A program made the translations under genes and the position numbers. Source: Thermodesulfobacteriota bacterium (GTDB lineage: Bacteria; Desulfobacterota; Desulfobulbia; Desulfobulbales; SURF-16). Taken from it: 64,000 nt of DNA. The DNA lies in contig JBDLIE010000011.1 in assembly GCA_039715015.1 (NCBI GenBank), positions 1,843-65,842 of the forward strand. Direction: 5' to 3'. Below are positions 1-64,000 of this stretch, piece after piece (the stretch's first letter is position 1; the number at the start of each line of letters is the position of its first letter). Under the pieces are notes generated by a model that saw only the letters and a program-made list of their open reading frames with translations, did not search any database and had not been told where the DNA came from.

Positions 1-365
1 AAAGTCAGTGCTGTGGCGAGGACTATCAGCTTCCGGAGTTTGGCAAAACGATCCGGGGCTGTGAATTGATCTTTAAGGTATTCGAAGGTGAAAAGTCCGA
101 TATCTTCCTTGCCCTTAAAAAAGAAGAGGCCAAGAAAAATAAGAATCAGGCTGGCAATAAAAAGCGGGCCAAGGACTAAATAGGTGATAAAGCCAAAGTG
201 AGGATTATGGACAATGCCCTGAAGGTCAAGGATGACAGAAACAAGCAGGGTGGGGAAGATAACCGTAGTCATGATGGCGCCGACTAGAGAAATCTTACTA
301 TGAGTTACCCCCCTGATGAATGCCTTGACAATATCCGTGAATTTTACCACAGCAACTCCCTCCAT
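1..365 (-). CDS. Integral membrane protein, N-terminal fragment; the gene runs off the window start
   Basis: Manual translation from ATG at 365-363 gives MEGVAVVKFTDIVKAFIRGVTHSKISLVGAIMTTVIFPTLLVSVILDLQGIVHNPHFGFITYLVLGPLFIASLILIFLGLFFF..., with two hydrophobic helices. The frame stays open to position 1. It is absent from the ORF track because it has no stop in the window. Confidence 0.4.
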   Translation of the reverse strand, partial: MEGVAVVKFTDIVKAFIRGVTHSKISLVGAIMTTVIFPTLLVSVILDLQGIVHNPHFGFITYLVLGPLFIASLILIFLGLFFFKGKEDIGLFTFEYLKDQFTAPDRFAKLRKLIVLATALT

Positions 366-655
366 TTGTTTCTTTTTTTGACTGTTAGCGTTTGTAGGGT
401 TTCTTCCTCTTGAGATTTATAAGTTATATCTCTTTTTATAAAAAAAACAATGTAATTCTAAGTGGTTAAGCTATACTTTTTCTTGGCAGAAATAGCGTTA
501 AGCTGGTTGTTAAAATAAGGTAATTTTGGAATTTGCGGTTAAGGAGAAGCTGTAGTTTCATATTGGATGAATCAGGGGGGTGAGAGAGGGGGCTGCACGA
601 AATAAATGTTGCAGAATGTCAATGCCAACATGCTACGGATATAATAAAACTTCAT

Positions 656-2539
656 CTAATAATAATCTGAACTGGACGGTTGGACACAGTGACCGGATGC
701 CGGGCAGTCCGTACATACGCAAGGGGGTGGTTCTTCTCCTTCCTTTTGCAGTTGTTTTTTGCGGGAGCAGTCAAAGATAATTTCCAGTTCTTCGCTGTCC
801 AGAGTCTCGGTCTGCAAGATGATCTCCGCCAGGTGCTTGAGGAAGCCTTTATGGGCCTGCAGAGTTTTTTGGGCCAATTCGTGGCATTCTTCAACTTGAC
901 GACGTACTGCCTTGTCGATCTGTTTAGCCATAAATTCGCTGCAGGTCATCTGAACCTCTCCACCAAGAAAACCTTCGTCGGCCCGTTGATAAGCCAAGGG
1001 GCCTAATTCCTCATCCATACCCCATTGGCAGACCATTTTGGTGGCAATCTGCGTAGCGCGCAGCAGGTCATCTTCAGCTCCCGAAGTCTGCTGGGATAGA
1101 GCGATGTTTTCGGCTACCCGACCGCCGAGGAGGATGGTAATTCGATTAAGGAGATACTCCTTGGTGTAGGAATGGCGGTCTGTGAGTTGTTGCTGTTGGG
1201 TGTGGCCCATGGCCTTGCCGCGGGGAATGATACTGATTTTTTGAATGGGATCAGTGTTTGGCAAGAGGCGGGTCAAAATGGCATGACCAGCTTCATGGTA
1301 GGCCATGGTTCGCCGCTCATCCTTGTTGATTACCATACCTTTTCGTTCAACACCGATCATGATGCGTTCGATGGCAGCGTGAAAATCAGGTTCGTGAATG
1401 GAATCTTTACCTTCTCGGGCGGCTATAAGTGCGGCCTCATTAACCAGATTAGCCAATTCGGCACCGGTGAAGCCCGGAGTGTTGCGGGCAATTTCAGCTA
1501 AATCAACATCCTCTGCTAACTGAACCAAGGCACCATGTACCTCAAGAATTTTAAGGCGGCCTTTAACATCAGGAGGAAGAATAGTAATCAAGCGGTCAAA
1601 TCGTCCTGGACGTCTGAGGGCCGGATCGAGAATGTCAGGGCGATTGGTGGCGGCCAAGACAATGGTGGTGTCATTACGGCTAAAACCGTCCATCTCAACA
1701 AGCAAGGCGTTTAAGGTTTGGCCTCTCTCGTCCTGGCCTCCTACGCCTCCTCCACCACCACGATGGGCCCCAACGGCATCAATTTCGTCAATAAAGATGA
1801 TACAGGGGGAGTTTTTCTTGGCCTCTTTAAAGAGATCGCGAACCCGGGAAGCGCCCACTCCGACAAACATCTCGACAAAATCTGAGCCGCTTATGCTGTA
1901 AAAGGGGACTTGGGCCTCACCGGCAATGGCCTTAGCCAGCAGGGTTTTACCTGTACCTGGTGAACCCTGAAGAAGTATACCTTTAGGGCTGCTGGCCCCG
2001 AGGCGGCAGAATTGCTGAGGGTCTTTGAGAAAATCGACGATTTCCTGGAGCTCTTCTTTTGCTTCCGGTATTCCGGCAACATCACGAAATGTCACTTCCC
2101 GCTCACCCGCAGCGAGGCAGGCTACCTTATCCTTGGCAAAGTCACACTCTGTCTCGTCATGGCGGGATTCCCTCGGGCGCCTTCGTCCTACCAGCAAAAG
2201 GACCAGAACTAAACCAATGGGTATGCTGATAAGGGCAAGCGGCCATGACAACCGGGAGTTAGCCTCGGCACTGACCTTCACCTTGTTGACACTAAGGCGC
2301 GGCATTAATCCAGTCAGGTCTGGGGTAAAGGTCGACATTTTTTTGTTGTGAATGTCGACAAAAGTTACCTTGCCGCCACGGAGGTGGACTTCACTGACTT
2401 GCCCCTGTTCAACGCTGGCGAGGAAATCTGAGTAGATTACATTGGGAAGGCGGTTTTCGATATGCCAGATAAAGAGAGCGATGCCAGCAAAGGAACTGAG
2501 AATAACGGTGGCAAAAGAGATGTAAAAAGTTCTTTTCAT
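656..2539 (-). CDS. ftsH: ATP-dependent zinc metalloprotease FtsH
   Basis: 627 aa. It has an N-terminal TM region, the AAA Walker A motif [18 protein letters not shown], Walker [10 protein letters not shown], and the zinc motif HEAGHAI. Confidence 0.95.
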
Positions 2540-2717
2540 AATGACCCTCTTTTCTAGTCACATCGGCAGCTCCGGCGGGGCTGATCGTGACTCAATACAG
2601 ATGAGAACTGAGATGGTGGTGCTGAAAAAAAATGAGGAAAACAGAATGCTGGGAAGAGGGACATTTCTTTTAGGAGTAGAAAATCAGGCCATGGATTATT
2701 GCACCCGGAAGCGAATA

Positions 2718-2936
2718 TTACCATAGAGTAACCAGGCAACGGATGGAGACAGCTGCCAAGGTGAAAAGGGCAACGGTTGAAAAGAGCAGGCCCACGATGA
2801 ACATAGTGCTGAGACAGGCCTTGGTAATTTCGCTGGCCAAGCTGGTTTTAGGTAGCGGTTCCAGGGTGACTCTCTGTCGCCTACTCTTGACCTTGGATCG
2901 AGTAATAGCGATAACCTGTTGCTGTGGTGGTTGCAC
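2718..2936 (-). CDS. Small hypothetical tail-anchored membrane protein (72 aa)
   Basis: GTG start with AAAGGAGG 4 nt upstream on the minus strand. The C-terminal hydrophobic segment is MFIVGLLFSTVALFTLAAV. It lies upstream of ftsH in the same orientation. I recognise no homology. Confidence 0.3.
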   Translation of the reverse strand: MQPPQQQVIAITRSKVKSRRQRVTLEPLPKTSLASEITKACLSTMFIVGLLFSTVALFTLAAVSIRCLVTLW

Positions 2937-3573
2937 AACGCCTCCTTTAGAACAAGTGATGAATGAGCCAAGAGACCTAGAAGATCTTGGCCCTCCTGTT
3001 ACTTATTTACACTAATTTTAAGTATAATCATGCCGAGTTGCTATTGCAACAAAGAAGTGACGTGAAAACAATTAGATATGTTGGAGTTGCGGTTGGTAAA
3101 AAAGCAGTCCATTTTTTTTATAGAATTGAGGGAAATTATTTTGTACTAGAATATTGACAGTTGCGGTTGAAAACATCTTGGGAAGCTGTGCTGCAGAAGG
3201 GTGAGACAGTCGTTGTTGGTTTCCTCTGCTCTTGGTATCTTGGGTGTTTTGATGGGCTATGCTAATTTTTTGGAGAAAATATTTTGGGCTTGAGCAGGTG
3301 AACGATTTTTCATCCAACATCATAATATACTCTTTCAGGAGTCTACTCTCATTTTAATTTGCAACTGGTTCATTTGTAACTTTCCATCCTTTAGTTTTAT
3401 GCTTGCTTTACTATTCTTTCTATTTTTGATAATGGATGGCTCGTAAATTTAGACAGCACTTCTTTTCTGCGACCTTGCAAACGAAAGGTGGGAGTCGTAT
3501 ATTTTAGAAAAATAGGTGCATAGTACAGATTCCTGTTTTTAAGGATAAAAATCTTTCTCAGAAGGGGTGTAAA

Positions 3574-4224
3574 ATGAAAAAAATCGTACTGTTATGTAGT
3601 CTTTGTGTGATGTTTGTTGCAGGATGTTCGCCTCAAAGTAAAACCCAGTCCGGCGCTATATATGGAACTGCGGGTGGGGCGGCCGCGGGTGCGATCCTCG
3701 GCCAGGCCATTGGCCGCGATACTGAAGGGACATTGTACGGCGCTGCAATAGGCGCGGCCTTGGGTGGCCTCGCTGGGGCTGGTGCCGGCAAAATGATGGA
3801 TAATCAGGAACGGGAGATGCGGCAAGCCCTGGCAGAGTCTGAGGCGGCTGCTGTCCGTCGTGAAGGAAATCTTTTGGCTATTACCCTTAGAGGAGATGTT
3901 ACCTTTGATACAAATTCGGCAATAGTCAGGCCGGGGCTCTATTCGGAAATTGATCGCATTTCTTCGGTGTTGAGGCAATATACACAGACAGTTATTCGTG
4001 TGGAAGGCCATACCGATAGTATAGGCACGGAAGCCTATAACAAGGACTTGTCCCAGCGGCGGGCCAATTCGGTTAAGACGCTGTTCGTGCAGCGCGGTGT
4101 TGAAGGCTCTCGAATCGAGTCCATTGGTTTTGGGGAATCTATGCCGGTGGCCACTAATGATACCGAGTCCGGCCGTCAGATGAATAGACGGGTGGAAATC
4201 AAGGTTGCACCTTCCCAGTACTAA
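3574..4224 (+). CDS. OmpA-family lipoprotein (glycine-zipper region plus OmpA C-terminal peptidoglycan-binding domain)
   Basis: Lipobox VAGC in MKKIVLLCSLCVMFVAGCSPQ, a Gly/Ala-rich zipper, and an OmpA-like C-terminus with GHTDSIGTEAYNKDLSQRRANSV ... NRRVEIKV. Confidence 0.85.
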   Translation: MKKIVLLCSLCVMFVAGCSPQSKTQSGAIYGTAGGAAAGAILGQAIGRDTEGTLYGAAIGAALGGLAGAGAGKMMDNQEREMRQALAESEAAAVRREGNLLAITLRGDVTFDTNSAIVRPGLYSEIDRISSVLRQYTQTVIRVEGHTDSIGTEAYNKDLSQRRANSVKTLFVQRGVEGSRIESIGFGESMPVATNDTESGRQMNRRVEIKVAPSQY

Positions 4225-4272
4225 AGGCTGCATGCTACTTTTCTTTAGGACTCGATTTTTATGTATCTCTTT

Positions 4273-4310
4273 GCTGCCGGTTGACTCCACGTCGCCCGGC
4301 AGCTTTTTTT
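4273..4310 (+). terminator. Rho-independent terminator after the OmpA-family gene
   Basis: Stem GCTGCCGG (4273-4280) pairs with CCGGCAGC (4296-4303) and is followed by T7 (4304-4310). Confidence 0.6.
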
Positions 4311-4543
4311 GCCTCTCATTCTGATTGTTCGAATATTACAGGCATCCTTTCAAGCGCCTCTGAAATAGATCTGTTTGGAGCTGAACTATTGAGCCAATGT
4401 TTAATTTAGTCTTAAAAAGTCGGGCGGGATAATAGTGATGTGTGCGGATTCTGTTTTTTGCAACTGGTTAGTTGGTTCGATGTTGGAAGTAGAGTTCGAT
4501 AAGAATTTTGCCACATACTTTCCATTGCCGAAAGAGGAGTGTT

Positions 4544-5272
4544 GTGAGTGATTCAATCTCATCTGCTGTAGGAGTGCTCAAAAAATCTAAAAAAACCATA
4601 GCCCTGACCGGGGCGGGGGTGAGCACGGAAAGTGGTATCCCTGATTTTAGAAGTAGGGATGGGCTTTGGAGCAGGTTTGATCCTATGGAGTACGCGACTT
4701 TAGGAGCATTTAAAAAAGATCCTGCCAAGGTCTGGGGAATGCTTACCGAACTGATTGCAATTGTCGATGCCAAGGCCAATGCCGGTCATTTTGCCATGGC
4801 GGAAATGGAGAAAACCGGGATCCTTGCCGGTATCATCACCCAAAATATTGATTCACTTCATCAAAAGGCGGGGAGCATGAATGTTGTGGAGTTCCATGGT
4901 TCCTTAAACTCTTTTACCTGCCTCCACTGTGAAAGTTCATATCCCCTCGACTCTATTTTGAAACAAGATATGCTGCCAACCTGTTCGCAATGCCAGGCGC
5001 TTCTCAAGCCTGATATTGTTTTTTTCGATGAACAGATACCATCATCCGCCATCTCTCAAACTCAAGACCTTGTCCATGGAGCTGATGTACTTATTGTGGC
5101 TGGAACCTCGTGCCAGGTAGTGCCGGCGGCAACAATTCCCTCCAGCGTCCGGGCACAGGGGGGGAAGATTATTGAGATCAATACAGAGCCTGTCTTTGGT
5201 GGCGGGCCGGCAATAGTCCTTGAAGGTAAGTTTTCAGAGATTATGCCCCAACTTCTGGAAGCCTTGCTATAA
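4544..5272 (+). CDS. cobB: NAD-dependent protein deacylase, Sir2 family
   Basis: Sirtuin motif GAGVSTESGIPDFRS, QNIDSLH, and zinc-ribbon cysteines CLHC...CSQC. I prefer the GTG at 4544 (AGGAG 4 nt upstream) to the TTG at 4508 in the ORF track. Confidence 0.85.
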   Translation: MSDSISSAVGVLKKSKKTIALTGAGVSTESGIPDFRSRDGLWSRFDPMEYATLGAFKKDPAKVWGMLTELIAIVDAKANAGHFAMAEMEKTGILAGIITQNIDSLHQKAGSMNVVEFHGSLNSFTCLHCESSYPLDSILKQDMLPTCSQCQALLKPDIVFFDEQIPSSAISQTQDLVHGADVLIVAGTSCQVVPAATIPSSVRAQGGKIIEINTEPVFGGGPAIVLEGKFSEIMPQLLEALL

Positions 5273-5478
5273 TAATCACTTATTAGATTCTTTAAGCCCC
5301 TGAATCTTGAACTCGTGCAGCTGCCGTGATTATCTTATTTCTAATAATGTAAAAGCTGTGAGATGAAAAGGCTTGTAATGGCCCATGTTTTTGGTGCTAT
5401 GTGGTTAAGAAATGCAGGCCTGATTACCTTGCCGCGCTTGGGTCCAATGTTCTACACTCCTGCTGCGAGGATGATTTG

Positions 5479-6351
5479 ATGATACCTCATTATCCCCAAG
5501 ATGATGAATTGCACCTGACCATGCGTCCACTATTGCACCCCCTTTTTCAGAAACTTGAGGAAGGTATTTCAGAGTTTACCTTTGCTAATCTGTATCTCTT
5601 TCGTGACACACATCACTACCGGGTATCCATGTTTGACGGCGAGGTGCTTATCACTGGGAGGGATGGCAAAGACCCATTCTTTATGCTTCCTTTCGGATTG
5701 CCAAATGGGCAATTGCTTGAGCAGTTATTTGAGAAGTTTAGCACTATGAAGTGTATTTCCAGCTCCCAGGTTCCGGCTCTGACGGCATTAGGTTATGAGC
5801 TGGATGAGGATAGGGACAACTTTGATTATCTCTATAGGCGCCAAGACCTCGCAGAGCTTGCAGGGCGGAAATTTCATAAAAAACGCAACCTGATTAAGGC
5901 GTTTATCAGTAATTACTCCTACGAAGGCAGGCCACTTTTGGAGACACATAAAAAGGATGTTTTGGAGATACTTGAGAAATGGCGGTCAAACCGGGACGAG
6001 CCAGGTGATTATGCTGCCGCAAAAGAGGCCCTGGAAAAAGCTGAGGAATTGCAACTTTGTGGCGCTATTTACTATGTGGAAGGTAAGCCTGTGGCCTATT
6101 CGCTGGGAGAGGAGCTTGCCTGTGGCAAGAGTTTTGTTATTCATTTTGAAAAAGCAGTGGATGAATACAAGGGCCTTTGGCAGTTTATTAACCAGGCATT
6201 CGCCTCCATTCTGCCTGAGAAGTACGAAACTGTGAACAGGGAGCAGGATATGGGCAGTGAGGGGATGCGGCATGCAAAGCTCAGCTATAAACCCATTGAT
6301 TTTGTCAAAAAATTTAAAATAATATCTCCAACGCATAGAGGGATTATTTGA
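5479..6351 (+). CDS. DUF2156 domain protein (stand-alone homologue of the MprF aminoacyl-phosphatidylglycerol synthase C-terminal domain)
   Basis: The length (about 290 aa) and pattern (FANLYLFRDTHHYRV ... FDYLYRRQDLAELAGRKFHKKRNLIKAF ... REQDMGSEGMRHAKLSY) fit my recollection of DUF2156. The ATG at 5479 has GAGGA 7 nt upstream; the ORF track starts at GTG 5401. Confidence 0.55.
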   Translation: MIPHYPQDDELHLTMRPLLHPLFQKLEEGISEFTFANLYLFRDTHHYRVSMFDGEVLITGRDGKDPFFMLPFGLPNGQLLEQLFEKFSTMKCISSSQVPALTALGYELDEDRDNFDYLYRRQDLAELAGRKFHKKRNLIKAFISNYSYEGRPLLETHKKDVLEILEKWRSNRDEPGDYAAAKEALEKAEELQLCGAIYYVEGKPVAYSLGEELACGKSFVIHFEKAVDEYKGLWQFINQAFASILPEKYETVNREQDMGSEGMRHAKLSYKPIDFVKKFKIISPTHRGII

Positions 6352-8132
6352 CTGAAAATCCAGATAGAAAGGGTCGGCAGCAGTTTTTCTCTGTTGAAAA
6401 CCTTACTCTTTTGACGCCATTTTTCAAACGCTACCGCTTCCGGCTTCTCCTGGGATTTTCAGCCCTCCTGGGTGTGGATTTTTTTCAGCTTTTGGTGCCG
6501 AGGTTTATCAAAAAGGCGGTTGATGCACTTGAGGATGGGACGGCCAACGGCTTGTTTCTTCTTCACTGTGCCGGCTATATTTTGCTTCTGGCTTTGGGAG
6601 TCGCCTGTTGTCGATTCTTGTGGCGTTATCTCATTATCGGTTTTTCCCGTATGCTGGAGAGGGGTTTGCGAGACAGGCTGATGGCCCATCTGCTCACCCT
6701 TGACTGTAAATTTTTTCAGCGCCATACAACGGGCGAATTAATGGCCCTTTCTTCCAATGACCTTGCTGCTGTCCAACTGGCCACAGGCATGGGAATGATT
6801 GCTGCTGTGGATGCCTTGGTTATGACCGTGGCAGCGCTTTCCTTCATGGCCTATATTAACCCCACCCTGACCTTGATTGCGGTTGCGCCCATGCCGGTGC
6901 TGGCCTTTACCACCAGGATGCTTTCAGCAGGTTTGCACAAACGTTTTAACAAGGTCCAGGAACAGTTTGCAGCGCTGACTGAGTTTGCCCGCAGTGCCAT
7001 TTCCTCCATCCATCTGCTTAAGGCCTATACCCAAGAACGATCTCAGATCGAGCAGTTCGGTAAGATGGGAGAAGTCTATATTCGCCATAATCTGAAACTT
7101 GCCGTAGTCCAGGGTATTCTGTTCCCCTTTTCCACCCTCATAGGGAATTGCAGCCTGTTGCTTGTCCTTTTTTTCGGCGGTCGTCTTACCATTCAAGGGA
7201 CAATAACCGTTGGTGATTTTGTTGCCTTTGTCTCCTATCTTTTCATGTTGACCTGGCCAATGATGGCCCTTGGCTGGGTAACAAATCTTTTTCAACGTGG
7301 TTCAACGTCCCTTGGCCGGATAAAGCGCATTTTAGAAGAGGAACCAGAACTACGTGATGTTGCTTCCACGGTACCCGCTTTCCTGGGAACGGCAGAGCTA
7401 AACCTTCAACACCTTTCCTTTAGCTACCCAACCCAGAGAGGCTTGGTTCTCGACGATGTGACTATTTCCTTTCGGCAAGGCATGGTGGGCGTGGTGGGGA
7501 AGACAGGTTCCGGCAAGTCAAGCCTATGCCATATCCTCACCCGTCTTTACCCGGTTGATGACGGGGTGTTCTTTCTGGGTGAGAGGGATGTGAACACACT
7601 TGCGCTGGCAGCGGTCCGTAACAATATCGCCTATGTGCCCCAGGAGACAACGATCTTTTCAGAGACGATCCAGGCCAATATTGCCTTGGGAAAAATGGAG
7701 GCCAGCATGGAAGAGATTGAAAAAGCGGCAAAGGCGGCTTTGATCCATGATGAGATTATGGCCTTTGCCGAGGGATATCAGAGCCGCGTGGGTGAGAGGG
7801 GGGTGAAGCTCTCCGGAGGACAGAGACAGCGTATTGCCCTGGCAAGGGCGTTGCTCCTTGATCGTCCTATTGTCATTATTGATGACGGCCTTTCTGCAGT
7901 TGATACTGAAACCGAGCACGCAATTTTGCAGCAAATTTCATCCTTTTTGCAGCACAAGACATCCATTGTCATCTCCCATCGCATTGCCCCCCTTGTTGAG
8001 GCAGATGAGATTTTGGTCATGGATAAAGGTAAAATCGTTGCCAGGGGTGATCATCAAGCCTTGCTGGAAAGTAATGCTTTTTACCGGCAGATATACCTTC
8101 ACCAGACTGCGTCATCGGCCGGGAAAGGATAG
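6348..8132 (+). CDS. ABC exporter, fused permease/ATPase subunit (MdlA/MsbA-like half transporter)
   Basis: 594 aa. It has a six-TM N-terminal domain, Walker A GKTGSGKSS, signature LSGGQRQR and Walker B IVIIDD. The TTG start overlaps the stop of the DUF2156 gene. Confidence 0.9.
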   Translation: MTENPDRKGRQQFFSVENLTLLTPFFKRYRFRLLLGFSALLGVDFFQLLVPRFIKKAVDALEDGTANGLFLLHCAGYILLLALGVACCRFLWRYLIIGFSRMLERGLRDRLMAHLLTLDCKFFQRHTTGELMALSSNDLAAVQLATGMGMIAAVDALVMTVAALSFMAYINPTLTLIAVAPMPVLAFTTRMLSAGLHKRFNKVQEQFAALTEFARSAISSIHLLKAYTQERSQIEQFGKMGEVYIRHNLKLAVVQGILFPFSTLIGNCSLLLVLFFGGRLTIQGTITVGDFVAFVSYLFMLTWPMMALGWVTNLFQRGSTSLGRIKRILEEEPELRDVASTVPAFLGTAELNLQHLSFSYPTQRGLVLDDVTISFRQGMVGVVGKTGSGKSSLCHILTRLYPVDDGVFFLGERDVNTLALAAVRNNIAYVPQETTIFSETIQANIALGKMEASMEEIEKAAKAALIHDEIMAFAEGYQSRVGERGVKLSGGQRQRIALARALLLDRPIVIIDDGLSAVDTETEHAILQQISSFLQHKTSIVISHRIAPLVEADEILVMDKGKIVARGDHQALLESNAFYRQIYLHQTASSAGKG

Positions 8133-8135
8133 TCC

Positions 8136-9950
8136 ATGCGATACGGCTACGGATATTTTGAGGAGGATAAATTAGGCCATGTAGCTGATATGGGGCTCTG
8201 GGGCAGAATTTTTTCCTATTCCCGGCCATATTGGCGGCGGCTTGTCAGCGCTATCCTGCTTTCATTTGTCGTTATTGGCGCGGGTCTCGCTCTTCCTCGC
8301 ATGGTTCAGCTTGGTATTGATCGCTATATCGTTAATAGCGGTATGGAAATTTCAGGACGGATTGGTGGTCTCGGCATGCTGGCAGGTATTTTCATTGCTG
8401 TCATCATAGCTGGTTTTCTGGCCAATTTTCTGCAAGTCATCATTCTTGAGTGGACAGGGCAAACAATCATGCATGAGATGCGTCAGAAGCTTTTCGGCCA
8501 TATGTTAGGCCTTGACCTCTCCTTTTTTAATAACAATCCCAGTGGAAAACTTGTTACCCGGCTGACAAATGATATCCAGAACATGCATGAAATGTTCACC
8601 TCGGTCATTGTTACCCTCTTTAATGATTTCCTAAAGCTTCTCAGTATATTGGTTATCCTTTTTTTGATGAACTGGCGCCTTGCTCTGATTTTGAGCTTAC
8701 TGGTGCCCCTGATAACGGGCAACACCCTCTGGTTCAGCTCTCTTGCCAGAGATGCATTTCGCGCCATTCGGACGCGGCTTGCCAGGATCAATGCCTTTAT
8801 GCAGGAATCTCTTTCCGGTATTTCCGTCCTGCAGATCTTCATGCGGCAGGAGGATACCTTTAAGAGATTTACGGAGCTGAGTACGGCCTATCTGCACAAA
8901 AACCTCTATCAGATCAAGATATTTGCCATCTTCATGCCGGCCATAGATCTTTTCAGCTCCGTTGCCCAGGCGTCTATTATTTGGTACGGAGGCGGCCAGA
9001 TCATCCAGGAGCAAATGACCCTTGGCGAGCTTGCAGCTTTTTTGGCATATATGCGGCTTTTTTTTCAGCCTATTCGGGATCTTTCCCAGAAGTATTCCAT
9101 TGTGCAATCTGCCATGGCTTCGGCAGAGCGTATTTTTCAGCTCTTGGATACCCCCCATTCATACTCTTCGCTCCAGGTTGCACCAGGACAGCCTGAAATG
9201 AAGGGAGATGTGTCATTTCACCATGTCCATTTTTCTTATGATACGGAACAGGTCTTAACTGATCTTTCTTTCCATGTCCCTCCAGGAAAAACCCTGGCAA
9301 TAGTCGGGGCCACAGGCTCAGGGAAGTCAACCATTGTCAATCTCCTTGAGAGATTTTACGAACCAGACAGTGGCGAGATACGCATTGATGGCCACAATAT
9401 CAGCAGCCAGAACATACAGTGGCTCAGGGAGAGAATTGGTCTGGTCATGCAGGATGTTTTTATTGTTCCTGGAAGCATCAGGAACAATATCGTCCTTGAT
9501 AAAGAGATCAGCGAAAATGAGTTGCAGGGAATAATTAACAAAGCGCAGCTTGTCAAAGTTGTTGAGCAGCTTCCTGAAGGCCTGGAAACGAGAATTGGCG
9601 AAGGTGGAGTCGGCCTTTCTTCAGGCCAAAAGCAGCTCCTTGCTTTTGGCCGGGTTCTTGCCCGCAATCCCAGGGTTCTTGTCCTTGATGAGGCAACCTC
9701 CAGTGTGGATTCGGCCACTGAAATTTTAATTGATCGAGCCATAGCCTCCACCCTTGCCCATAGGACCGGGATCGTCATTGCCCATAGGCTGTCAACCATT
9801 CGCCGGGCAGATCATATTCTGGTCATGGATAAAGGAAGGATTGTCGAGCAGGGCACTCACCAGTCTCTGCTGGCTAAAGGCGGAATATATAGCCACCTTC
9901 AGGAGTTGCAGGTAAGTCATGCTGATCTAGGGGCCTCTTTGCCCCTTTAA
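8136..9950 (+). CDS. ABC exporter, fused permease/ATPase subunit (MdlB-like partner)
   Basis: 604 aa with a TM domain, Walker A GATGSGKST, signature LSSGQKQL and Walker B VLVLDEATS. It begins 3 nt after the preceding half transporter. Confidence 0.9.
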   Translation: MRYGYGYFEEDKLGHVADMGLWGRIFSYSRPYWRRLVSAILLSFVVIGAGLALPRMVQLGIDRYIVNSGMEISGRIGGLGMLAGIFIAVIIAGFLANFLQVIILEWTGQTIMHEMRQKLFGHMLGLDLSFFNNNPSGKLVTRLTNDIQNMHEMFTSVIVTLFNDFLKLLSILVILFLMNWRLALILSLLVPLITGNTLWFSSLARDAFRAIRTRLARINAFMQESLSGISVLQIFMRQEDTFKRFTELSTAYLHKNLYQIKIFAIFMPAIDLFSSVAQASIIWYGGGQIIQEQMTLGELAAFLAYMRLFFQPIRDLSQKYSIVQSAMASAERIFQLLDTPHSYSSLQVAPGQPEMKGDVSFHHVHFSYDTEQVLTDLSFHVPPGKTLAIVGATGSGKSTIVNLLERFYEPDSGEIRIDGHNISSQNIQWLRERIGLVMQDVFIVPGSIRNNIVLDKEISENELQGIINKAQLVKVVEQLPEGLETRIGEGGVGLSSGQKQLLAFGRVLARNPRVLVLDEATSSVDSATEILIDRAIASTLAHRTGIVIAHRLSTIRRADHILVMDKGRIVEQGTHQSLLAKGGIYSHLQELQVSHADLGASLPL

Positions 9951-10858
9951 TCCGTGGTGTACACGGTTGTGTCAGGGTGAAAGGCCTGCCAGGCAAACCA
10001 GTATGAAAAAATGTGGGGAACAGGGCGGCCCTTGTCATCTTCGACGCTTATGATTTCCCTCTCTTTACTGGTCTTGATATGGATAGTTGTCCCAGCGATT
10101 GTGTCCTGGATGACGCCTCTTTTCCGGGTGATCTCCTGGAGCGGGTATGCCTTGGCCGCGTCATTTATGACAATCCCCAGAACCCGTTGTTTTCCTGATA
10201 AGTCTTTTCTAACTTTGCCCACCGGAAAGAGCAACGTCCCTATCCGGTAATATCCCTCATAAGGGTCAATTGAATAATCGCGCCTATAGCCTGTTTCATT
10301 CGAGAGAACGAGGCTTGCCGGATGTTTTTTGAGCCAGGATTTCCATTTGATCCGTTTTGATGGGATCTTTTTTAGGGAAGAACGGACAAGAGGCCCTGAG
10401 ATTGCCTTTTCCATGAGTTGCGACCAGAGGCTTTCTGTCTGGTGATCATAAAGAAGAACATTGCTCTTATAAAGCCTTCCTGAGATGCCGAATGTGTAGG
10501 TGCGATTATTAATCTTTCTGGAGAAGACCACCCCAGTCTGGGTAAGCGGTCAGAAGGTGACGACTATAGCTTCGCCTCCCAGGGTATCATTAACCGCTTC
10601 GTGCCAGTTGAGTATTTTTATGGGGTAGGCCTTTGACTGACCATTAATGGTAACGCCGATAACTTCATCACTGCGGGCAAGAAAAGTAGCCTGCTGAGGA
10701 GTTATGAATTGTGGACTCCGCAAGGCGGGGATGCCGTCTTTAGGCGGGCCGCCGGAAAGAATCTCCTCTCTGGGGACAAGGGCATTGTCCAGGGAAAACC
10801 CGAAGGCGAAGAGAGAAGTAAGCAGCAGAGACAATAACAGGAAGTTGCTTTTTCTCAT
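9947..10858 (-). CDS. DUF3179 family secreted protein interrupted by one in-frame TGA (10547-10549); candidate selenoprotein or nonsense pseudogene
   Basis: Track ORFs 10550..10879 and 9947..10531 are in the same frame and separated only by TGA. The joined sequence reads ...GGEAIVVTF-[TGA]-PLTQTGVVFSRKINNRTYTFGISGRLYKSNVLLYDHQTESLWSQ. The signal peptide is MRKSNFLLLSLLLTSLFAFG. The ATG at 10858 forms an ATGA overlap with the upstream gene. Confidence 0.6.
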
Positions 10859-11196
10859 TTTATTTCCTTTACAGCGCAAATGAGATCATCAAGGGATTTG
10901 AATCCATCAAGTTTCTTTGAAGGTATAGCTATTTTTAGAGGCTCTGTTTTTTTCAGGACAACAGGATACTCAAAATTCATCTTATATTTTTTTTCAAATT
11001 CATCTCTGTGAAGAAATTCCATTTTAATGTCGGAATTTTCCCGAAATTCCTTCCATTTCTTGTTTTCACTAAAAGTGTCAAAGGTCATTTCGCATAAATT
11101 GCAGGTATACGTCTCCGGATTAATTATTTTATGGCCAATATCAAGCATTTTACCCATAAAGCCGCTGTCAGCATTATAAACAAATATTAATTCCAT
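10855..11196 (-). CDS. Conserved small hypothetical protein with a CxxC motif
   Basis: 113 aa. It carries TYTCNLCEMTF (CNLC) and is translationally coupled (ATGA) to the DUF3179 gene. I recall similar small proteins as uncharacterised. Confidence 0.6.
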   Translation of the reverse strand: MELIFVYNADSGFMGKMLDIGHKIINPETYTCNLCEMTFDTFSENKKWKEFRENSDIKMEFLHRDEFEKKYKMNFEYPVVLKKTEPLKIAIPSKKLDGFKSLDDLICAVKEIK

Positions 11197-11374
11197 GGAG
11201 TCCCCCTGTAAAATGACTATTTTTGCCCGAGTGTTTATGTTGAATATCTTCGGCAGATGAGCTTAGAAAGTCAACATTTTAGCAAATAAGAAGATTGGTT
11301 AACATTTCCCTGCTGAACGTGATAATCTCCTTATACTGGTTGCTACTTTAATAAAAATAGAAAAGGAGGGTTCC

Positions 11375-11689
11375 ATGTCAGTCATTCCATCTAAGCAATA
11401 TAATAAGCTCAAAGAACGGCACCCGAAATTTATGGAAGCCCTTGAAGAACTGGGAAAAGCTGCCAAGCAGGCAGGGCCGATTGACGAAAAAACAGCACAA
11501 TTAATTCAACTGGCTGCTGCAACTGCCAATCGTTCTGAAGGAGCTGTGCACAGCCACACGAGAAGAGCTCTTGAAGCCGGAGCCTCCTCTGAAGAAATTT
11601 ATCAGGCCATTCTTCTTCTCACCAGTACAGTGGGTTTCCCAAATGTGACTGCAGCACTCAGCTGGGCGGGTGATGTCATCGAGGGGTAA
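11375..11689 (+). CDS. Carboxymuconolactone decarboxylase (AhpD-like) family protein
   Basis: 104 aa with a CMD-family pattern (DEKTAQLIQLAAATANRSEGAVHSHTRRALEAGAS.EEIYQAI). The usual CxxC cysteines are absent. RBS AAGGAGG lies upstream. Confidence 0.75.
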   Translation: MSVIPSKQYNKLKERHPKFMEALEELGKAAKQAGPIDEKTAQLIQLAAATANRSEGAVHSHTRRALEAGASSEEIYQAILLLTSTVGFPNVTAALSWAGDVIEG

Positions 11690-11881
11690 TATATTCTCTT
11701 GGCCTTTTTTGGGGGTTCATCACGGAGTACCGTTTTTTGGGGTCTCATCCAAACCGGCTGGAGTTTACCTTGTCGGCTAATCATATATGATATCTACCTG
11801 CTGTTGTTCGGGATACTGAAAAAGCTGGTGAAAATCGTTGCCGCCAAGTCGCTAATAGTGCTATAGAGACTCAGCACCGCA

Positions 11882-11907
11882 GCCACAGGGGTTCCCTGTG
11901 GCTTTTT
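11882..11907 (+). terminator. Strong Rho-independent terminator-like hairpin not adjacent to any CDS end
   Basis: Perfect 9-bp stem GCCACAGGG (11882-11890) pairs with CCCTGTGGC (11894-11902), with loop GTT, followed by T5 (11903-11907). It lies about 190 nt after the CMD stop. Confidence 0.5.
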
Positions 11908-11966
11908 GTTTTCAAGGCCTGGGTCGATTCTGTGCTGGGCCAAATAGAAATGTAAACGGAACCATC

Positions 11967-13583
11967 ATGATAAACGCCGCCAATGTTGCCCTCTCCTATG
12001 GCAAGAGGGTCATTTTTCAAGACGTAAATATTAAGTTCACCCCTGGCAATTGCTATGGCTTGATTGGCGCCAATGGCGCTGGCAAATCAACCTTTCTGAA
12101 GATCCTGGCGGGTGAGATTGAACCTGACCGGGGCGAGGTCTCCATCGGCTCAAGAGAGCGTCTGGCCATGCTCCGGCAGGACCATTTCGCCTTTGACGAG
12201 GAGAGTGTTCTCAACACGGTGATCATGGGCCACGCCCGTCTTTATGAAATCATGGCCGAGCGTGAGGCCATCTATGCCAAAGCCGAGTTTACTGACGAAG
12301 ACGGTGTTCGCAGTGGTGAGTTAGAGGCCGAGTTTGGTGAGATGAACGGCTATGAGGCCGAGCCTGAGGCCGGTACTCTGTTGGCTGGCCTCGGTATTGG
12401 TGAGGAGCTCCATCATAAAAAGATGAAGGAGCTTGAGGGCGGCGAGAAGGTGCGGGTACTCTTGGCCCAGGCTCTGTTCGGTAACCCTGATATTCTCCTT
12501 CTTGATGAGCCCACCAACAACCTGGATATAGATTCCATCGCTTGGCTGGAGCATTTTCTGGAGCGTTTCGCGAATACGGTGATCATCGTCTCCCATGATC
12601 GCTATTTCTTGAACCAGGTCTGTACCCATATGGCGGATATCGATTTTGGCAGGGTCACCGTCTATGCCGGTAATTACGATTTCTGGTATGAGGCCAGCCA
12701 GCTTGCCCTCCAGCAAAAACAAAACGAGAACAAAAAGGTGTCGGCCAAGGCCAAAGAACTCAAGGATTTTATCCAGCGCTTCTCCTCCAACGCGTCCAAG
12801 GCCAAACAGGCCACCTCGCGCAAAAAGCTTCTCGATAAGCTCACTATTGAGGACATGCCTGTTTCTTCGCGTAAGTATCCCTTTATTCATTTTAAGGCAG
12901 GCCGTCCTTGCGGCGATACCATTTTGGAGATTGAGGGTTTGAGCAAGGAGGTGGACGGCGTAGCTGTTCTTGATGACGTTAGTTTGACGGTGAACAAGGG
13001 GGATAAAATCGCTTTTGTCGGCAGTACAAACAGCCTGGCTAAATCCACCCTTTTTGCCATCCTGGCCGGTGAGATGGGGCCGGATAGCGGTAGTTACCGT
13101 TGGGGGGTGACCATGTCCACCTCTTATTTCCCCAAGGAGAACAGTGATTTCTTCCAGGATGACTCCAACCTGGTGGAGTGGCTGGGGCGCTTTACGCCGG
13201 TTACAGAGGGCGAAAGCTTTGCCCGCGGTTTCTTAGGCAAGATGCTTTTTTCAGGCGAAGAGGCCCTGAAGAAGACCTCGGTGCTTTCCGGTGGTGAGCG
13301 GGTACGCTGCATGCTGTCGCGGATGATGCTCTCCGACGCCAATGCTTTGCTTTTAGATGAACCAACCAACCATCTTGATCTGGAGTCGATCACTGCCCTT
13401 AATAATGGCCTGATGGAGTTCCCGGAGGTGGTGCTCTTTGCCTCCCATGATCACCAGTTTGTCTCCACCATTGCCAACCGCATTGTCGAGATCCTTCCCA
13501 ACGGCCTTATTGACCGCATGATGCCCTTTGATGAGTACCTTGCGGATGAGAAAATAGCGCAGTTGCGCTTGGAATTGTCATAG
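11967..13583 (+). CDS. ABC-F family ATPase (YbiT/EttA-like, two ABC domains, no TM domain)
   Basis: Two Walker A motifs (GANGAGKST and a degenerate GSTNSLAKST), two signature motifs (LEGGEKVR, LSGGERVR) and a linker rich in K/Q. I chose the ATG at 11967 (MINAANV...) over the upstream extension in the ORF track. Confidence 0.9.
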   Translation: MINAANVALSYGKRVIFQDVNIKFTPGNCYGLIGANGAGKSTFLKILAGEIEPDRGEVSIGSRERLAMLRQDHFAFDEESVLNTVIMGHARLYEIMAEREAIYAKAEFTDEDGVRSGELEAEFGEMNGYEAEPEAGTLLAGLGIGEELHHKKMKELEGGEKVRVLLAQALFGNPDILLLDEPTNNLDIDSIAWLEHFLERFANTVIIVSHDRYFLNQVCTHMADIDFGRVTVYAGNYDFWYEASQLALQQKQNENKKVSAKAKELKDFIQRFSSNASKAKQATSRKKLLDKLTIEDMPVSSRKYPFIHFKAGRPCGDTILEIEGLSKEVDGVAVLDDVSLTVNKGDKIAFVGSTNSLAKSTLFAILAGEMGPDSGSYRWGVTMSTSYFPKENSDFFQDDSNLVEWLGRFTPVTEGESFARGFLGKMLFSGEEALKKTSVLSGGERVRCMLSRMMLSDANALLLDEPTNHLDLESITALNNGLMEFPEVVLFASHDHQFVSTIANRIVEILPNGLIDRMMPFDEYLADEKIAQLRLELS

Positions 13584-14141
13584 AGCAAAAGCCATTAATC
13601 AGCTTACCTTTTCTCCGCATATTTTTTATGCTTTTTGCTTCCTAAGCCCCTAAAGAAAAGCAAAGTGGCTTGTAGGGGGGCGATATTTTCCTCTTGAAAG
13701 ACTATAGGGGATCAAGATAAAAAATCGGCATACAACATCGAATTGTCTATGAAAGAAATATTCCTAACAACGATAACGATACAACGAACACTTTTTCAAA
13801 GCGGTAGAAGGCGCGTATTCTATGAGGAGACGAACTTTAACCTGTGAATTAGCAAAGATGAAAAAGGATTGATAACAGGCCTAGGGCCAATCTTTAGCCC
13901 CCCTATGGGATTGGATAGACCTTAATTGGTATTTGGTAAAGATGATCATAGGCATATAGGGGAAAAGGAATATTTTCAAAAAAAGATTTGTAAAATTAAA
14001 AGCCTTTTTTATAAGTAAGTTAGGAGTACAAAGCCAGATAACCATCCTGAATGAGTGTTGCTCTCGTGACAGGCGGCGGGGAAGTTCTTCAGTACCACGG
14101 CAATTTTTTAGAGATATCTACCTTTAACAAGAGAGGATGTA

Positions 14142-14558
14142 ATGAAAGAAGCTGACTTGAGAAAACGTCATCGGTACATTGGGGTCTTCCTGGCCATTTT
14201 TATCATATCTCAGGCAGGAACCGGCTTGCTTCTGTCTGTTGCCGGCCTGATCACTCCACACGATCATTCCCTTCACGCCACCGAAAATGTCCATCATGGT
14301 GGCGACCATCAAAGCACGCCTCACCAAGATAGCCATTCCAACGATCACCCGGCGGATATAAGCCATCATGAACCCATGCAGCAAACCGCTGGCGAGGAGG
14401 TTCCTGCATGGGTCCAAGTATTGCGATCTGTGCATGGTGGCGGGGGGATTATAGGGGGAATATACAGGATTGCTATTGGCTTAGGAGTAATTAGTATGGC
14501 CATGTCCGGCCTGCTCATCTTTTTCAAGATTCAGAGCAAGAAAAAGCAGCGGCAATAA
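14142..14558 (+). CDS. Small membrane protein with a His-rich loop (PepSY-associated-TM-like ends)
   Basis: 138 aa. N-terminal RKRHRYIGVFLAIFIISQAGTGLLL and C-terminal GLGVISMAMSGLLIFF helices flank a loop with about 14 His (HDHSLHATENVHHGGDHQSTPHQDSHSNDHPADISHHEP). RBS GAGAGGA lies upstream. Confidence 0.6.
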   Translation: MKEADLRKRHRYIGVFLAIFIISQAGTGLLLSVAGLITPHDHSLHATENVHHGGDHQSTPHQDSHSNDHPADISHHEPMQQTAGEEVPAWVQVLRSVHGGGGIIGGIYRIAIGLGVISMAMSGLLIFFKIQSKKKQRQ

Positions 14559-14630
14559 AAAGCTGACCCAAAGTAGGGGCACGGAAGCTAATTTGGGGGC
14601 CAGCCAGTGAGGCGTCTGGATAACTACCAA

Positions 14631-15032
14631 TTATTGTTTTGCTTGCGAGTACCAAAAAGAGGCAACGCTGCCATAAATGAAATTGAGGATAATGACGACC
14701 ACGGGCATCAGGGTTCCAAAACCAAGGCCATAGTACCCTTTGCCCATTTGAGGCAAGACAACAAAGAGCATCATGGCTGAGGGAACAAGGCTAAAGAGCA
14801 TACCCCGTGTAATAATACGTCTATTCCAAATGGGCAGGAGAAGAAGAAGCATCCAGATGCCTCCCCATATCATGCGTTTGTAAATCCATGGCGCCGTGAA
14901 TTCAGGTTTCATGGTAATGCCAATGAAGTCTGACAGGCCCGTTTTACCCATGGCCCAAATATTGAAACAGTCCAAAAGGGCGCCCAGGGCACCACCGGTA
15001 AAAGCTCCGCTCATTCTACGGCTTATGTTCAT
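14631..15032 (-). CDS. Hypothetical integral membrane protein
   Basis: 133 aa with about 4 predicted TM helices. AAGGAG lies upstream of the ATG. Confidence 0.55.
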   Translation of the reverse strand: MNISRRMSGAFTGGALGALLDCFNIWAMGKTGLSDFIGITMKPEFTAPWIYKRMIWGGIWMLLLLLPIWNRRIITRGMLFSLVPSAMMLFVVLPQMGKGYYGLGFGTLMPVVVIILNFIYGSVASFWYSQAKQ

Positions 15033-15143
15033 TGTAGACTCCTTTTGTCTTCAGGTCTAAAATCAAGCTGCTTGAAAATAATGTAACTGCTCTTAACATT
15101 ATGGCGAACGATTGGCGGTACCCAGAATCTTAAGCCATAAATC

Positions 15144-15953
15144 CTACTCTTTACCTGCTTCTGAGAGTGCCTTGATCTTTTTTACCTGGTAGCTTGAGAG
15201 ATCAAAATTTTCCTGGCCCATTGTTTGGTAAATGGTGATTTCTTTGAGCCGGCAGCGTGCTTTTCCCAGGGAGGATGTAAGTTGGATGTCGGTGGGCATG
15301 GCCGGGTAGTTTGGCGCCAGCTTTTGATAATCGCTGTAGATTGTTTTCTTGTCAGGTTCTATCAGAGAAAGGATGTGGCCTGTTTTCTTATCAAACCGCA
15401 TCTCGCCATCAATGAGTGGTAGTTTAACAGTATCTTTGCCGATTATGAGACTGCTGCCTGGCAAGATTTTAAGATCGTTAAAGTTGATCATCAAGGATGA
15501 AAAGATCTCCTGCGGCCCTTGGGCCGCTTCTTGTTGTTTTTTGTCGGTCTTGCCCACATATAGGGTCTGTTTGGACGGGATATAGACCTTTGTAACGCCT
15601 TCTTGAGCTACCATGTCAAAAAGGGTGGCGCCGAAGAGGTGGAAGGCTTTAATCCGCAGCCTGGTGTTTTCACCATCTTTGCTCAGGTAAATAATACCGG
15701 AAAAAGAGGAAGGCATCTTCGCCGGCGGCGGGTCCATATTGATCTGGAAATAGGCGGTGAAGGTGGCCAGACCCTGCGCTCTATGGCGCATGCTTTTTAG
15801 CAGGCTTTCAGGGGTTTCCCGGGCCCAGTTGATATGAAGCTCTGGTGCTTGCTCTGTTGGGAAACGACGCGTTTTGCAGCCCGCAGTGATCAGCAGCAAG
15901 AGAGACAGAGCAATAAGTAAAAGAAATGAAAAAGGGCGCTGATTAAGAGTCAT
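15144..15953 (-). CDS. Putative lipoprotein (LolB/DUF4292-like; family assignment tentative)
   Basis: Lipobox in LLLLITAGCKT. The ATG at 15953 forms an ATGA overlap with the stop of the upstream deacetylase gene. The ORF track starts at 15974. Confidence 0.6.
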   Translation of the reverse strand: MTLNQRPFSFLLLIALSLLLLITAGCKTRRFPTEQAPELHINWARETPESLLKSMRHRAQGLATFTAYFQINMDPPPAKMPSSFSGIIYLSKDGENTRLRIKAFHLFGATLFDMVAQEGVTKVYIPSKQTLYVGKTDKKQQEAAQGPQEIFSSLMINFNDLKILPGSSLIIGKDTVKLPLIDGEMRFDKKTGHILSLIEPDKKTIYSDYQKLAPNYPAMPTDIQLTSSLGKARCRLKEITIYQTMGQENFDLSSYQVKKIKALSEAGKE

Positions 15954-16783
15954 GGTTTTAGAGTTTTCAGACAATCTTCAATGGCGGTTAGTTTGAGGCG
16001 GTCCATGAGCAGTTCAAGACTGCGAATGGGGCTCCGCAAACCATAGGCAAGAACCGCTCTTTTGACAAGGGGTAATGCGCGGTCATACCGATGGTTGGTA
16101 AAATCCACCGGATGGAGAAAGAAGGTGGCGGGCGACCCTTTTTGGTTTAATGTTTTTACCTTCCGCAGAATGAGGGCCATGGGCCAGGTTCTAAGGCCCC
16201 AACCCCCTGCCGCCGGGACCTTGAGCCCTGCCAGGTTAAGGACCATGGGCGGAAATTCCCAAAGATTGCCCTCCATTATGTCACCAGCCAGGGTATGGAC
16301 CACCTCCGGAAAACCGGGGTCGCCAATGATGGGCATGGGGGCGTGGCTGGAATCATAACTATAGCCATTTCCAAGCAGGAGATCGATGGCCCAAGGCGTC
16401 TTTTGGTTCAGTGACCATTGCGGGGCCCGAAAGCCTTTGATCTGCTGGCCGCAGATTTCTGAGAGTAGTTGAGTGCCGGTCGCCAGATCTTCCTGGAAGT
16501 CCTGTGGTGACAGATCGTAGAGAAGCTGGTGATTGTCGGTGTGGTAGGCAATCTCATGACCGGCCTTGGCAATGCGTTCCACCAGATGCGGATGGCGGCG
16601 GGCAGAGTAGCCGAGGATGAAAAAGGTGGCCCTGGTTTTTCTCTCTGCCAGAAAGAGGAGAATTTTTTCAGTTGCCTCTTCAAGGATGGAAGGGTAGCTG
16701 TCCCATTCTTCCCGGGGCAGGAGATGGTCCACCTCGCAGATGTGAAACCAGTCCTCCCAGTCTATGGTGATACAGTTCTTCAC
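15950..16783 (-). CDS. Polysaccharide deacetylase (NodB-homology) family protein
   Basis: 277 aa. ITIDWEDWFH ... RATFFILGYSARRHPHLVERIAKAGHEIAYHTDNH is a typical NodB-fold motif pattern. Confidence 0.8.
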   Translation of the reverse strand: MKNCITIDWEDWFHICEVDHLLPREEWDSYPSILEEATEKILLFLAERKTRATFFILGYSARRHPHLVERIAKAGHEIAYHTDNHQLLYDLSPQDFQEDLATGTQLLSEICGQQIKGFRAPQWSLNQKTPWAIDLLLGNGYSYDSSHAPMPIIGDPGFPEVVHTLAGDIMEGNLWEFPPMVLNLAGLKVPAAGGWGLRTWPMALILRKVKTLNQKGSPATFFLHPVDFTNHRYDRALPLVKRAVLAYGLRSPIRSLELLMDRLKLTAIEDCLKTLKP

Positions 16784-17304
16784 CAGGACTGAGTCCCTGT
16801 TGGCAGCAGATTGTGCAGCATGCGGATTCTGTCCATCCTTCTGACAATCTTGGTGTTGTTCTTAAAAAGATACTCCTCCACTTCAATCGTCATTTTGTCA
16901 GCCTGGGAGAAGACATTCTGCAGGGCCACCAGGCGGCCATTTCCCTCAAAGGCAATATATTTTCCTGCTTCATTCTGAACGGCCTTAATTGCCGATACCG
17001 ATGGCAGATAGGTGTTGAGTGTTTCCTGGTTAAGGCTGCCTGTTTGCAGCAACTCTTCTTTATGTTCCGTGAGGATAGCGATACGTTTCTCGGCGGCCTG
17101 CCTGGAGTTTTCTCGATCAATGGGGTGGATTTGGCAGAGATCAAAGAGGGGCACCGTTTTAAAGTGGGAATGGCTCCTTTTGCGATGGATATCGAGAACC
17201 ACCTTGCCAAGGAGGACATCCGCCTCTGACATCTCTTTAAGTTCAGAACGCTTTCCCCACAGGTAATGACCAAGATTTTTAAGCCAGCTGAGCAGAGGTT
17301 TCAT
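16780..17304 (-). CDS. Hypothetical protein
   Basis: 174-aa ORF packed tightly between its neighbours (4-nt overlap downstream, 3-nt gap upstream). I recognise no family. Confidence 0.5.
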   Translation of the reverse strand: MKPLLSWLKNLGHYLWGKRSELKEMSEADVLLGKVVLDIHRKRSHSHFKTVPLFDLCQIHPIDRENSRQAAEKRIAILTEHKEELLQTGSLNQETLNTYLPSVSAIKAVQNEAGKYIAFEGNGRLVALQNVFSQADKMTIEVEEYLFKNNTKIVRRMDRIRMLHNLLPTGTQSW

Positions 17305-17307
17305 GAC

Positions 17308-17727
17308 TTACTGCTCTTCTTGGATCGTATTTTTGATCAACCTTCCCTCCGCTTCGGAAAGAGGGCCGTACCAGCGCGGATAATCCCAGCCGTAGCCCCA
17401 CCTGAAGCGGGTTGGCAGGATAGGAGTGCCCCCCACCCGAACACCGCCGAGCATGAGGTTGGCGATGGCCGGTTCCCCCACCTGGGCCACACATTCGCGG
17501 AGTTGTTTGTCTGCGTCCCGGCGCTGACTGTATGTGCCACCCAGCCAGTAGGCACGGTCATGTTCTGTACAGCATTCGAGCCACAGCTCTTTATGAGATA
17601 AGGTACCGTTAGGAAAACTACTGCAGCCATCCGTTGTGAAGGCCTTTAACTGGCTACTGCTCTGGCATGCAGCGAGCAACAATAGGGGCAGCAAGAGGAT
17701 AAGGGCAAATCGAATATGTGGGATCAT
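17308..17727 (-). CDS. Lipoprotein with a secreted-phospholipase-A2-like catalytic motif
   Basis: Lipobox LLLAACQ. CCTEHDRAY matches the sPLA2 CC-x2-HD-x2-Y spacing, and DGCSSFPNG lies upstream in the position of a Ca-loop. Confidence 0.55.
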   Translation of the reverse strand: MIPHIRFALILLLPLLLLAACQSSSQLKAFTTDGCSSFPNGTLSHKELWLECCTEHDRAYWLGGTYSQRRDADKQLRECVAQVGEPAIANLMLGGVRVGGTPILPTRFRWGYGWDYPRWYGPLSEAEGRLIKNTIQEEQ

Positions 17728-17746
17728 GGAGTCACCATAGCATCTT

Positions 17747-18904
17747 TTACGCTCTTTTTTGAAACACCGACCTGAGCTGGGGATCCCAGAGTGCCACCAG
17801 GGGAGAAAGGAAACGGCCTATGACTGGGCCGGGATCGCGGAGGCTAAGAAGATCGTCGCAGGTTGAGAGATCCCAGAAATCAGATGCTACCCGGCCGCGC
17901 TTGCTGACGAGATGGAGAAGGTCTGCAGGAAGGATATTACGCATCTTAAGGCCGACCTGGCTTTCAGGCAGCTCAAAGCCCTGGCCCCTGGCCCATTTAT
18001 AGAGAAGTAGCGGGAAATCGACTCCGGCCTTGATGGCCAGGGGTAACGAACCCCAAAAACGGGGGTTTATTTCCAGAAAATAGGCTGTGCCGGTGCGGGG
18101 ATCAACCTTAAACTCCACCATGGCAATCCCCTGCCATTTTATCTTTTTAAGCAAATTCACAGCATCACGCTCGGCCTGCTCATGGACTGTTGCCTGGCGC
18201 AGGGAGCTGGGCCCACCCTGGATGGGATATTCCCGTAGTCGTTTATGGGTAAAGGAGGCCAGGACATTTTGATCTTCGCCCATAAGTATTGAGACGCCAA
18301 GGCCGTAGCCGTCCCTGGCAACCATCTCTTGGGCCAGATATCTGTTGCCACTCTTGTGGATTATCGTCAGGGCTGCATCAAGGTCCTGAACATCATGGCA
18401 GTAAAACAGGCCGCGCCCTCCCTCGCCCATATCTGGTTTGAGAACCAGTGGCAGGCCAAGTTTATTAACGAGCTGTTCGCCATCTGTCTCTGGGGTAATG
18501 GGCTGGCCAGCAGGAGCTGTAATCCCGGAATCTAAGGCTGCCTTGTGTGCAGAAATTTTACTGGCTGCCTGCCGGAGGATTTCATGGGGAGCAAAGGGGA
18601 AGAGAATATGGGGTGTAAAGCGTTGCCGGGTCCGAGAAAGCAGGAGGAGAGTGGAAAGCTCCATGGGTATGAGGACATCGTAATCAAGGGTTTTGATCTC
18701 ACGATCAATGTCGTTTAGGAAGGCCTCAGGATTCTTGAGAGGGGCAGAGTAGGTGAAACGCCTGGAGGGGTATCTGCTCAGCATTCCGGCGGCCAGGGCG
18801 CTCGACTCACCCACCGTCACCCTGAGGCCATGGCTGGCCAGGGAGCGGATGGCAGCCACGGATTTGTTCCAGTGGCCATCGAGGATAAGGACGCGGGAGT
18901 TCAT
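17747..18904 (-). CDS. ATP-grasp domain protein (carboxylate-amine ligase type)
   Basis: 385 aa. The N-terminus MNSRVLILDGHWNKSVAAIRSLASHGLRV and the central/C-terminal ATP-grasp pattern (PLVLKPDMGEGGRGLFYC ... VEFKVDPRTGTAYFLEINPRFWGS) fit the family. Confidence 0.8.
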   Translation of the reverse strand: MNSRVLILDGHWNKSVAAIRSLASHGLRVTVGESSALAAGMLSRYPSRRFTYSAPLKNPEAFLNDIDREIKTLDYDVLIPMELSTLLLLSRTRQRFTPHILFPFAPHEILRQAASKISAHKAALDSGITAPAGQPITPETDGEQLVNKLGLPLVLKPDMGEGGRGLFYCHDVQDLDAALTIIHKSGNRYLAQEMVARDGYGLGVSILMGEDQNVLASFTHKRLREYPIQGGPSSLRQATVHEQAERDAVNLLKKIKWQGIAMVEFKVDPRTGTAYFLEINPRFWGSLPLAIKAGVDFPLLLYKWARGQGFELPESQVGLKMRNILPADLLHLVSKRGRVASDFWDLSTCDDLLSLRDPGPVIGRFLSPLVALWDPQLRSVFQKRA

Positions 18905-19818
18905 GATAATGAGGTGGTCAGCTCCTTGATATCGTCTAAAGAGGTGATACCCACCGTGGTGATGGAGCGATTGAGCCAGCGGATGATCCGGGTCAGGGCA
19001 CTGGTGGGATCGAGCACCACAAAGAGATCAATATCACGGTTCACAAGCTCTGCAATGGTGTGGTGCCAGTGCACTGTCTGCCAGAGCTGGTTTGCCACCT
19101 GATGGCCAATCTCCTTTGGAGAGTCATTAATATAGACTGGATGGCTGCCGGCAATGATCGGTAAGATAGGCGGCGACAGGGGCAGGGCCTCAAAGAATCG
19201 GTACAGGGCCGCACCTGCCTCCTGAAGAGGTTCACCATGGTAAGGATATTCAAAGGGAAGCTCCACCACCCGCAAAGCACCGGCCTCAAGGCAGGAGGCC
19301 TTAAAAGAGGCGAAATCCCCTTTGGCAATGGAGGCGATGGTCTGACTCTTGTTGTTAACCAGAGAAAGCCAGCCTTGTTGCGGCAGCCTATCAAGCTCCT
19401 CTTGGACATGATCAACAGGCAGGCCGATCACTGCCACCATGAGAAATTCATGGGGGGTATTGGTCAAGGAAATGAGATCAAAGGCGTGGCTGATGGCCTC
19501 CATGCCTTGACTTGGAGAGAGGCAGTTGCAACCGGCCATGGCAGCATAGAGACCGGAGCTGTAGCCGCTGATCAGAGAGGGCTTGACCCCTTGTTTCTTG
19601 AGGGTCTCGCTTAAGGTATGGCTCAGGCAGAAAACGCCCAGTTGGGCGGCGAGATCGCTTTCCACAGCGGTCTGGTGAAAATCATCATAGGCTGGACACG
19701 CCTGAATGCGGAGATCTTCATAGATCAAGCGCACCTCGTCGCCATACAGATCTGCCAGCGGCTTTTCCGGTACAGCACCCTGGCCGGGATAGAGAAAGGC
19801 GATTTTCGGTTGGCTCAT
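18901..19818 (-). CDS. Malonyl-CoA:ACP transacylase-like acyltransferase (FabD family)
   Basis: 305 aa with FLYPGQGA and the nucleophile elbow GYSSG (GxSxG). It overlaps the ATP-grasp gene by 4 nt. Confidence 0.8.
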   Translation of the reverse strand: MSQPKIAFLYPGQGAVPEKPLADLYGDEVRLIYEDLRIQACPAYDDFHQTAVESDLAAQLGVFCLSHTLSETLKKQGVKPSLISGYSSGLYAAMAGCNCLSPSQGMEAISHAFDLISLTNTPHEFLMVAVIGLPVDHVQEELDRLPQQGWLSLVNNKSQTIASIAKGDFASFKASCLEAGALRVVELPFEYPYHGEPLQEAGAALYRFFEALPLSPPILPIIAGSHPVYINDSPKEIGHQVANQLWQTVHWHHTIAELVNRDIDLFVVLDPTSALTRIIRWLNRSITTVGITSLDDIKELTTSLS

Positions 19819-19853
19819 AACTTTATTTCACCACAGAGACATTTTTTTACAGG

Positions 19854-21320
19854 CTACAACCTGATCTCCGGTGGTACTTCCTGGAAGTTGTCTTGGACCC
19901 ATTCCATCTGGCGCGCTTCATAATAGGCGTAACGCATAATGAGCTTATAGGCCATGCGGATGAATTGATTGGACGAGAAGAACATCTTCCAGAAGATGGA
20001 TGGCCGGGTGTAGTATTTTTTCAGGTATTTCTTCTGCAGGGCCAGGATCTCGGCGCCGCTATAGGCGTTATTATGGATCACCGGATGCATGAAATCATAT
20101 TTTGAAAAATCGCGCTCTTCAATGCGGCCATCCGCCTCGGCCTGGGCATAATAACGGGTGCCGGGCAGGGGCGTGGTCAGGGTCATGACCAGGAAGTCAC
20201 CGATCTGGGCCGCAAATTTATAGATGGTCTGCAAGGTCTCTTCAGTGTCATCTACATCGCCGAACATGACGTTGGTCATTACCATGATGCCGTGGGAGCG
20301 CAGCAGCTCGGCCGCCTCTTTGATCTGCTCTACGCTCTGGTTCTTAGTATAATTCTTCAGAGTCTCCGGGGAGATCGATTCCACCCCCAGCATGACCTCG
20401 TAGAGACCAAGCTTTTTATACTCGGGCAGCAGGTCGCGGTCGCGGAGGATATCCTTGATCCGGGACTGGAACCAGAAATCGCATTTGAGGTTTGATTTGC
20501 CCAGGGACTCCAGGAACGATTCATTGCGGGCTCTGGTCTGGTTGAAGGAATTCTCGTTAAAGACAAAGAGGGATTTGCCAAATTTTTTATTAAGCATCTC
20601 CATCTCTTTGACCACCAAGGGGCCGCTCCTACCGCGCCAGTTGGCCTGCCAGAGCTGCGACTCGGAGCAATAGGAGCAATGGTCTCCGCAGCCGCGGCTG
20701 GTGGAGATGCCCACCGCCCGTCTCCCCATGCCATGCAGGTAGTAGGTGGGGTTGTCCATGTCCATCAGATGGTAGCCGGGCATGGGAAGGGTGTCGAGGT
20801 CGTCGATCAGGGCCCGGGGGCTATTGCATACTATTTCGCCATCCTTCTGATATGCCACTCCGGCAATGGTACAGCCATTTTTGCAACCAGGCAGGCCTTC
20901 AAGGAGTTCAACAAAGGTCTTTTCGCCTTCACCCAGAATGATGAAATCAACCTCTGGGGCCTGGCTGAACATCACCTCGTAGTTCAGGGTGAAATGACCG
21001 CCACCACCGATGATGGTGGCTTCAGGCAGGGTGCGGCGCACCAGGCGGGCGGCATGGATGGCATCCTTATGGAAGGTGGCAGCTTGGCTGGTAATACCGA
21101 CGACATCGTAGTTACCTTGGCGCAGGCGGTTTTCCAGGTCGGTCCAGGGCTGACTCAGGGTGGTGGAGTCGATAACTTCAATATCGTAGCCCTCGCGTTC
21201 CATATAGGCCCCCAAGGCCATGAGGCCGGGGGAGGGCATCCACATACGCAGGGCAGCAAAAATCTGATGGGGCGGGTCAAGCAGTAGTATCTTCACAGCT
21301 AAATCGACTCCAGTAATCAA
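19854..21320 (-). CDS. B12-binding-domain radical SAM enzyme (subfamily A; paralogue of 50932..52476)
   Basis: The CxxxCxxC motif is RGCGDHCSYCSES. The N-terminal Rossmann-like B12-type domain contains KILLLDPPH...GGGGHFT. The start is uncertain (TTG 21320 or GTG 21296). Confidence 0.9.
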   Translation of the reverse strand: MITGVDLAVKILLLDPPHQIFAALRMWMPSPGLMALGAYMEREGYDIEVIDSTTLSQPWTDLENRLRQGNYDVVGITSQAATFHKDAIHAARLVRRTLPEATIIGGGGHFTLNYEVMFSQAPEVDFIILGEGEKTFVELLEGLPGCKNGCTIAGVAYQKDGEIVCNSPRALIDDLDTLPMPGYHLMDMDNPTYYLHGMGRRAVGISTSRGCGDHCSYCSESQLWQANWRGRSGPLVVKEMEMLNKKFGKSLFVFNENSFNQTRARNESFLESLGKSNLKCDFWFQSRIKDILRDRDLLPEYKKLGLYEVMLGVESISPETLKNYTKNQSVEQIKEAAELLRSHGIMVMTNVMFGDVDDTEETLQTIYKFAAQIGDFLVMTLTTPLPGTRYYAQAEADGRIEERDFSKYDFMHPVIHNNAYSGAEILALQKKYLKKYYTRPSIFWKMFFSSNQFIRMAYKLIMRYAYYEARQMEWVQDNFQEVPPEIRL

Positions 21321-22188
21321 AAAAATGATAAAATTGATCAGGATGGCGGCGGATATTCTTTTCGAATATTCCTGCCAGTTCCTGTGTTTTCTCGGCGATT
21401 AATTCGTTATTGTCCTTGCCCGCCACTCGGGAAACTTTGAGTGGTTTCTCCATCCAGGCCCGGTAGCAGCCATCAGGTCTGCGGATGATAAAGACCGGAA
21501 TCACCGGGGCACCAGTGGCCTGGGCCAAGGCCATAACTCCTGAAGGAAAATACACCTTTTTGTCAAAAAAGGTAACTGCCGACTTTTTACCGCCTTCATA
21601 GCGGTCGCCAAGCATGGCTATCACCTTATTGTCCTTGAGAAGGCGGGCCATCTTGATAATAGTGCCGTTATCCTCCGGGTCGATATGGATTGTCTTGATG
21701 CCAAGGCTGCCGCGCACCGTGTCTCGGTACTCCTGAACACCTTCCTCCTCATCTTTCAAGGTCAGGGTATAGATTGGAGAGCCGCGTAGGGCAAAGGTGA
21801 CGCCGCCCAGCTCCCAATTGCCAAGATGGGGGGTAATCAGAATGGCGCCATTGCCTTGGTCCAGGGCCTCTTGTATGTGCTGCGTGCCGATTTCTTCGGC
21901 CACGGTTTGCTGGTAATTTTCTTTAGTGAGGCGGTGGATAAGGACATAGTCACGTAAATACCAACCATAATTGGCAAAGAGCCTCCGCACCGTCTTTTTA
22001 ACCTGCGGGGCATTTTCCGGCAGGCCAAGGATAATAGAGGTGTTTCTCAGCAGCGGTTTACGTTTGGAACCCCAAAGCAGGTAGTAAAAATAACTCACCA
22101 CATGATTTTGGATGCGCTGCCACCAGACAGGTACGAGGCGGGCAAAAAAATAGGTGAGGAAGAGATAGAGTTTGCGGGGGATGAGCAT
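21277..22188 (-). CDS. Lysophospholipid/lipid A-type acyltransferase (LpxL/HtrB family)
   Basis: 303 aa with an N-terminal TM segment. ITPHLGNWELGG matches the family H(x)GNWE motif. Confidence 0.8.
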   Translation of the reverse strand: MLIPRKLYLFLTYFFARLVPVWWQRIQNHVVSYFYYLLWGSKRKPLLRNTSIILGLPENAPQVKKTVRRLFANYGWYLRDYVLIHRLTKENYQQTVAEEIGTQHIQEALDQGNGAILITPHLGNWELGGVTFALRGSPIYTLTLKDEEEGVQEYRDTVRGSLGIKTIHIDPEDNGTIIKMARLLKDNKVIAMLGDRYEGGKKSAVTFFDKKVYFPSGVMALAQATGAPVIPVFIIRRPDGCYRAWMEKPLKVSRVAGKDNNELIAEKTQELAGIFEKNIRRHPDQFYHFFDYWSRFSCEDTTA

Positions 22189-23666
22189 TATTTGTTGCTG
22201 ATAATATTTGCGGCAAAACAGCCGGATAGGGCGCTGCCGACTATGCCGTGGGCAGGGCGGTTATAATGCCCAATCCACAGCAGGTTGTCAAGCTTGGTGG
22301 CCAGGGGGGGGCGGCCAGGACCAACCTGTCCTAAGGCCGAGTCAAAGCCGTACATGGCCCCTTCTTCATTGCCGGTTCTGTCGATAAGGACCTGGGGAGT
22401 GGCCTGAACAGTAAAGATGTTGCTGGCGGCAAGGTCCAAGCCTGTTCTTTCCCTGACAATTTCAAAGATATCTCCCTGCAGTTTATCAATAGCCTCCCGG
22501 TTGGGAAATTCTTCGGCAAAGATGGAGGCCTTGGGGGCATGGACCAGCACCTTCATGGCGTGATGTCCCTCTGGAGCAAGATCTGGATCAAGGAGCGAGG
22601 GTGTTGTGATCACCAGGTGCAGGCCGTTCCTATAAATCCCTTTGGCAATGGCCTTGGCCTCAAGCTCAGGATCGTCGCTGGTATGCAGCGACACAAAATA
22701 GGGCCAATTCTCAGGCAGGGCATCTTCTGGCAGGGCCACATAAAAGAGCAGCGCCGAAGGCGAGACCGTATAGCGCTCCAGGTCAAAGACCTTGCCATAA
22801 AGAAGGCTTTCATCTTGGAGCATGGCCTGGCCGTGGAAGGGATTCAGAGCGCCAATAAACCAGTCTGCCTGAAAGGCTGTAGTGTCCTCAGTCACCACCT
22901 CCGTAACTCCTTTACTGGTATTCTTGATGGCCTTGATCTCTTGACCGGTGTGGATGGTTCCGTGGTTGTCAATGATGGCCTGGCGCAGCATGTCAGTGAG
23001 ATGCAGCATGCCACCTTTAGGATAAAAGACGCCGTCCTTTAAAACCTTGGCCCAGAGTACGGCCACAAAAATATAGGAAAGCTCACTGGGAGGCAGGGTG
23101 GTGGGCAGGGCGGAAAGGGCGTGGATTATGTCGTGGTGGCCGTTGAAAAATCGTTCCAGAATGGTGCCGTGGGAGTGACGGGCGCAACGAAATAAGGTGG
23201 GATAGAGAAAGGGCATGCAGAACTTTTTCCAGACAGGGGCTGCTTCAAAGGCCATAAACTGCCGGCCAAGCTTGGCAGTCAGTTTGCTGTAGGCTGCCAG
23301 GTTTTTTTCATGCTCAGGAAACCGTTCAGCAAGGGACTCCACATAAGCTTGCGGGTTGCGATAGTCGAGTTGCAGCTCAAAGCTGGGATAGATATTGCGG
23401 ATGGCCGGGATGGCCAGAAATTCAAGATCCGTATCTATGCCAAGCTCGCTGAAGATGGCATGAAACTCGCTGCCTGGTTTGCAGGCCGCTAAAAAGGCGC
23501 CGGTGGCATCAAAATAAAAGCCGTCGCGCCGGAAACCGGTGACGTAGCCCCCGGTTTTTTCCTCTTTCTCCAAGAGGGTGACATGGTGGCCGCGTTTGCT
23601 AAGCAGGGCAGCGGCGGTGAGACCGGCCATGCCGCCTCCCATAATGACAACGGAATTTTTAGGCAC
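22188..23666 (-). CDS. FAD-dependent oxidoreductase, phytoene desaturase (CrtI) family
   Basis: The dinucleotide fold is VVIMGGGMAGLTAAALLSKRGHHVTLLEKEEKTGG. It is 492 aa, and the C-terminal WIGHYNRPAHGIVGSALSG resembles CrtI-type ends. Confidence 0.85.
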   Translation of the reverse strand: MPKNSVVIMGGGMAGLTAAALLSKRGHHVTLLEKEEKTGGYVTGFRRDGFYFDATGAFLAACKPGSEFHAIFSELGIDTDLEFLAIPAIRNIYPSFELQLDYRNPQAYVESLAERFPEHEKNLAAYSKLTAKLGRQFMAFEAAPVWKKFCMPFLYPTLFRCARHSHGTILERFFNGHHDIIHALSALPTTLPPSELSYIFVAVLWAKVLKDGVFYPKGGMLHLTDMLRQAIIDNHGTIHTGQEIKAIKNTSKGVTEVVTEDTTAFQADWFIGALNPFHGQAMLQDESLLYGKVFDLERYTVSPSALLFYVALPEDALPENWPYFVSLHTSDDPELEAKAIAKGIYRNGLHLVITTPSLLDPDLAPEGHHAMKVLVHAPKASIFAEEFPNREAIDKLQGDIFEIVRERTGLDLAASNIFTVQATPQVLIDRTGNEEGAMYGFDSALGQVGPGRPPLATKLDNLLWIGHYNRPAHGIVGSALSGCFAANIISNK

Positions 23667-26085
23667 GGCGACCTCGTAATTGGAGGAGGGAAGAAAGGGT
23701 GATAACCGAATAGATAAAGCAGCTGGAAACGCCGATAATGGTCAACATGCCCATGGAAGAGAGGACGTGGTACTGGGCCAAGGCCAGGGAGCCAAAGCCA
23801 AGGCAGGTGGTGAGCGTTGTCAGCAAAATAGAACGGCCTGTGGAGGTCAGGGTCTGGCCGATATCACCGGTTTCCCTAAAGCGATCCATAATATGGATAC
23901 CATCATCCAAACCGATGCCGATGAGGATGGGAATGATGATGAAGTTAATCAGGTTGATGGAAATGCCCAGGTAGCCCATGAGTCCGGCGGTGGTTGTGAG
24001 GGCCAGGATGGTGGGCAGCAGAGCGAGGATCGTTTTTTTTAAACTGCGGAAAAAGAGAAGCAGGATAATAACCACCAGGGAGGAGGCCAGGAGCACTGTT
24101 TTAAGAAGGCCTGTTTTGGCAGAATCCATCAGGCTTCCCAGGGCCCGATCAAGGCTGACCACCTGAATCCCCGAATCAGAGGCCAGCATCTTTTCCTCAA
24201 GCCTGACCGCAGCCCCTTCAGAAAGGGCATTGACCCAGGTAACGCCGCTGATGCCCTTATCGTCTGTAAAGAAAAAGCGTTGGTGTAAGGGAAGGAGGCG
24301 GTCCAGAAAGGAGTTGCCTTTGGAGCTGTCCTTGCCAAGATCAGTTAGAAAAGAGAGCAGATGAGGGAAGCTCGCCACCTCCAGGCCATAGCTGGCAAAG
24401 GCCTTGTTGATTCTGGCTTGCTCGAAGTTTTCAAGCCTAAGTTGCCTGCCGCCACTCATGGTGGTCAGCGAGGCCCAGCCGTTGATATCTGCAGCGGGCA
24501 GTTCAGCGATTATTGTATCTACCTGTCTGGATTTCTGCCAAAAAGCGTCTTCGGAAGGTGATTGCCAAGAGACGAGCAGAGGAATGATGCCATTACTAAA
24601 ATGTTGATGGATATCCTGGCGCACCTGTACCGCCTCCAGGCCTTCTGGGTGAAGGGCCTCAAGGTTTCGTTCAAAATGAAGTTTTTGGAGGCCTGGCAAG
24701 GATGCCATGAAAAAAAAGAGGCTTATCCCCAAGCAGAGAACAGGCCTTTTTTTGACAAAAGCACCGATGATATTGATGCCCAGGAGGGAAAAAGGCTTAC
24801 GATTATGGGTCCAGGTTTGGCCCTCAAGCCAGTTAAGCCAGGCCGGTAAGGCCCAGAGGATGGTGATCAGACAGAAAAAAAGGCCCAGGCTCACCAGCCA
24901 GCCGATCTGGCGCAGCACCGGGCTTGCCGTGGTAGTGAGGACGGCAAAGGCAGTGAGGCTGGTAAGGCCACCCACAAGCACTGCCGAGCCGGTGCGCATA
25001 ACAGCCCGCCGGGTGGCCACAGCTGGAGGCTGGTCAGCAAGGCGTTCCGAGGCATAGCGGTCATAGACATGGATGGCAAAATCCACACCCAGGCCAAGAA
25101 CCACAGTGGCAAAGGCCACCGCAATCATATGAACCTGGCCGAAGGTGACGGCCATGAAGCCCAGGGCCAATTGGAGACCAACGCCCAGGGGAATAATGAT
25201 AAAGAGGAGAACGGTAAAGCGGCGGTAGGCAAAGAGAAAAAGAAGGCCGATACCGAGGACTGAACCAAGCAGGCAGTTGAGGATGTCGCCACGCATCAAG
25301 GCCTCTTCCTGGGCGGCAATGGCGTAGCCCCCGGTAAGACCGATTTCGAGATCCGGATAGTTGGCAAACACGGCATGGCTCTTTGCCATCAGGTCGATGG
25401 CAAAGGCCTTATTTGAGCCAGGTTGGCCGGGGGTGGCAATCAAGATCAGGGCTTTTTTGTCGGCGCTCAGCATTTCAGCACCATCGGCAAAGGCCATGGA
25501 GCCCTGCATGGCATGGAGCTTGTCGATAAAGAAACGGCGCAGGTTCAAGGGGTCCAGGCTGACGATCTTAGTGAGCATGGGAGCGCCAGGGGTGGCAAGC
25601 AGGGCCAGGGAGCGGCGGACCTCGTGGTCTATCTCCTGTGTTGATGCCAGAAAAGCGCTGAGTTGGGCAAGATCTTTTTCCGTGAGAAAGAGGGAGGGGG
25701 ATTCAAGATAGGTGGTGAGAAGATCAATGAAATCATCCGAACTCACCGCCTCAGCTTTCAGCATGGTTATAGATTTATAACCGGGGCTGCCGTTAATCTC
25801 CAGGCTGCTGAGCCTGCTGATAATTGTATTACTCTGGGAAAGCAGGTTTCCTGAATCGGCTTTGTCACTGACCAGGATATAGAGCTTGTCCTGGCCGTTT
25901 GAAGCGGTCACCGTATGGGAGAGCAGTTGAAAGGCCCGGTTGTCCTGGGGCAACAGGGCAAGGATGTTCTGCTCAAAGCGAAGCAGCCCGGTGAGAAGCA
26001 CCGCCACAACCACCACTGCCCCGAAACTGGCCAGTACCCTGCCGGGACGTTCGGTTATGAAACGCAGCAAAACATTCATGATCAT
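23659..26085 (-). CDS. MMPL/RND-superfamily lipid exporter
   Basis: 808 aa. It has two blocks of about 5-6 TM helices, each preceded by a large soluble loop, which is the typical MMPL topology. Confidence 0.85.
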   Translation of the reverse strand: MIMNVLLRFITERPGRVLASFGAVVVVAVLLTGLLRFEQNILALLPQDNRAFQLLSHTVTASNGQDKLYILVSDKADSGNLLSQSNTIISRLSSLEINGSPGYKSITMLKAEAVSSDDFIDLLTTYLESPSLFLTEKDLAQLSAFLASTQEIDHEVRRSLALLATPGAPMLTKIVSLDPLNLRRFFIDKLHAMQGSMAFADGAEMLSADKKALILIATPGQPGSNKAFAIDLMAKSHAVFANYPDLEIGLTGGYAIAAQEEALMRGDILNCLLGSVLGIGLLFLFAYRRFTVLLFIIIPLGVGLQLALGFMAVTFGQVHMIAVAFATVVLGLGVDFAIHVYDRYASERLADQPPAVATRRAVMRTGSAVLVGGLTSLTAFAVLTTTASPVLRQIGWLVSLGLFFCLITILWALPAWLNWLEGQTWTHNRKPFSLLGINIIGAFVKKRPVLCLGISLFFFMASLPGLQKLHFERNLEALHPEGLEAVQVRQDIHQHFSNGIIPLLVSWQSPSEDAFWQKSRQVDTIIAELPAADINGWASLTTMSGGRQLRLENFEQARINKAFASYGLEVASFPHLLSFLTDLGKDSSKGNSFLDRLLPLHQRFFFTDDKGISGVTWVNALSEGAAVRLEEKMLASDSGIQVVSLDRALGSLMDSAKTGLLKTVLLASSLVVIILLLFFRSLKKTILALLPTILALTTTAGLMGYLGISINLINFIIIPILIGIGLDDGIHIMDRFRETGDIGQTLTSTGRSILLTTLTTCLGFGSLALAQYHVLSSMGMLTIIGVSSCFIYSVITLSSLLQLRGRRA

Positions 26086-26130
26086 TTTCCCAATAAGGTT
26101 GTTGTCACTGTTATGTTATTGGTCCCTTTT

Positions 26131-26225
26131 CCCCTTGAGGGGAGAAGGCTGGGATGAGGGGTGATAAGTAGAAAGGGCAGGAATCTGGTTTTCAACCCTC
26201 ACCCGCTCCCATTCTTGGGAGAGGG
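26131..26225. repeat. Imperfect inverted repeat (REP/MITE-like) in the MMPL / radical SAM intercistronic gap
   Basis: Arm 26131-26163 is ccccttgaggggagaaggctgggatgaggggtg. Arm 26195-26225 is accctcacccgctcccattcttgggagaggg. The arms are roughly 70 percent complementary. Confidence 0.5.
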
Positions 26226-26269
26226 AATAAAGCTTTTATTTCCCTTGAAATTTTGTAAGTCTCTTTCCG

Positions 26270-27862
26270 TTAATACGGTCTTTGATAATTTTTCGGCTTG
26301 AGCTTGAGCAGGGTGGAGGCCACGGTGCAGAGCAGGCGGCCCTGCCAAGGCCTGCCGTATTTTTTCGGGTTTGGGTGGAGAAAGCAGAGGCGTTTGCATT
26401 TAATCTTCTGCAGGCGCTGGGCAAAATCATCGTAGGGCCGACTCATGTCCAGGGGCTTTTTGAAGAAGTCCCGGAGATAATAGCCAAAGGATGTATAGGT
26501 CGAGTTGCCCTGCTCAGCATGGGCATTATAAAAATCAGTGAAGGTCTTGCGGTCGGTGACAATGGAGTAATGATCCGGGTCGATCTGCCAAGGCGCTCCC
26601 GGTTCCATTTCGATGGACAGGGTGCGCAGGCCGCGGACATGCTTGTAACGATCCATGATGATCTTGCGTAGTTTAAAGGTGTCCTCCATGACCTCTTCAT
26701 TTTCACCGGGCAGGCCATAGGTGAAGAAGATCTCGGTGGAGATGCCCATGGCATCAAGCTTGTCCATCTTGGCCAGGAAGGCCTCGGTGGTAAAGCCCGG
26801 GCCCTTATGACGGAGGCGAAGCTCTTCATTGCCGCATTCCGGCGACATGGCAATAATGGAATCTTCGCCCGGGAAGGTCTTGTGGAACTCATCGATAAAC
26901 TCGTCAGCAGGCAGGCCGTTGCACTCAAACATCCAGTTGGTCTTGATGCCTTCGGCCCGGATCTTCTTCCAGAGTTCGATGAAATACTCCTGGCTCACCG
27001 GCTCAGGATCGGTGGCCGTGTGCATGGTCTTGTAGCCGGCGGCAATGCCCTCCTTGATGGTCTGGATGACCGATTCGTGACTGCGGTAGATAAAGCCCAC
27101 CCGCTTACTGATATGGCGCTGTTGAGGGATATGGGAGCCCCCGCACCAGGTACAGTTAAAGGGACAGCCACGGCCAATGGCCAGGGGCAGCAGAGGCGAC
27201 TGGATGGTGAATTGCTTGAAGTTCTGCTCTTTGCTAAAACTCTTGGCGTAGAAAAAGGGCAGACCGATATATTTTATATAGGTATCGCTATGACGCAACA
27301 GGGAGAAGTTGCTGTAGTTCAGGGCTGAGACCATCTCGGCATCGCCCACGTAGGTATGGTCGTTTTCCACCACCTGGTTATTGCGACGCCAGGTAAGATT
27401 AGGAATTGGCTCCAGACTGCTGCCGGCATCCAAGGCCTTCAATAGTTCAAGAACCGGGACCTCGCCGTCACCGCGCACCACCGCATCGATCATCGGATAG
27501 TCGGCAATGATCTGGTCATGGAAAAAGGAGGCGGTATAGCCGCCGATAAAGATGAAGATGTCAGGCCGAAGCTCCTTTAATTTGCGGGCTGCCTCGATAA
27601 CGTCGTAGGCCTGGTAATGCCAGTGCATGGACATGCCAATGGCCTTGATCTCCGGCTTGTCCATCACCAACTCGTCAATCTTGAAGAGAGGGTTCTCCAC
27701 CCACTCAACGCCGACGTGGATGATCTCGGTATCAAAACCGTTCTTCTGAACATAATCGCCAATGGCCATCAGGCCCATGGGCATATAGTTTATCCAGATA
27801 AAATCGCCGATGGGCTTATAGCTGTTGTTGAACTTGGGTACGTGGAGAAAGAGAGTTTTCAT
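26270..27862 (-). CDS. B12-binding-domain radical SAM enzyme (subfamily C)
   Basis: 530 aa. The CxxxCxxC motif is RGCPFNCTWCGGS, and the N-terminal B12-type domain contains KAIGMSMHW...IFIGGYTASF. Confidence 0.9.
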   Translation of the reverse strand: MKTLFLHVPKFNNSYKPIGDFIWINYMPMGLMAIGDYVQKNGFDTEIIHVGVEWVENPLFKIDELVMDKPEIKAIGMSMHWHYQAYDVIEAARKLKELRPDIFIFIGGYTASFFHDQIIADYPMIDAVVRGDGEVPVLELLKALDAGSSLEPIPNLTWRRNNQVVENDHTYVGDAEMVSALNYSNFSLLRHSDTYIKYIGLPFFYAKSFSKEQNFKQFTIQSPLLPLAIGRGCPFNCTWCGGSHIPQQRHISKRVGFIYRSHESVIQTIKEGIAAGYKTMHTATDPEPVSQEYFIELWKKIRAEGIKTNWMFECNGLPADEFIDEFHKTFPGEDSIIAMSPECGNEELRLRHKGPGFTTEAFLAKMDKLDAMGISTEIFFTYGLPGENEEVMEDTFKLRKIIMDRYKHVRGLRTLSIEMEPGAPWQIDPDHYSIVTDRKTFTDFYNAHAEQGNSTYTSFGYYLRDFFKKPLDMSRPYDDFAQRLQKIKCKRLCFLHPNPKKYGRPWQGRLLCTVASTLLKLKPKNYQRPY

Positions 27863-27872
27863 TTTTATTGAT

Positions 27873-28027
27873 AGCCACGGAATCCACGGAAAGACACGGA
27901 AAGTTTTTTATAGAGGTGTTTTTCCAGATTATTGCGCGGCTGAATGAGGTTTATACGTATAGTCGCCTGATCATGTCATGGTTTCCCAGCAAGAAATTTT
28001 CAGTGGATTTCCGTGGGTTCCGGGGCC
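27873..28027. repeat. Structured intercistronic repeat element (ccacggaa family), copy 1
   Basis: Left arm agccacggaatccacggaaagacacggaaag (27873-27903) matches right arm cagtggatttccgtgggttccggggcc (28001-28027) at 21 of 27 positions when complemented. It is homologous to the element at 50826-50888. Confidence 0.65.
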
Positions 28028-28035
28028 AAAAAAAT

Positions 28036-29223
28036 CTACTCGGAGCCGAAGATGCGGCCATCGGTGATGACCTTGGCGAAATTTTTAAGGTTGTCGGCCT
28101 GGTCCTGGGCCACACCTTGATTATAAACGGCGATCTTCTCAAAAAACTTCTGGCAATAGCCGCAGTCATCGCAGGACATACGCCGGCAGTCGTGATTCTG
28201 GAAAAATTTCAGGAAGCCGTCCAGCTCTTTATTAGGGATTTGAATGGCGTCATTAAACGAAAAATTCATCAAGCCAGCCACGGCTTGAACCTGCGCCATA
28301 TCCACCATGTCCGGCTTGTTGAAATATTCCATGTTGGGCGGCAGGAAAGAGCCCTTGTTGGGCAGGGTAAGCAGGTCGATAAGGTTGCCGTCAAAGCTGC
28401 GGTCGCTATAGGCCTTCACCGCAGTGGTCAGGGCGCCTGAGGTCTTGAAACGCTCCACGACCTTAAAGCGGCTGATACCGATCTCCTCGTAATAGTGAAG
28501 ATCCTCAGGACGGATCCAGCGCGCCTTGAGGATATTAACCGGGTCCTCCAGCTTCTGGCTTGAGCAGATCACGTAAGGCAGCTGCAAATAGCAATAATCG
28601 TTATGGCTCTGGGTCTGGGAGGCATGGCCGTCATGGTTGACGTGCTCAAATTGCTGGGCGCATTCCCACAGACAGCAGGGGTTGGCAATAACCTCCAGGG
28701 GGATGTTCACCGAATCGTTGATCGCCTTTAAGGTGTCGAAATCGCGGTTGAGCATTTCGTCGATGATCAGCTCATCAACGCCCATATCTTCATACTGTTT
28801 GGCCCGGGTCACGGTGTTGATCCGGCTCACCGAAGAGACCTTGATAAAGAAATGGGGGTAATGCTCCTTAACCAGACGAATAAGATAGGGGATGGCAATG
28901 GTCAGGGCATCGACCTTGATCTCGGTGAGCCAGTCGAGGAGCTCACGGATCTGCCTGTAGCCCTCCTTGGTGTACTGGACATTGGCCAGACTCAAGGTGT
29001 TCAGCAGGTAGGAAAATTTAATGCCCTGCCCATGGAGAAGGCCGACGTGCTTGGCAATATCCTCACGGCTCACCTGGGGCAGGAGAAAGGAGGGGCGGCA
29101 GCCGCCCACCACATCGTCAGCAAGCTTGCCGTAGACATGGGTGACCGGAAAATCGTTAAGCATGGCCGGCAGTTTTGGGTCCCAATTGGTTGATACGCGT
29201 ATTTCCATCGTGCTACTTCTCAT
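28036..29223 (-). CDS. Peptidase U32 family protein (UbiU/UbiV/TrhP-type Fe-S enzyme family)
   Basis: The pattern GQGIKFSYLLNT ... KVDALTIAIPYLIRLVKEHYPHFFIKVSS ... IPLEVIANPCCLWECAQ fits the U32 TIM-barrel layout. A C-terminal Cys cluster reads HDCRRMSCDDCGYC. I chose the ATG at 29223 (GGAG 7 nt upstream); the ORF track extension to 29349 overlaps the upstream gene. Confidence 0.6.
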   Translation of the reverse strand: MRSSTMEIRVSTNWDPKLPAMLNDFPVTHVYGKLADDVVGGCRPSFLLPQVSREDIAKHVGLLHGQGIKFSYLLNTLSLANVQYTKEGYRQIRELLDWLTEIKVDALTIAIPYLIRLVKEHYPHFFIKVSSVSRINTVTRAKQYEDMGVDELIIDEMLNRDFDTLKAINDSVNIPLEVIANPCCLWECAQQFEHVNHDGHASQTQSHNDYCYLQLPYVICSSQKLEDPVNILKARWIRPEDLHYYEEIGISRFKVVERFKTSGALTTAVKAYSDRSFDGNLIDLLTLPNKGSFLPPNMEYFNKPDMVDMAQVQAVAGLMNFSFNDAIQIPNKELDGFLKFFQNHDCRRMSCDDCGYCQKFFEKIAVYNQGVAQDQADNLKNFAKVITDGRIFGSE

Positions 29224-29258
29224 GGTTGAGCTCCGGCAAGGGAGCAGATTAATCTTCG

Positions 29259-29753
29259 TTATAATTTCAGGCGTGTTGACTGGCGGATGAGAAAGAGTCC
29301 GGCAATCAGGGCAATACTGCCAACCACAAGGGCGATGGCGTTGAGCCAATGCCAGTTAGTTTCTAAAAAAGAGTGTTGTGGATCATCAGGATCATAATGT
29401 ACATCCACCAGGCTGCCAAGGGGATATTGGCCGGCCTCTTGGCGGGCATGGGCCGGATCGTTGGAGCCGTATTGGCCCTGGGAGATGCTGTCGCCCTGAT
29501 AGGTGCGGCCCTCTACCTCATAACGGTACTGGACATCGGCTATAAGGGTTGACGAGCCACCATCCGTGCCCCGCTGCCAGCGGGTCTCTGATTTGATGAT
29601 AACGCCGCGGCAGGTGGGCCATTCCTGCATGGCCTGGGCCTCAAGAACCGTTTTGGCGCCGTAGGTCAGGGCAGCAACGGCCACCAGGCAAAAAAGAATG
29701 CCCATGACCATGAAGATTGTTTTCTCCTCTTCTGCTGTTGCCTGTCTGCTCAT
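29259..29753 (-). CDS. DUF3592 domain membrane protein
   Basis: 164 aa with N- and C-terminal TM helices. The pattern WPTCRGVIIKSE ... YRYEVEGRTYQGDSIS ... GSLVDVHYDPDDPQHSFLE is typical of DUF3592. Confidence 0.7.
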   Translation of the reverse strand: MSRQATAEEEKTIFMVMGILFCLVAVAALTYGAKTVLEAQAMQEWPTCRGVIIKSETRWQRGTDGGSSTLIADVQYRYEVEGRTYQGDSISQGQYGSNDPAHARQEAGQYPLGSLVDVHYDPDDPQHSFLETNWHWLNAIALVVGSIALIAGLFLIRQSTRLKL

Positions 29754-29755
29754 AC

Positions 29756-30517
29756 CTATACGGCAAAACCGCCATCAAGATTAATGGCCTGGCCGTTGAT
29801 GGAATCGGCACCGCGGCCAGCCAGGAAGATGGCAAGTTCTGCCACTTCCCCAGCGGTGACCACCTTGCCGGTGGGCAGTCCCTCAATAATTTTTTCCATG
29901 ATCGCCTCATTGGGGGCGCCAATGGCCTGGGCAATTTCTGTGAGACCATCGCTGAGCATCTTGCCTTCCACCGGCCCGGGGTTAATGGCCACAGCCCTTA
30001 CTCCTTTGGCACCATACTCAATGGCAATGGACCTGGTTAGAGAATCAATGGCTGCCTTGGAGGCTGCGTAGGCGGCTGCCATGGGGATGGGCTTTTGCGA
30101 CAGGGACGATGAGATATTGATCAGCACCAGATTGTTGCCGCAATGGCGGATGGCCTCCCGGCAGATGAGAAAGGTGCCGGCCAGGTTGGTGTGGATCACC
30201 TCTTCAAAAGCGGCAAGGCCCAAGGCCTCAAGGGGGCAAAGATGGGTGAAGATGCCGGCGGCGTTAACAACGATATCCGGCAGCCTGCCACTGCTGACCA
30301 GCAGGTTGAAGGCCTCGACGACTTCCTGTTCATTACAGGAATCAACCTGGGAAGTTGCCCATTTTTCTTTACTGGCAAGGTCACGGATGGCAGAAACGTC
30401 CTTGTCCCAAATCAATACCTGGGCCCCGTGCTCTGAAGCAAGTTTGGCCACGGCAGAGCCGATGGTGCCTGCGCCACCAACAACGAGGATATTCTTTTTT
30501 TCTAGGGTCATATTCAT
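29756..30517 (-). CDS. SDR family oxidoreductase (3-oxoacyl-ACP reductase-like ketoreductase)
   Basis: Cofactor motif VVGGAGTIGSAV, catalytic YAASKAA, 253 aa. Confidence 0.9.
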   Translation of the reverse strand: MNMTLEKKNILVVGGAGTIGSAVAKLASEHGAQVLIWDKDVSAIRDLASKEKWATSQVDSCNEQEVVEAFNLLVSSGRLPDIVVNAAGIFTHLCPLEALGLAAFEEVIHTNLAGTFLICREAIRHCGNNLVLINISSSLSQKPIPMAAAYAASKAAIDSLTRSIAIEYGAKGVRAVAINPGPVEGKMLSDGLTEIAQAIGAPNEAIMEKIIEGLPTGKVVTAGEVAELAIFLAGRGADSINGQAINLDGGFAV

Positions 30518-31908
30518 ACCTCAAGCTCAATGTCGGTCCAGCGGACCAGGTCGGAAAAGGTGGAAATGCCGTCATGTTTCCAGCGCATGGTGGGGCGGTG
30601 CATGAGGCCCGGCCTGGTGATCCGGGAAACCCCGATGGCCCCAAGCTGTTCTGCCAAGTCAGCTATTCTTTCAGGGTTGCTCTCAATGCCGATATTCTGA
30701 AGATAGCTGCTAAAGGGGCGGAGGATAGCGATGACCTCATCTAAATCATCCACCGGACAGACGCGGAGAAAACGGGTGGGCAGCACTGTCTTGAAATGGG
30801 CATCTTTTTCATGGATTAGAGTAGCTGTCGAGCGGGCGAAAAGCTCCACGTCTTCATGTTGGGCCGCCTCAAAAAGGGCGATATTTCGTTCCATAGCCAA
30901 GGAGGCGCCGGTATCGATGCTCATCGCGCTGGGGGGATAATCTTTCTCAAGATCAATAAGGGCTTCTTCGATGAGGGCAGTAAACTCCAGGGTGGAGACA
31001 GTGCCGTTCCTTTCAACGTAAACGATCTGCGGCGCCACACAGGCACGCTGATCGAACATGGCAACGTCAAGGGCAATGCGGCTTGCTAAGTCGCGGGCCT
31101 GTCCTAGATCACTGAGGCCTTCTTGGTCAATGAGCAGCAGGCCGATCTTATGACCGTGCTCAATAATTTTTTTATGGGGACCGATAAACTCCCGCAAGGT
31201 CCGGCAGGTCTGTTCTCCGCCATAAAGAATGGCAACCTCCGCCGGATCGAACATGGCTTGCTGCAGGGCATCATTGCCGCTTTGCCAGTGGCAGAGAGCG
31301 ACGCATTCTGCCAGGGGCGGCTCAATGTCTGTCACAGACTTAATCCAAGCAGGGCCAAAGACCGGCTCGTTGCTGGCCAGTTTGGCTATCAGGGGGCTTT
31401 TTACCATGAGGGATCGGACCATGGGCAGGTAGCTTAGGCCCGGGACATTAGCGGTAAGCACAGCACTGGTCAGCCGGGGCCCATAGGCCTTAGCCATGCC
31501 GTTCAAGTGAGGATCATGTTGGAAGGCGTTAAGGCAGCGATGAGAGCCGAGGTCACGGTCCATAGCTGCCAGAATATCTTTTGTAGAACTATTACCCTGC
31601 TCAACAGAAATTGAATGGCAGACAACCATCCGGCTTAAACCGGTGAGATCGCTGATGGCAACGACGATCTCCATCTTGAGATCACTGTCCTGTTGCCAGA
31701 AGTCAGCAGCCATGCCAAAGATCTCAGCCAGGTCATCAGTGGAGTATCCTTTAAGGATTTCTCGCCCTTTGCCCAAGAGATGGTCATTGGCCCTGCTGAT
31801 ATCATCGGCGGTGAGTTTTGGTAACAGAACCTGGGTAGAACCAATGGTGCGTTTGTACGTTTGGCCCTGAAAACCGGGAATATGGAAACCGTCAACCTGG
31901 ATCTTCAT
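30514..31908 (-). CDS. LuxC-like acyl-CoA/acyl-protein reductase (aldehyde-forming)
   Basis: 464 aa. FDQRACVAPQ resembles the LuxC active-site Cys context. It overlaps the LuxE-like gene by 4 nt. Confidence 0.6.
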   Translation of the reverse strand: MKIQVDGFHIPGFQGQTYKRTIGSTQVLLPKLTADDISRANDHLLGKGREILKGYSTDDLAEIFGMAADFWQQDSDLKMEIVVAISDLTGLSRMVVCHSISVEQGNSSTKDILAAMDRDLGSHRCLNAFQHDPHLNGMAKAYGPRLTSAVLTANVPGLSYLPMVRSLMVKSPLIAKLASNEPVFGPAWIKSVTDIEPPLAECVALCHWQSGNDALQQAMFDPAEVAILYGGEQTCRTLREFIGPHKKIIEHGHKIGLLLIDQEGLSDLGQARDLASRIALDVAMFDQRACVAPQIVYVERNGTVSTLEFTALIEEALIDLEKDYPPSAMSIDTGASLAMERNIALFEAAQHEDVELFARSTATLIHEKDAHFKTVLPTRFLRVCPVDDLDEVIAILRPFSSYLQNIGIESNPERIADLAEQLGAIGVSRITRPGLMHRPTMRWKHDGISTFSDLVRWTDIELEV

Positions 31909-32969
31909 CGGATATCCTCCAGGCTCAGACTGCAGCCCCGCGGTGCACTGCCTGAGGCCCGGCCTACGATTTCAAAGCCGTTACCGTGGCGGCGGCCAAG
32001 GTCATCGGTGAGAATGGCCATGGGGCGCGCGACATTAGTCAAATCGTAAAGAAGGGCGATGCCTTCCCCGCCATCCTCGACCTCTTGCAAGGTCATGGGG
32101 GCGCAGATCCTTACTTTGGTCCAATGGCCAGGTCTTTTTTCTGCATGGCCGCGGCTGTAAAATTGACTGCCAAGTTCGGTGAGACCATAGAGGTTCAGGC
32201 ATTGTTCAGCCGGAAGATGGAAAAAGTCTGACATCATTTCCAGAAACCCCGTTCTGGTTAATTCCCGGCTTCTGCCCTTAAAGCCACCGGCGTCTAAAAC
32301 ACGGCTGCCTTGGGGTAGAGGTAAAGAGCCAAGTTGAGGGGCTACTTTATCAATGAAATTGACAAAGCCGAAACTGCCGCCAATGATGGTCACCGGCGCC
32401 TTGTCAGCGATGCATTGCTGTAGATATTCCACGGCTTCTTTGCCAAGAAAGGCACCTTTGCAGATTGCGTAAAAGGGCGGCTCTGTGGCCCATTTTTCGG
32501 CAATTACCGCCATGCCGTGGGCCATGATAATGTCCGGGGCCTCTTCAGGGTTGGGCACCAGCATCATAAACCTGGTTTTTTGCTGATCGGCAAAGAGGGT
32601 AGCCTGGGCATTCTCAAGGATGGAAAGGGCCATCAATTCCAGATCTTCAGCGGCAAAACAGGAGGATCCTCGGCCCTTGCCGCTGGTGCCGCTGGTACGG
32701 AAGGTCTTCTGGCAGCTCGTGCCATCAAAGAGTTCATAGCGCTTAAAGATATTAAGGCCAATGGCAGGAATGTCCGTGAAGTTATCCAAGGTGGAGGGAG
32801 ACACGCCGCATCTCTCATAATAGGCTCGGGCTGCTGGAATATGTTCAAATTGATAGGCGAAAAGCTGACAGGCCAGGCTGTTGAAATCGCCGGTCCTTGC
32901 ATCGCCGATAAAGGCGGAAATCTTGGCGATGAGCTCTTTTTTATGGGTAGTTGCGGACATAAACATCAA
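31905..32969 (-). CDS. LuxE-like acyl-protein synthetase (adenylate-forming)
   Basis: 354 aa. FRTSGTSGKGRGSS is a P-loop-like adenylation motif. The size and the adjacency to a LuxC-like gene fit the family. Confidence 0.65.
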   Translation of the reverse strand: MMFMSATTHKKELIAKISAFIGDARTGDFNSLACQLFAYQFEHIPAARAYYERCGVSPSTLDNFTDIPAIGLNIFKRYELFDGTSCQKTFRTSGTSGKGRGSSCFAAEDLELMALSILENAQATLFADQQKTRFMMLVPNPEEAPDIIMAHGMAVIAEKWATEPPFYAICKGAFLGKEAVEYLQQCIADKAPVTIIGGSFGFVNFIDKVAPQLGSLPLPQGSRVLDAGGFKGRSRELTRTGFLEMMSDFFHLPAEQCLNLYGLTELGSQFYSRGHAEKRPGHWTKVRICAPMTLQEVEDGGEGIALLYDLTNVARPMAILTDDLGRRHGNGFEIVGRASGSAPRGCSLSLEDIR

Positions 32970-33066
32970 TATATAGAGGGCGAAATGGTAAATACTTGAT
33001 CTATATCAAAGTCGTTAAAAACAAATCTGATTACCACGGCGCATGGTTGCATGAAAGGCTTGATTT

Positions 33067-33147
33067 GTAGGAGCCCGGCCCTCCGGGCGATCAAAGGCAA
33101 TATTTGCTCAATCCTTTCCCTTATCGCCCGGAGGGCCGGGCTCCTAC
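33067..33147. repeat. Perfect 25-bp inverted repeat hairpin in the FabZ-like / LuxE-like intercistronic gap
   Basis: gtaggagcccggccctccgggcgat (33067-33091) is exactly complementary to atcgcccggagggccgggctcctac (33123-33147), with a 31-nt loop. Each arm also contains the sub-palindrome gcccgg..ccgggc. Confidence 0.75.
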
Positions 33148-33239
33148 GATATCGTGCTTCCAAAATGACTGAAAGGCGATGGTAATTAGAAAAACAAATG
33201 CGCTATTATAACCCCTCTGTCAACCGCAAAAAAGATCGG

Positions 33240-33698
33240 TTAGTATCCTTCTGCCAGGGCAATGGTGAAACGGCCCTGCGAGAGCTTTTGGTCGTTAACA
33301 AATATGCTGCCCTGGGCCAGGATGTATTGGCTCCAGAATTTTATAATCTCTACCCTGGCTTCAATGGTGTCGCCTGCTATTGCTGGCGCAGAGCTGGTGA
33401 AATCGAGATCGCCGCCGGCCAGATAACCCATGCCGGGACTCGCTGTTTCTCCAGGGACATTTTGCTGGTCAGCAGGGGGCATGCTGGCGCAGATAATGGC
33501 TGTGGTCTGGGCCATGATTTCCAGATGGAGAATATTAGGCATCACCATCTTATTTGCCGCAAGCAGCAGTTCGTCAGCACTGAGCCGTTTAATTCCAGTA
33601 CCTTTTTGACCGGGTGTAATGTCAATGACCTTGTCCAGGAAGAGAAAGGGCGGCCGGTGGGGCAGGGCAGCCAGAATGGCGGCGTGGTCAAACTCCAT
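33240..33698 (-). CDS. FabA/FabZ-type 3-hydroxyacyl-ACP dehydratase (hotdog fold)
   Basis: ILAALPHRPPFLFLDKVIDITPG, with a His in LHLEIMAQ. 152 aa. Confidence 0.85.
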   Translation of the reverse strand: MEFDHAAILAALPHRPPFLFLDKVIDITPGQKGTGIKRLSADELLLAANKMVMPNILHLEIMAQTTAIICASMPPADQQNVPGETASPGMGYLAGGDLDFTSSAPAIAGDTIEARVEIIKFWSQYILAQGSIFVNDQKLSQGRFTIALAEGY

Positions 33699-33700
33699 TT

Positions 33701-35035
33701 TTACAAAGCACCGCAGGGCAAGTTGACGGACAGATTTTTAAAACGTCTATGGGCTTTGCGGATGGCAGGTACATGGCCGAAGTTCATGGGCATAAATATA
33801 ATATTAGAACGTCTCTTCAACGAGCTGGGCCGAAAGAGACGGCGCATGGTTGACGAGATGGAGTAAAAGCCCTTGTTGACCTGCCAGAAGCCTTCCTGTA
33901 ACTCGCGGACCGACATTCCTTTGGGTTGGTAGACCACGGTGGCCATATCGTAGAGACGCCAATCCTGACTCAGGATCCGGCCCTCCTCGGCCAGACGTTT
34001 ATGGATACGGGTGCCTGGGAAGGGGGTAAGGACCGGCAGGAAAGCACCGTCAATGCCGGTGCGGTTGGCAAATTCCAGGTATTGGTCAAAAACAGCCGGG
34101 GTGTCGTGGTCATAGCCAAAAACAAAGGAGCCATAAACGCCGATACCCATGTCGTGGATACGTTGGATGGCCTCTTCGTAAAAGGAGACAGTGTTCTGTT
34201 TCTTGCCCATCACCTCAATATTCTTGCTGTTCAAGCTCTCAAAACCGATAAAGATGCCATGACAGCCCGCCTCCATCATCTTGCGCAGCAATTCTTCATT
34301 TTTGGCGATGGTAATCGGTGCCTGGCATACCCAACGGAGGCGGAAGTTTTTCAACTCCTCAAGAAGGGCCAGGGTGTGTTCCTTATGGGCCACCAGGTTG
34401 TCATCAACAAAGAAGATATATCCTGCCTGGCGGCTGAGGCTCTCGACTTCGTCGATTACACGCGACACCGGACGGGGGCGGTAGGTGCCGCCGAAAAATG
34501 AGGTCACCGTGCAAAATTCGCATTTGTACGGACAGCCCCTGGTGGTCTGGATCATGTTTTCAAAGAAATATTTCTTTGTCGGATAGATGGATCGGTTGGC
34601 CGTGGGAATGACCTCCATCCGGGTGTATTCACTCTGCCGGTAGGTGGGCTGTAAACAATCGTTTTCAACATCTTTTAAGATATTGCCCCAGATCTCGTCC
34701 GCCTCGCCGATAACCACGCAGTCCACATGCTGGGCTGCCTCTTCAGGCATATTTGAGGCATGGATGCCACCCATGATCACCTTGATTCCCCGGGCCCGGA
34801 AAAGGGCGGCAATCTCATAGCCGCGCGGGGCCAGAGGGGTCATCGCAGTAATCACCACCAGGTCGGGATTAATTGATTCATCCAGAGGTGAAATGCTTTC
34901 ATCAACGAAGCTGATGGTATGTTCTTCGGGGGTAAGACCGGCCAGGGTGGCCATGGCCAGGGGAGGAAATTTAAAAAAAAGAACGTCCCAGAAACTTCCT
35001 TTGGGCCAGCCCGGTACAACGAATAAAATATGCAT
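33701..35035 (-). CDS. B12-binding-domain radical SAM enzyme (subfamily B; paralogue of 43807..45153 and 53202..54599)
   Basis: The CxxxCxxC motif is RGCPYKCEFCTV. The N-terminal domain reads DLVVITAMTPLAPRGYEIAALFRARGIKVIMGGIHASNMPEEA. Confidence 0.9.
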   Translation of the reverse strand: MHILFVVPGWPKGSFWDVLFFKFPPLAMATLAGLTPEEHTISFVDESISPLDESINPDLVVITAMTPLAPRGYEIAALFRARGIKVIMGGIHASNMPEEAAQHVDCVVIGEADEIWGNILKDVENDCLQPTYRQSEYTRMEVIPTANRSIYPTKKYFFENMIQTTRGCPYKCEFCTVTSFFGGTYRPRPVSRVIDEVESLSRQAGYIFFVDDNLVAHKEHTLALLEELKNFRLRWVCQAPITIAKNEELLRKMMEAGCHGIFIGFESLNSKNIEVMGKKQNTVSFYEEAIQRIHDMGIGVYGSFVFGYDHDTPAVFDQYLEFANRTGIDGAFLPVLTPFPGTRIHKRLAEEGRILSQDWRLYDMATVVYQPKGMSVRELQEGFWQVNKGFYSISSTMRRLFRPSSLKRRSNIIFMPMNFGHVPAIRKAHRRFKNLSVNLPCGAL

Positions 35036-35373
35036 GAGAAGAGGTGATGCGCAGAATTTTAGGGTGACCTGGCAAAAAAAATCCGAGTCTATTTTAAGAG
35101 GAAATATTATACCTTTTGCTCTCTATCAGGCCAATTTCATATACCCTTTTTTTCTACCTGTAAATCCTTATTTAGAATAACTTCTAATATTATTGCCGTT
35201 TACAGCAAAAGAAGATATGAAGATGAGGTATGGCAAACTTGTTGATTTCATTTTTGAAAAAGCTTGAACTGCTTTGCCCCATCAAATATATTGACCCTCT
35301 TGCGTGATTTTAAAAAGTGTATGAAAGGCAGCCTGTATTTACTCTCAGTTTATAGAAAAAATGAGGAGAAAAA

Positions 35374-36000
35374 ATGAAATTTAACGCCCTGTATATCCTG
35401 TTGTGTGCCGCTGTTGTCTTTGCCCTCAACGGTTGTGGTGGAGCACGATCTGGTGGGGGTCGCACCCTCGCCCCTAATGAGGTAAAAGTGTTAAGTGATT
35501 TTCCGGATCATGCTTTTAATGCCAAGGCCTATGTCTATGGTATGGGTGGTGAAAACCGGGTCTATGTCTGGCAGGATCCAGCCGCAGATTTAGGCGGCTA
35601 TCACAGCGCCACCATGACCAGATTTTCCGGCCGGGTTCTCCCTGCCCAGGGCAAGTTTTCTTATGAGCCTTATATTAAAAGTTTCCAGGGTTCAATCCGA
35701 GACTCCCTTGATATAAAACCTGGCGGAGCATTACGTATTGAAGGCTCTCTCGTTGAATGTAACCCAGGTAGCCGCGCTGCCCGTTACCTTGTAGGTATGG
35801 GAGCCGGCAAGGCCGCTGTTGCCGGTGTTATAGAGGTTTTTGAGCCTGGCAAGAAACGCCCCTCACTTCGTCTCTATGCCCGTGATACTGCCTCAGCCGG
35901 TGGTTTTGGCGGTGATTCTGGGAGCATGATGAATCATATCATTAATGTCCTTGCGGTACGTATGACATCAGTTCTAGAAGGACGTATTGATCTTCGTTAA
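35374..36000 (+). CDS. Putative lipoprotein (DUF4410-like; tentative)
   Basis: Lipobox ALNGCGG. RBS GAGGAG lies upstream. GSRAARYLVGMGAGKA resembles the DUF4410 pattern as I recall it. Confidence 0.6.
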   Translation: MKFNALYILLCAAVVFALNGCGGARSGGGRTLAPNEVKVLSDFPDHAFNAKAYVYGMGGENRVYVWQDPAADLGGYHSATMTRFSGRVLPAQGKFSYEPYIKSFQGSIRDSLDIKPGGALRIEGSLVECNPGSRAARYLVGMGAGKAAVAGVIEVFEPGKKRPSLRLYARDTASAGGFGGDSGSMMNHIINVLAVRMTSVLEGRIDLR

Positions 36001-36023
36001 ATTTTATTTGGTAAGGAGTAGCA

Positions 36024-36293
36024 ATGCCCGGGGTAGATAGTGCACTAATTGCAGAGCTCAAGCAGCTTGTTGTTACGGCTCTGCGTATGGAAGATTTTGA
36101 TCCTGAAGAGATCGGTGATGATGAGCCTCTTTTTGGCGATGAAGGTCTGGGGCTTGACTCAGTTGATGCCCTTGAGCTGGTTGTTCATATTGAGCAGCAG
36201 TACGGCATCCAGATAGAGGATGAAGAGGTTGGCCGCAAGGCCTTTGCCTCCATAACTGCTCTTGCCGAGTTTATTACGGAAAAGAAAGTGTAA
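36024..36293 (+). CDS. Acyl carrier protein
   Basis: 89 aa with the phosphopantetheine attachment motif GLDSVDALELV. Confidence 0.9.
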   Translation: MPGVDSALIAELKQLVVTALRMEDFDPEEIGDDEPLFGDEGLGLDSVDALELVVHIEQQYGIQIEDEEVGRKAFASITALAEFITEKKV

Positions 36294-36365
36294 ATTACCA
36301 CTGGTCATTTTGAGAGTTGTTCTATTTTAAGATAGCTTTTTTGATATAAAAGAGTGTTTGCTTCT

Positions 36366-36414
36366 GGAGCCGGGTCGGGTACCTTAAAGGGTGTTGATTT
36401 GGCTCCTTTTTTTT
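36366..36414 (+). terminator. Possible partial terminator/attenuator after the ACP gene
   Basis: GGAGCC (36366-36371) pairs with GGCTCC (36401-36406) and is followed by T8 (36407-36414). The loop is long (29 nt), so the structure is weak. Confidence 0.3.
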
Positions 36415-36499
36415 GGAAAACGGTGCGCTGGCCCAGACCATGTTTTGGTTGGTGGTTGGCTGCTCTATCTTTCTCCCAACGTTTCCACATCTTTGTCCC

Positions 36500-36943
36500 A
36501 TGAAATTTCATGAAAGCCGGGTGCAGGTCCGTTTTAACGAGGTAGATCAATGGGGTATTGTCTGGTACGCCAATTATTTTGCCTATATTGAGGTGGCCCG
36601 TAGTGAGGTCCTGGCCAAGGTTGGCCTACTGCCCGAGGTGCTTTCCTCCCTGGGCTATACCGCCCCTATTATAAACCTCACCTCAAATTTTAAGTCATCA
36701 GCCCGTTTCCATGATGAGCTTATTGTCCAACTCTCTCTGGTCCCGCAAAAGGCAGCGAAACTTGTTTTTTCCTTCCGAATCGTCCAGGCTGATTCGGGCA
36801 AACTGGTGATGGAAGGAGAATCCACCCAGGTTCTCTTGAACAAGAAAGGATTTATGGTCTACACCCTTGAGGGAGAATTGGCTAAAAAAATAGAACACTT
36901 GGTAGCCTATTTCAAAGAAGATGGAGAAACATCCAGCCCATGA
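36500..36943 (+). CDS. 4HBT/YbgC-type acyl-CoA (acyl-ACP) thioesterase
   Basis: VRFNEVDQWGIVWYANYFAYIEVARSEVL is a typical hotdog thioesterase N-terminus. I chose the ATG at 36500; the ORF track starts at 36413. Confidence 0.8.
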   Translation: MKFHESRVQVRFNEVDQWGIVWYANYFAYIEVARSEVLAKVGLLPEVLSSLGYTAPIINLTSNFKSSARFHDELIVQLSLVPQKAAKLVFSFRIVQADSGKLVMEGESTQVLLNKKGFMVYTLEGELAKKIEHLVAYFKEDGETSSP

Positions 36944-37734
36944 AGGTCTGTATTCTTCTGCCCTCATATAATGTCGGCTCCACCTTGGGACCTTTGCTGG
37001 ATACGCTACTCGCCTATGGTCATGCCCTGCTGGTCATTGATGACGGCTCTGAGGATCAAACCAATTCTATTGCTGCGCAGTATGGCGGCAGGGGAGTTTC
37101 TCTGTTGCGTCACCAGGTAAATAGGGGTAAAGGAGCAACACTACGTACCGGTTTTGCCTGGGCCCTTGAAAAGGGGTTTGATGTGGCTGTTGCCATGGAT
37201 AGCGATCTTCAGCATGATCCGGATGACTTGCCTGGCCTCATTGATGTTTTTGAGCGCGAAAAGCTCGATCTCCTCATTGGTGATCGTATGCATGACCAGA
37301 GTGACATGCCTGCAGTTCGGCGCTTAGGAAACTGGTTTTCCAGCTGGGGGACGGGGAATTTTTGCCACCAGAAGATTTTTGATGCCCAGTGTGGTTTTCG
37401 GATCTTTCGCTTGGCTACTTGCCGGACCATGCTTTCTGAGTTAAGGCTTGACCGGTATGTGTCGGAAAGTGAGGTGCTCGTCCGCTCCTCGATGAATCTC
37501 CTGCGTATCGGTTTTACGCCGATAACAGTGATTTACCCTGAAGATTTATCCCATAAAAGTTTTTACCGGCCCTGGATCGACACCTATCGCATTGTTTATT
37601 ATTTCACCCTGGAACTCTTAAGGCGGGCCTTTACCGGCGAAGGGCGGCGGGAATTACGGAACCTACGAGAATATGTCAAGAGTTGCAGTGACTGGCCTCG
37701 GTATTATTTGCTGTCTCGGTCAGGGAGTAAATAA
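36940..37734 (+). CDS. Family 2 glycosyltransferase
   Basis: ILLPSYNVGSTL ... VIDDGSEDQT ... AMDSDLQHDP (DxD-type motif). 264 aa. Confidence 0.85.
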   Translation: MKVCILLPSYNVGSTLGPLLDTLLAYGHALLVIDDGSEDQTNSIAAQYGGRGVSLLRHQVNRGKGATLRTGFAWALEKGFDVAVAMDSDLQHDPDDLPGLIDVFEREKLDLLIGDRMHDQSDMPAVRRLGNWFSSWGTGNFCHQKIFDAQCGFRIFRLATCRTMLSELRLDRYVSESEVLVRSSMNLLRIGFTPITVIYPEDLSHKSFYRPWIDTYRIVYYFTLELLRRAFTGEGRRELRNLREYVKSCSDWPRYYLLSRSGSK

Positions 37735-38899
37735 GGTCTGGCCCCGCTTGGTGGCTGGTGAAACCGATTTTGGTGAGATCTCCCTGCCTGGCTTTGATCA
37801 GTTTCAAAACCGGATTGGTGGCCAGGTTGACGATGATCTCCTGGCCCATGCCTCATCTCTTCTCCCGCGTGTTTCTCGTCATGAGCGCCTGGGCTGGCTG
37901 GCTGCCAGCGAGGCCCTTGCTGATGCCGCTTTCCCTAAAGACCTCTACTTAGATAGCCAAATAGGAGTTGCCGCCGGTATTGGCGCCGCCGGCATGCTGG
38001 AGGCCGAGGAATGGGTTGCCCAGCGTGATGATCGTCAAAAGTTTGTTCCTGCCTGGAAGCTTCACAGCTATCCGGCCTCGTCGCTGGCCGATTTTCTGGC
38101 TGCGACTTTTAGATTTTCCGGACCACGTTTTTCCATTGCAACAGCCTGTTCATCTTCTGCCACCTCCCTTGGTTTTGCTGCTGATGCCATCCGAAAAGGG
38201 CGGGCTAAGGCCTTTATGGTGGCCGGTGCTGAAGGATTAAGCCGCTTGACCTATGGCGGATTTCACAGCCTCCATTCCATTGCCCCTGAACGATGCCAGC
38301 CCTTTGATAAGAATAGAAAGGGGATCTTTTTAGGGGAGGGGGCCGGTGTCCTTATTCTTGAAGACTGGCAGGAAGCCACGACCCGTAATGCCACCATCTA
38401 TGGCGAGGTGCTCTCCTGGGGCCTGAGTTCTGATGCCTATCATATGACGGCTCCCCATCCTGAGGGGCGTGGTGCTGTCATGGCCATGGAGCAGGCCTTG
38501 GAGCGTGCCGCCCTGCAGGCAAAGGATATTAATTATATCAACCTCCATGGCACCGGCACCCTTCATAATGATCTTGCTGAGTCTAAGGCGGTGCAGCGGG
38601 TGTTTGGCAATTATTGCAAAGATCTCTGTGTTTCTTCAACAAAATCCATGACAGGTCATTGTCTGGGTGCTGCCGGGGCCATGGAGTCTGTCTTTTCCCT
38701 CCTGGCTCTTCATCATAGTATGGCGCCCCCCACTGCCGGTCTGGAAACCCCGGATGGGCAATGCCCCCTCAATTATATGCCTGGGCAGGGAAAATCCATG
38801 CCCCAGATGAAATATGTCATGAACAATGTCCTGGCCTTTGGCGGCAATAATGTTGCCCTGCTCTTTGGCAAGGATGAAGAGAGGGGCCATGACGACTAA
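37673..38899 (+). CDS. Beta-ketoacyl-ACP synthase (FabF/KAS II-like, catalytically complete)
   Basis: MSRVAVTGLG, active-site ATACSSS, HMTAPH and NLHGTGT form the Cys-His-His triad. The start lies 62 nt inside the GT2 ORF in another frame. Confidence 0.9.
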   Translation: MSRVAVTGLGIICCLGQGVNKVWPRLVAGETDFGEISLPGFDQFQNRIGGQVDDDLLAHASSLLPRVSRHERLGWLAASEALADAAFPKDLYLDSQIGVAAGIGAAGMLEAEEWVAQRDDRQKFVPAWKLHSYPASSLADFLAATFRFSGPRFSIATACSSSATSLGFAADAIRKGRAKAFMVAGAEGLSRLTYGGFHSLHSIAPERCQPFDKNRKGIFLGEGAGVLILEDWQEATTRNATIYGEVLSWGLSSDAYHMTAPHPEGRGAVMAMEQALERAALQAKDINYINLHGTGTLHNDLAESKAVQRVFGNYCKDLCVSSTKSMTGHCLGAAGAMESVFSLLALHHSMAPPTAGLETPDGQCPLNYMPGQGKSMPQMKYVMNNVLAFGGNNVALLFGKDEERGHDD

Positions 38900-40079
38900 G
38901 GTTTATATTAGCGGCATGGGCTGTCTGAGCGGCTATGGTCTGCGCCTGGAGAACCTTGTCCAGGGTCTTGCCGGCCATTCTGCCCTCACTGCTAGGCAAC
39001 CTCTTGGTAAGGGGGCCACTCCTGTTTCCTGCGGCCAGGTCCCCGAATTTAAAGATGCCCTGGCCCCCTATGCTAAGCCCTTAGTTCGGCGTAAGATGAG
39101 CAGGCTGTCGAAGATGGCGGTCACCGCCGCCGGAGATGCCTTGGGGGCCAGTGGTTTTGTTGATCATGAAAAGGCAGGCTGTGGCGTGGTGCTTGGTACA
39201 GCTTTTGGCAGCACGGCCCAGAGCGATTTGTTCTATGGAGATTTCCTCGCCAAAGGGGCTCTTAAGGTTAATCCCGGTTATTTCCCGGAAACCGTACCCA
39301 ATGCCCCGGCTGGCCAGGTCTCTATTATCTTTGGCCTCCAGAGTGCCAATACCACGGTGTGTCAGCAGGCCCTGTCTTCCGAGCATGCTTTGGCCCTGGC
39401 CTATAACCTCCTAGAAAATGGCATGGCGCAGCGTATGGTTGTGGTTGGGGTTGAAGAGATGAGCCCGGCCTTGCTTGCTGGCTTGCAGGCCTGTGGCCAG
39501 CTGCAAAAAAGGTCATTTTCTTCTTCGGATGAAATCCTCCTGGGCCGCCGGATTAAGGTTGGCGAGGCCAGTGTGGCTTTGGTTCTTGAAAGCGAGGAAA
39601 GCCTTGCTGCTCGTAAAGGCGTGGCCCTGGCCCGTCTCCATGACGTGGTGACGGCTGGTTCCGCCTCGTGGCCTGCACTCTATCACGAGGTTGCCCCAGC
39701 TGTGGAGCAGATGATTGCCGGCCTAGATAAAAATCATTGTGCCAAGATCGGCGCGGTCATTGCCGGCACCTCCTTCTTGAAGGAGGTCGATAATAACCAT
39801 CTTGCCGTCCTTGCAAAGAGTCTTGGTCCCCAGTTGCCCTGTGTTCTGCCGGAGTATGGCACCGGCAACGTCATGGGGGCAGGCTTGCTGAGAACTGCCC
39901 TGGCAGTGGCGCTGGTCAGCGGCGGCCAGTTGCCCTGCCGCTTATTGGGCAAAAGGATGACGGACCATGTTCCCTATGCCAGCCTCTATGACGGCCATGT
40001 CGGCCAGGTTGACCATGCCTTTGCCACCACAGTCAGCCCGGGGGGCGGCGCTGGCGGTGTTCTGGTGGCCAGGGTGTAG
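38889..40079 (+). CDS. KS-like partner lacking a catalytic His (chain-length-factor-like)
   Basis: Thiolase fold (MTTKVYISGMGCLSGYG). EYGTGNVMGAG stands where KS enzymes have xHGTGT. It overlaps the KS gene by 11 nt. I chose the ATG at 38889. Confidence 0.8.
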   Translation: MTTKVYISGMGCLSGYGLRLENLVQGLAGHSALTARQPLGKGATPVSCGQVPEFKDALAPYAKPLVRRKMSRLSKMAVTAAGDALGASGFVDHEKAGCGVVLGTAFGSTAQSDLFYGDFLAKGALKVNPGYFPETVPNAPAGQVSIIFGLQSANTTVCQQALSSEHALALAYNLLENGMAQRMVVVGVEEMSPALLAGLQACGQLQKRSFSSSDEILLGRRIKVGEASVALVLESEESLAARKGVALARLHDVVTAGSASWPALYHEVAPAVEQMIAGLDKNHCAKIGAVIAGTSFLKEVDNNHLAVLAKSLGPQLPCVLPEYGTGNVMGAGLLRTALAVALVSGGQLPCRLLGKRMTDHVPYASLYDGHVGQVDHAFATTVSPGGGAGGVLVARV

Positions 40080-40082
40080 CTG

Positions 40083-41444
40083 ATGCGAGTCCTTCTTTTT
40101 TCATTAAATAAGGAAATCCTTCCTGAGCCAGCCTTCCCCTTGGGCTTGGCCTTTATTGCCGGAGCCCTGGATCAGGCTGGCCATGAGTGTGAAGTCTTTG
40201 ATCTCTGTGTCCAGGACATGACCGATCTTGCTCCTGTCATACAACGTTTTCAGCCTGAAGTGGTCGCCCTCTCCCTGCGCAATGTTGATAATGTCGCCTA
40301 CCCGGAAACCACTACCTATATTCCCCATTACCAGAAAACGGTATCTTCCCTGCGAGAATTGACCGATGCGGTCTTGGTGCTTGGCGGCCCAGGCTATTCT
40401 CTCTTTGCGGAACGACTCCTCCTTGAATTGCAATGCGATTACGGCGTGGTGGGCAGTGGCGAAGAGGTTATTGTCCGCTTGCTTGATGCCCTGCAGGGCA
40501 AGGGTGAGGCTGAAACCATTCCTGGTCTTCTCATCCGCACCGGTGAAAAGGTTGTCTCTGGAAGCGGCAGTTTGGCGGGCGGACAGTGGTTATCTCCCCT
40601 GTATGAAAAATTTCCCCTGGAGCATTATCAGGAAATCGGCGGCATGGCCACGGTGCAGACCAAGAGGGGCTGTCCATTTACTTGCATTTATTGCAGTTAT
40701 CCGGTACTTGAAGGCCGACAGGCGAAAACACGGCCCATTGAACAGGTTATTGCCGAACTCAGAGAGATCCGCAGCAGGGGCATTCGTGAGGTCTATTTTG
40801 TTGATTCGGTCTTCAATAATCCGCCTGACTATGCCAAGGACCTCTGCCGGAGCATGCTGCAGGCCAAGCTGGATTTGAAATGGACCTGTTACGCCGCCCC
40901 TCTCAATTTTGATGAGGAGATGGCGGCCCTCTTTGTGGAGAGCGGTTGCCTGGGTGTCGAGTTTGGCACAGACACCTTGTCGCCTGTGATGTTGAAAAAT
41001 CTCGGCAAGAGTTTTTCCGTTTCTGAGGTTTTGGAGATAAGCGACATCTGCTATCAACAGAAACTACCCTTTTGTCATGCCATCCTGGTGGGCGGGCCGG
41101 GTGAGACAAAAGAGACCCTGCAGGAAACCGTGGATAACCTGGTTAAGACCCGGGCCTCGGCGGTTATCTTCATGACTGGTCTGCGTATTATACCGGCCAC
41201 AAAGCTTTACGAAATTGCAATGGATGAAGGGCTGATCAACGAAAAGACTGATATGGTCGAGCCCCAATTTTACGTTTCCCCTGCTATCGAGCCCCTGGAA
41301 CCGGAAATTAATAGGTTGTCACGGCTCCATAAGACATGGATCTTCCCCGGCCATCAGATCCGCTGTTCTGAACATCTGGCCAAATTTATGCGAGAGAGAG
41401 GCGCACGCGGTCCACTATGGCTCCATATGACTCCCCCCCGGTAA
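40083..41444 (+). CDS. B12-binding-domain radical SAM enzyme (subfamily D)
   Basis: The CxxxCxxC motif is RGCPFTCIYCSY. The N-terminus MRVLLFSLNKEILPEPAFPLGLAFIAGAL ... VVALSLRN ... LVLGGPGYS is B12-type. Confidence 0.9.
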   Translation: MRVLLFSLNKEILPEPAFPLGLAFIAGALDQAGHECEVFDLCVQDMTDLAPVIQRFQPEVVALSLRNVDNVAYPETTTYIPHYQKTVSSLRELTDAVLVLGGPGYSLFAERLLLELQCDYGVVGSGEEVIVRLLDALQGKGEAETIPGLLIRTGEKVVSGSGSLAGGQWLSPLYEKFPLEHYQEIGGMATVQTKRGCPFTCIYCSYPVLEGRQAKTRPIEQVIAELREIRSRGIREVYFVDSVFNNPPDYAKDLCRSMLQAKLDLKWTCYAAPLNFDEEMAALFVESGCLGVEFGTDTLSPVMLKNLGKSFSVSEVLEISDICYQQKLPFCHAILVGGPGETKETLQETVDNLVKTRASAVIFMTGLRIIPATKLYEIAMDEGLINEKTDMVEPQFYVSPAIEPLEPEINRLSRLHKTWIFPGHQIRCSEHLAKFMRERGARGPLWLHMTPPR

Positions 41445-42298
41445 GCTGTTATCTCTGTGGAGCTGACCAGCCTCAACCCTTCTATCACGAAAACGGTTAC
41501 CCCTATTATCGTTGCAAAGCCTGCGGTTTGCTTTCTCTGTGGCCCCAGCCCAGTGCCGACGATCTTCATGACCACTACCAGGAGTATCTGCCCCTCTCTG
41601 CCCAGGAGGTAGAAGAGTGGGGCTTTGAAATGGCGCCGGTCATTGATAGTTCAGCAAATTTCCTTGGTCGTCATTTCCCGGAAGCAGGCCGTCTTCTTGA
41701 TATCGGCTGTGGATATGGATTTTTCCTGGAGGCCATGGCCAGACGGGAATGGCAGGTGGAGGGCATCGAACTTTCCAAACCGGCCGCTGAGATTGCCCGT
41801 GCTAAGAAAATCGGAACCATCCACTCCTGCGCCGTGGAAGAGATGGAGGACATCGGGCTCTTTGATGTGGTGACCATGTTCTACGTCATTGAGCATGTTG
41901 CCGATCCTCTGCAAACTCTGCGAAATGTCGCTAAACTCTTAAAGCCGGGCGGGGTGCTGGTGCTGCGCTACCCGAACACCTCCCCTTTGTTGAAATTTTC
42001 CGGCAAGCTGGCCCGTTCCCTGAAGCTCATGCAGGCCCCCTCGCATCTCTTTGATTATGCTGAAAATTCCATGGATCTTTTGCTACAAAAAGCGGGCTAT
42101 GGCAGTTGCCTCACCTCAATTGATGCCAATACCCGCTCTCCGCATCTTGTGAGACGGTTTATTTCCTGCTATATAGGATTGGTTCCTGTTCTTGTCGCCC
42201 GTTTGAGCCAAGGACGCTTTCTGTTGCCGGGTTACAGCAGGGTAAGCTATGCATCTTTGGATGCCGGTAAATTTAAACGTAAACTTGATGATCGCTAA
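41417..42298 (+). CDS. Class I SAM-dependent methyltransferase with an N-terminal zinc ribbon
   Basis: CYLCG...YYRCKACG is followed by SAM motif I LLDIGCGYGFF. Confidence 0.85.
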   Translation: MAPYDSPPVSCYLCGADQPQPFYHENGYPYYRCKACGLLSLWPQPSADDLHDHYQEYLPLSAQEVEEWGFEMAPVIDSSANFLGRHFPEAGRLLDIGCGYGFFLEAMARREWQVEGIELSKPAAEIARAKKIGTIHSCAVEEMEDIGLFDVVTMFYVIEHVADPLQTLRNVAKLLKPGGVLVLRYPNTSPLLKFSGKLARSLKLMQAPSHLFDYAENSMDLLLQKAGYGSCLTSIDANTRSPHLVRRFISCYIGLVPVLVARLSQGRFLLPGYSRVSYASLDAGKFKRKLDDR

Positions 42299-42532
42299 AA
42301 AGCTGTTGGCACACATAACCATGTGACGTTAAATCCATAGGATAACCACTGTACAGGTGGCCGTACCGAACTTTTCGAAGGTCTCGCAGGCTCGCTATCT
42401 GCGAGGCCATCAAACTTACCTAGAAAAGAATCTCATTTCCTGGTAGATATGTTCTTCCCCGGCGCATTTTGCGTACGCGGTTGTTAATTATAGTTTTCCT
42501 TTTCTTTCTTTGCCGTTTTAGGAGCTGCTACA

Positions 42533-43810
42533 ATGTTTGATCTGAGTATTCCTGACTCTCTTTCAAGCAAGATTCTCGGCTTTGCCAGCAATCTTTCTGA
42601 TAAAAACTTTTTGCGCATTGTTGATACCGTTGCCAAACTCACATCCATCGACTGGCATGACAAGGGTATTGATGCCATGCGTAAGTTGATTGCCGATAAA
42701 CATCCTGGTATTGCCGGCGCCAGGCGGGCCCTTAAAAAGGTAAACCCCAAGGTTCGCGGTAAGCTTTTTAACAACTATCTTCTGCGCGGTATCCTGCTTG
42801 GTTACAAGAAGCGCCTCGCCTTTTATAACGAGTATAATGTGGCGCCTCCGGGCAACTTGATGATCAGCCCCACCACCAGTTGTAACCTCCGTTGCTACGG
42901 CTGCTATGCTGGTACCCATATCCGCACCGACGAGCTTACCCAGCAAGAAGTTGAGTCTATGATCGAGGAGGCGGGCAAGGCTGGTACCAACCTGGTGACC
43001 TGGCTGGGGGGTGAATCTTTTATCAAGCCCTGGATCTTTGATGTTCTCGAAAAATTTCCTCAGGTTGGCTTCCAGATTTTCACCAATGCTTTACTGCTTG
43101 ATGATGAGAAAATTGAGCGTCTGGCCAAACTTGGCAATGCCATTATTGCCATTGGTATTGACGGTCCGGAAGAATTCACCGATGGTCGCAAGGGTGCGGG
43201 CGCTTACAAAGGGGCGCTCTCTGCCATGCGCAAGCTAAGTGATGCCGGGGTGCTGGTTGGTTACTCCACCATGGTTAGCCGCCAGAATTTTGAAGAGATT
43301 TACAGTGACGAGTTTATCGGCACCATGATTGACCATGGCGCCGCCTTTGGCTGGTGCGCCATTGCTATCCCCCAGGGTAAGGCCTGTAAAGAGCTGCAGA
43401 TCGTGCCCACTGATGAGCAGAAGGCGATGATTCCGGAAAAGGTGCGCAGGGTCAGGAAAAATAATGATATCGTCTTTATCGATTTCTATGCCGATGCCCG
43501 TATAACCGAAGGTTGTGGCGCTGGTCGCGTCTCCATCCATGTCAATAACATCGGTGATGTTGAACCCTGCGTCTTCTTCCCCTTTGCCGTTGATAATATC
43601 CGTGAAAAGCCCTTTCTGGATATTTTGAAATCCAACTTCTTCCAGGACATCCGCAAGGTTCATAAGCAATATCCCGGTGAGCTCAATACCTGCATGATGG
43701 CCACCAAGCCACAGGCAGTCCTTAAGGTTGTCCAGGATAACAGCGCCAAGGAGACATCAGAAGGCACCCTGGAACAGCTTAATGCCCTGGCTGAAAAAGA
43801 GGCGGGTTGA
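42533..43810 (+). CDS. Radical SAM enzyme with a SPASM-like C-terminal Cys cluster and an approximately 100-aa N-terminal extension
   Basis: The CxxxCxxC motif is TSCNLRCYGCYAG. The C-terminal CGAGRVSIHVNNIGDVEPCVFFPF is SPASM/twitch-like. RBS AGGAG lies upstream. Confidence 0.85.
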   Translation: MFDLSIPDSLSSKILGFASNLSDKNFLRIVDTVAKLTSIDWHDKGIDAMRKLIADKHPGIAGARRALKKVNPKVRGKLFNNYLLRGILLGYKKRLAFYNEYNVAPPGNLMISPTTSCNLRCYGCYAGTHIRTDELTQQEVESMIEEAGKAGTNLVTWLGGESFIKPWIFDVLEKFPQVGFQIFTNALLLDDEKIERLAKLGNAIIAIGIDGPEEFTDGRKGAGAYKGALSAMRKLSDAGVLVGYSTMVSRQNFEEIYSDEFIGTMIDHGAAFGWCAIAIPQGKACKELQIVPTDEQKAMIPEKVRRVRKNNDIVFIDFYADARITEGCGAGRVSIHVNNIGDVEPCVFFPFAVDNIREKPFLDILKSNFFQDIRKVHKQYPGELNTCMMATKPQAVLKVVQDNSAKETSEGTLEQLNALAEKEAG

Positions 43811-45153
43811 CCATGAAGGTCCTCCTGGTCTTTCCCCGGGAGCCGGGAACCTGTGTTTCTAATGATTCGGTTCTACCTTTCCCTCTCCTGGGGCTCACCC
43901 AGCTTGCCGCTACCTTTCCCGACCATTATGAGCTAAAGCTTATAGATGAGTCAGTCAGGCCTTTGTCTCACATTGAGCAGGCCGATCTCGTTTGTATTAC
44001 CACCATGACCGCCACGGTGAACAGAGCCTACGCTCTGGCTGACCGTTTCCTTGAACATTCCATCCCCGTGGTGTTGGGTGGCGCCCATGCCACGGTGATG
44101 CCTGATGAGGCAGCAGGCCATGCCACCTCAGTGCTGATTGGTGAGGCGGAAAATGTCATGCCTGCCCTCATCCGTGATTTTGAGCGTGGTGAGCTGGCTC
44201 CTAGGTATCAAGCTGATTCTTACGCCGCCTTAGCTGATATCCCCCAACCCCGGGTGGACCTTCTTAACTGGCGCCATCGTTTTTTTCTCTCATCTCTGCA
44301 GACCAGCCGCGGTTGTCCCAACTCCTGTAATTTTTGTTCGGTCCCTGCCATTTTCGGTCATCGTCTCCGCCTGAAAACCATCGATACCATTAAGGCAGAA
44401 CTTGAGGTGGCCAGCAAACACGGCTCAAAATATCTTTTTGTGGTGGATGACAATTTCACTGCCAACCGCAAAAGGGCCAGGGAGATCATGGACCTCTTTG
44501 CCTATTATAAGATGCGCTGGATGGGGTTTTCCACCTTGGCCATGGCTGAGGATGGCGAGTTCCTTGACGCTCTGCGCCAGTCGAATTGCGTGTCGCTTTT
44601 CATCGGCTTTGAGTCCCTTCATCAACATGATAATTTTGTAAAAAATAAGAAATACACTAACCCCGCTGCAGTGAGTCATGCTGTGAAGGTTATCCATGAG
44701 GCTGGTATCGGCATCCAGGGCTCCTTTATCTTCGGCTTTGATCATGATACGCCGGAAGTCTTTGGTGAGGTGGTTTCCTTTATTCAGGAAAACGAGATCG
44801 AGGTCCCCAACGTCAATATTCTTACGCCTTTTCCAGGAACGAAACTCTACGAAGAGATAGACGGCCAGGGCCGCATTCTCCATCATAACTGGGACAAGTA
44901 TGATATGAACCATGTTGTTTACCAGCCGCGGAGTATGTCGGTGGAGGAGTTGCAGCAGGGCTATGCCTGGACCCTGAAATATCTCTCGTCGCCCACCGTC
45001 ATCCCGCGCCGACTGTCATGGCGTCGCCCCTATTATCCCTATTTCCTGATGGCCAACTTTTCCTTGCATCGGGCCTTGACCAAGCTTGCCAAGAATGTCT
45101 GGAATTCTCAGGTGCAGAAGGATATGGAGGCAAAGGGGGGATGTCTATGCTGA
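43807..45153 (+). CDS. B12-binding-domain radical SAM enzyme (subfamily B)
   Basis: The CxxxCxxC motif is RGCPNSCNFCSV. The N-terminal domain reads DLVCITTMTATVNRAYALADRFLEHSIPVVLGGAHATVMPDEA. Confidence 0.9.
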   Translation: MTMKVLLVFPREPGTCVSNDSVLPFPLLGLTQLAATFPDHYELKLIDESVRPLSHIEQADLVCITTMTATVNRAYALADRFLEHSIPVVLGGAHATVMPDEAAGHATSVLIGEAENVMPALIRDFERGELAPRYQADSYAALADIPQPRVDLLNWRHRFFLSSLQTSRGCPNSCNFCSVPAIFGHRLRLKTIDTIKAELEVASKHGSKYLFVVDDNFTANRKRAREIMDLFAYYKMRWMGFSTLAMAEDGEFLDALRQSNCVSLFIGFESLHQHDNFVKNKKYTNPAAVSHAVKVIHEAGIGIQGSFIFGFDHDTPEVFGEVVSFIQENEIEVPNVNILTPFPGTKLYEEIDGQGRILHHNWDKYDMNHVVYQPRSMSVEELQQGYAWTLKYLSSPTVIPRRLSWRRPYYPYFLMANFSLHRALTKLAKNVWNSQVQKDMEAKGGCLC

Positions 45154-45617
45154 CTGATGCCGGCATCATCTTTTCCTCCTACCTGGCATTGGGCCGTACC
45201 GGCGCCATTGCCAGTTCCCTGCTTCTCCATGAGGATGTCTTAATTACCTTCACTGTTGCCTTGGCCCTGGATTTCTTTCAGATCCCGGTCTATGGCGTTA
45301 TTCTGGATACATCCAGCCGTACTACCAGCATTGGCCGTAAATTTGATTCCTTCCTCAACAAGAAGAGACAGCTCTGGAGGGAGAGGATGGCGGCCGATGG
45401 GTTTTGGGGCTGGCTTGCCAGGATGCAACCTCTGGCCGTGATGACCGTTGCCATTATTCCCATCCGTGGCTGCGGTATAATTTCGGCCTGTGTTCTCTGT
45501 TTTATGCTTGGTTTCTCACGTGCCTACGGTACATTTCTCATCATGGCAGGTTCCTTGGTGGGGGCCTTGGCCACCCTGGGTATCCTCTATGAACCCATGA
45601 GGTTTTTTAATGGCTAA
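45141..45617 (+). CDS. Small integral membrane protein (possibly small-multidrug-export-like)
   Basis: About 158 aa with 4 hydrophobic helices. The ATG at 45141 is preceded by AAGGGGGG. The ORF track extension from 45018 lies inside the preceding gene. Confidence 0.5.
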   Translation: MSMLTDAGIIFSSYLALGRTGAIASSLLLHEDVLITFTVALALDFFQIPVYGVILDTSSRTTSIGRKFDSFLNKKRQLWRERMAADGFWGWLARMQPLAVMTVAIIPIRGCGIISACVLCFMLGFSRAYGTFLIMAGSLVGALATLGILYEPMRFFNG

Positions 45618-46287
45618 AGAGCGTGTCCCAGAGAGCCAAGAAGTAGAAAACGATACCATCGGTGTCTTTTCCAGAGTGGCCGGCTGGACAGGGTATGGTG
45701 CGGCCTGGCGGGTGCGTGGCATCATGGCTGAGCCTTTTCGGGCTGGAGATCTGGTTGTTGATGTGGGTACTGGGCCGGGAACCATACCCCTCCATCTCCA
45801 ACGATTTTTCCCTGGGGCGGTGTTTCACGGTCTTGATATCTCCACGGCCATGCTGGCCCAGGCCCGTCACCATTCAGAGAGAATGGATGTTCCCTTGGAG
45901 CTTGTCAGCGGCCAGGGCGAATATCTGCCCTTTGCAGATAAGAGTCTTGATATGGTTATTTCTTTCTTCACCATGCACCATATCAATAGTCCCGGTGACT
46001 TTCTTGCTGAGGTGGACCGTGTCTTAAAGGATGACGGGAAATTTCTGCTCATCGACTTCCGGCGCGATATGCCCGCTTTTATCTACCAAGCAATGAATAG
46101 TTTTTGGCAACTGGCCTTTCTTTTCAGTCGGGGTCGCAAGGGGCTGATGGAATCCATTGATTCAGCATGGACGGCCACGGAAATTAAGGAGGCCCTTGCT
46201 GCCAGAGATTTGCAGCGTTTTCAGATTAATGAAACCCGTACCGAGCTTTTAATCACCAGCGGTATCAAGAAGTTCGAGGAATGTTGA
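45610..46287 (+). CDS. Class I SAM-dependent methyltransferase
   Basis: Motif I VVDVGTGPGTIP plus FADKSLDMVISFFTMHHI. 225 aa. Confidence 0.85.
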   Translation: MAKERVPESQEVENDTIGVFSRVAGWTGYGAAWRVRGIMAEPFRAGDLVVDVGTGPGTIPLHLQRFFPGAVFHGLDISTAMLAQARHHSERMDVPLELVSGQGEYLPFADKSLDMVISFFTMHHINSPGDFLAEVDRVLKDDGKFLLIDFRRDMPAFIYQAMNSFWQLAFLFSRGRKGLMESIDSAWTATEIKEALAARDLQRFQINETRTELLITSGIKKFEEC

Positions 46288-46288
46288 A

Positions 46289-47068
46289 ATGACTTCCATG
46301 AAAAAACTCTTTTTTTTCACCACAGAGACATTCTTTTCAATACCCCCTCGAGGGGTACAGAGGCATTCTTTTCAATACCCCCTTGAGGGGTACAGAGGTT
46401 TGAAATCTTTTCTGGTACTCATTTTTGGGTCTTTGTGCCTCTGTGGTGAAATTTTTTGTCCTTTTATCACCAGGGCAGACGAGGGGCGTCTCCTTGAGCA
46501 GGCCGAGGCCCAGGACGTCCTGCAGCGCATCAAAGAAAGCCAGGCAGACCTCACTACCATCACCGCTTCCTTTGTTGAAGAACGGCGCATCGCTGTCCTG
46601 GCCAACCCCCTTGTTTTTTCGGGGAAGGTCTATGTTGAACCGGAAGATTTTCTTTTCCTTCAATATGAGAAGCCCCTGCGTCATATAATGAAGATGGCAG
46701 GAGACAGCGTGCTTTTTTTTGTTGAAGACTCTGAAACGGCTGATATGGTTGATCTTGCCGGAGCCCAGGAAAGAGGGCAGCGGCCTGATCTTTTTAACTG
46801 GTCGCCAAAGAATTTTCAGGGTGAAGTGCGCGAGGTAAAGGATGGCTATTTGCTTGTCGACCCGAACGCCAGCGCTGGTAGCCGGCAGGTACGGGTTGTT
46901 GTCGACAAGAGTACTCTGGTGGTACGCCATATCCTTCTTGTTGACGAGTCGGGCGATGAGACCAGGATCACTCTTTCAGATGTCCGGCTTAATGAAGAAA
47001 TTTCAGAACATATTCGCAACTATGCGCTGCCGCAAGGTGTGCGTGTCCATAAACTAAACCAGCCATGA
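46289..47068 (+). CDS. LolA-like lipid/lipoprotein carrier family protein
   Basis: ITASFVEERRIAVLANPLVFSGKVYVEPEDFLFLQYEKP fits the LolA-like pattern seen in aryl polyene clusters. The 5' end is uncertain: codons 14-37 are a tandem DNA repeat, and an in-frame TTG at 46400 would give the signal peptide MKSFLVLIFGSLCLCG. Confidence 0.7.
   Translation: MTSMKKLFFFTTETFFSIPPRGVQRHSFQYPLEGYRGLKSFLVLIFGSLCLCGEIFCPFITRADEGRLLEQAEAQDVLQRIKESQADLTTITASFVEERRIAVLANPLVFSGKVYVEPEDFLFLQYEKPLRHIMKMAGDSVLFFVEDSETADMVDLAGAQERGQRPDLFNWSPKNFQGEVREVKDGYLLVDPNASAGSRQVRVVVDKSTLVVRHILLVDESGDETRITLSDVRLNEEISEHIRNYALPQGVRVHKLNQP
46329..46398. repeat. Tandem 35-nt repeat (2 copies), each containing a palindrome
   Basis: cattcttttcaataccccctcgaggggtacagagg (46329-46363) and cattcttttcaatacccccttgaggggtacagagg (46364-46398) differ at 1 position. 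The core palindrome is tacccc-N-ggggta. Confidence 0.75.
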
Positions 47069-49383
47069 GTTCAGTTCAACCCAGAGAAGCAGCCATCATC
47101 GGCATGGGAGCGATTACTCCAGCCGGCTCCGGAGTTAAGGCCTTTGCCAAAGCCCTTTTTGCCGGTGAGTCGCAGTTTGCTGATATTTCTCTTTTTGATG
47201 CCTCCGGTCATCGAACCGGGGTGGGGGCGGAGCTTGTTCTTCCAGACTATCATCCCTGCAGGCTTGATGAGAAGCTCCTGGGCCGCACTGATATTGTTGG
47301 TCTTGCCGCTGCCCATGAGGCCCTGAACCAGGCCGGACTCCTCGATGCTGAGGGCCGGGTAACTGCCGGAGCCAAGACCGCTCTGGTCTGTGCTACGGCA
47401 GGTGGGGCAATCCTTGGTCTGGAGGCCTTTTTTCGTCATCGTCATTACGGCGAATCGGCTGACTCCCGTCAGCTTCTCACCTCTTTTTGCCTCTCAGCCC
47501 TAGCCACCAATATTGCCAAGGAATTTCAGATCAGCGGTCCGCGGACCACCACTGCCACTGTCTGTTCATCCAGCGGTGTGTCTATGGCAGTGGGCCTTGA
47601 GATGCTCAGGGAAAGATCGGATATCGACTATGTAGTGGTTGCCGCCTCTGAGGCCCTCTGCGAGGTTACCCACGGCGGCTTTAATGCCCTGCGCTCCGTG
47701 GCCCCTGATTGCTGTCGGCCTTTTGCCGAGGATCGACAGGGCCTTGTCTTGGGCGAGGCGGGCAGTGCCCTGGTCCTCTGTCGCCCAGATAAAGCTGGCA
47801 AAGAGGCGCCCTGTTTTTCCGGCTATGGCCTGAGTACGGATCTCTACCATTTTACCGCTCCTGATCCAAAGGGTGGGGCCAGCCGCTTTACCCTTGAGGA
47901 GGCCCTGGCAGATGGCCAGGCTCTGCCCGCAGAGATAGATTACATCAATTGCCATGGTACAGGGACGCCAAAAAATGACGAGGCCGAGGTTCAGGGTATA
48001 AAGAATACCCTGGGAGAACGGAGTAAAGAGATCCCCCTTTCTTCGACAAAGTCGATGTTTGGCCACACCCTTGGGGCTGCCAGCTTACTGGAGGCCATTG
48101 CCACAGTGCTTGCTTTGGACAAACAGGCAGCCCCTCCCACCGCCCACCTCCATAACCAAGACCCGGAGCTTGATCTTAATTTTACTCCTCTGGCCAGCCA
48201 GCCAGCTCCGATCAAAACGGCCCTGTCTAACTCCTTTGCCTTTGGCGGTTCCAACGTCTCTCTGGTCTTGAAGAAGAGCTGTTCGCGTCAACAGGGTGGG
48301 AAAAAGGAGCAAGGTGCGCATGCCGTTATTACGGGCATTGGTATTGTTTCTCCTTTGGGTGTGGGCTGCCAGTCCTTTATTAAATCGCTGGATCAAGGTG
48401 ACTCCGGGTTGTGCTCCTTTGCTGAGTTTGGTGAGGAGTGGCAGGAATATCAAGGTGGAATTGTTGATATGGCAGCTGTTCGCCAAGGCATTGAGCCGCG
48501 GCGCCGTAGGCGTCTCAACCGCCTTGGCTCGTTTCTCACCGTAGCCGTTAACGAAGCTCTGGCCCAGGCGGGCCTAGTTGGCGAGGACCTCAATGATGCC
48601 CATCTGGCTTATGGCTCTGCCTTTGGCTGTTCCAGTAATGTCCATAATTTTTACACCCAGCTCCTCAATCACGGTGCCACAGCAGCCTCTCCACAGGATT
48701 TCATGTTGTCGGTGACCAATGCCCCGGCTGCCTTGGTGGCTCAGCACCTTGGGGTGCAAGGGCCGGTCTGGGTCTTTGTCGAGGATGAGGTGTCCTGGGA
48801 GGTCTCCCTTCACTGGGCTGTCCAGCTTATTGAAACAGGCCGGGCCAAGCGGGTGATTGTTGCTGCCGCCGATGAGATCAGCGACTCCATTATCGCCATC
48901 CATGGCGCCTTGGGTTTTCTTGATCAGCCCGGTTATCATCTTGGAGAAGGGGCGGTGGCCATGGTTCTTGAGGGCGAAGAGGAGGCGGAGAGGAGGGCTG
49001 TCTCCCCTTTGGGCGTTGTTGGCAGCTGTCTTTCCTCCCAAGATGTGAGCTGTGACCCCATGACCTTCAGCAGGGACGCTGGCCTGATTGCTCAGTCGGT
49101 GCAGAACTGTCTCGGTGATAGAGAAAGGGCTTCCCTGGAGATCTTTGGTCCGGAAAACGGTATTGTTGACGAGGTGGCCCGGCAAGCTCTGGATGGTGTG
49201 TTGTCAGGCGATTCGGGGAAAAATGTTATCCGTTCCAGGGCCGGTGATTCCGGTCTTGGCGGTGGACTGGCCCTGGCCGCAGGTCTGCTGTCCAGTCAAG
49301 ACATTAATCAGGTGCTGACTCTTTCCATGGGCCGGGGAGGGGTACAGGCGACAACTTTGGTTGAACGGAGAGGTGGCCAGTGA
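47065..49383 (+). CDS. Fused double ketosynthase: N-terminal active KS plus C-terminal degenerate KS/CLF-like domain
   Basis: 772 aa. The N-terminal half has ATVCSSS, HFTAPD and NCHGTGT. The C-terminal half (from HAVITGIGIVSPLG) has a thiolase fold but no HGTGT-type His motifs. Confidence 0.85.
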   Translation: MSSVQPREAAIIGMGAITPAGSGVKAFAKALFAGESQFADISLFDASGHRTGVGAELVLPDYHPCRLDEKLLGRTDIVGLAAAHEALNQAGLLDAEGRVTAGAKTALVCATAGGAILGLEAFFRHRHYGESADSRQLLTSFCLSALATNIAKEFQISGPRTTTATVCSSSGVSMAVGLEMLRERSDIDYVVVAASEALCEVTHGGFNALRSVAPDCCRPFAEDRQGLVLGEAGSALVLCRPDKAGKEAPCFSGYGLSTDLYHFTAPDPKGGASRFTLEEALADGQALPAEIDYINCHGTGTPKNDEAEVQGIKNTLGERSKEIPLSSTKSMFGHTLGAASLLEAIATVLALDKQAAPPTAHLHNQDPELDLNFTPLASQPAPIKTALSNSFAFGGSNVSLVLKKSCSRQQGGKKEQGAHAVITGIGIVSPLGVGCQSFIKSLDQGDSGLCSFAEFGEEWQEYQGGIVDMAAVRQGIEPRRRRRLNRLGSFLTVAVNEALAQAGLVGEDLNDAHLAYGSAFGCSSNVHNFYTQLLNHGATAASPQDFMLSVTNAPAALVAQHLGVQGPVWVFVEDEVSWEVSLHWAVQLIETGRAKRVIVAAADEISDSIIAIHGALGFLDQPGYHLGEGAVAMVLEGEEEAERRAVSPLGVVGSCLSSQDVSCDPMTFSRDAGLIAQSVQNCLGDRERASLEIFGPENGIVDEVARQALDGVLSGDSGKNVIRSRAGDSGLGGGLALAAGLLSSQDINQVLTLSMGRGGVQATTLVERRGGQ

Positions 49384-50819
49384 CAACGGATGTGATCGTC
49401 ATTGGTGGCGGCCTTGCCGGTCTCAGCACAGCCGCCCTTCTTGCCAACAAGGGCCGGAAGGTGCTGCTGCTTGAGAAAAATCAGCGCCTCGGTGGTTATG
49501 CCACGAGCTACACCAGTCATGGCCATCGTTTTGATATTGCCACCCAGGCCCTGGGCGGCTGCGGTGAGGGAGGGGTGGTTCACTCCATCCTTGTCGAGCT
49601 TGGTATTGCCGAGCAGATACGTTTTCTGGCCTGTGAGCCTGCTCGTATGTATTATCTGCCGGATGGCAAAACCTATATTCAACACGGTTTTCTCCGGGCC
49701 CAGCAGGAGGAACTGAAAAAGGCTTTTCCCGCATTTCTAAGGGAGATTGATCGTTGTTTTGCAGTCTGGCAAAATCTTTTTGAAGAGCTTGAGACCATCG
49801 CCACAAAGCCTGGCGGCGAGGTGGCATTTCAGTTTGCCCGCAGTTTTCCAAATCTGGCCCGCTACAGCAGAACAACGGTTCAGCAGTTCTTCAATGAACT
49901 TGCCATCCCACAAGCGCTGCAGGTTCGCCTGGCTTGCCGGGCAGGCTATTGTATGTTGCCCCTGCATCGCTTGTCCCTGGTGGCCTTTGCCTGCACGGAG
50001 ATGAGCTTTGCCAGCGGCGCCTGGATGGTTGAGGGCGGGGTGAGCCGCTTGGCCGATGTTCTGCGGAACTATATTGTTGAACAGGGCGGTGAAGTAAGGG
50101 CGCGAAGTCGGGTGACCTCCCTTGTCTCTGAGCATGAGAGGCTGGTTGGGGTGGAGGTCAGTGGTGAAAAAATATCCTGCAAGCAGGTCGTGTTGGCCTG
50201 TGATGGCAGCGATTTGTTGAGGGGGTTGCCAGGCCTTTCTGACAAATATCTGAGCAGACGAGGCTCTTTTGAAAAGAGCGGCTCCTATTTTATCAGCTAT
50301 TATCAAGTGGCCAAAGATGCTGTTCATGGTCTCGCTCCAAACATCGAGGTCTGGCCTGGTCAGGAAAGTAAGCTTGCCGGAAAGGAAAATGTCGGGGTAT
50401 ATTACCTGCTCATTCCTTCCCTGGTTGATCCTGGTTCGGCACCAGAGGGATACCATTCTTTTTGCTTGAGCGTGCCTCTGGCAGCAGGAGTGTCCCCCGC
50501 AGCTTCTGAGCGCCGCCGCCTTCGGCAGCAATTGGAAAAAGAGGTTGAGGCCCAATTCCCTACTCTTAAGGGTAAACTTCGCTTTCTCTTTGAACTTGCT
50601 CCGGAGCATCTGCAGCTCATGACGGCAAACCCCAGCGGCTCTGCCTATGGCTGGGCCCAGACGCCGGAGCAGGCTGGTATCCACCGCTTAAGCATTAAGA
50701 CAGCGGTGGAGAACCTTTATTTGGCCGGGCACTGGACCATGCCCGGTGGCGGTATTGCCGCGGTAATGACCTCAGGTCGTCTCTGCGCCCAGGCTGTGTT
50801 AGAAGTAGAAGGGAAGTGA
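49380..50819 (+). CDS. FAD-dependent oxidoreductase, phytoene desaturase (CrtI) family
   Basis: VIVIGGGLAGLSTAALLANKGRKVLLLEKNQRLGG, with C-terminal LYLAGHWTMPGGGIAAVMTSG. 479 aa. Confidence 0.85.
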   Translation: MTTDVIVIGGGLAGLSTAALLANKGRKVLLLEKNQRLGGYATSYTSHGHRFDIATQALGGCGEGGVVHSILVELGIAEQIRFLACEPARMYYLPDGKTYIQHGFLRAQQEELKKAFPAFLREIDRCFAVWQNLFEELETIATKPGGEVAFQFARSFPNLARYSRTTVQQFFNELAIPQALQVRLACRAGYCMLPLHRLSLVAFACTEMSFASGAWMVEGGVSRLADVLRNYIVEQGGEVRARSRVTSLVSEHERLVGVEVSGEKISCKQVVLACDGSDLLRGLPGLSDKYLSRRGSFEKSGSYFISYYQVAKDAVHGLAPNIEVWPGQESKLAGKENVGVYYLLIPSLVDPGSAPEGYHSFCLSVPLAAGVSPAASERRRLRQQLEKEVEAQFPTLKGKLRFLFELAPEHLQLMTANPSGSAYGWAQTPEQAGIHRLSIKTAVENLYLAGHWTMPGGGIAAVMTSGRLCAQAVLEVEGK

Positions 50820-50825
50820 TTTTTT

Positions 50826-50888
50826 GGCCACGGAACCCACGGAACTTTCGGAAAAAACCAAGAAAAATTTCTCAGTGGATTCCGTGGC
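50826..50888. repeat. Structured intercistronic repeat element (ccacggaa family), copy 2
   Basis: ggccacggaacccacggaa (50826-50844) matches cagtggattccgtggc (50873-50888) at 14 of 16 positions when complemented. It shares the 15-nt string gtggattccgtggct with the reverse complement of copy 1. Confidence 0.65.
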
Positions 50889-50931
50889 TCTTTAATACGT
50901 AAATTTGATAAACGATTTCTAAGACGAGAAA

Positions 50932-52476
50932 ATGGCAAAGAATACAACGTTAAAATTTCTGCTCATCGATCCTCCCCACCGCATCTGGGATATTCTCAAG
51001 GCCTGGATTCCCAGCCCCGGCTGTTTGCAGCTGGCCGCCTATCTTGAGGATTATTTCCAGATCGATTTCATGGACTGCACCTTAAATAAAAATCCCTGGC
51101 ATGATCTGGAGAAAAAGCTGCGGGAGGAAAAGCCGGATGTCGTTGGTATTTCTATCGGCTGCACCTATTTCACCTATGACGGTTATAACGCTGCTTCCTT
51201 GGTGCGGGACGTGCTGCCGGATGCCATTATCCAGGTAGGCGGCGCCCATCCCACCTTAAACGCCGAAGAGTGTTTTCGGGAATGTCCTGATATCGATTAT
51301 ATCTGTATGGGGGAAGGGGAGCATACCACCCGTGAGTTTCTGGAGAATATTGCTGACGGCAACCCAGACTTTTCCCATATCAAGGGCCTGGCCTATCGTG
51401 ATCCCAACAGTGATGGAATCATTATTACGGACAAGCGGCCACTCATTGAGGATCTCGATTCCCTGCCTATTCCTGCCTACCACCTGGTGGATATGGAGCA
51501 CCCCTACATTGGGCTGCCTTCCGAAGGTAAACGAGCCTTTCTGGTTAATTTTGCCCGCGGTTGCGGATATCGCTGTAAATTTTGTTCCGAGTCAAAGTTC
51601 TGGGACCGCAAGTGGCGGGGCCGTTGCCCTGAACTGATCGGTGAAGAGCTTGAATTGCTTAAGAAAAAGTATAACCGTGACACCTTTTATGTGGGCGATA
51701 ATATCTTCAACTTCACCCGGGAGCGCTCCAAGGGCTTTATTGCCGAGATGAAGAAACGTCAGCTGGGCCAGAATTTCTGGCTCCAGAGCCGGGCTGATAT
51801 TGTTGTCCGTGATGAAGACCTCATGACCGGCTTTAAAGAGGCTGGTGTGTACCAGTTTATGATCGGTGTTGAGTATTCGGAGCAGGAGGTCTTAAACACC
51901 CTGGACAAGGATATCTCCATGGCCACGGTGGAAAAGGCCATGCAGATTCTCAAGAAGCATGAGTTTATGATCATGGCCACCCTGATGATCGGCCATTGGG
52001 ATGAGACCAAGGAGGATCGCCAGAAGCTCTTTGATTTCTGTACCAAATATGTCAATCATTTCGGCCTCAATGTGGTCACTCCCTTGCCTGGCACCGAGTT
52101 CCATCAGGAAATGAAGGAGCTTGGCCGCATCAAGAACGAGGATTACCGGAAGTTCGATTATATCCAGGCCATTATGCCCACCAAGGAGATCCATGATCTT
52201 GATAAGATCACAGAATTACACCTCGGCATGATCCGTAAGTTCTACTGGCGGCCCATTGAGCTGTGGCGCATGTTTTTCTCCAAGAATAAGATATTACGCC
52301 ATCATCACCGTTACTTCATGAAGTACGGTTTTGAGGTCATGCAGCATGAGGTTTTTGGCAAACCCCTTTGGGTCCAGGATAATTTCCAGACCTTTGAGAG
52401 TTTCCTGCGGGAGCGTGGCAAGCCCATTCACGGTAGTTTCAGCGGTTTTGAGCCGGATGAGACGGTGGAGGTTTAA
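50932..52476 (+). CDS. B12-binding-domain radical SAM enzyme (subfamily A)
   Basis: The CxxxCxxC motif is RGCGYRCKFCSES. The N-terminus KFLLIDPPHRIWDILKAWIPSPGCLQLAAYLE parallels 19854..21320. The shared C-terminal motif is WVQDNFQ. Confidence 0.9.
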   Translation: MAKNTTLKFLLIDPPHRIWDILKAWIPSPGCLQLAAYLEDYFQIDFMDCTLNKNPWHDLEKKLREEKPDVVGISIGCTYFTYDGYNAASLVRDVLPDAIIQVGGAHPTLNAEECFRECPDIDYICMGEGEHTTREFLENIADGNPDFSHIKGLAYRDPNSDGIIITDKRPLIEDLDSLPIPAYHLVDMEHPYIGLPSEGKRAFLVNFARGCGYRCKFCSESKFWDRKWRGRCPELIGEELELLKKKYNRDTFYVGDNIFNFTRERSKGFIAEMKKRQLGQNFWLQSRADIVVRDEDLMTGFKEAGVYQFMIGVEYSEQEVLNTLDKDISMATVEKAMQILKKHEFMIMATLMIGHWDETKEDRQKLFDFCTKYVNHFGLNVVTPLPGTEFHQEMKELGRIKNEDYRKFDYIQAIMPTKEIHDLDKITELHLGMIRKFYWRPIELWRMFFSKNKILRHHHRYFMKYGFEVMQHEVFGKPLWVQDNFQTFESFLRERGKPIHGSFSGFEPDETVEV

Positions 52477-52762
52477 AGAAGTTTACAGGGTGATAGTTTT
52501 TTAGGTGAGGGATTGAAGATAAACACTGGCGCTCGAAATGTCTTTAGTCCCTTTTTGTTTGCCCAAAAAGGAACGCAAAAAGGGCACCCCTAACAGCCCT
52601 GGCCTTCGGCACCACACGCTTTCCGCCGTGCAAGGGGCATTGTGGAAACTCACGAAGTTTATACCCCCTTGCGGGGTGCTCAAACAGTTCACAACGCTTT
52701 TCCTTTTATCTGCTCCCTGCTCGTTCAGGGCTGAATGGGGATTATTAAAGGAAGACGATTGA

Positions 52763-53143
52763 TTAGTTTGTTGCCAGTAGACGCTTGTAAGTCTCTTTCC
52801 ACTCCTTGGCCGTGGCCAGGGCCTGACCACGGCGGAGGAAGACCCTGATTTCGCAGGAGACCATGCATAGCTCATTTTTGTCGTTTAGATAATCGACCTG
52901 GACCACGTAGAAGATTGAGCTGTAGGTCTTTTTTTGAAAGGCACGCAGGTTGTTGATTCGGTCCATGGCCACCTTGAGCTGGATAGCCGCAGTATTTTTG
53001 GTGGCAGGAATATCGAGCTTAAAGCCTTCTTGGGTTAGAGTTGCCTTGCCAAGTTGCTGGCGTTCCGGCAGGCCCAGGGTGGAGGAGTGGAAGATGATTT
53101 TTGAGGTGATGGCAAGGGGTGACTTTGGCGCAAAAAAAGACAT
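52763..53143 (-). CDS. Hypothetical protein
   Basis: 126-aa ORF with AGGAG 5 nt upstream of the ATG. I recognise no family. Confidence 0.45.
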   Translation of the reverse strand: MSFFAPKSPLAITSKIIFHSSTLGLPERQQLGKATLTQEGFKLDIPATKNTAAIQLKVAMDRINNLRAFQKKTYSSIFYVVQVDYLNDKNELCMVSCEIRVFLRRGQALATAKEWKETYKRLLATN

Positions 53144-53201
53144 GCCTGCTCCTGGTTTGTAGAAAAAATAAATAAGTTCACCGGCTTAGGCCGATTTTAA
53201 T

Positions 53202-54599
53202 ATGCTCAGTAAATCCAACAAAAAAATTCTTTTTATCTCGCCGGCCAGAAACCGTGGACCGGATGAGGATTTTGTCTTCAAACTCAGCTTCCTTAACCTG
53301 CCTTATCTGGCGGCAGTGACACCGGCTGACTATGAGGTCGAGATTATAGACGAAGAGAAGGAGGTTATCAACTTTGATGATCACGTCTGGTTGGTTGCAC
53401 TCACCGCTCAGACACCCATTGCGCCGCGGGCCTATGAGGTGGCTGATGAGTTCAGGAAGAAGGGGGTGGCCACCGTTATGGGCGGCGTTCACGCCTCCAC
53501 CCTGCCTGATGAGGCCTTGGCCCATGTTGACTCGGTCATCATCGGTGAAGGAGAGTTTGTCTGGCAGGACCTCCTGGCCGATCTTGAAAAGGGTGCGCTC
53601 AAAGAACGCTATACAAGTGGTACCGACCACTCCCTGGCAGCACTGCCCTGGCCCCGCCGTGATCTCCTTAATCCCCGCCATTATATTCCCCTTACCCTTC
53701 TAGAAACCACGCGCGGCTGTCCCCACCAATGCGATTTCTGCGGGGTCTCCAAGTTTTTCGGCCATCGCTATCGCAAGCGGCCCATTGATGAGATCACGGA
53801 GGAGCTTGAGTCCTTATTCGGTGGTGGCTTTCGTCATGGTATCAGCCGTTTTCTGGCCAAACTGGGCCTTGATATGCCCTATTTTATCGAGCGCCGTCTC
53901 ATCTATTTTATCGATTCTAATTTTGCCGCTGATAAGAAATATGCCCTGGAGATTATGGAGGTGCTGGAGCGCCTCGATGTTAAGTGGTGGTGCCATGCCA
54001 CCGTTGATATCGCCCAGGATCAGGAGTTCTTGCAAAAAATGAATGATTCCGGCTGTCTGGCTGTGAATGTCGGCTTTGAATCATTGTCGCCGGAAAACCT
54101 GAAGACCATGCATAAGTCCTATGCGGCCCGTCATGATTATGCTGCTGCCATCAAGGCCTTTCATGATAATAACATCGGCGTTATGGGCACCTTTGTGGTG
54201 GGCTTTGACGACGAGGACAGCTCCATCTTCCGCCGGATCTTTGATTTTTCCATCGATAACCAGCTTGACTGGTCCCTGACCTTTATCAGGACCCCCTACC
54301 CAGGCACCAGCCTCTATAATCAGATGGAGGATGAGGGGCGCATCGCCGTCCGCGACTGGGAAAAATATGACACCCTGCACTGTGTATTCAAGCCAGGGAA
54401 GATGAGTGTTGTTGAGCTGGAAGAGGGGCTGAAATGCCTGTGGCGCTACACCTTCTCCCTGTCGTCCATCTATCGCCGCATTATCAAAGGGCCGCGGGTC
54501 CATCCTCTCTTTTATCTCGGCATGAATATGCAGTTCTTTCAGATGGTGCGCAAGTGGGTGACCTCCTATGACCCTTTTATCGACAAGGACAAAAGGTAA
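53202..54599 (+). CDS. B12-binding-domain radical SAM enzyme (subfamily B)
   Basis: The CxxxCxxC motif is RGCPHQCDFCGV. The N-terminal domain reads WLVALTAQTPIAPRAYEVADEFRKKGVATVMGGVHASTLPDEA. Confidence 0.9.
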   Translation: MLSKSNKKILFISPARNRGPDEDFVFKLSFLNLPYLAAVTPADYEVEIIDEEKEVINFDDHVWLVALTAQTPIAPRAYEVADEFRKKGVATVMGGVHASTLPDEALAHVDSVIIGEGEFVWQDLLADLEKGALKERYTSGTDHSLAALPWPRRDLLNPRHYIPLTLLETTRGCPHQCDFCGVSKFFGHRYRKRPIDEITEELESLFGGGFRHGISRFLAKLGLDMPYFIERRLIYFIDSNFAADKKYALEIMEVLERLDVKWWCHATVDIAQDQEFLQKMNDSGCLAVNVGFESLSPENLKTMHKSYAARHDYAAAIKAFHDNNIGVMGTFVVGFDDEDSSIFRRIFDFSIDNQLDWSLTFIRTPYPGTSLYNQMEDEGRIAVRDWEKYDTLHCVFKPGKMSVVELEEGLKCLWRYTFSLSSIYRRIIKGPRVHPLFYLGMNMQFFQMVRKWVTSYDPFIDKDKR

Positions 54600-55815
54600 G
54601 GGCCCTCTCTTTTAGCAGTTTTCGGATCTGCTCAAAGATTTCATCATCAGCTAAACCTAACTTGCTGGCTGATTGAGCAAGGCTGCTGCGGCCATTGATC
54701 ATGGCCCAGAGGGGCTGAAGCTCTGGAAGAGGGCAGCTGTCAACAAGTCTTGCCGGAATGAGTTCTCTACGGAGAGGGAAATCCTCTTTTTCAGTGAGAC
54801 TGTCAGTAACTTCATCATCACCCAAATAGGCAAAGAGGGCAGGTTTCTTGTCATATTTGATTTCATGGGCGAATCTGTAGGCGCCAAAAGCTGCTTCTGC
54901 TCCTTGACCCATGGCGATAAGGGCAGCAAATGGAGGGCCTGCGCAGTCACCGGCAGCAAAAAGACCGGGCACTTCACTTCGGCAATTTTTTAGGGTCGCC
55001 ATGAAGCCGTTTTTTTGACAGGCGACCCCGGTTGGAAGTGGGCCGCGTTTCAGTTCAAGGGAGTTAAACTCAAGGATAATTTTGTCCACCGTTCTCTCAA
55101 CAAGACCTTTCTCTGTCTTTAATGTGGCGGAGACAAGTTTTCCATTCAGCCCTTTGATGGAGTGTAACTCCCCGGTCATCACTGTCACTGCCTCGGCATT
55201 GCTTTTTTCTCCTGGAGTTGGGCCGGGAATAAGGATGGTGGCATTTGGGTTACACTCCAAAATAGTTTTTTGTAACTGGAGAAGGTGGGGACCACCCAGA
55301 ACAAGGGGGGTTTTGCACCCTGCCAATTCCTTTTCAAGGATGGTGTAAATATTGTCGCGATTGCCGAAGGTGGCAACAACACCTTGTCGCCAGTAGTCAG
55401 CCATATTGCGGATATCAAGCATGCCGCTCGCCATAATGACCGCAAGAGCGCTGAGCTTTCGGCCATCCTCCAAGGTCAGCTCAAAATGGTCTTTTCGATG
55501 CTTAACTTCAATAACCTTGCCGCTCAACATGGGAAGAGGCCATTTTTTGAGATCTCCCTCCAGGCGTTTAACGAGTTCACCAGCAGGGAAAGCAAGTCCC
55601 GGGCTGGTGAGGGTGGAGTTGCCCAACCGGGCCAGGCCGCCAAGGGGGCCGGAGTTGATCAGGCAGGTGGAAAGGGGCAGGGGAGGCATTGTTTTGAGCC
55701 AGCGTAGGCGGATGGCAGCGGAAAGACCAGCCGGACCAGCACCGACAATGGCAATGTCTACATCCCAGGGATGACTTCCTGCCCAAGGGAAATCTGCGGC
55801 AGACTTACACTGCAT
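54577..55815 (-). CDS. FAD-dependent pyridine nucleotide-disulfide oxidoreductase (thioredoxin-reductase-like fold)
   Basis: DIAIVGAGPAGLSAAIRL (GxGxxG) and GLFAAGDCAGPP. I chose the ATG at 55815, an 11-nt overlap with the LeuD-like gene; the ORF track starts at 55908. Confidence 0.75.
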   Translation of the reverse strand: MQCKSAADFPWAGSHPWDVDIAIVGAGPAGLSAAIRLRWLKTMPPLPLSTCLINSGPLGGLARLGNSTLTSPGLAFPAGELVKRLEGDLKKWPLPMLSGKVIEVKHRKDHFELTLEDGRKLSALAVIMASGMLDIRNMADYWRQGVVATFGNRDNIYTILEKELAGCKTPLVLGGPHLLQLQKTILECNPNATILIPGPTPGEKSNAEAVTVMTGELHSIKGLNGKLVSATLKTEKGLVERTVDKIILEFNSLELKRGPLPTGVACQKNGFMATLKNCRSEVPGLFAAGDCAGPPFAALIAMGQGAEAAFGAYRFAHEIKYDKKPALFAYLGDDEVTDSLTEKEDFPLRRELIPARLVDSCPLPELQPLWAMINGRSSLAQSASKLGLADDEIFEQIRKLLKERALTFCPCR

Positions 55816-56296
55816 CGTTGAAGAGGATGTCAATGGACGGCAGCAGGCCGCCATTTGCCACCAGGTGTTTAACAAAACTTGATGGTGGCTCATAGGCAAG
55901 AGAGGCATGGCAGTTCTTGATCAGGCAGGTCTCTTCATCAAGCTCCACCTTGATTTCCTCGCCATGCTGCCAGGGGTGATCACCCCGGTAGCGGCAGACA
56001 GGGATGCCGAGATTAACCATGTTGCGGTAAAAAATACGGGCAAAGCTGCGAGCCAAGACCAGGGAAACCCCTCTGTCATGAAAGACTTGGGCAGTAACCT
56101 CCCGGGACGAACCGCAGCCAAAATTGTCGCCGCCGATAATAATGGCACCAGGCCTAATAGTATCGGCCCATTTGCTGGAAACACCGCGCAGGAAACCCTT
56201 CTGACGCTTGTTTTTATTCAGGCTGAAATAATTAGGGGGATGGATCAGGTCGGTGCAGATATTGTCACCGATAATATAGGCTCGATGGTTGGTCAT
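55805..56296 (-). CDS. leuD: Aconitase-family small subunit (3-isopropylmalate/homoaconitate dehydratase, LeuD-type)
   Basis: 163 aa. GDNICTDLIHP ... IIGGDNFGCGSSRE ... ARSFARIFYRN. Confidence 0.85.
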   Translation of the reverse strand: MTNHRAYIIGDNICTDLIHPPNYFSLNKNKRQKGFLRGVSSKWADTIRPGAIIIGGDNFGCGSSREVTAQVFHDRGVSLVLARSFARIFYRNMVNLGIPVCRYRGDHPWQHGEEIKVELDEETCLIKNCHASLAYEPPSSFVKHLVANGGLLPSIDILFNDAV

Positions 56297-56300
56297 AGTT

Positions 56301-57533
56301 TCATAGTGCTCGTGGATCAGTTATTACCCCAGTGAGGGCGCTTGCCGCCACCACCGGTGCAGAGGCAAGATAGGTGTCTCCTGGGCCGGTGCGGCCGGGG
56401 AAATTACGGTTCGAAGTGGCGATCATAGTCTGGCCTTTGCCGATAATGCCTTTGTCGATGCCGCCGCAGGGACCGCAGGAGGGGGCATCGATAATGCCTC
56501 CGGCTGTGATGATATCTTCAATATAACCGGCCTTAATGGCCTGGAGGTAAATATCCTGAGAGGCGGGGATGACCACAAGACGGACATTCGTGGCTGTTTT
56601 TTTACCCCGGACAATGGCAGCCGTGTCAGCAATGTCTTCAAGACGGCCACCGGTGCAGGAGCCGACAAAGGCCTGATTGACTACGATGTCGCCCAGGTCA
56701 CTCGCCTGTTCAACATCCCAGGGTGCTGGTGGGATGGAAACCAGACTGTGCTCCGGTATGGCTATGGCCAGGGTTTCATCGTATGAGGCGTCCGGATCTG
56801 GTTGTAACGTTGGGGCTGAATTTCCCTTTTCAGTCAGGTACGCCTTGGTAACCTCATCAGGGACAATCACGAAAAAAGAGGCCCCCATCTCAGCGGCCAT
56901 ACAGGCCAGGGAAAAACGGGAATCCATAGAAAGCAAATCATCAGTATGGTCAAAGCATTCGTAGGCATAATCGGGCATGGCACGGGTGCCACCCACCTGG
57001 TCGAGGATGGCCAAGGCCACATCTTTACCACGGACAAAGGTGTCACAATTTCCTGTTAACTCCAACTTGCAGACTGGTGGCCTTGGAAGCCAGGTGTAGC
57101 CGGTGACCATGGAAAAGAGAATGTCCGTTGAGCCGAGGCCGCAGGCCATACTGCCCAGGGCGCCGGCCATAATGGTGTGGGAGTCGGCGCCGATGATGAA
57201 TTGTCCAGGGCCAACCTCACTGTCTTCAACGAGGATCTGGTGGCAGATGCCCTGAAATGGTTTTCTTCTAATCCCTTTGAGTTCTGCCGTAAAATCAAGA
57301 TATTGCTGAAGAATTTCAGCTCTCTCCGCTGTGGCCGGTGGTACAAAATGATCTGCGGCGGCCAAAATTTTCTCTGGGTGGGCCAGGGCTTTGCCAAGCT
57401 CTGTAAAAGGCTCAATAAGCAAAGCGCCTGTGGCATCATGGAGGAGGAGATGGTCGTAGGTGATGAGGAGATGGTCATCTTCCCTGCGCAGGAGATGACC
57501 ATCGAGGATTTTTTCAATCAGGGTCTGCGCCAT
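56301..57533 (-). CDS. leuC: Aconitase-family large subunit (3-isopropylmalate/homoaconitate dehydratase, LeuC-type)
   Basis: 410 aa. MAQTLIEKIL, GADSHT, GSCTGGRLEDI and PSCGPCGG include the Fe-S ligand cysteines. Confidence 0.9.
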   Translation of the reverse strand: MAQTLIEKILDGHLLRREDDHLLITYDHLLLHDATGALLIEPFTELGKALAHPEKILAAADHFVPPATAERAEILQQYLDFTAELKGIRRKPFQGICHQILVEDSEVGPGQFIIGADSHTIMAGALGSMACGLGSTDILFSMVTGYTWLPRPPVCKLELTGNCDTFVRGKDVALAILDQVGGTRAMPDYAYECFDHTDDLLSMDSRFSLACMAAEMGASFFVIVPDEVTKAYLTEKGNSAPTLQPDPDASYDETLAIAIPEHSLVSIPPAPWDVEQASDLGDIVVNQAFVGSCTGGRLEDIADTAAIVRGKKTATNVRLVVIPASQDIYLQAIKAGYIEDIITAGGIIDAPSCGPCGGIDKGIIGKGQTMIATSNRNFPGRTGPGDTYLASAPVVAASALTGVITDPRAL

Positions 57534-58725
57534 CTTCGACCTCTGTGAGCAGTTGCTTGAAAATGTCCTGGCTAAGACCTGCGTGATTTTGGTAAAAATC
57601 CCGACATTGTTTAACGAAAGTATGCATCTCAGGGGATTTGCGGTTCTCTTGATATCCCTTTATCTTGGCAAGCAGCTGTCGCTTTTGGTTTTTGTTCAGC
57701 GAAATATCCATTTCCTTAAGAAGATGGTCAAGATGTTCCATGCCGGAATGTTTGCCCAGGGAAAAGGATCGCGCCTGGCCTACTTGCCCGGGTGCGTATG
57801 GTTCGTAACTTCCCTTTTGGCGGAGAAGGGCACGGGAATGAAGGCCGGATTCACACTTAAAGGTGTTTGAACCGCAGATAGGTTTAATGGGTGGGATGAT
57901 AAAGCCTGAGATAGCCTCCACCAGCCGGCAAAGCTTGAGTAAATGCCTGGGGTTAACATCGGTTTCTAGGTGAAGGAGGTTCTGGGCGGCAACAATGACT
58001 TCTTCCAAAGAGGCATTTCCTGCCCGCTCACCAATGGAGTTAACGGTGCCGGAAAAATAAATGGCCCCTGCCTCGATGGCTGCCAGGCTGTTGGCGGTAG
58101 CCAAACCATAATCATCGTGGCAATGGATGCCGAACTTGACCAGGGGGAAGGTTGTGCAGAGTTCTTTGACTTTGGCGTGCATAGACCATGGGGTCAAAGC
58201 GCCGACGCTTTCAGCAATAATAAATGAGGAGACTCCTTGGTCAACGAGCCGGGAGATAGTCTCGGCCTCTGTGCCCATTCCGGCCCGGCCCGCATCCTCC
58301 AAAACAACCATGACCTCCAGATCTAGGTCCTTGGCATGCTGGACGGCCTTGATGATAACCTCCTGGAATTGATCCAGGGTCATGGTGCGGATAAGACCGC
58401 TTAAAATCCGCGAAATGGGAAAAAAAAGAAAGATGCCTTGGGCACCAAGTTTTTTCGCTGAAGAGATCTCGACAATATCAGGGCGGACAGTGGCAAAAAC
58501 TTTGGCTTTAAGGCCCGCCTGGGCCACCGCTTGGAAGGAAGCAGTCTCCTCCTTGGATACAATGGGGAACCCGGCATCAAGGATGGAAACCCCTGCCGCA
58601 TCAAGGGCTGAGGCAATAGTCACCTTTTCATCAAGGGTGAAATAAACTCCGGCAGCCTGTTCTCCGTCGCGGAGAGTGGAATCGACGGTTATGATCGTTC
58701 GCGAGGATGATTGAGCAGAGGTCAT
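57514..58725 (-). CDS. 2-isopropylmalate/homocitrate/citramalate synthase family enzyme (short form without the LeuA regulatory domain)
   Basis: DSTLRDGEQAAGV and HCHDDYGLATANSLAAIEAGA. 403 aa. Confidence 0.85.
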   Translation of the reverse strand: MTSAQSSSRTIITVDSTLRDGEQAAGVYFTLDEKVTIASALDAAGVSILDAGFPIVSKEETASFQAVAQAGLKAKVFATVRPDIVEISSAKKLGAQGIFLFFPISRILSGLIRTMTLDQFQEVIIKAVQHAKDLDLEVMVVLEDAGRAGMGTEAETISRLVDQGVSSFIIAESVGALTPWSMHAKVKELCTTFPLVKFGIHCHDDYGLATANSLAAIEAGAIYFSGTVNSIGERAGNASLEEVIVAAQNLLHLETDVNPRHLLKLCRLVEAISGFIIPPIKPICGSNTFKCESGLHSRALLRQKGSYEPYAPGQVGQARSFSLGKHSGMEHLDHLLKEMDISLNKNQKRQLLAKIKGYQENRKSPEMHTFVKQCRDFYQNHAGLSQDIFKQLLTEVEDGADPD

Positions 58726-58918
58726 GAAAGGTGCATCAAAAGGCAGGAAGCCTTACCGTTCTTAAAACGGGGTTACTTGCCATGGGATGAAAATTATTTT
58801 ATAAAAAACTTTGGTTTAGAGCGGTAATTATACTTTATTTTAAAAATGAGATAGTAAACGGTATGGCACGATTTTGAAAGGTAAAAAAAAGAGTTGGCAG
58901 ACTGGGAGGAAAGTGGAG

Positions 58919-59671
58919 ATGGCATTAAAAACAAGGGTGATGAAAACGTCAGCTTTCATCCAGCCGACAGTGTATTTTCTTGTTGTCTTATTATCAGGTT
59001 GTGCAGCGCCGCAGCTTGATCTTTCCCTCAACGCTCCGTTGCCGAATGCGGCGACCTCCCTTGGCGCTCCTCCTCCCGTAGTCATCGGTGTTGAACCTTT
59101 TGTCGATATGCGCCCCCAGGCCCATGGCAGCGATAATCAGAAGTGGAAAGGTCTTTTTCCAGGCATCCTCTGGCTTGAGATTGGTACGGATATCCCAGAG
59201 ATCTACACGGCCTTCTCACCCTTTAGTTCTAAACCGATGAATTATTCCGTTGCCCTGGCCGTGGCGGAAATTCTCAATGGGGCCAAGGCCAGTAAAGAGG
59301 TCTTTTTTATCCCCCACAACAATCATTCCGGTTTTGAGTATAGGCTGGAGGGGACCCTCCACCGTAGCCTGGTGACAGAGACCAGCTATTTTTACGGCTC
59401 TTTCATGTATGCCTGGTTGACCAGGGTGATTGGCCTGCCTTACGTATCTTATGAGTTTGAACTGGATGTTGAGCTGCGGCTCCGCAAACTGGCAACTAAT
59501 GAGATCATCTGGCGCACGAGACTTAAGGGGGCGCAGGTGGATAAGTATTATAATATCTATAGCCTAAGTAAGGGTAAGGATGGCAAGCATCTCATTGCCT
59601 GGAACTTTGCCGACATTCTAACTCCGGAAGTGATTAAAAACATACCTGCCTTGCAAAAGGCATTGCAGTAA
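58919..59671 (+). CDS. Hypothetical lipoprotein
   Basis: Lipobox LLSGCAAPQ. The ATG at 58919 is preceded by GGAGGA; the ORF track starts at TTG 58874. Confidence 0.6.
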   Translation: MALKTRVMKTSAFIQPTVYFLVVLLSGCAAPQLDLSLNAPLPNAATSLGAPPPVVIGVEPFVDMRPQAHGSDNQKWKGLFPGILWLEIGTDIPEIYTAFSPFSSKPMNYSVALAVAEILNGAKASKEVFFIPHNNHSGFEYRLEGTLHRSLVTETSYFYGSFMYAWLTRVIGLPYVSYEFELDVELRLRKLATNEIIWRTRLKGAQVDKYYNIYSLSKGKDGKHLIAWNFADILTPEVIKNIPALQKALQ

Positions 59672-59846
59672 GGAAGGAAATAGTAGTTCGCCAAGGGCAA
59701 GAAAGCTTGATGGAGCATAGAACAGTAAGAGTTTAGTAGTGCCTTAGATTCGTTCATTTTGGACTGTGAGCTATAGTTCCTCTATGTGAGGGGGCCAAAA
59801 TGGACGAGGATGAGGTGCTAGTGAATTCTTACGTAAGGAAGATCGC

Positions 59847-60575
59847 GTGGAAGAGAATAAGAAGATTGTTTTAATTACTGGGGCAAGTAGGGGGATTGGT
59901 GCTGCTATTGCCAAGCGATTGGCCCCTGAATATGAGATCTGGCTTAATTATCGTTCAGATCATGAGAGCGCCGAAAAGGTTCAGAGGGAAGTAGAGGAGG
60001 GCGCCGGTGTTTGCCGCCTCCTGCCCTTTGATGTCGCAGATGAAGAGGGTGTTAAAAAGGCACTTGAACCTTTGCTTGCAGAACATACGGTATGGGGGCT
60101 TATTCATAATGCCGGCATCACAAGAGATACGCTGGTGGCAACCATGACCAGAGAGCAGTGGGATGCTGTTCTTAATGTTCATCTCACCGCCTATTTCCTT
60201 CTGACCAGGGCCCTTGCCAAGAATATGCTATTTGCCAGACAGGGCCGTATTATTGCCATTTCGTCCATTTCCGGTGAAACCGGGCAGTCCGGCCAGGTGA
60301 ATTATTCAGCGGCCAAGGCTGGCCTTATAGGTGCTTCTAAGGCCCTGGCCCGGGAGGTTGCCCGTCGCAATGTGCTTGTTAATGTTGTGTCCCCTGGCTT
60401 GATCGAAACAGAGATGACCGACAAACTACCCAAGGATAAATTGTTGCCCACCATACCCCTGAACCGCTATGGAAGCTGTGCAGAGGTGGCTGGAATAGTC
60501 AACTTCTTGCTCAGTGAGGAGGCAGGATACATTACCGGCCAGGTCATAGGGGTGAATGGCGGACTTTACATGTAG
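59847..60575 (+). CDS. fabG: 3-oxoacyl-ACP reductase
   Basis: ITGASRGIGAAIAKRL and catalytic YSAAKAG, with C-terminal GQVIGVNGGLYM. GTG start preceded by AAGGAAG. Confidence 0.9.
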   Translation: MEENKKIVLITGASRGIGAAIAKRLAPEYEIWLNYRSDHESAEKVQREVEEGAGVCRLLPFDVADEEGVKKALEPLLAEHTVWGLIHNAGITRDTLVATMTREQWDAVLNVHLTAYFLLTRALAKNMLFARQGRIIAISSISGETGQSGQVNYSAAKAGLIGASKALAREVARRNVLVNVVSPGLIETEMTDKLPKDKLLPTIPLNRYGSCAEVAGIVNFLLSEEAGYITGQVIGVNGGLYM

Positions 60576-60598
60576 GCTTTCTTGATGAAAGGAGAGCT

Positions 60599-63286
60599 TT
60601 ATTCTTCAGTGACTTTCAGAATTGACGCCATAACTGCTTCGGCCTGTTCAAAATTATCCTGTTCGAGATATTCTTGGAGTTGCCAGGTGTCGTCGGTTGC
60701 CACGGAGAGCAGGGTAGGTTTAAGAATGTAGAAGAGTTGCTTTGCCTCTTGGGCAGAGCTTTTGATAAACATGGCGAGCTGTTGGATGCGTCTTTGCTGT
60801 TCGGCAAGGGAGGTTGTGATGCTATGTTCATATAAGAGCTGTTCGTTTAATTCCGGGAATACTTCAGCCAGGGTTTGCTGGATGGGGATCAGTTTCTCTT
60901 TTAAGATTGTGAAATAGCCGGCAATGTTTTCGCCTTTCTTGCGGAGTTCACTGTCAAGGACGGTGGCACTCTGAACGACCTCGATGGCCCCTATATTTCC
61001 GGCGACACTTTTTAGAGTGTGGACAAGCTTTTCAGCCTCTGTCCAGTTTTCACCTGTGATGTATCTTTCAATAAGGGTCAATATTTCCCGGTAGTCGGTT
61101 GCAAACTGGATGAGTAAGTTTTTGTAGAGTAGTTTGTTGCCGGCCAGACGTCGAAGAGCCGTCACCTGGTCTATGCCAACGAGATTCTTGGGGATATGAT
61201 TAGAGGGCCGGGTTTGTTCGTCGAGCTCTTTTTTACGTTTTTCCGGTGGGGGCATCCATTTGGTCAGGGTCGCAAACATGTGTTGGGGGTCAAGGGGCTT
61301 GGAAACATGGTCGTTCATCCCCGCCTCCAGGCATTTCTCCTTATCACCGCCCATGGCATAGGCTGTCATGGCAATGATTGGCAGTGCACCATGTTTTTGT
61401 CTTCTTTCGCTACTCTGCTCCCATTGCCGTATTCTCCGCGACGCTTCATGGCCATCCATGACAGGCATCTGGACGTCCATCAGGATGAGGTCGAAATCTT
61501 GGCTTTTCACAAGTTCGACAGCGTCATAGCCATTATGAACCACTGTCACCGATGCGCCCCACGATTCGAGGATTTCCTGGGCAACCTGGCGGTTAATGGC
61601 ATTATCCTCGGCCATGAGGATTTCTGCGTTCTCTATGGATTTTCTTAGGTGTTCTTCTTCGCCTGAAAATGGAGCTGCTAGAAGAGATGGGACCTTTTTC
61701 TTGGCAAAGGCTTTGAGGATACCATCGAAAAGATTTTGTTTATTTACCGGTTTAAACAAGAGGCCGTCCAGACCAAGCTCTTCTGTCTTACGGTAAATAT
61801 CAGTGGCCTCATAGGCGGTCACCATGATAATTGCGGGCTTGATGGGTAAGTCGTCATTGTTAATCACTTTCCGGGCACAATCAATGCCGTTTACTCCGCC
61901 CATCTGCCAGTCACAGATGACGAGCAGGAAGGGGTCGCCCATTTCAGCGGCCCTGTCAATGAGGCTGAGGCCCTCCTCTCCTGAACTGGCCAGTGTCACT
62001 CGTAAAGAAAAGGATTCGAGGATGATCTTGAATATTTTCTGGACTGTGGAATTGTCATCAACCACGAGAACATTCATGTCCAGCAGGCTTTCAGGCAGGT
62101 GGTCTGCGCAGGCAATATCCGAGGAGGCACGGTCGAATGTGATCTCAAAACTGAATGTAGAGCCCTGGCCCGGTTCACTCTCAAGCTGGAGGTTCCCTCC
62201 CATCAGGCCAATTAACAATCTGCTGATGGTCAGCCCGAGCCCGGTACCCCCATACATATGGCTTGTGGCGACGTCAGCCTGGCGGAAGGCATCAAAGACA
62301 GTCTCCTGCTGTTTTTTCGTCATGCCGATGCCGGTATCCATTACAGAAAAGCGGAATGTGACATTTTCGTCTGTCTTGCCGACAACCTCAGTGCCGATTA
62401 CAATTTCCCCCATATCGGTGAATTTTGTGGCGTTATTTACCAGGTTGATAAGGATCTGGCTTAAGCGCAGAGGGTCGCCAATAAGGTCAGTAGGGGCTTC
62501 AGGGTCAGTGGAAATGATGAGCTCGACATTGGTTGGTTGGTCTCTCGTTGAAACAATGTTCGTAACATTCTGGAGAATGTCTTCAAGGTTGAACCCACTT
62601 TTTTTCAGTTCCAGCTTGCTTGCTTCAATTTTGGAAAGATCCAGGATGTCGTTAATGATATCAAGCATGTTCCGTGAGGCCTGCTTGATTTTTTTTAAGT
62701 AGTCCTCCTGCTTGCGGGAAAGATCCGTTTCAGAAACGAGATGCGACATGCCAATAATGGCGTTAAGCGGCGTCCTGATTTCGTGGCTCATATTTGCCAG
62801 AAATTGGCTTTTCTGACGGTTGGCATTTTCCGCCATCCGGCTGGCTTCTTCAATCTCTACATGACGAATCTGTTTTTCCAGCTCCCTTTTTTGATTAAGA
62901 ACATCAAGGCCGCGGTGAACGACAATTTTGAGCTCATCTTCAGTGAACGGATTGCTGAAGATGTGGTAGACATGGGCCTGGTTGACCGCTGAAATGAATA
63001 ATTGAGGATCATCATCATTAAGAATGATCAATCGGAATACATCCTGGAAGCTGGCACGAATCTCAGAAAAGAAGTTAATGATGGATCCGCTTTCAAGATC
63101 AATGGTGCCGATGACTGCCTGAATATCATGCTGGCAGAGTAGAGCATTACCCTCTTCAGTGGACCCTGCAGTGAGGATGGTAAAGTTGGAACTGAATTTA
63201 TCTGTGAATTCTTGACGGTGCAGGGCGTCTCCATCAAGATAGAGAATACACGGTTTGCTTTGCGCACTTGTACTCATATACAACAC
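60599..63286 (-). CDS. Cytoplasmic hybrid sensor histidine kinase (REC-like, HisKA, HATPase_c, REC, REC, HPt)
   Basis: H-box [11 protein letters not shown] and G-box GTGLGLTIS. The receiver aspartate contexts are [12 protein letters not shown] and [13 protein letters not shown]. The HPt motif is [13 protein letters not shown] see no TM segment. Confidence 0.9.
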
Positions 63287-63462
63287 CTTCCATCCCTGGA
63301 ACTAAGGATTGTTGCAGCACAAATCGGGTCACAATGAAACATAGTTTTTTTATGATATATATATTCGGATTGATCCGTCAAATGTTTAGGAGTTTGATGG
63401 CGGCATAACAAGAAATGCTGATGCCACAAGGCTTTTTCAGGGTTGGCACGGTTGGAAAACGA

Positions 63463-63660
63463 TCATGCAGGATCAAAGCCAATTTTACTGATGGCTTCTT
63501 TGATATTATCAATAGAAACAGAGGATTCAGCCGTATATGTGGCCTCAGATTTTTCGAGATTAACAGAGACGTTTGATAACCCGGAGATGTTTTCCAGGGC
63601 TTTGGTGACAGAAGAGACGCAGTGTTGACATTTCATGCCGTTAATTTTAATCGTGGCCAT
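63463..63660 (-). CDS. copZ: Heavy-metal-associated copper chaperone
   Basis: 65 aa with the HMA motif GMKCQHC. Confidence 0.85.
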   Translation of the reverse strand: MATIKINGMKCQHCVSSVTKALENISGLSNVSVNLEKSEATYTAESSVSIDNIKEAISKIGFDPA

Positions 63661-63834
63661 AATTTTTACTTCCCCAAGTTATGGTTTTAGTTCAAAAGGT
63701 GTTTAAGTTATCATGAATAAGATTAGGAAGGTAACTCTCTAATAATAATAGATTAGCCTTCAGCTATAACCAATATCAAGTTAATTCTTCCTTCCTAACA
63801 GGGGTGTGGGGGGGATTCGTAAAAAAGGTGTTTT

Positions 63835-64000
63835 ATGGTTTCTGACAGATCAAAAAAACTCGCACTGCCGGTCAAAGGGATGCATTGTGCCTCCTGCTCT
63901 TCACGTATTGAAAAAGTTGTTGGTGGCATGGATGGCGTACATGATTGTGCCGTCAATTTGGCCACAGAGGTGATGAGTCTCTCTTTTGACGAAGGAAAAA
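63835..64000 (+). CDS. copA: Heavy-metal P-type ATPase, N-terminal HMA domain only (truncated by the window end)
   Basis: Manual translation gives MVSDRSKKLALPVKGMHCASCSSRIEKVVGGMDGVHDCAVNLATEVMSLSFDEGK (GMxCxxC). The frame is open to the window end and the gene is divergent from copZ. Confidence 0.7.
   Translation, partial: MVSDRSKKLALPVKGMHCASCSSRIEKVVGGMDGVHDCAVNLATEVMSLSFDEGK

Follow-up and report, generated by a model that had tools for sequence, protein, structure and literature searches.

A divergent, radical SAM-rich gene cluster in an uncultured Desulfobulbales bacterium, predicted to make and export an unusual envelope lipid

Genes for acyl-chain synthesis and a series of radical SAM (rSAM) enzymes lie in two opposed arms on a 64,000-nucleotide stretch of DNA (the window) from a Thermodesulfobacteriota bacterium whose nearest relatives are Desulfurivibrionaceae/Desulfobulbaceae MAGs, raising the question of whether the arms form one system and what such a system would make. 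The gene cluster of this uncultured Desulfobulbales bacterium is real and intact, and spans about 45 kb (Table 1). The interval 15144-54599 is densely coding, its two gene-dense arms (18 ORFs on the minus strand, 15144-35035; 17 on the plus strand, 35374-54599) diverging from a 338-bp spacer. The ORF map, in which 26 of 34 junctions overlap or lie within 35 nt (eight of these being 4-nt overlaps), bears out the packing and divergence described in an earlier sequence-only reading of the locus. Five promoter-like sites occur in the spacer against 1.9 expected, including 35134-35106 on the minus strand (10/12) and 35264-35292 on the plus strand (9/12); as consensus matches alone, they hint weakly at promoters for both arms. 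The 725-bp "gap" at 52477-53201 is not empty, as its minus-strand gene encodes a protein 46% identical over 107 aa (E 2.4e-30) to an ORF at the same position in Oceanidesulfovibrio indonesiensis; PDB and fold searches with this protein returned no match.

Table 1. Features of the cluster and its probable right-hand extension (window positions; bits, score against the named profile).
Position	Strand	Feature	Evidence
15144..15974	-	LolB-like outer-membrane lipoprotein, 276 aa, cluster left end	lipobox LITAGC
15950..16783	-	NodB-type polysaccharide deacetylase + DUF3473	PF01522, PF11959; TIGR03006 194.5 bits (below 276)
16780..17727	-	Two lineage-specific ORFs: 174-aa hypothetical; 139-aa lipoprotein	CCxxHD (PLA2-like) motif in the lipoprotein
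17747..18904	-	ATP-grasp ligase	Pfam CPSase_L_D2, ATPgrasp_Ter, ATP-grasp_3
18901..19818	-	MdcH/FabD-like acyltransferase (AT)	Acyl_transf_1 33.9 bits (cutoff 32.7); MdcH 117.7, FabD 71.6, both sub-cutoff
19854..21320	-	B12-binding rSAM, BchE-like subgroup	paralogue of 50932, 39% identity
21277..22188	-	LpxL/PIM-type lipid acyltransferase (LPLAT)	PF03279 116.8 bits
22188..23666	-	CrtI-family flavoprotein a	Amino_oxidase; crtI_fam 130 bits (below 238)
23659..26085	-	MMPL/RND (HpnN-like) lipid exporter	PF03176; HpnN 199 bits, sub-cutoff
26270..27862	-	B12-binding rSAM, Ta0216-like	HMM
28036..29349	-	U32-family protein	PF01136
29259..29753	-	DUF3592 membrane protein	Pfam
29756..32969	-	SDR (29756), LuxC-like acyl reductase (30514), LuxE-like acyl-protein synthetase (31905)	Pfam
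33240..33698	-	FabZ/ApeP-like dehydratase	FabZ NF000582 62.7 bits (below 113)
33701..35035	-	B12-binding rSAM, HpnJ-like subgroup (with 43807, 53202)	HMM
35036..35373	.	Divergent intergenic region	promoter-like sites, both strands
35374..36000	+	DUF4410 lipoprotein, first gene of plus arm	Pfam
36024..36293	+	ApeE-like acyl carrier protein (ACP)	NF006617 74.2 bits (cutoff 70 passed)
36413..37734	+	4HBT thioesterase (36413), GT2 glycosyltransferase (36940)	Pfam/NCBIfam
37673..40079	+	KS (37673, active triad), CLF-like partner (38826, without triad)	Pfam, active-site inspection
40083..41444	+	TIGR04072 "lipid biosynthesis B12-binding/radical SAM protein"	391.9 bits (trusted cutoff 360)
41417..42298	+	Class I SAM methyltransferase a (UbiG-like)	family profiles
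42533..45153	+	SPASM rSAM (42533), B12-binding rSAM e (43807)	HMM
45018..47068	+	Sm_multidrug_ex membrane protein, methyltransferase b (45610), LolA-like carrier (46289)	Pfam; LolA2_flexi 60 bits (below 125) for 46289
47065..50819	+	Fused KS-CLF (47065, 772 aa), CrtI-family flavoprotein b (49380)	Pfam/NCBIfam
50932..52476	+	B12-binding rSAM f (BchE-like)	HMM
52763..53143	-	Conserved 126-aa protein within apparent gap	O. indonesiensis counterpart
53202..54599	+	B12-type rSAM g	HMM; B12-binding domain 31.1 bits, slightly under Pfam cutoff 32.1
54577..58725	-	Operon: HCS/IPMS-like synthase (57514-58725), LeuC-like (56301-57533), LeuD-like (55805-56296), Pyr_redox_2 flavoprotein (54577-55908)
58874..60575	+	265-aa lipoprotein, FabG/FlxB-like ketoreductase (59847-60575)	lipobox, profiles; FabG NF004200 279.4 bits (above 273), FlxB 280.9 (below 340)

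Comparative genomics indicates that both arms belong together as one system. Two further Desulfobulbales MAGs show this divergent arrangement (comparison loci L004; L082 with L085), and O. indonesiensis carries plus-arm genes together with the minus-arm LuxE-LuxC-SDR and U32-rSAM-MMPL genes in one co-directional locus. Single operons in Geobacteraceae mix the arms as well (deacetylase-GT2-SPASM-LpxL-ACP-3 B12 rSAM-AT-4HBT-TIGR04072-...-KR-KS-CLF-LolA-LolB), and homologues from both occur together in 44 of the 49 long loci near a TIGR04072 homologue. To judge from the shared layout, this co-linearity and the mixed loci, the arms are not independent; every test run that could have refuted the sequence-only reading favoured it. 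Against a single system, the modules are separable: in GCA_024277655.1 the plus arm ends early, after the first methyltransferase. The LuxC-like and ATP-grasp homologues of Dissulfurirhabdus thermomarina are listed with differing longest-contig sizes, which suggests that the system is split there. An ATP-grasp orthologue was not among the top matches in O. indonesiensis, whose locus was viewed only as far as the MMPL gene.

The right border had been placed at 54599, which is probably too short, since the genes at 54577-58725, and probably at 59847-60575, are conserved companions of the system elsewhere. The HCS/LeuCD-like/flavoprotein operon is likely part of the cluster and the FabG-like ketoreductase probably so; in O. 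indonesiensis and D. thermomarina these genes likewise accompany the system. All four operon genes lie inside the O. indonesiensis cluster, although their products share only 28-49% identity with those of the window, which counts against inclusion; in D. thermomarina, HCS-LeuC-LeuD overlap the LolB-like gene and are 55-62% identical. The linkage takes three different genomic arrangements, and cluster genes were not found near 80 generic HCS loci. FabG-like genes occur near a TIGR04072 homologue in 58 fetched loci, and the ketoreductase with its neighbouring lipoprotein forms a possible extension. The cluster probably spans about 43.6 to 45.4 kb, from 15144 to at least 58725 and probably to 60575.

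Eight intact rSAM genes were found, seven with a B12-binding domain (19854, 26270, 33701, 40083, 43807, 50932 and 53202) and one of SPASM type (42533), all keeping the CX3CX2C motif; nine had been claimed (eight plus one), and the packed interval leaves no space for a ninth. Their earlier placement in class B agrees with the HMMs, which assign B12-binding families. Only 40083 clears any curated family cutoff, and related loci number at least 589 among species-representative genomes. Identity among the paralogues within the window is at most 39%, whereas orthologues of each in other lineages reach 51-83% identity; every one is distinct and conserved. Orthologues of 26270 (68% and 83% identical) adjoin U32 in L084 and L085, those of 33701 are 81-91% identical in L082 and L004, and O. 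indonesiensis has counterparts of the 42533-43807 pair (52% and 59%), 50932 (79-81%) and 53202 (70%). The seven cobalamin-type enzymes belong to four old subfamilies.

Pfam and NCBIfam upheld the chain-building assignments of the sequence-only reading (ACP, 4HBT, KS, CLF-like, fused KS-CLF, Acyl_transf_1 at 18901, FabZ-like and SDR), as well as the GT2, LpxL-type acyltransferase, LolA-like and MMPL genes, two CrtI-family flavoproteins, two methyltransferases, LuxE/LuxC and U32. The Cys/His/His triad is kept in KS 37673 and the N-terminal half of the fused protein, and active-site inspection found it absent from the CLF-like partner and the C-terminal half. O. indonesiensis has a 769-aa orthologue of the fusion, and the dehydratase orthologue in L082 bears PF22817 (ApeP-like). 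Homologues of 4HBT and GT2 occur in 44/49 and 31/49 long loci, respectively. The SDR-LuxC-LuxE triad is kept in L004, L082 and L084, with LuxC orthologues being rare (67 matches in all); the SDR accompanies LuxE/LuxC and probably does not serve as chain-elongation ketoreductase. The U32 protein, 69% identical to its O. indonesiensis orthologue, is proposed as a candidate O2-independent hydroxylase by analogy with UbiU/UbiV (PMC6747719, PMC10990095).

Among the envelope genes, in which four lipoboxes were seen, the LolB-like protein matched a Pfam-LolB protein of an Oryzomonas cluster (hhalign probability 90.9%, E 1.2e-6), and in both L085 and L086 a homologue of 259-261 aa comes after the deacetylase. 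These two loci keep the block AT-ATP-grasp-deacetylase-LolB-like but have no counterparts of the 16780..17727 ORFs between ATP-grasp and deacetylase; family searches with these ORFs gave nothing beyond weak PLA2G12 (E 0.095) and phrog_6098 matches. Deacetylase and LPLAT homologues are present in 29/49 and 26/49 long loci. MMPL orthologues occur in L084 and L085, and the DUF4410 lipoprotein is kept in L004, L082 and L083. The ATP-grasp and deacetylase genes were both missing from the earlier gene list.

How does the cluster relate to known systems? For Kuenenia, D. psychrophila, Geobacter and Pelobacter, Rattray 2009 describes the same mix of genes, which supports the resemblance proposed in the sequence-only reading. 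The link to those clusters is confirmed by the TIGR04072 cutoff passed by 40083 and by the best solved relative of the KS, 9s5h_B (300 bits, 38.7% identity), a chain that we infer to be anammox amxFabF2. On the other side, the CLF-like and FabZ-like proteins do not stand closer to the anammox versions than to canonical FabF/FabZ. The claim of an aryl-polyene (APE)-like type II scaffold likewise stands: ApeE from the APE cluster of A. baumannii (9LS6) is the best solved match to the ACP, and the LolA/LolB/MMPL/GT2/LPLAT/TE genes agree in their roles with those given for APE lipids (10.1101/2020.12.19.423268). The orphan class marked by TIGR04072 carries the antiSMASH label "ladderane". We found no characterised product for this or any orthologous non-anammox locus in the literature up to 2026, in line with the earlier statement that none was known to be assigned to such a cluster in sulfate reducers; this "ladderane-like" class has been known since 2009, and novelty is lower than had been implied.

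The product is most likely an unusual, heavily tailored outer-membrane lipid, in line with the earlier prediction of a tailored, exported lipid; its class is assigned by inference alone. Polyketide-like acyl chains would be grown on the ACP, with an enoyl reductase not encoded in the cluster. The rSAM enzymes are predicted to tailor them through C-methylation, the forming of C-C bonds or anaerobic oxidation, the two CrtI-type flavoenzymes by desaturation or saturation, and the U32 enzyme by O2-independent hydroxylation, with further tailoring by the two methyltransferases, while LuxE/LuxC/SDR could reduce a terminal carboxyl group to the aldehyde or the alcohol. GT2, the NodB-type deacetylase, the ATP-grasp ligase and the LpxL-type acyltransferase would assemble an amino-sugar head group, a step that may take a small di- or tricarboxylic acid from the HCS/LeuCD-like module. 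Transport to the outer membrane would fall to the MMPL pump, the LolA-like carrier and the LolB-like lipoprotein, a route like that proposed for aryl-polyene lipids. With a probability of roughly 0.7, the locus would be one co-functional cluster for the synthesis and export, under anoxic conditions, of an unusual envelope lipid, and would count as an expanded member of the TIGR04072 orphan class.

The locus is large and intact, a new member of an orphan class of gene clusters known since 2009 rather than a novel type of system, and to this class our analysis adds a conserved homocitrate-synthase-like (HCS)/LeuCD-like module, a LolB-like partner, a modular structure and cultured carriers of the full system. 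The gene-dense, divergent organisation proposed by the sequence-only reading was borne out by the ORF listing and HMM searches, with 18 minus-strand ORFs (15144-35035) and 17 plus-strand ORFs (35374-54599) diverging from a 338-bp spacer. At 26 of the 34 junctions the neighbours are at most 35 nt apart or overlap (eight 4-nt overlaps); the remaining eight are gaps of 112-725 nt. The ORFs have about the lengths of their orthologues elsewhere, and thus the locus looks intact. Promoter-like hexamers, as consensus matches, occur on both strands of the spacer (five found against 1.9 expected), and an Rfam scan of the whole window revealed no riboswitch, cobalamin riboswitches included, or other RNA family. 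HMM searches of the ORFs upheld most of the earlier gene assignments, from which an ATP-grasp ligase and a NodB-type deacetylase were missing.

Features of the locus and its borders; a single number is a start coordinate
Feature	Position	Strand	Role or subfamily	Basis
LPG_synthase_C protein, then two fused ABC exporter genes	5401-9950
LolB-like lipoprotein	15144-15974	-		hhalign
NodB-type deacetylase with DUF3473	15950	-
174-aa ORF	16780-17304	-
139-aa predicted lipoprotein	17308-17727	-
ATP-grasp ligase	17747	-
MdcH/FabD-like acyltransferase (AT)	18901	-	chain assembly	HMM
B12-binding radical SAM	19854	-	BchE-like; 39% identity to 50932
LpxL-type acyltransferase	21277	-	head group, export	HMM
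CrtI-family flavoprotein	22188	-	tailoring	HMM
MMPL protein	23659	-	head group, export	HMM
B12-binding radical SAM	26270	-	Ta0216-like
U32 protein	28036	-	tailoring	HMM
SDR	29756	-	chain assembly	HMM
LuxC	30514	-	tailoring	HMM
LuxE	31905	-	tailoring	HMM
FabZ-like dehydratase (DH)	33240	-	chain assembly	HMM
B12-binding radical SAM	33701	-	HpnJ-like; 34-36% identity among 33701, 43807 and 53202
Spacer	35036-35373
ACP	36024	+	chain assembly	HMM
4HBT thioesterase	36413	+	chain assembly	HMM
GT2	36940	+	head group, export	HMM
Ketosynthase (KS)	37673	+	chain assembly	HMM
Chain-length-factor (CLF)-like protein	38826	+	chain assembly	HMM
B12-binding radical SAM	40083-41444	+	stands alone	TIGR04072
Class I methyltransferase	41417	+	tailoring	HMM
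SPASM radical SAM	42533	+
B12-binding radical SAM	43807	+	HpnJ-like
Class I methyltransferase	45610	+	tailoring	HMM
LolA-like protein	46289	+	head group, export	HMM
Fused KS-CLF	47065	+	chain assembly	HMM
CrtI-family flavoprotein	49380	+	tailoring	HMM
B12-binding radical SAM	50932-52476	+	BchE-like
126-aa protein	52763-53143	-
B12-binding radical SAM	53202-54599	+	HpnJ-like	just below Pfam cutoff
Pyr_redox_2 flavoprotein	54577-55908	-
LeuD-like protein	55805-56296	-
LeuC-like protein	56301-57533	-
HCS/IPMS-like synthase	57514-58725	-		HMM
265-aa lipoprotein, then ketoreductase	58874-60575
FabG/FlxB-like ketoreductase (KR)	59847-60575
Hybrid sensor histidine kinase/response regulator	60599-63286	-

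In the alignments, the Cys/His/His triad is kept in the stand-alone KS and in the N-terminal half of the fused protein, and absent from the CLF-like protein and the C-terminal half of the fusion, so that the locus encodes a split KS/CLF system and a second, fused one. The LuxE-like protein is the sole adenylating enzyme among the ORFs scanned and always occurs with LuxC and the SDR; orthologues of this SDR accompany LuxE/LuxC in every case seen (the GCA_024277655.1 and Oceanidesulfovibrio indonesiensis loci). Comparison of both methyltransferases with the PDB gave no specific link to the published anammox methyltransferase.

Among the envelope components, hhalign matched the lipoprotein family at the left end to the Pfam-LolB protein that a related cluster encodes (90.9%, E 1.2e-6), and the LolA-like and LolB-like partners are located at opposite ends of the locus. 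Four predicted lipoproteins were counted for the system. A single-sequence AlphaFold2 model of the LolB-like protein was unusable (mean pLDDT 39.5). In the 139-aa predicted lipoprotein, a CCTEHD motif recalls phospholipase A2, and the protein has a match to phrog_6098 (E 5e-13); a PDB search gave none, so the phospholipase likeness is one of motif only. This gene and the adjoining 174-aa ORF are absent at the orthologous position in L085, a locus of a Desulfobulbales MAG with a window-like layout, and in that of Dissulfurirhabdus thermomarina.

Nine radical SAM (rSAM) enzymes, eight of them with a B12 domain, had been counted from the sequence alone. We found eight: seven of the B12 type, which HMMs placed in class B (B12-binding) families as predicted, and the one SPASM-type enzyme already named. 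The CX3CX2C motif is intact in all eight. Our search for a ninth yielded none, as all ORFs are accounted for and the sole gap (52477-53201) holds a non-rSAM gene. This apparent gap of 725 bp contains the conserved gene of the 126-aa protein; it has an rSAM gene on either side, both on the other strand, and the protein shares 46% identity with the ORF in the corresponding place in O. indonesiensis (L084 6456-6905). The protein had no family, PDB or fold match; its model reached a mean pLDDT of 55.5, and the Foldseek matches against the PDB were meaningless (nothing at E<0.02, TM <0.4). The O. indonesiensis ORF was considered as the missing dehydratase and rejected because it had no similarity to one.

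Pairwise comparison divided the B12-type paralogues of the window into old subfamilies. Each has a one-to-one orthologue in other lineages at 51-83% identity, so the copies are non-redundant and under strong constraint. Only the enzyme at 40083 exceeded a curated family cutoff, matching TIGR04072 ('lipid biosynthesis B12-binding/radical SAM protein') over the full model length with 391.9 bits against a cutoff of 360.

Species-representative genomes contain at least 589 loci that encode relatives of the TIGR04072 enzyme. The best 80 of these belong almost entirely to Thermodesulfobacteriota (Desulfobacterales, Syntrophales/Syntrophobacterales, Geobacteraceae), apart from one MAG each of Nitrospiraceae and Anaerolineales, and no anammox-labelled organism is among them; the closest relatives are Desulfurivibrionaceae and Desulfobulbaceae MAGs with 79-85% identity. 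In 49 loci spanning at least 15 kb around TIGR04072 homologues, the neighbours included the 4HBT thioesterase (44 loci), ACP (41), GT2 (31), deacetylase (29), KS (28, plus 14 fusion-like), SPASM rSAM (26) and LpxL-type acyltransferase (26); the order in the window is ACP-4HBT-GT2-KS-CLF-rSAM, which likewise places the rSAM among type II FAS/PKS genes. Homologues from both arms are combined in 44 of the 49. Geobacteraceae such as Oryzomonas japonica carry, in a single direction, deacetylase-GT2-SPASM-LpxL-ACP-three B12 rSAMs-AT-4HBT-TIGR04072 and, further along, KR-KS-CLF-LolA-LolB. The cultured O. indonesiensis has a co-linear cluster, lipoprotein-ACP-4HBT-GT2-KS-CLF-TIGR04072-methyltransferase-SPASM-rSAM-membrane protein-methyltransferase-LolA, continuing with KS-CLF-CrtI-rSAM-rSAM-LuxE-LuxC-SDR, four genes on the other strand, and U32-rSAM-MMPL. 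Since genes of both arms are co-linear or mixed elsewhere, independence of the arms, which would have told against the sequence-only reading, does not hold. The arms are parts of one system made of separable modules.

The divergent layout of the window recurs in two Desulfobulbales MAGs, in one of which, GCA_024277655.1, the plus arm goes no further than the first methyltransferase. There the truncated arm is followed by cytochrome c/NrfD-type genes (L082 12724-17302) and the LuxC-like gene is in two pieces (L082 384-1756); this cluster looks decayed or rearranged. The LuxC-like protein had 67 matches versus more than 1100 for the TIGR04072 protein, so the expanded version of the cluster is much rarer than the core.

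The right border, drawn at 54599 in the earlier reading, is probably too short. All four genes of the HCS operon directly beyond it lie inside the O. indonesiensis cluster (L084 12181-16341), and in D. thermomarina (L086 12851-15851) an AT-ATP-grasp-deacetylase-LolB-like block is followed by HCS-LeuC-LeuD in overlapping frames, with 55-62% identity to the window proteins. As the operon is thus tied to the system in two other lineages, we place the end of the cluster at 58725 or beyond. Neither the synthase nor the LeuC-like protein reaches the curated cutoff of any LeuA, NifV, LeuC or homoaconitase-type model that it matched; the LeuD-like protein alone passes a model, the broad subfamily TIGR02087 (113.1 versus 108.95 bits). 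No isopropylmalate-dehydrogenase-type gene is found beside the operon. In a metagenome scan with the HCS alignment, 80 generic HCS-like loci had no lipid genes nearby; it recovered only LeuA/NifV-like loci of at most 39% identity and no orthologues, and serves as a negative control only.

Beyond the operon, the FabG/FlxB-like ketoreductase probably belongs to the cluster and probably is its KR; FabG-like genes lie within 10 kb of a TIGR04072 homologue in 58 loci. This stand-alone gene follows that of a 265-aa lipoprotein without family match, and directly after it comes the BarA/TorS-like hybrid kinase, which could be a cluster regulator. Upstream of the cluster, the gene of a protein with a phosphatidylglycerol lysyltransferase C-terminal domain, followed by the ABC exporter genes, may form a separate membrane-lipid modification/export unit.

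The modularity raises the alternative that two or more unrelated clusters are merely neighbours here: a lipid biosynthetic cluster in the plus arm, an envelope/LPS-modification locus in the minus arm and, to the right, housekeeping genes of the leucine/lysine type. Such a patchwork could explain the plus-arm truncation in GCA_024277655.1 and the several wide junctions, and the D. thermomarina LuxC-like and ATP-grasp homologues, which may be on separate contigs, would fit it too. However, genes of both arms are re-assorted yet still clustered across three orders, the LolA-like and LolB-like partners lie at opposite ends of the locus, and the HCS/LeuCD genes, themselves below the LeuA, NifV and LeuC equivalog cutoffs, lie within the cluster or overlap its genes in two other lineages. 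We therefore regard chance neighbourhood as unlikely.

Returning to a single lipid system, its scaffold is aryl-polyene (APE)-like, in agreement with the sequence-only reading. The ACP passed NF006617 and, among solved structures, is closest to ApeE from the aryl-polyene cluster of A. baumannii. The anchor and export set of aryl-polyene lipid (APEL) clusters is present, with GT2, 4HBT thioesterase, LpxL-type acyltransferase (LPLAT), LolA-like and MMPL proteins recognised by HMM and the LolB-like protein by hhalign. The locus also shares a type II KS/CLF plus a second KS system, an ApeP-like DH, a KR and a methyltransferase with the APEL clusters of E. coli CFT073, Xenorhabdus doucetiae and Acinetobacter baumannii. 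The APE core comprises KS (apeO, apeR), CLF (apeC), ACPs (apeE, apeF), DHs (apeI, apeP), KR (apeQ) and a transporter (apeM) (10.1101/2020.12.19.423268). Against this core, the window has KS, CLF, fused KS-CLF, KR candidates and MMPL, but one ACP and one DH instead of two each. A COG4648 ApeG-type protein was not seen, and the ORFs scanned gave no ammonia-lyase or chorismate-lyase family match as an aromatic-starter supply. The eight rSAMs, two CrtI-like proteins, U32, LuxC/E, deacetylase, ATP-grasp and HCS/LeuCD genes are without APE counterpart.

A true aryl-polyene/flexirubin pigment cluster, making an APE lipid with the rSAMs incidental or of minor tailoring, thus appears quite improbable. 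It would fit the ACP and the anchor and export set, the ApeP-like annotation of the DH orthologue in GCA_024277655.1, and LolA2_flexi and FlxB as best or near-best NCBIfam matches, albeit with scores under cutoffs. Apart from the lacking starter genes and the single ACP and DH, it leaves eight conserved rSAM genes interleaved with core genes, their orthologues highly conserved, whereas the published APE gene set has none.

We give similarly little credence to the anaerobic polyunsaturated fatty acid/hydrocarbon pathway of Rattray et al., in which CrtI-like proteins and rSAMs desaturate FASII products to C31:8/C31:9-type hydrocarbons. Desulfotalea psychrophila, which has similar loci, does produce C31:8/C31:9 hydrocarbons (PMC2649909), and the window encodes two CrtI-family flavoproteins. 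In other bacteria such hydrocarbons come from a Pfa synthase and OleABCD (PMC6463001), but Ole-type genes are absent from the window and the PfaA matches are weak, domain-level hits of stand-alone KS/AT proteins (58.8-88.5 and 18.1 bits versus a cutoff of 1010). This pathway would also leave the glycosyltransferase, deacetylase, ATP-grasp, LPLAT, LolA/LolB and eight rSAM genes unexplained.

Hopanoid (Hpn) side-chain tailoring and export families and BchE were the best-scoring named families for several of the rSAMs and the MMPL protein. In common with HpnH, HpnJ, HpnR, HpnN and BchE, the locus combines B12/SPASM rSAMs, which in those systems act on lipids or tetrapyrroles without O2, with an MMPL-family exporter. 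The scores nevertheless fall far under the cutoffs (BchE 251 versus 481, HpnJ 145 versus 578, HpnN 199 versus 752), and the context is ACP/KS-based rather than isoprenoid.

The resemblance to the clusters of Rattray et al. (2009), to which the sequence-only reading had pointed, was confirmed by the gene mix and by the TIGR04072 match. For Kuenenia, D. psychrophila, Geobacter and Pelobacter, that study described rSAMs, phytoene-desaturase-like genes, a PaaK-like ligase, a glycosyltransferase, a deacetylase, methyltransferases and a membrane protein (PMC2649909). By published description for Kuenenia and D. psychrophila, the window shares with the candidate 'ladderane' FASII-like clusters of Kuenenia/Brocadia (Cluster I, kuste3603-3608; kuste3335-3352) and the syntenic D. 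psychrophila/Geobacter/Pelobacter loci an ACP, a KS with inactive partner, phytoene-desaturase-like flavoproteins, B12 rSAMs, SAM methyltransferases, a polysaccharide-deacetylase-like protein, a glycosyltransferase, a PaaK/LuxE-like ligase and an MMPL-type membrane protein. Unlike those clusters, it merges the parts into one divergent locus, has eight rSAMs where the Kuenenia clusters have four putative SAM radical enzymes, and adds U32, LuxC, ATP-grasp, fused KS-CLF, LolA/LolB-like and HCS/LeuCD-like components.

The best PDB match of the stand-alone KS is 9s5h_B (300 bits, 38.7% identity; canonical FabF 261 bits). We infer this chain to be Brocadia fulgida amxFabF2, since its Cys170/His303 correspond to the published C165/H298 with a five-residue offset. 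An active KS with a triad-less partner is likewise a feature of anammox Cluster I, which comprises amxACP, amxFabZ, amxFabF2, amxFabFmut, PDH and a B12 rSAM. However, the CLF-like protein is no closer to the anammox version than to the canonical enzyme, the ACP matches ApeE best rather than an anammox-type ACP, and the FabZ-like protein prefers canonical FabZ (E 4.7e-11) over 8ayi/7qv0 (E ~5e-7 to 1e-6), presumed to be amxFabZ from the molecule name. The nearest relatives are Desulfurivibrionaceae/Desulfobulbaceae MAGs, not anammox planctomycetes.

Ladderanes are not expected from this cluster. A ladderane (cyclobutane) lipid pathway as in anammox bacteria, although the TIGR04072 enzyme, the KS, and the parallels to Kuenenia Cluster I (KS, inactive partner, CrtI-like, B12 rSAM) and kuste3335-3352 (deacetylase, methyltransferases, rSAMs) favour it, is very unlikely: ladderanes were not detected in D. 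psychrophila despite its syntenic loci (PMC2649909), reports of them are limited to anammox bacteria, the rSAM family extends over at least 589 loci with no anammox-labelled organism among the best 80, and neither the FabZ-like nor the CLF-like protein is specifically anammox-like. Clusters of the TIGR04072 type are labelled 'ladderane' by antiSMASH, whose rule also fires in Desulfobacterota and other non-anammox phyla (10.1101/2022.12.20.521206).

Taken together, the overall interpretation of a tailored, exported lipid was supported. The sequence itself shows a dedicated carrier protein, two condensing systems and a thioesterase, enzymes for reduction and dehydration, the eight rSAMs, all intact, and proteins for head-group assembly and envelope export. 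Chains would be elongated on the ACP without a cluster-encoded enoyl reductase, and then tailored by a relay of rSAMs, the CrtI-type flavoenzymes, the U32 enzyme and the two methyltransferases; the U32 proteins UbiU/UbiV carry out O2-independent hydroxylation (PMC6747719, PMC10990095). LuxE, LuxC and the SDR may reduce a carboxyl group. GT2, deacetylase, ATP-grasp and LpxL-type acyltransferase would build an acylated amino-sugar anchor, and we speculate that the HCS/LeuCD-like module may feed a small acid to the ATP-grasp ligase. By analogy with APE lipids, MMPL, the LolA-like and LolB-like proteins and the four predicted lipoproteins would deliver the product to the outer membrane.

A more far-reaching possibility, with a probability of roughly 0.3, is that the product is an undescribed family of envelope lipids, in which a relay of seven cobalamin rSAMs and the SPASM enzyme methylates, cross-links or cyclises polyketide-like chains on the ACP, which are also hydroxylated independently of O2 by U32 and joined to an amino-sugar head bearing a homocitrate/alkylmalate-type acid, the KS/CLF and TIGR04072 core performing the same early chemistry as anammox Cluster I. 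The claim that no product had been assigned to such a cluster stands, as neither later work nor the literature searched yielded one for non-anammox clusters of this class. A 2026 review knows of only two ketoacyl (fatty-acid or polyketide-derived) lipids proposed to be rSAM-modified, the ladderanes and the Jaw5 product (PMC13459092). No ladderane-cluster enzyme has a proven link to ladderane synthesis.

The locus is a large, intact example of the ladderane-cluster enzyme toolkit in a non-anammox lineage. Because the complete system occurs in cultured anaerobes, lipidomics and genetics are feasible, unlike in slow-growing anammox enrichments; if the more far-reaching possibility holds, O. indonesiensis, D. 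thermomarina and Geobacteraceae would be the first tractable organisms in which to establish what the ladderane-cluster rSAM does. If the product were found, several orphan B12-rSAM subfamilies would gain a chemistry, the many 'ladderane' cluster calls in anoxic metagenomes would become interpretable, and the source of unexplained sedimentary lipids might emerge.

Follow-up and report, generated by a model that had tools for sequence, protein, structure and literature searches.

Why should 35 kb of DNA carry so many radical SAM genes, and what could their enzymes be making together? The region in question (19854-54599) lies in a window of 64,000 nt, the whole stretch of DNA that was analysed. 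An earlier note had called its CxxxCxxC enzymes far denser than those of ordinary fatty-acid or APE loci, and the domain inventory does show an APE-like fatty-acid/polyketide locus with an unusual radical SAM load. From gene content, subfamily structure, conservation and folds, all of them directly observed, we think it fairly probable that this locus of a sulfate-reducer-type bacterium is a two-armed, APE-like type II FAS/PKS cluster of the "ladderane-type", in which the radical SAM enzymes would tailor a polyunsaturated acyl chain for the outer membrane in several non-redundant, O2-independent steps.

Results

Seven proteins of the region combine a B12-binding-like domain with a radical SAM core, and each has one CxxxCxxC motif. 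Pfam Radical_SAM (PF04055) matches all seven at 50-75 bits (cutoff 29.5). The N-terminal PF02310 B12-binding domain, whose presence the earlier note had presupposed, is likewise matched in every one, six times above the 32.1-bit cutoff (39.6-67.2 bits) and once slightly under it (31.1 bits, in the product of 53202..54599). The eighth CxxxCxxC radical SAM enzyme of the region is of the SPASM and not the B12 type (42533..43810, plus strand, 425 aa, CNLRCYGC; PF04055 72.6 bits, PF13186 SPASM 32.4 bits); it has no PF02310 match in Pfam and is AhbD/NirJ-like at ~93 bits, under every NCBIfam cutoff. Both counts are one lower than those announced earlier, namely eight B12-type paralogues, although the list then given held seven ORFs that are all present where they had been placed, and nine CxxxCxxC enzymes. 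The sole other long ORF of the window bearing CxxxCxxC (5362..6351) was rejected as a ninth candidate, since it lies outside the region and its product belongs with LPG_synthase_C proteins and not with radical SAM enzymes.

The cluster consists of two modules, transcribed away from each other on either side of a junction at about 35.1-35.4 kb. The gene order of the left arm is kept in the cultured Dissulfurirhabdus thermomarina (L009) and in a 90% relative (L010), that of the right arm in the cultured Oceanidesulfovibrio indonesiensis (L011) and in an 80% relative (L006), where the SPASM gene is also found at the same position in both. Across Desulfobacterota orders the conserved order includes every radical SAM gene, at 50-90% protein identity. 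Since, in addition, the 64 kb window has no radical SAM gene other than the eight inside the 35 kb region, of which these make up ~33% by arithmetic from the coordinates, their density is not a matter of chance. A cobalamin riboswitch was looked for and none was present.

Identities, motifs and a bootstrapped tree agree with the earlier grouping of the B12-domain proteins into four subfamilies, A to D. The A pair is 39% identical (362-375 bits) and the B trio 34-36% (286-303 bits), so that members of a subfamily are more alike (34-39%) than proteins of different subfamilies, which scored 24-100 bits against each other at identities of about 21-29%, in some cases over short local alignments only. 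All the motifs that had been proposed, K.LL.DPPH.I...L..W.PSPG...L.AY, RGCG..C..CSES and WVQDNFQ for A and GG.HA[ST]..P.EA and T.RGCP..C.FC for B, appear in the alignment. In a neighbour-joining tree of the locus proteins and homologues from six other genomes, the clades have bootstrap values of 94 (A), 98 (B), 100 (C) and 92 (D), and seven orthogroups emerge, each conserved separately. Orthologues in other genomes are 55-91% identical for each of the seven while the paralogues within the locus share 34-39%; hence the paralogues are of old date and each has been kept in its own right, as fits several distinct steps and not redundancy. By the tree, the seven orthogroups predate the Desulfobulbales/Dissulfurirhabdus/Oceanidesulfovibrio split. 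None of the curated NCBIfam cutoffs is reached by subfamily A, B or C.

Subfamily A comprises orthogroups A1 (19854..21320, minus strand, 488 aa, CGDHCSYC; PF02310 67 bits, PF04055 53 bits) and A2 (50932..52476, plus strand, 514 aa, CGYRCKFC; PF02310, PF04055). A1 is 71% identical to its Dissulfurirhabdus orthologue and 88% to that of L010, in a clade with bootstrap 100; for A2 the corresponding values are 80% (L006), 61% (L007) and 57% (L005). The top-scoring curated family is BchE (TIGR02026, anaerobic Mg-protoporphyrin monomethylester cyclase), a non-methylating oxidative C-C bond former which has the same combination of B12 domain and radical SAM and is matched near full length (profile positions 1-447 of 497). 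However, we rejected an identification as BchE because the scores of 251 (A1) and 242 bits (A2) are about half the cutoff of 481 and the locus offers no chlorophyll pathway context. On the HpnR profile subfamily A scores 142-144 bits, far under the cutoff. Its nearest relatives suggest that A may catalyse either an oxidation/cyclisation or a C-methylation in the manner of BchE or HpnR, working together with the CrtI-like enzyme encoded next to it.

Subfamily B consists of B1 (33701..35035, minus strand, 444 aa, CPYKCEFC) and B2 (43807..45153, plus strand, 448 aa, CPNSCNFC), both with PF04055 and with PF02310 above cutoff, and of B3 (53202..54599, plus strand, 465 aa, CPHQCDFC; PF04055 57 bits), which has the weaker PF02310 match mentioned above. 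B1 is 73% identical to its Dissulfurirhabdus orthologue; its best NCBIfam matches, BchE (121 bits) and HpnJ (102 bits), are far under their cutoffs, and the nearest PDB sequence is AprD4 (67.6 bits). B2 is 55% identical to its L006 orthologue and groups with an Oceanidesulfovibrio gene at bootstrap 100, and B3 is 67% identical to its L006 orthologue, which bears a precomputed PF02310 hit. The structural model of B3, built on a three-sequence alignment and of low confidence overall (pLDDT 64.7), shows a beta/alpha pattern at residues 30-150 (pLDDT 72-94); the top Foldseek match of this low-confidence model is again AprD4 (TM 0.65, 22% identity), with MgmA and TsrM close behind. The only cysteines conserved in subfamily B are those of CxxxCxxC.

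The single C protein (26270..27862, minus strand, 530 aa, CPFNCTWC; PF02310, PF04055) has TIGR04190 as its best NCBIfam match (185 bits, cutoff 500), finds no match among PDB sequences and carries three extra cysteines (C489, C493, C512) that are invariant in 42 homologues. The AlphaFold model of this most divergent member is confident (pLDDT 91.6) and best matches TsrM, MgmA, OxsB, CysS and TokK in the PDB (TM ~0.6), which are cobalamin radical SAM structures and speak for the N-terminal B12-binding-like fold expected at the outset. Directly upstream lies the gene of a peptidase U32 family protein (28036..29349, minus strand; PF01136), whose start is probably later than annotated because its orthologues have 390-394 aa; the pair is kept in L009 and L010. 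Other U32-family proteins are reported to be O2-independent hydroxylases. Subfamily C may possess an additional metal site and work with the U32 protein.

Subfamily D (40083..41444, plus strand) is a member of TIGR04072 (391.9 bits, cutoff 360), the NCBIfam "lipid biosynthesis B12-binding/radical SAM protein" or rSAM_ladder_B12, and this membership marks the "ladderane-type" clusters common to anammox bacteria and Desulfotalea. Homologues with the same NCBI name occur in Desulfobulbaceae, Oceanidesulfovibrio, Dissulfurirhabdus and in Nitrospirota and Planctomycetaceae MAGs. The nearest solved structure by sequence is TsrM (138 bits), and methyl transfer to an sp2 carbon, as in TsrM/BzaD, would be a plausible activity. 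Taken together, the solved structures of AprD4, TsrM, MgmA, TokK, CysS and OxsB resemble C (TM ~0.6) and B (TM up to 0.65) in fold, but at identities of just 12-22% and with small molecules or peptides as substrates; AprD4 among them does not use cobalamin.

The other genes of the left arm, all on the minus strand, encode a FabA/ApeP-like dehydratase (33240..33698; FabA 22 bits in the Pfam search, cutoff 23), whose orthologues bear a precomputed PF22817 ApeP-like hit, and, according to Pfam, a LuxE-like acyl-protein synthetase (31905..32969), a LuxC-like acyl reductase (30514..31908) and an SDR ketoreductase (29756..30517). A CrtI/phytoene-desaturase-like FAD oxidoreductase (22188..23666; PF01593; crtI_fam 130 bits, cutoff 238) is flanked by an MMPL/RND-type transporter (23659..26085; PF03176) and an LpxL-type lipid A acyltransferase (21277..22188; PF03279), an order kept in L009 and L010. 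Further out, domain searches identified a FabD-like acyltransferase (18901..19818) and an ATP-grasp protein (17747..18904), both of which also follow A1 in L010, and a polysaccharide deacetylase/DUF3473 protein (15950..16783), beside three proteins without family. These distal genes (15144..19818) may belong to the cluster, judging solely by their co-orientation.

On the plus strand, the right arm begins with a DUF4410 lipoprotein (35374..36000), a 4HBT thioesterase (36413..36943) and a GT2 glycosyltransferase (36940..37734), found by domain search on either side of an acyl carrier protein (36024..36293; PF00550 45 bits, LGLDSVDALEL motif), in the same order as in L010 and L011. A ketosynthase (37673..38899; ATACSSS, HGTGT, KSMTGH) and a chain-length-factor-like partner without the His-His motifs (38826..40079), both Pfam ketoacyl-synt, come next, and a class I SAM methyltransferase (41417..42298; PF13489, PF08241) is found after subfamily D. 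The run 45018..47068 contains, by Pfam, a small membrane protein of the Sm_multidrug_ex family as its first gene, a second class I methyltransferase (45610..46287) and a LolA-like carrier (46289..47068) with its true start probably near 46403; L006 orthologue lengths for this run are 153 and 221 aa. A fused KS-CLF protein of 772 aa (47065..49383) has two ketoacyl-synt stretches, with Cys-His-His in the N-half and not in the C-half, and its gene is kept in L006 and L011. The second CrtI/phytoene-desaturase-like FAD oxidoreductase (49380..50819; PF01593 101 bits; crtI_fam 127 bits, below cutoff) lies directly upstream of A2 and is 27% identical to the left-arm copy. The cluster encodes no enoyl reductase, and the domain inventory holds no precursor-peptide or cofactor genes within it.

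Discussion

The locus had been treated as unprecedented. It belongs, however, to a known but uncharacterised kind of "ladderane-like" cluster, recognised since 2009 (PMC2649909) and flagged as "ladderane" by antiSMASH in Desulfobacterota (PMC9902471). Rattray et al. (2009) proposed Kuenenia Cluster I (kuste3603-3608) and Cluster II (kuste3335-3352) as candidates, with syntenic loci in Desulfotalea psychrophila, an organism that makes polyunsaturated hydrocarbons (PMC2649909); the core of anammox Cluster I comprises an ACP, a dehydratase, a KS/CLF-like pair, a phytoene-dehydrogenase-like enzyme and a B12 radical SAM (bioRxiv 10.64898/2026.05.19.726425). By gene content, our locus shares with the Kuenenia and Desulfotalea clusters a dedicated ACP, a dehydratase, a KS with an inactive KS partner, phytoene-dehydrogenase-like flavoenzymes, B12-domain and other radical SAMs, SAM methyltransferases, a LuxE/phenylacetate-CoA-ligase-like enzyme, a GT2, a membrane transporter and a polysaccharide deacetylase. 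Subfamily D falls into the curated family that was founded on these clusters, and the host and Desulfotalea are of the same order, Desulfobulbales. In contrast to the seven B12-domain enzymes found here, the whole Kuenenia set has four putative SAM radical enzymes and its Cluster I one cobalamin enzyme (PMC2649909; bioRxiv 10.64898/2026.05.19.726425); moreover, we are dealing with a non-anammox host, whose expected product is non-ladderane.

The APE clusters of Gram-negatives provide a second comparison, with a KS/CLF pair, ACP, ketoreductase, ApeP-like dehydratase, thioesterase, LpxL-type acyltransferase, GT2, LolA-like carrier, MMPL exporter and methyltransferase in common, but their canonical aryl starter genes (ammonia lyase, ApeH-type aryl-acid ligase) were not found at the locus. 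Canonical APE clusters (Escherichia, Vibrio, Xenorhabdus) are not known to have radical SAM, CrtI-like, LuxC/LuxE or U32 genes. The hopanoid enzymes HpnP, HpnR and HpnJ and the archaeal GDGT ring synthase, methylases and desaturase Ted are of the same enzyme class and modify inert lipid chains in O2-free reactions (PMC13459092; bioRxiv 10.1101/2025.10.20.683597), namely methylation, ring formation and desaturation; in archaea, B12 radical SAM enzymes perform all three on lipid tails (bioRxiv 10.1101/2025.10.20.683597). Their substrates are isoprenoid, however, whereas the chain at the locus would be made by ketosynthases, and the HpnR and HpnJ scores of the locus proteins are far under the cutoffs.

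In the pathway that we favour, for which substrate, order of steps and chemistry are inferred from domain content, the LuxE-like adenylating enzyme and the FabD-like acyltransferase would load the ACP, and the two KS/CLF pairs (split and fused) would build an unsaturated chain together with the ketoreductase and the ApeP/FabA-like dehydratase. The two CrtI-like flavoenzymes would then add or move double bonds, the thioesterase, LpxL-type acyltransferase, GT2 and LuxC-like reductase would release or anchor the chain, and the LolA-like and MMPL proteins would bring the product to the outer membrane. The O2-free tailoring set would include the seven B12-domain radical SAMs, the SPASM enzyme, the U32-family protein and both class I methyltransferases. 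Since the B12-domain enzymes form seven ancient orthogroups in four subfamilies, each most likely has a step of its own; paralogues within A and within B probably share one chemistry, applied at different positions or to the products of the two modules. For B, the nearest relatives point to a possibly cobalamin-independent, AprD4-like rearrangement or dehydration. As clusters of the "ladderane-type" are without any known product, all these chemical assignments are made by analogy.

The label "B12-type" used in the earlier note is to be read as one of fold, as seen in Pfam and structure matches, and would not by itself imply the use of cobalamin, subfamily B being nearest to AprD4. It is conceivable, although we rather doubt it, that part of the set, especially subfamily B, merely looks B12-type, having a Rossmann-like N-domain without cobalamin; its enzymes would then be dehydratases of the AprD4 kind, rearrangement enzymes or anaerobic desaturases. 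For B, sequence and model both have AprD4 as their top PDB match, neither AprD4 nor ArsL binds cobalamin despite belonging to the same similarity network (PMC12931638), and the PF02310 score of B3 and the restriction of conserved cysteines to CxxxCxxC point in the same direction. On the other hand, PF02310 is matched above cutoff in two of the three B proteins (B1, B2), confidence in the B3 model is low, and the true cobalamin enzymes MgmA and TsrM are near AprD4 in the Foldseek list. Such a reading of B is compatible with the ladderane-type pathway and competes solely with the label. The opposite proposal, that all seven are cobalamin-dependent C-methyltransferases which, like PoyB/PoyC, CysS and HpnP/HpnR, methylate regiospecifically or iteratively to give a multiply branched isoprenoid-like polyene, seems unlikely to us. 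It would suit the CrtI-like enzymes, whose usual substrates are methyl-branched polyenes, and the paralogue series in A and B, which fit positional variants of a single reaction. Methylases form the majority of the characterised B12 radical SAM enzymes (PMC12931638), D is nearest to TsrM, BzaD and PhpK, A has its HpnR score, and the C model matches TsrM, MgmA, CysS and TokK. However, A best matches a cyclase/oxidase, none of the three best matches of B (AprD4, HpnJ, BchE) is a methylase, the divergence between subfamilies (22-26% identity) exceeds what regiospecific variants need, and two ordinary class I methyltransferases are already at the locus.

We give almost no credence to the formation of true ladderane (concatenated cyclobutane) lipids by this non-anammox bacterium, even though the core gene set is that of anammox Cluster I, D is in rSAM_ladder_B12 and antiSMASH labels such clusters "ladderane" (PMC9902471): Desulfotalea psychrophila, with its syntenic cluster, had acyclic polyunsaturated hydrocarbons and no ladderanes (PMC2649909), ladderanes are found solely in anammox Planctomycetota (PMC9902471), and even there a link between genes and ladderanes has not been demonstrated (bioRxiv 10.64898/2026.05.19.726425). 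It is also very improbable that radical SAM genes of unrelated pathways, such as cofactor or peptide maturases, have piled up beside a fatty-acid cluster by chance or as a mosaic. The SPASM enzyme does resemble heme and peptide maturases, and a single deltaproteobacterial genome (L005) has neighbouring genes of the A2 and B types outside any lipid cluster, so that subfamily membership alone is no proof of a lipid substrate. Yet the conserved order extends to every radical SAM gene, neighbouring genes touch or overlap within long runs of one orientation, and the domain inventory shows no precursor-peptide or cofactor genes in the cluster.

Within the ladderane-type pathway, the number of products deserves a comment. 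The left arm occurs alone, without the right arm, in Dissulfurirhabdus, and the two arms could therefore make two products and not one. A simpler version of the cluster, with three rSAM genes, is present in a Nitrospirae MAG.

Radical SAM proteins with a B12-binding-like domain

All seven ORFs named as B12-type radical SAM genes are real and complete, and the encoded proteins fall into the subfamilies A, B, C and D. A1 (19854..21320), C (26270..27862) and B1 (33701..35035) are encoded on the minus strand, D (40083..41444), B2 (43807..45153), A2 (50932..52476) and B3 (53202..54599) on the plus strand. Each protein contains one CxxxCxxC motif and scores 50–75 bits with the Pfam Radical_SAM model PF04055 (cutoff 29.5). 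An eighth radical SAM gene is present at 42533..43810 (+), with a SPASM domain but without a B12 domain according to Pfam. When the whole window was scanned in six frames, one further CxxxCxxC motif was found in long ORFs, outside the region at 5362..6351. We rejected this ORF as a ninth CxxxCxxC enzyme; it is an LPG_synthase_C homologue that matches no radical SAM model. The earlier note had counted eight B12-type and nine CxxxCxxC enzymes, figures which have to be lowered to seven B12-domain proteins and eight radical SAM enzymes, since 42533..43810 has no B12 domain and 5362..6351 no radical SAM signal. Calculated from the coordinates, the eight genes occupy about one third of 34.7 kb, while the remaining 29 kb of the window contain no radical SAM gene.

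The motifs quoted for the subfamilies were without exception found in the alignment. An all-against-all BLASTP comparison gave 362–375 bits (39% identity) for the A pair and 286–303 bits (34–36% identity) within the B trio, compared to 24–100 bits and about 21–29% identity for pairs from different groups, in part over short local alignments only. In a neighbour-joining tree (100 bootstraps, capped Kimura distances) of the window proteins and the B12-domain proteins of six related loci, bootstrap values were 94 for A (100 for both A1 and A2), 98 for B (100 each for B1, B2 and B3), 100 for C and 92 for D. The possibility that the members of a subfamily are no more alike than non-members is clearly refuted by these identities and bootstraps, and the division into four subfamilies therefore stands. 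Each window protein is 55–91% identical to one specific protein from another genome but only 34–39% identical to its paralogues in the locus. On these sequence comparisons the seven proteins represent ancient orthogroups within the four subfamilies, and the duplications that gave rise to them are older than the divergence of the sampled orders. That the locus would provide many distinct radical steps is a reasonable interpretation which gains support from the orthogroup analysis.

The PF02310 model matches the N-terminal part of all seven proteins and six of them pass the Pfam gathering score, B3 obtaining 31.1 bits for a cutoff of 32.1. Because a sequence search of the PDB gave no match for C, this protein was modelled. 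The model, built from 42 homologues (mean pLDDT 91.6, pTM 0.91), has its best PDB matches in the cobalamin radical SAM enzymes TsrM, MgmA, OxsB, CysS and TokK, followed by AprD4, with a TM score of about 0.6 and including both domains. The B3 model, for which the alignment consisted of the three window paralogues only, is of low confidence (pLDDT 64.7); in its N-terminal domain, residues 30–150 adopt a beta/alpha pattern with a pLDDT of 72–94. The top Foldseek match of B3 is AprD4 (TM 0.65, 22% identity), then MgmA and TsrM, a ranking that is only indicative given the low confidence of the model. By sequence, AprD4 is also the best PDB match of the B proteins, and the closest solved relative of D is the Trp C2-methyltransferase TsrM (138 bits). 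The PF02310 scores together with the C and B3 models refute the absence of a B12-binding-like fold from the N-terminal domains. To our knowledge, there is no universal cobalamin-binding motif in class B radical SAM enzymes. However, the presence of a B12-binding-like fold does not demonstrate that cobalamin is used, since AprD4 and ArsL possess such domains and do not bind cobalamin (2026 review, PMC12931638).

The conserved cysteines of A and B are limited to the CxxxCxxC triad. Among 42 sequences, C has three extra invariant cysteines, C489, C493 and C512, in a C-terminal KC...C...C region, which might provide an additional site for a metal or cluster. In D, an extra C289 is invariant and C255 and C323 are nearly so. 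In an Rfam scan, neither a cobalamin riboswitch nor a member of another RNA family was detected.

Membership of curated families

Only D belongs to a curated NCBIfam family: it scores 391.9 bits (cutoff 360) over profile positions 1–440 of 443 with TIGR04072, the 'lipid biosynthesis B12-binding/radical SAM protein' family with the model name rSAM_ladder_B12. A, B and C obtain 27–100 bits with this model and are outside the family. The nearest curated family of A is BchE (TIGR02026), and that of B is BchE together with HpnJ. The BchE cutoff of 481 is missed by all proteins (A1 251, A2 242, B 86–121, C 68 and D 79 bits), as are those of HpnR (TIGR04367; cutoff 650, best score 144 bits for A2) and HpnJ (TIGR03471; cutoff 578, best score 145 bits for A1). 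C is nearest to the archaeal Ta0216 family TIGR04190, with 184.7 bits for a cutoff of 500. All scores of A, B and C being under the NCBIfam cutoffs, these subfamilies belong to no curated family. Literature searches on Ta0216, TIGR04190 and TIGR04072 yielded no usable information on the function of the archaeal family nearest to C or on whether it is the GDGT ring synthase. The source names for the 466-aa homologue group of D are only the MAG labels 'Planctomycetaceae' and 'Syntrophaceae', so that it is solely the shared membership of TIGR04072 that points to orthology between D and the Kuenenia enzyme. An exact look-up of the A2 protein and of the D-type protein from Dissulfurirhabdus returned no record.

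Organization and conservation of the two arms

The genes are arranged in two arms which diverge from a 340-bp gap (35036..35373) with promoter-like sites on both strands. The right arm (+) begins with a DUF4410 lipoprotein, an ACP (36024..36293), a 4HBT thioesterase, a GT2 glycosyltransferase, a ketosynthase (KS) and its partner resembling a chain-length factor (CLF). It continues with D, a class I methyltransferase, the SPASM radical SAM protein, B2 and a small membrane protein, and ends with a second methyltransferase, a LolA-like protein, a fused KS-CLF, a CrtI-like flavoenzyme, A2 and B3. The left arm (–) opens with B1, a FabA/ApeP-like dehydratase, a LuxE-like synthetase, a LuxC-like reductase and an SDR, followed by a DUF3592 protein, a peptidase U32-family protein, C, an MMPL transporter and another CrtI-like flavoenzyme. 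An LpxL-type acyltransferase, A1, a FabD-like acyltransferase, an ATP-grasp protein, a polysaccharide deacetylase and proteins without family complete this arm. The Cys-His-His triad is kept in the stand-alone KS and in the N-terminal half of the fusion and is missing in their partners. Duplicated functions correspond to old paralogues, with identities of 27% for the CrtI-like pair, 36% for the KS pair and 27% for the CLF pair. The dehydratase itself is only FabA-like by local Pfam (22 bits), and its orthologues carry a precomputed ApeP-like match. The cluster contains no enoyl reductase. As regards the supply and loading of an aryl starter, for which an ammonia lyase or a chorismate-derived acid and an ApeH-type ligase would be expected, no lyase or AMP-ligase Pfam match was obtained within the cluster, and a LuxE-like acyl-protein synthetase is present instead.

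A few ORF boundaries merit comment. The listed starts of 28036-29349, 45018-45617 and 54577-55908 are probably too far upstream; the ORFs are 437, 199 and 443 aa long versus 390–394, 153 and 396 aa for their orthologues, and overlap their neighbours by 91–135 nt. A2 and B3 are separated by 726 bp, and here the opposite strand carries an ORF of 126 aa (52763-53143, –) without Pfam family, with identities of 82, 80, 69 and 43% in the related loci L002, L001, L004 and L006, respectively.

The nearest genome records for A2 (88–95% identity) are MAGs labelled Desulfurivibrionaceae, Desulfobulbaceae and Proteobacteria/Deltaproteobacteria bacterium. The right arm has gene-by-gene counterparts in a Logan assembly (L006; A2 80% identical) and in the cultured Oceanidesulfovibrio indonesiensis (L011; D 51% identical). 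The left arm occurs with the same divergent layout in a 90% relative (L010), and alone, flanked by unrelated genes, in the cultured Dissulfurirhabdus thermomarina (L009; C 70% identical). In the latter two the U32 gene is kept directly upstream of the C gene, and the adjacency of A and CrtI-like genes is observed in both arms, in L006, in L011 and in a further related locus, L007. In a Nitrospirae MAG (L012) the cluster is simpler, with three B12-domain genes in tandem, and another metagenomic locus combines genes of the MMPL, CrtI-like, Fe-ADH, C-like and A2-like types. The subfamilies are not exclusive to a lipid context, since in one deltaproteobacterial genome an A2-like gene is adjacent to a B-like gene and lipid genes are absent from their vicinity. 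The Dissulfurirhabdus (14045-17029) and Nitrospirae (957-3911) loci also contain two DUF2229/HGD-D proteins and a BcrAD/BadFG activase, a 2-hydroxyacyl-CoA-dehydratase-like system that is absent from the window.

Relation to known clusters and a model for the product

The KS/CLF, ACP, KR, DH, thioesterase, LpxL-type acyltransferase, GT, LolA-like and MMPL components of aryl polyene (APE) clusters are all present here, and the locus adds radical SAM, CrtI-like, LuxC/E and U32 genes to this architecture. Compared by published composition (bioRxiv 10.64898/2026.05.19.726425), the core of the anammox Cluster I is likewise complete: ACP, dehydratase, KS and inactive KS, phytoene-dehydrogenase-like protein and cobalamin radical SAM protein. 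Fatty-acid clusters of Kuenenia in which SAM radical enzymes accompany phytoene-desaturase-like genes were described by Rattray et al. 2009, with a 'striking' synteny to Desulfotalea psychrophila, a member of the Desulfobulbales that contains polyunsaturated hydrocarbons but no ladderanes (PMC2649909). Clusters of the antiSMASH 'ladderane' type, of unknown function, have been reported and are expressed in Desulfobacterota and other phyla (PMC9902471). In view of these precedents the locus does not represent a new kind of cluster but a further, rich instance of an uncharacterised type that is recognised and already familiar to specialists. What is added here to this unusually rich version of a 'ladderane-type' cluster are seven old, separately conserved orthogroups, of which one is in the curated 'ladderane' family.

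In terms of gene content, the locus encodes a type II synthase that is ACP-based and has two KS/CLF pairs, together with reductive and dehydrating enzymes, two CrtI-like proteins and APE-type release and export proteins. The tailoring set, consisting of eight radical SAM enzymes, the U32 protein and two methyltransferases, is kept as a unit. We consider it reasonably probable that an unsaturated chain would be built on the ACP, undergo several non-redundant tailoring steps without O2, and be moved to a lipid or glycolipid anchor before export to the outer membrane. Judging from the nearest relatives, D could be a TsrM/BzaD-like methyl transferase acting on an sp2 carbon. A, coupled to the neighbouring CrtI-like enzyme, could be an oxidase/cyclase or methylase of the BchE or HpnR kind, and B may be cobalamin-independent. 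C, whose gene lies directly downstream of that for the U32 protein, might act together with this protein. For other members of the U32 family, activity as O2-independent hydroxylases is reported.

A more specific proposal, which we regard as speculative and rather unlikely, is that the product is an undescribed class of bacterial outer-membrane lipid. Its KS-built polyene or polyunsaturated chain would be remodelled wholly by O2-independent radical chemistry. This would include several C-methylations as well as desaturation, and the BchE-like or C-type enzymes would carry out one or more steps that form a carbocycle. The result would amount to a 'carotenoid mimic' that is not an isoprenoid, or to a carbocyclic lipid with a mechanistic relationship to ladderanes. 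If this were true, the deltaproteobacterial enzymes would offer a tractable system in which to model the ladderane pathway, which is still unsolved. Ladderane biosynthesis has been an open question for some twenty years, as are the products of the non-anammox 'ladderane-type' clusters (PMC13459092, PMC9902471), and the ring-forming enzyme is still unknown according to a 2026 review (PMC13459092). Complete arms exist in the cultured sulfate or sulfur reducers D. thermomarina and O. indonesiensis, where lipidomics, isotope feeding and genetics are feasible, unlike in anammox enrichments. The tails of archaeal lipids are methylated, cyclised and desaturated by B12 radical SAM enzymes (bioRxiv 10.1101/2025.10.20.683597); a solved product would widen radical SAM lipid tailoring from isoprenoids to KS-derived chains and, within the cobalamin radical SAM superfamily, allow functions to be assigned to four branches that are uncharacterised.

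Repeated elements and flanking genes

A 25-nt element, TTTTTTGGCCNCGGAACCCACGGAA, is common to the gaps 27875-28033 (in the context of the minus strand) and 50820-50887 (+), directly upstream of the C and A2 genes and in the same orientation relative to the gene. At each site tandem CCACGGAA octamers face one inverted copy. Six of the eight CCACGGAA octamers in the window fall within these two gaps, with 1.8 expected in the whole window. The arrangement, missing from more distant loci, is also found upstream of the C gene in L010 (9833-9990), and the element could function as an operator or represent a REP-like hairpin. In the left arm, the gap between the genes for the dehydratase and the LuxE-like protein contains a perfect inverted repeat of 25 bp (33067-33147) whose loop is 31 nt long and which may constitute an intra-operon hairpin. 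The 35-nt unit ACAGAGRCATTCTTTTCAATACCCCCTYGAGGGGT is present twice in tandem (46311-46391) in the LolA-like ORF as annotated, at its 5′ end, a region that is probably intergenic in reality because the orthologues have 221 aa. The first 27 nt of ACAGAGRCATTCTTTTCAATACCCCCTYGAGGGGT recur at 19822-19848, between 18901..19818 and A1.

The upstream flank (656-13583) is ordinary, with FtsH, OmpA-family, Sir2, LPG_synthase_C, two ABC exporter genes, DUF3179 and an ABC-F ATPase. The cluster is followed on the minus strand (54577-58725) by genes for a pyridine-nucleotide-disulphide oxidoreductase, the small and large subunits of aconitase and a homocitrate/isopropylmalate-synthase-like protein, which are probably 2-oxoacid chain-elongation genes; oxidoreductase, aconitase and homocitrate-synthase-like genes also come after the cluster in the Logan assembly.

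Follow-up and report, generated by a model that had tools for sequence, protein, structure and literature searches.

The window, by which we mean the whole stretch of 64,000 nucleotides that was analysed, contains two genes for CrtI-like flavoenzymes, and an A-type (BchE-like) radical SAM gene lies downstream of each. We consider it likely, at about three chances in four, that these genes belong to one old, co-inherited ladderane-type pathway, that they form ancient pairs of paralogues and not copies of a two-gene cassette, and that the sub-operons of the pathway were packed together in the lineage of the window. It is this packing of conserved sub-operons into one divergent supercluster which would explain why each CrtI-like gene has an A-type radical SAM gene after it.

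The cluster and its two arms

All four genes are located in a divergent 'ladderane-type' lipid supercluster of ~40 kb, which comprises about 35 genes on its two arms as annotated with Pfam and NCBIfam. The host genome is a Desulfurivibrionaceae/Desulfobulbaceae MAG of 3.0 Mb in 100 contigs. Genes of the fatty acid synthase (FAS) type encode an acyl carrier protein (ACP; 36024..36293, plus strand; PF00550, 45.3 bits), a KS/CLF, a KS-KS fusion and a FabA/FabZ-like dehydratase (33240..33698, minus strand), the latter being a weak match (PF07977, 22.1 bits for a cut-off of 23) with an LPHRPPFLFLD motif. The ACP and dehydratase genes are positioned away from the KS genes. Further genes encode LuxE/LuxC, GT2, LpxL-like acyltransferase, LolA-like and MMPL proteins. 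No enoyl reductase is evident among the annotated ORFs of at least 100 amino acids and a few smaller ones, and no aryl-starter genes were identified in the cluster. Eight radical SAM genes are present. One of them (40083..41444, plus strand) belongs to TIGR04072, 'lipid biosynthesis B12-binding/radical SAM protein' (391.9 bits, cut-off 360), and its product is 37% identical to kuste3342, the namesake of the type. The gene serves as the marker of the cluster type, which is already known.

The genes of the minus arm, from the MMPL gene to rSAM_A1, overlap or abut. The MMPL/RND-type transporter gene (23659..26085; PF03176) overlaps the start of CrtI_A (22188..23666; 492 aa) by 8 nt. CrtI_A is directly followed by the gene of an LpxL-type (lipid A late) acyltransferase homologue (21277..22188; PF03279, 116.8 bits), not by rSAM_A1. 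The latter (19854..21320; 488 aa) comes next and may alternatively start at a GTG in a GVG context 8 codons further in; the gene of a FabD-like acyltransferase (18901..19818; PF00698) is its constant neighbour. On the same strand, the block 26270..29349 holds a U32-family gene (28036-29349) before rSAM_Ta (26270-27862), which encodes a TIGR04190-like B12 radical SAM protein.

On the plus arm, a fusion of a KS with a putative degenerate KS (47065..49383; 772 aa; PF00109/PF02801 in the N-terminal half) overlaps CrtI_B (49380..50819; 479 aa) by 4 nt. Then follow rSAM_A2 (50932..52476; 514 aa) and rSAM_B3 (53202..54599), a B12 radical SAM protein of the kuste3608/kuste2803 type which is 32-33% identical to kuste2803 and kuste3608. 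In this otherwise overlapping operon, rSAM_A2 alone is flanked by long spacers, of 112 nt and 725 nt. The first bears a hairpin element on the plus strand (50826..50889; CCACGGAA x2 ... TTCCGTGG) with a fold of -29.8 kcal/mol (z -2.06), whose motif is found in 8 copies in the window for 1.8 expected.

Both CrtI-like proteins possess the amine-oxidase fold of PF01593 (72 bits for CrtI_A, 101 for CrtI_B) with an N-terminal GxGxxG, and a full-length alignment with the CrtI structure 4dgk was obtained. Neither reaches the cut-off of 238.1 of the phytoene desaturase family TIGR02734 (130.0 bits for CrtI_A, 127.3 for CrtI_B). Two homologues from Kuenenia, kuste3336 and kuste3607, did not convert phytoene to lycopene in E. 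coli (PMC4790861). The A1 and A2 proteins are assigned to class B (cobalamin-dependent) radical SAM enzymes by their N-terminal B12-binding domain (PF02310; 67.2 and 65.6 bits), the radical SAM core (PF04055; 53.0 and 50.4 bits), all above cut-off, and the motif CxxxCxxC, which reads CGDHCSYC in A1 and CGYRCKFC in A2, at residue 211 in both. Their scores of 251.1 and 242.2 bits amount to about half the cut-off of the BchE equivalog TIGR02026 (481.35). All four ORFs were confirmed at the coordinates given by the first-pass annotation, as was the shared transcriptional order of the two arms.

Paralogy and gene neighbourhoods

Aligned over 504 columns, CrtI_A and CrtI_B are 27% identical (E 1e-36); for A1 and A2 the value is 39% over 484 columns (E 5e-124); identity of A1 and A2 to the six other radical SAM proteins of the cluster is at most 25%. 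When every ORF in the 100-contig genome is considered, the two members of each pair are each other's best match, and the closest in-genome relatives are those that had been proposed. The first-pass annotation went further and suggested that the CrtI-like and the A-type enzyme form a dedicated two-step couple, which might create an alkene and then methylate or cyclise at that site, and which may have been duplicated as a unit for two positions or two chains. The reciprocal relationships and the identical gene order on both arms are in line with such a couple, as is the divergence of the paralogues (27% versus 39%), which resembles the ratio among orthologues (53-62% versus 79-88%). When gene order is shuffled within the arms, both A-type genes come to lie no more than two positions after a CrtI-like gene with a post hoc chance of about 0.01.

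The trees point to old splits. The A1 clade (22 rows) and the A2 clade (24 rows) have support of 100 each, and a third A-like clade clusters with A1 (support 86), which speaks against duplication of a couple. The CrtI tree resolves an A clade (100/100) and a B clade (100/99). In the maximum likelihood tree the Kuenenia PDH types are grouped with CrtI_B (93/81), and constraining CrtI_A and CrtI_B together gives p = 0.077 in the AU test. Clade membership was assigned by identity thresholds picked after the trees had been seen. Of the distant genomes, 16 of 16 hold one A1-type and one A2-type gene, and 15 of 16 hold both CrtI types. Judged from these phylogenies, CrtI_A/CrtI_B and A1/A2 appear to be ancient paralogue pairs, each with its own orthologues across at least seven Desulfobacterota families. 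Since both splits are older than the divergence of these families, a recent copy of the cassette is not the origin of the arrangement. The earlier proposal is correct about the paralogues but probably not about duplication as a unit, as the splits are old and the adjacency is limited to certain lineages.

At the level of genomes, the sets with A2-type and CrtI_B-type genes are identical: 21/21 for the phylum (401 genomes; 7 families) and 8/8 for the order (301 genomes). This perfect co-occurrence would suit a couple, and so would the fact that the CrtI_B-A2 adjacency arose or persisted in two or more distinct subclades of A2. However, all other pathway genes are expected to co-occur in the same way. 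The co-occurrence and the arrivals of A2 beside CrtI_B, at least two in number, fit a specific link between the two enzymes and plain membership of one pathway equally.

The side-by-side position itself is not the conserved feature and is limited to few lineages. CrtI_B is directly followed by A2 in the genus of the window, its sister genus, Dissulfurirhabdus thermomarina and one Desulfobacterales MAG, a distribution which requires at least two changes on the A2 tree. Across 23 loci, the gene upstream of A2 is CrtI_B in 6 cases and a U32 gene in 8; the other 9 have no cluster gene there, although many loci come from fragmented MAGs and part of these 'no neighbour' counts may be assembly breaks; a CrtI gene is thus missing upstream in 17 of the 23 loci of the A2 clade. 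In most lineages, those beyond the family of the window, Dissulfurirhabdus and the Desulfobacterales MAG, A2 is unlinked from CrtI_B and often comes after a U32 gene, and a gene of the rSAM_B type follows CrtI_B. Outside the window, such an rSAM_B gene comes next in 11 of 17 informative loci (8/8 of the Syntrophia type, 3/9 of the window type), and the KS-KS fusion lies upstream of CrtI_B in 9/9 informative window-type loci. The first-pass annotation had named conservation of the pair as a module, with adjacency kept in related genomes, as a check; the pair persists as shared presence and, locally, as adjacency, but it is not kept side by side elsewhere.

The minus arm behaves similarly. The order CrtI_A, LpxL, A1 is kept in 10/12 loci with orthologues at least 49% identical (window-type), as the couple would predict, and LpxL lies upstream of A1 in all 12. 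In contrast, Syntrophia-type A1 genes reside in an LpxL/FabD/TE operon devoid of a CrtI gene (9/9 loci), and in 28 loci of the Syntrophia type (about 40 homologues) the gene after the CrtI_A-like one is rSAM_Ta. The MMPL gene recurs upstream of the CrtI_A clade in 6/13 informative window-type and 21/36 informative Syntrophia-type loci. Furthermore, two genomes (G005, G006) retain CrtI_A without any A-type gene, and the CrtI-like genes of anammox bacteria occur without an A-type partner, as judged from a comparison with four radical SAM proteins of the Kuenenia clusters, none of which is an A-type match. Given these findings, we regard the dedicated couple as unlikely.

The isolated position of rSAM_A2, set apart by spacers and hairpin, also raises the question of whether it is a BchE-like enzyme outside lipid synthesis, for instance in tetrapyrrole or cofactor modification, which reached the end of the plus arm by chance in the lineage of the window. 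BchE is its best curated model, A2-type genes adjoin hemC at three loci (L089-L091), and at another (L093) the neighbours are U32, a UbiE-type methyltransferase and CCG/LUD genes. Moreover, no other protein of the cluster is as conserved as A2 (81-95% identity versus 50-77% for CrtI_B), but conservation is also high in the remaining radical SAM genes (79-88%). Against such a role, the phyletic pattern of A2 is that of CrtI_B in the 401 + 301 genomes and far from universal (21/401), A2 is missing from all Desulfobulbales genomes without the cluster, and it joined the cluster in two or more lineages. This explanation is improbable, and A2 is more likely a member of the pathway.

Proposed division of labour

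Four sub-modules recur across genomes: the KS-KS(CLF) gene, CrtI_B and rSAM_B, in the order of anammox Cluster I; the MMPL gene followed by CrtI_A; the LpxL-like, rSAM_A1 and FabD-like genes; and the U32 gene followed by a B12 radical SAM gene, either A2 or rSAM_Ta. For the single ladderane-type pathway, we propose that KS/CLF, KR and DH would build an unsaturated acyl-ACP, with no evident enoyl reductase. The FAD enzymes would alter its double-bond pattern by desaturation next to an alkene, isomerisation, saturation or hydration. The B12 radical SAM enzymes may carry out O2-free C-methylation, cyclisation or desaturation of the chain. The LpxL-like enzyme would move the chain onto an acceptor, and the MMPL and LolA-like proteins could export the product. 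In this scheme the partner of CrtI_B is most probably rSAM_B3, and A1 most probably acts at the acyl-transfer stage.

One can also imagine that the pathway of Desulfobacterota recruited the BchE-like A1 and A2, which are lacking in anammox bacteria, and that CrtI_B, A2 and rSAM_B3 form an O2-independent unit of three enzymes. The flavoenzyme would generate a conjugated or allylic site, and the BchE-like enzyme, perhaps aided by the U32 protein, would use it for an oxidative or ring-forming step on the chain, in analogy to the formation of ring E by BchE. We consider this elaboration quite unlikely. If it is true, sulfur-cycling anaerobes would make a membrane lipid, carbocyclic or heavily branched, that has yet to be described.

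Comparison with known systems

The ladderane-type cluster is probably related to aryl-polyene (APE) clusters. APE/flexirubin clusters share with the window KS/CLF, ACP, DH and KR and the lack of an obvious ER. By general description, they also have in common GT2, a thioesterase, LolA-like and MMPL/RND export and an LpxL-like acyltransferase. APE clusters are not known to contain B12 radical SAM or CrtI-like genes.

Knowledge of clusters of the present type, both from anammox bacteria and from deltaproteobacteria, dates back to 2009 (Rattray 2009, PMC2649909). 'Cluster I' of Kuenenia stuttgartiensis (kuste3603-3608) encodes amxACP, amxFabZ, FabF2, FabF-mut, a phytoene-dehydrogenase-like PDH and a B12 radical SAM protein, and a second cluster spans kuste3335-3352 (PMC2649909; PMC4790861). 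The order from kuste3605 to kuste3608 is KS, mutated KS, PDH and radical SAM (PMC4790861). It is mirrored in the window by the KS-KS fusion, CrtI_B and rSAM_B3, with A2 intercalated, which is seen only in some lineages. Using the Kuenenia proteins of PMC4790861 Table S6 as queries, kuste3608 and kuste2803 were assigned to the rSAM_B subfamily (33-35% to the best window paralogue; 33% between kuste3608 and rSAM_B3), and kuste3343 matched the SPASM radical SAM protein of the window at 27%. Two CrtI-like paralogues, TIGR04072/kuste3342-type and SPASM radical SAM proteins, an LuxE-like ligase, GT2 and methyltransferases are common to the window and the anammox clusters. However, identity of CrtI_A and CrtI_B to the PDHs of Kuenenia does not exceed 22-26%, the window has a fusion of KS and CLF in place of the separate genes of Cluster I, and it adds the BchE-like A1 and A2, the TIGR04190-like radical SAM protein, U32, LuxC and MMPL/LolA export genes. 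The host, a sulfur-cycling Desulfobulbales MAG, also differs from an anammox planctomycete. The published ladderane hypothesis has a flavoenzyme and radical SAM chemistry act together on an acyl chain (PMC2649909, PMC4790861); that the anammox cluster itself makes ladderanes (concatenated cyclobutanes) has yet to be demonstrated (bioRxiv 10.64898/2026.05.19.726425).

Closer in taxonomy, 'ladderane-like' FASII clusters of reportedly unknown function occur in Desulfotalea psychrophila, Geobacter and Pelobacter (Rattray 2009, PMC2649909). These belong to the same phylum, Desulfotalea even to the same order, and contain several phytoene-dehydrogenase-like and SAM radical genes in FAS-like clusters. 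In addition, antiSMASH flags 'ladderane' BGCs in Desulfobacterota MAGs (PMC9902471). One locus compared (G134) is only distantly related, with a CrtI-like gene 25% identical and no A-type radical SAM gene.

CrtI-family flavoproteins acting on membrane-lipid chains instead of carotenoids offer parallels to CrtI_A and CrtI_B, here compared by description. UfaD, from the furan fatty acid pathway of Rhodobacter sphaeroides, is a phytoene-dehydrogenase-like fatty-acyl desaturase which acts beside an existing double bond and apparently requires O2 (PMC7380195), whereas the host of the window is probably an anaerobe. Has (hydroxy-archaeol synthase), of the CrtI family, hydrates a double bond, and the B12 radical SAM enzyme Ted desaturates lipids (bioRxiv 10.1101/2025.10.20.683597). 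For A1 and A2, the best curated model is BchE. The window lacks a photosynthesis or hopanoid context. The class B radical SAM enzymes BchE, HpnR, HpnJ, GrsA/B and Ted share with A1 and A2 the B12-binding and radical SAM architecture, and all of these named enzymes act on hydrophobic substrates.

The divergent supercluster and its paralogous pairs

The window carries a divergent supercluster of ~40 kb (roughly 15.1–54.6 kb), whose best related loci are found in MAGs labelled Desulfurivibrionaceae or Desulfobulbaceae. The minus arm comprises rSAM_B1, a FabZ-like dehydratase, LuxE, LuxC, an SDR, DUF3592 and U32 genes, the TIGR04190-like B12 radical SAM gene rSAM_Ta, MMPL, CrtI_A, LpxL, rSAM_A1, a FabD-like gene, an ATP-grasp gene, a NodB-type deacetylase and others. 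The plus arm comprises DUF4410, ACP, thioesterase, GT2, KS and CLF genes, a TIGR04072 radical SAM gene (391.9 bits, cut-off 360), a methyltransferase, a SPASM radical SAM gene, rSAM_B2, a second methyltransferase, a LolA-like gene, a KS-KS fusion, CrtI_B, rSAM_A2 and the kuste3608-type rSAM_B3 (53202–54599). Among the plus-arm genes, which otherwise overlap or abut, rSAM_A2 is the only one with long flanking spacers (112 and 725 nt). Hairpin elements (CCACGGAA/TTCCGTGG) occur in the spacers before rSAM_Ta (27875–28016) and before rSAM_A2 (50828–50887). Eight copies of the motif are present in the window against 1.8 expected, and the segment 50815–50935 folds with −29.8 kcal/mol (z −2.06).

The first-pass annotation had placed all open reading frames of interest exactly. 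CrtI_A (22188–23666, minus strand) and CrtI_B (49380–50819, plus strand) are amine-oxidase/CrtI-fold FAD enzymes which score 72 and 101 bits with PF01593, and 130 and 127 bits with TIGR02734, both under the curated cut-off of 238. The LpxL-type acyltransferase (21277–22188, minus strand) matches PF03279 with 117 bits. rSAM_A1 (19854–21320, minus strand) and rSAM_A2 (50932–52476, plus strand), hereafter A1 and A2, are B12-binding radical SAM enzymes with a CxxxCxxC motif at residue 211 in each. Their best curated model is BchE (251 and 242 bits), whose cut-off of 481 neither reaches. Among solved structures, only distant matches were retrieved for the radical SAM enzymes (AprD4, 9ccb, TokK, CysS) and for the flavoenzymes (CrtI, a gamma-carotene desaturase). 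With its TTG start, A1 overlaps LpxL by 44 nt. Since a GTG eight codons downstream gives a better fit to the A2 N-terminus (VKILLLDPPH vs LKFLLIDPPH), the true start may be at 21296.

The claim of paralogy between the arms is borne out. CrtI_A and CrtI_B share 27% identity (E 1e-36), A1 and A2 share 39% (E 5e-124) and at most 25% with six other nearby radical SAM genes, and each pair consists of reciprocal best paralogues when the entire 3.0-Mb assembly (100 contigs) is considered. The pairing of CrtI-like and A-type genes is a real, non-random observation.

The sequences indicate that both duplications are old. A1 and A2 proteins form clades of 22 and 24 rows in the rSAM-A tree, each with a support of 100, and a third subfamily, located beside TIGR04072-like genes, joins A1 with a support of 86. 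This BchE-like subfamily (L134–L137, 36–39% identical) comes from genomes of one family, and the TIGR04072-like radical SAM gene is immediately downstream every time. The CrtI tree resolves an A clade (100/100) and a B clade (100/99) inside a lipid-cluster superclade (100/100) that is separate from Pantoea CrtI and further CrtI-like proteins, and the phytoene dehydrogenase (PDH) types of Kuenenia lie on the CrtI_B side (93/81). A sister relationship of CrtI_A and CrtI_B is not rejected in the AU test (p = 0.077) when locus L060 is included; the rejection of a single clade with this locus left out (p = 0.0006) was a result caused by L060 and was discarded.

Gene neighbourhoods across genomes

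Adjacency was examined from the side of each of the four genes. The CrtI_A side comprises 76 loci out of 185,579 species genomes. Among CrtI_A orthologues (at least 49% identity), LpxL is the next gene in 10 of 12 informative loci, with A1 after LpxL, so that the order CrtI_A > LpxL > A1 holds at close range. It breaks down, however, in the distant, Syntrophia-type loci: about 40 homologues (35–40% identity) show MMPL > CrtI_A-like > rSAM_Ta, and no A-type gene was found downstream of the CrtI_A-like gene in these loci. Seen from A1, LpxL is upstream in all 12 of the near, window-type loci, while in all 9 Syntrophia-type loci it belongs to a separate operon devoid of a CrtI gene. Such an operon typically reads SPASM > rSAM > LpxL > FabD-like > TE > A1 > rSAM_B2 > TIGR04072 rSAM > SDR > KS.

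On the plus arm, the order KSKS > CrtI_B > A2 > rSAM_B3 is shared by the window's genus, a sister genus and Dissulfurirhabdus thermomarina (G481, identified via protein P0060 with 99.8% identity), and one Desulfobacterales MAG carries CrtI_B > A2 at an arm end. Elsewhere, by contrast, an rSAM_B-type enzyme directly follows CrtI_B, in three other window-type loci and in all 8 informative Syntrophia-type loci. On the tree, A2 genes directly after CrtI_B fall into two separate A2 subclades, which requires at least two changes. The gene upstream of A2 (23 loci) is CrtI_B in 6 and U32 in 8, and 9 have no cluster gene there; in three of the latter (L089–L091), porphobilinogen deaminase (hemC) is downstream of the A2-type gene. 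There the A2-type gene (56–57% identical) is preceded by a divergent rSAM_B-like gene and is distant from any CrtI.

The neighbourhoods seen from these four sides therefore delineate conserved blocks which differ from the CrtI/rSAM-A pairs: KS-CLF > CrtI_B > rSAM_B (kuste3608-type), MMPL > CrtI_A, LpxL...A1...FabD-like and U32 > radical SAM. The pairs that were first noticed are the outcome of block joining in the window's lineage, a lineage-specific packing.

Some individual loci deserve mention. In the cultured D. thermomarina, both arms are present in the window's gene order on two contigs (L132, L133), with A2 as the most conserved protein (81% identical, vs 50–51% for the CrtI-like genes). 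A 994-aa open frame around A2 in this genome suggested a CrtI_B::A2 fusion; this was rejected, as the genes are 36 nt apart in different frames, and the frame is a by-product of the GC-rich genome. A single-contig genome of the same order (3,523,383 bp) carries no more than a distant counterpart of the cluster (L087, at ~2.09 Mb), with a CrtI-like gene (25% identical), KS, SPASM and TIGR04072-like radical SAM, GT2 and LpxL-like genes.

One pair that recurs is a U32-family gene with a B12 radical SAM gene directly downstream. It is seen as U32 > rSAM_Ta in the window (26270–29349, minus strand) and as U32 > A2-type in eight Syntrophia-type loci (L093, L114–L117, L119–L121), where U32 is 44–47% identical to that of the window; L093 contains both. 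The U32 proteins characterised so far act as O2-independent hydroxylases, so the two genes may form an anaerobic oxidation couple.

Co-inheritance of the four genes

Co-occurrence across distant, order and phylum genomes places the four genes in one co-inherited gene set. Each of the 16 distant genomes that were reached from the loci carries a single A2-type gene and a single A1-type gene; both CrtI types are present in 15. Within the order (301 genomes), the eight genomes with an A-type radical SAM gene are identical to the eight with CrtI_B orthologues. In the phylum (401 genomes), the 21 genomes with an A2-type gene (E ≤ 1e-200) are precisely those with a CrtI_B-type gene (E ≤ 1e-75); they come from seven families, and the two genes are adjacent in only two of these genomes. 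As the remaining pathway travels along, this pattern does not mark CrtI and rSAM-A as specific partners of each other.

The lack of a CrtI neighbour at four A2 homologues (55–57% identical) had raised the possibility that A2 is a housekeeping gene, a reading weakened by the perfect co-occurrence with CrtI_B in whole-genome searches. In G005 and G006, two genomes from the genus of the window, a solo CrtI_A orthologue (68% identity) is present, and A1, A2 and a CrtI_B orthologue are absent. The solo gene adjoins a different KS/rSAM/CrtI-like cluster (L085, 4665–6134 on G005:C3, and L088 in G006).

Possible chemistry and relation to ladderane-type clusters

The two pairs had been read as a functional couple, in which desaturation creates an alkene for subsequent radical modification, duplicated once per arm. 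The components are indeed paralogous and belong to the same pathway, and flavin plus radical chemistry is plausible, but a duplicated CrtI plus rSAM-A cassette is not supported. Because the cluster encodes ACP, KS/CLF, a KR-type SDR and a FabZ-like DH while no enoyl reductase was found in it, the scaffold is likely an unsaturated acyl-ACP, as in aryl-polyene clusters. Gene order does not fix the order of reactions, since both enzyme families show varied chemistry on lipid chains. The CrtI family includes the desaturase UfaD (PMC7380195) and the hydratase Has (bioRxiv 10.1101/2025.10.20.683597), and B12 radical SAM enzymes perform methylation, cyclisation and even desaturation, as in Ted (bioRxiv 10.1101/2025.10.20.683597). 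The alkene could also come from the radical SAM enzyme and then be processed by the flavoenzyme. In the reading preferred here, CrtI_B would work with rSAM_B3, and A1 would join the LpxL-like and FabD-like proteins in the acyl-transfer stage. A2 is probably a pathway member whose partner is possibly the U32 protein.

The supercluster is of the ‘ladderane’ type, for which clusters were described in 2009 in Kuenenia stuttgartiensis, Desulfotalea psychrophila, Geobacter and Pelobacter, with two to three phytoene-dehydrogenase-like and several SAM-radical genes, and desaturation followed by radical cyclisation was already proposed then (PMC2649909). Two Kuenenia PDH homologues do not carry out the conversion of phytoene to lycopene (PMC4790861), and ‘ladderane’ BGCs have been reported by antiSMASH in Desulfobacterota MAGs (PMC9902471). 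By 2026, experiments had not tied any enzyme of the anammox cluster to ladderanes or another product. For these clusters, conserved and lineage-packed neighbourhoods can now be told apart; the former indicate which enzyme pairs merit joint testing. As the cultured D. thermomarina shares the arrangement of the MAG, lipidomics and heterologous expression become feasible beyond the slow-growing anammox bacteria.

The Kuenenia proteins (sequences from Table S6 of PMC4790861) can be mapped onto the window. Kuste3608 and kuste2803 correspond to the rSAM_B subfamily (33–35% to the best paralogue), kuste3342 to the TIGR04072 gene (37%) and kuste3343 to the SPASM enzyme (27%); none of these four radical SAM proteins is an A-type counterpart. 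Kuste3336 and kuste3607 share 22–26% identity with CrtI_A and CrtI_B alike. The order of kuste3605–3608 (KS, mutated KS, PDH, radical SAM) is matched in the window by KS-KS fusion > CrtI_B > [A2] > rSAM_B3, with A2 as an additional gene. The locus adds a new member to a kind of cluster that is known but uncharacterised.
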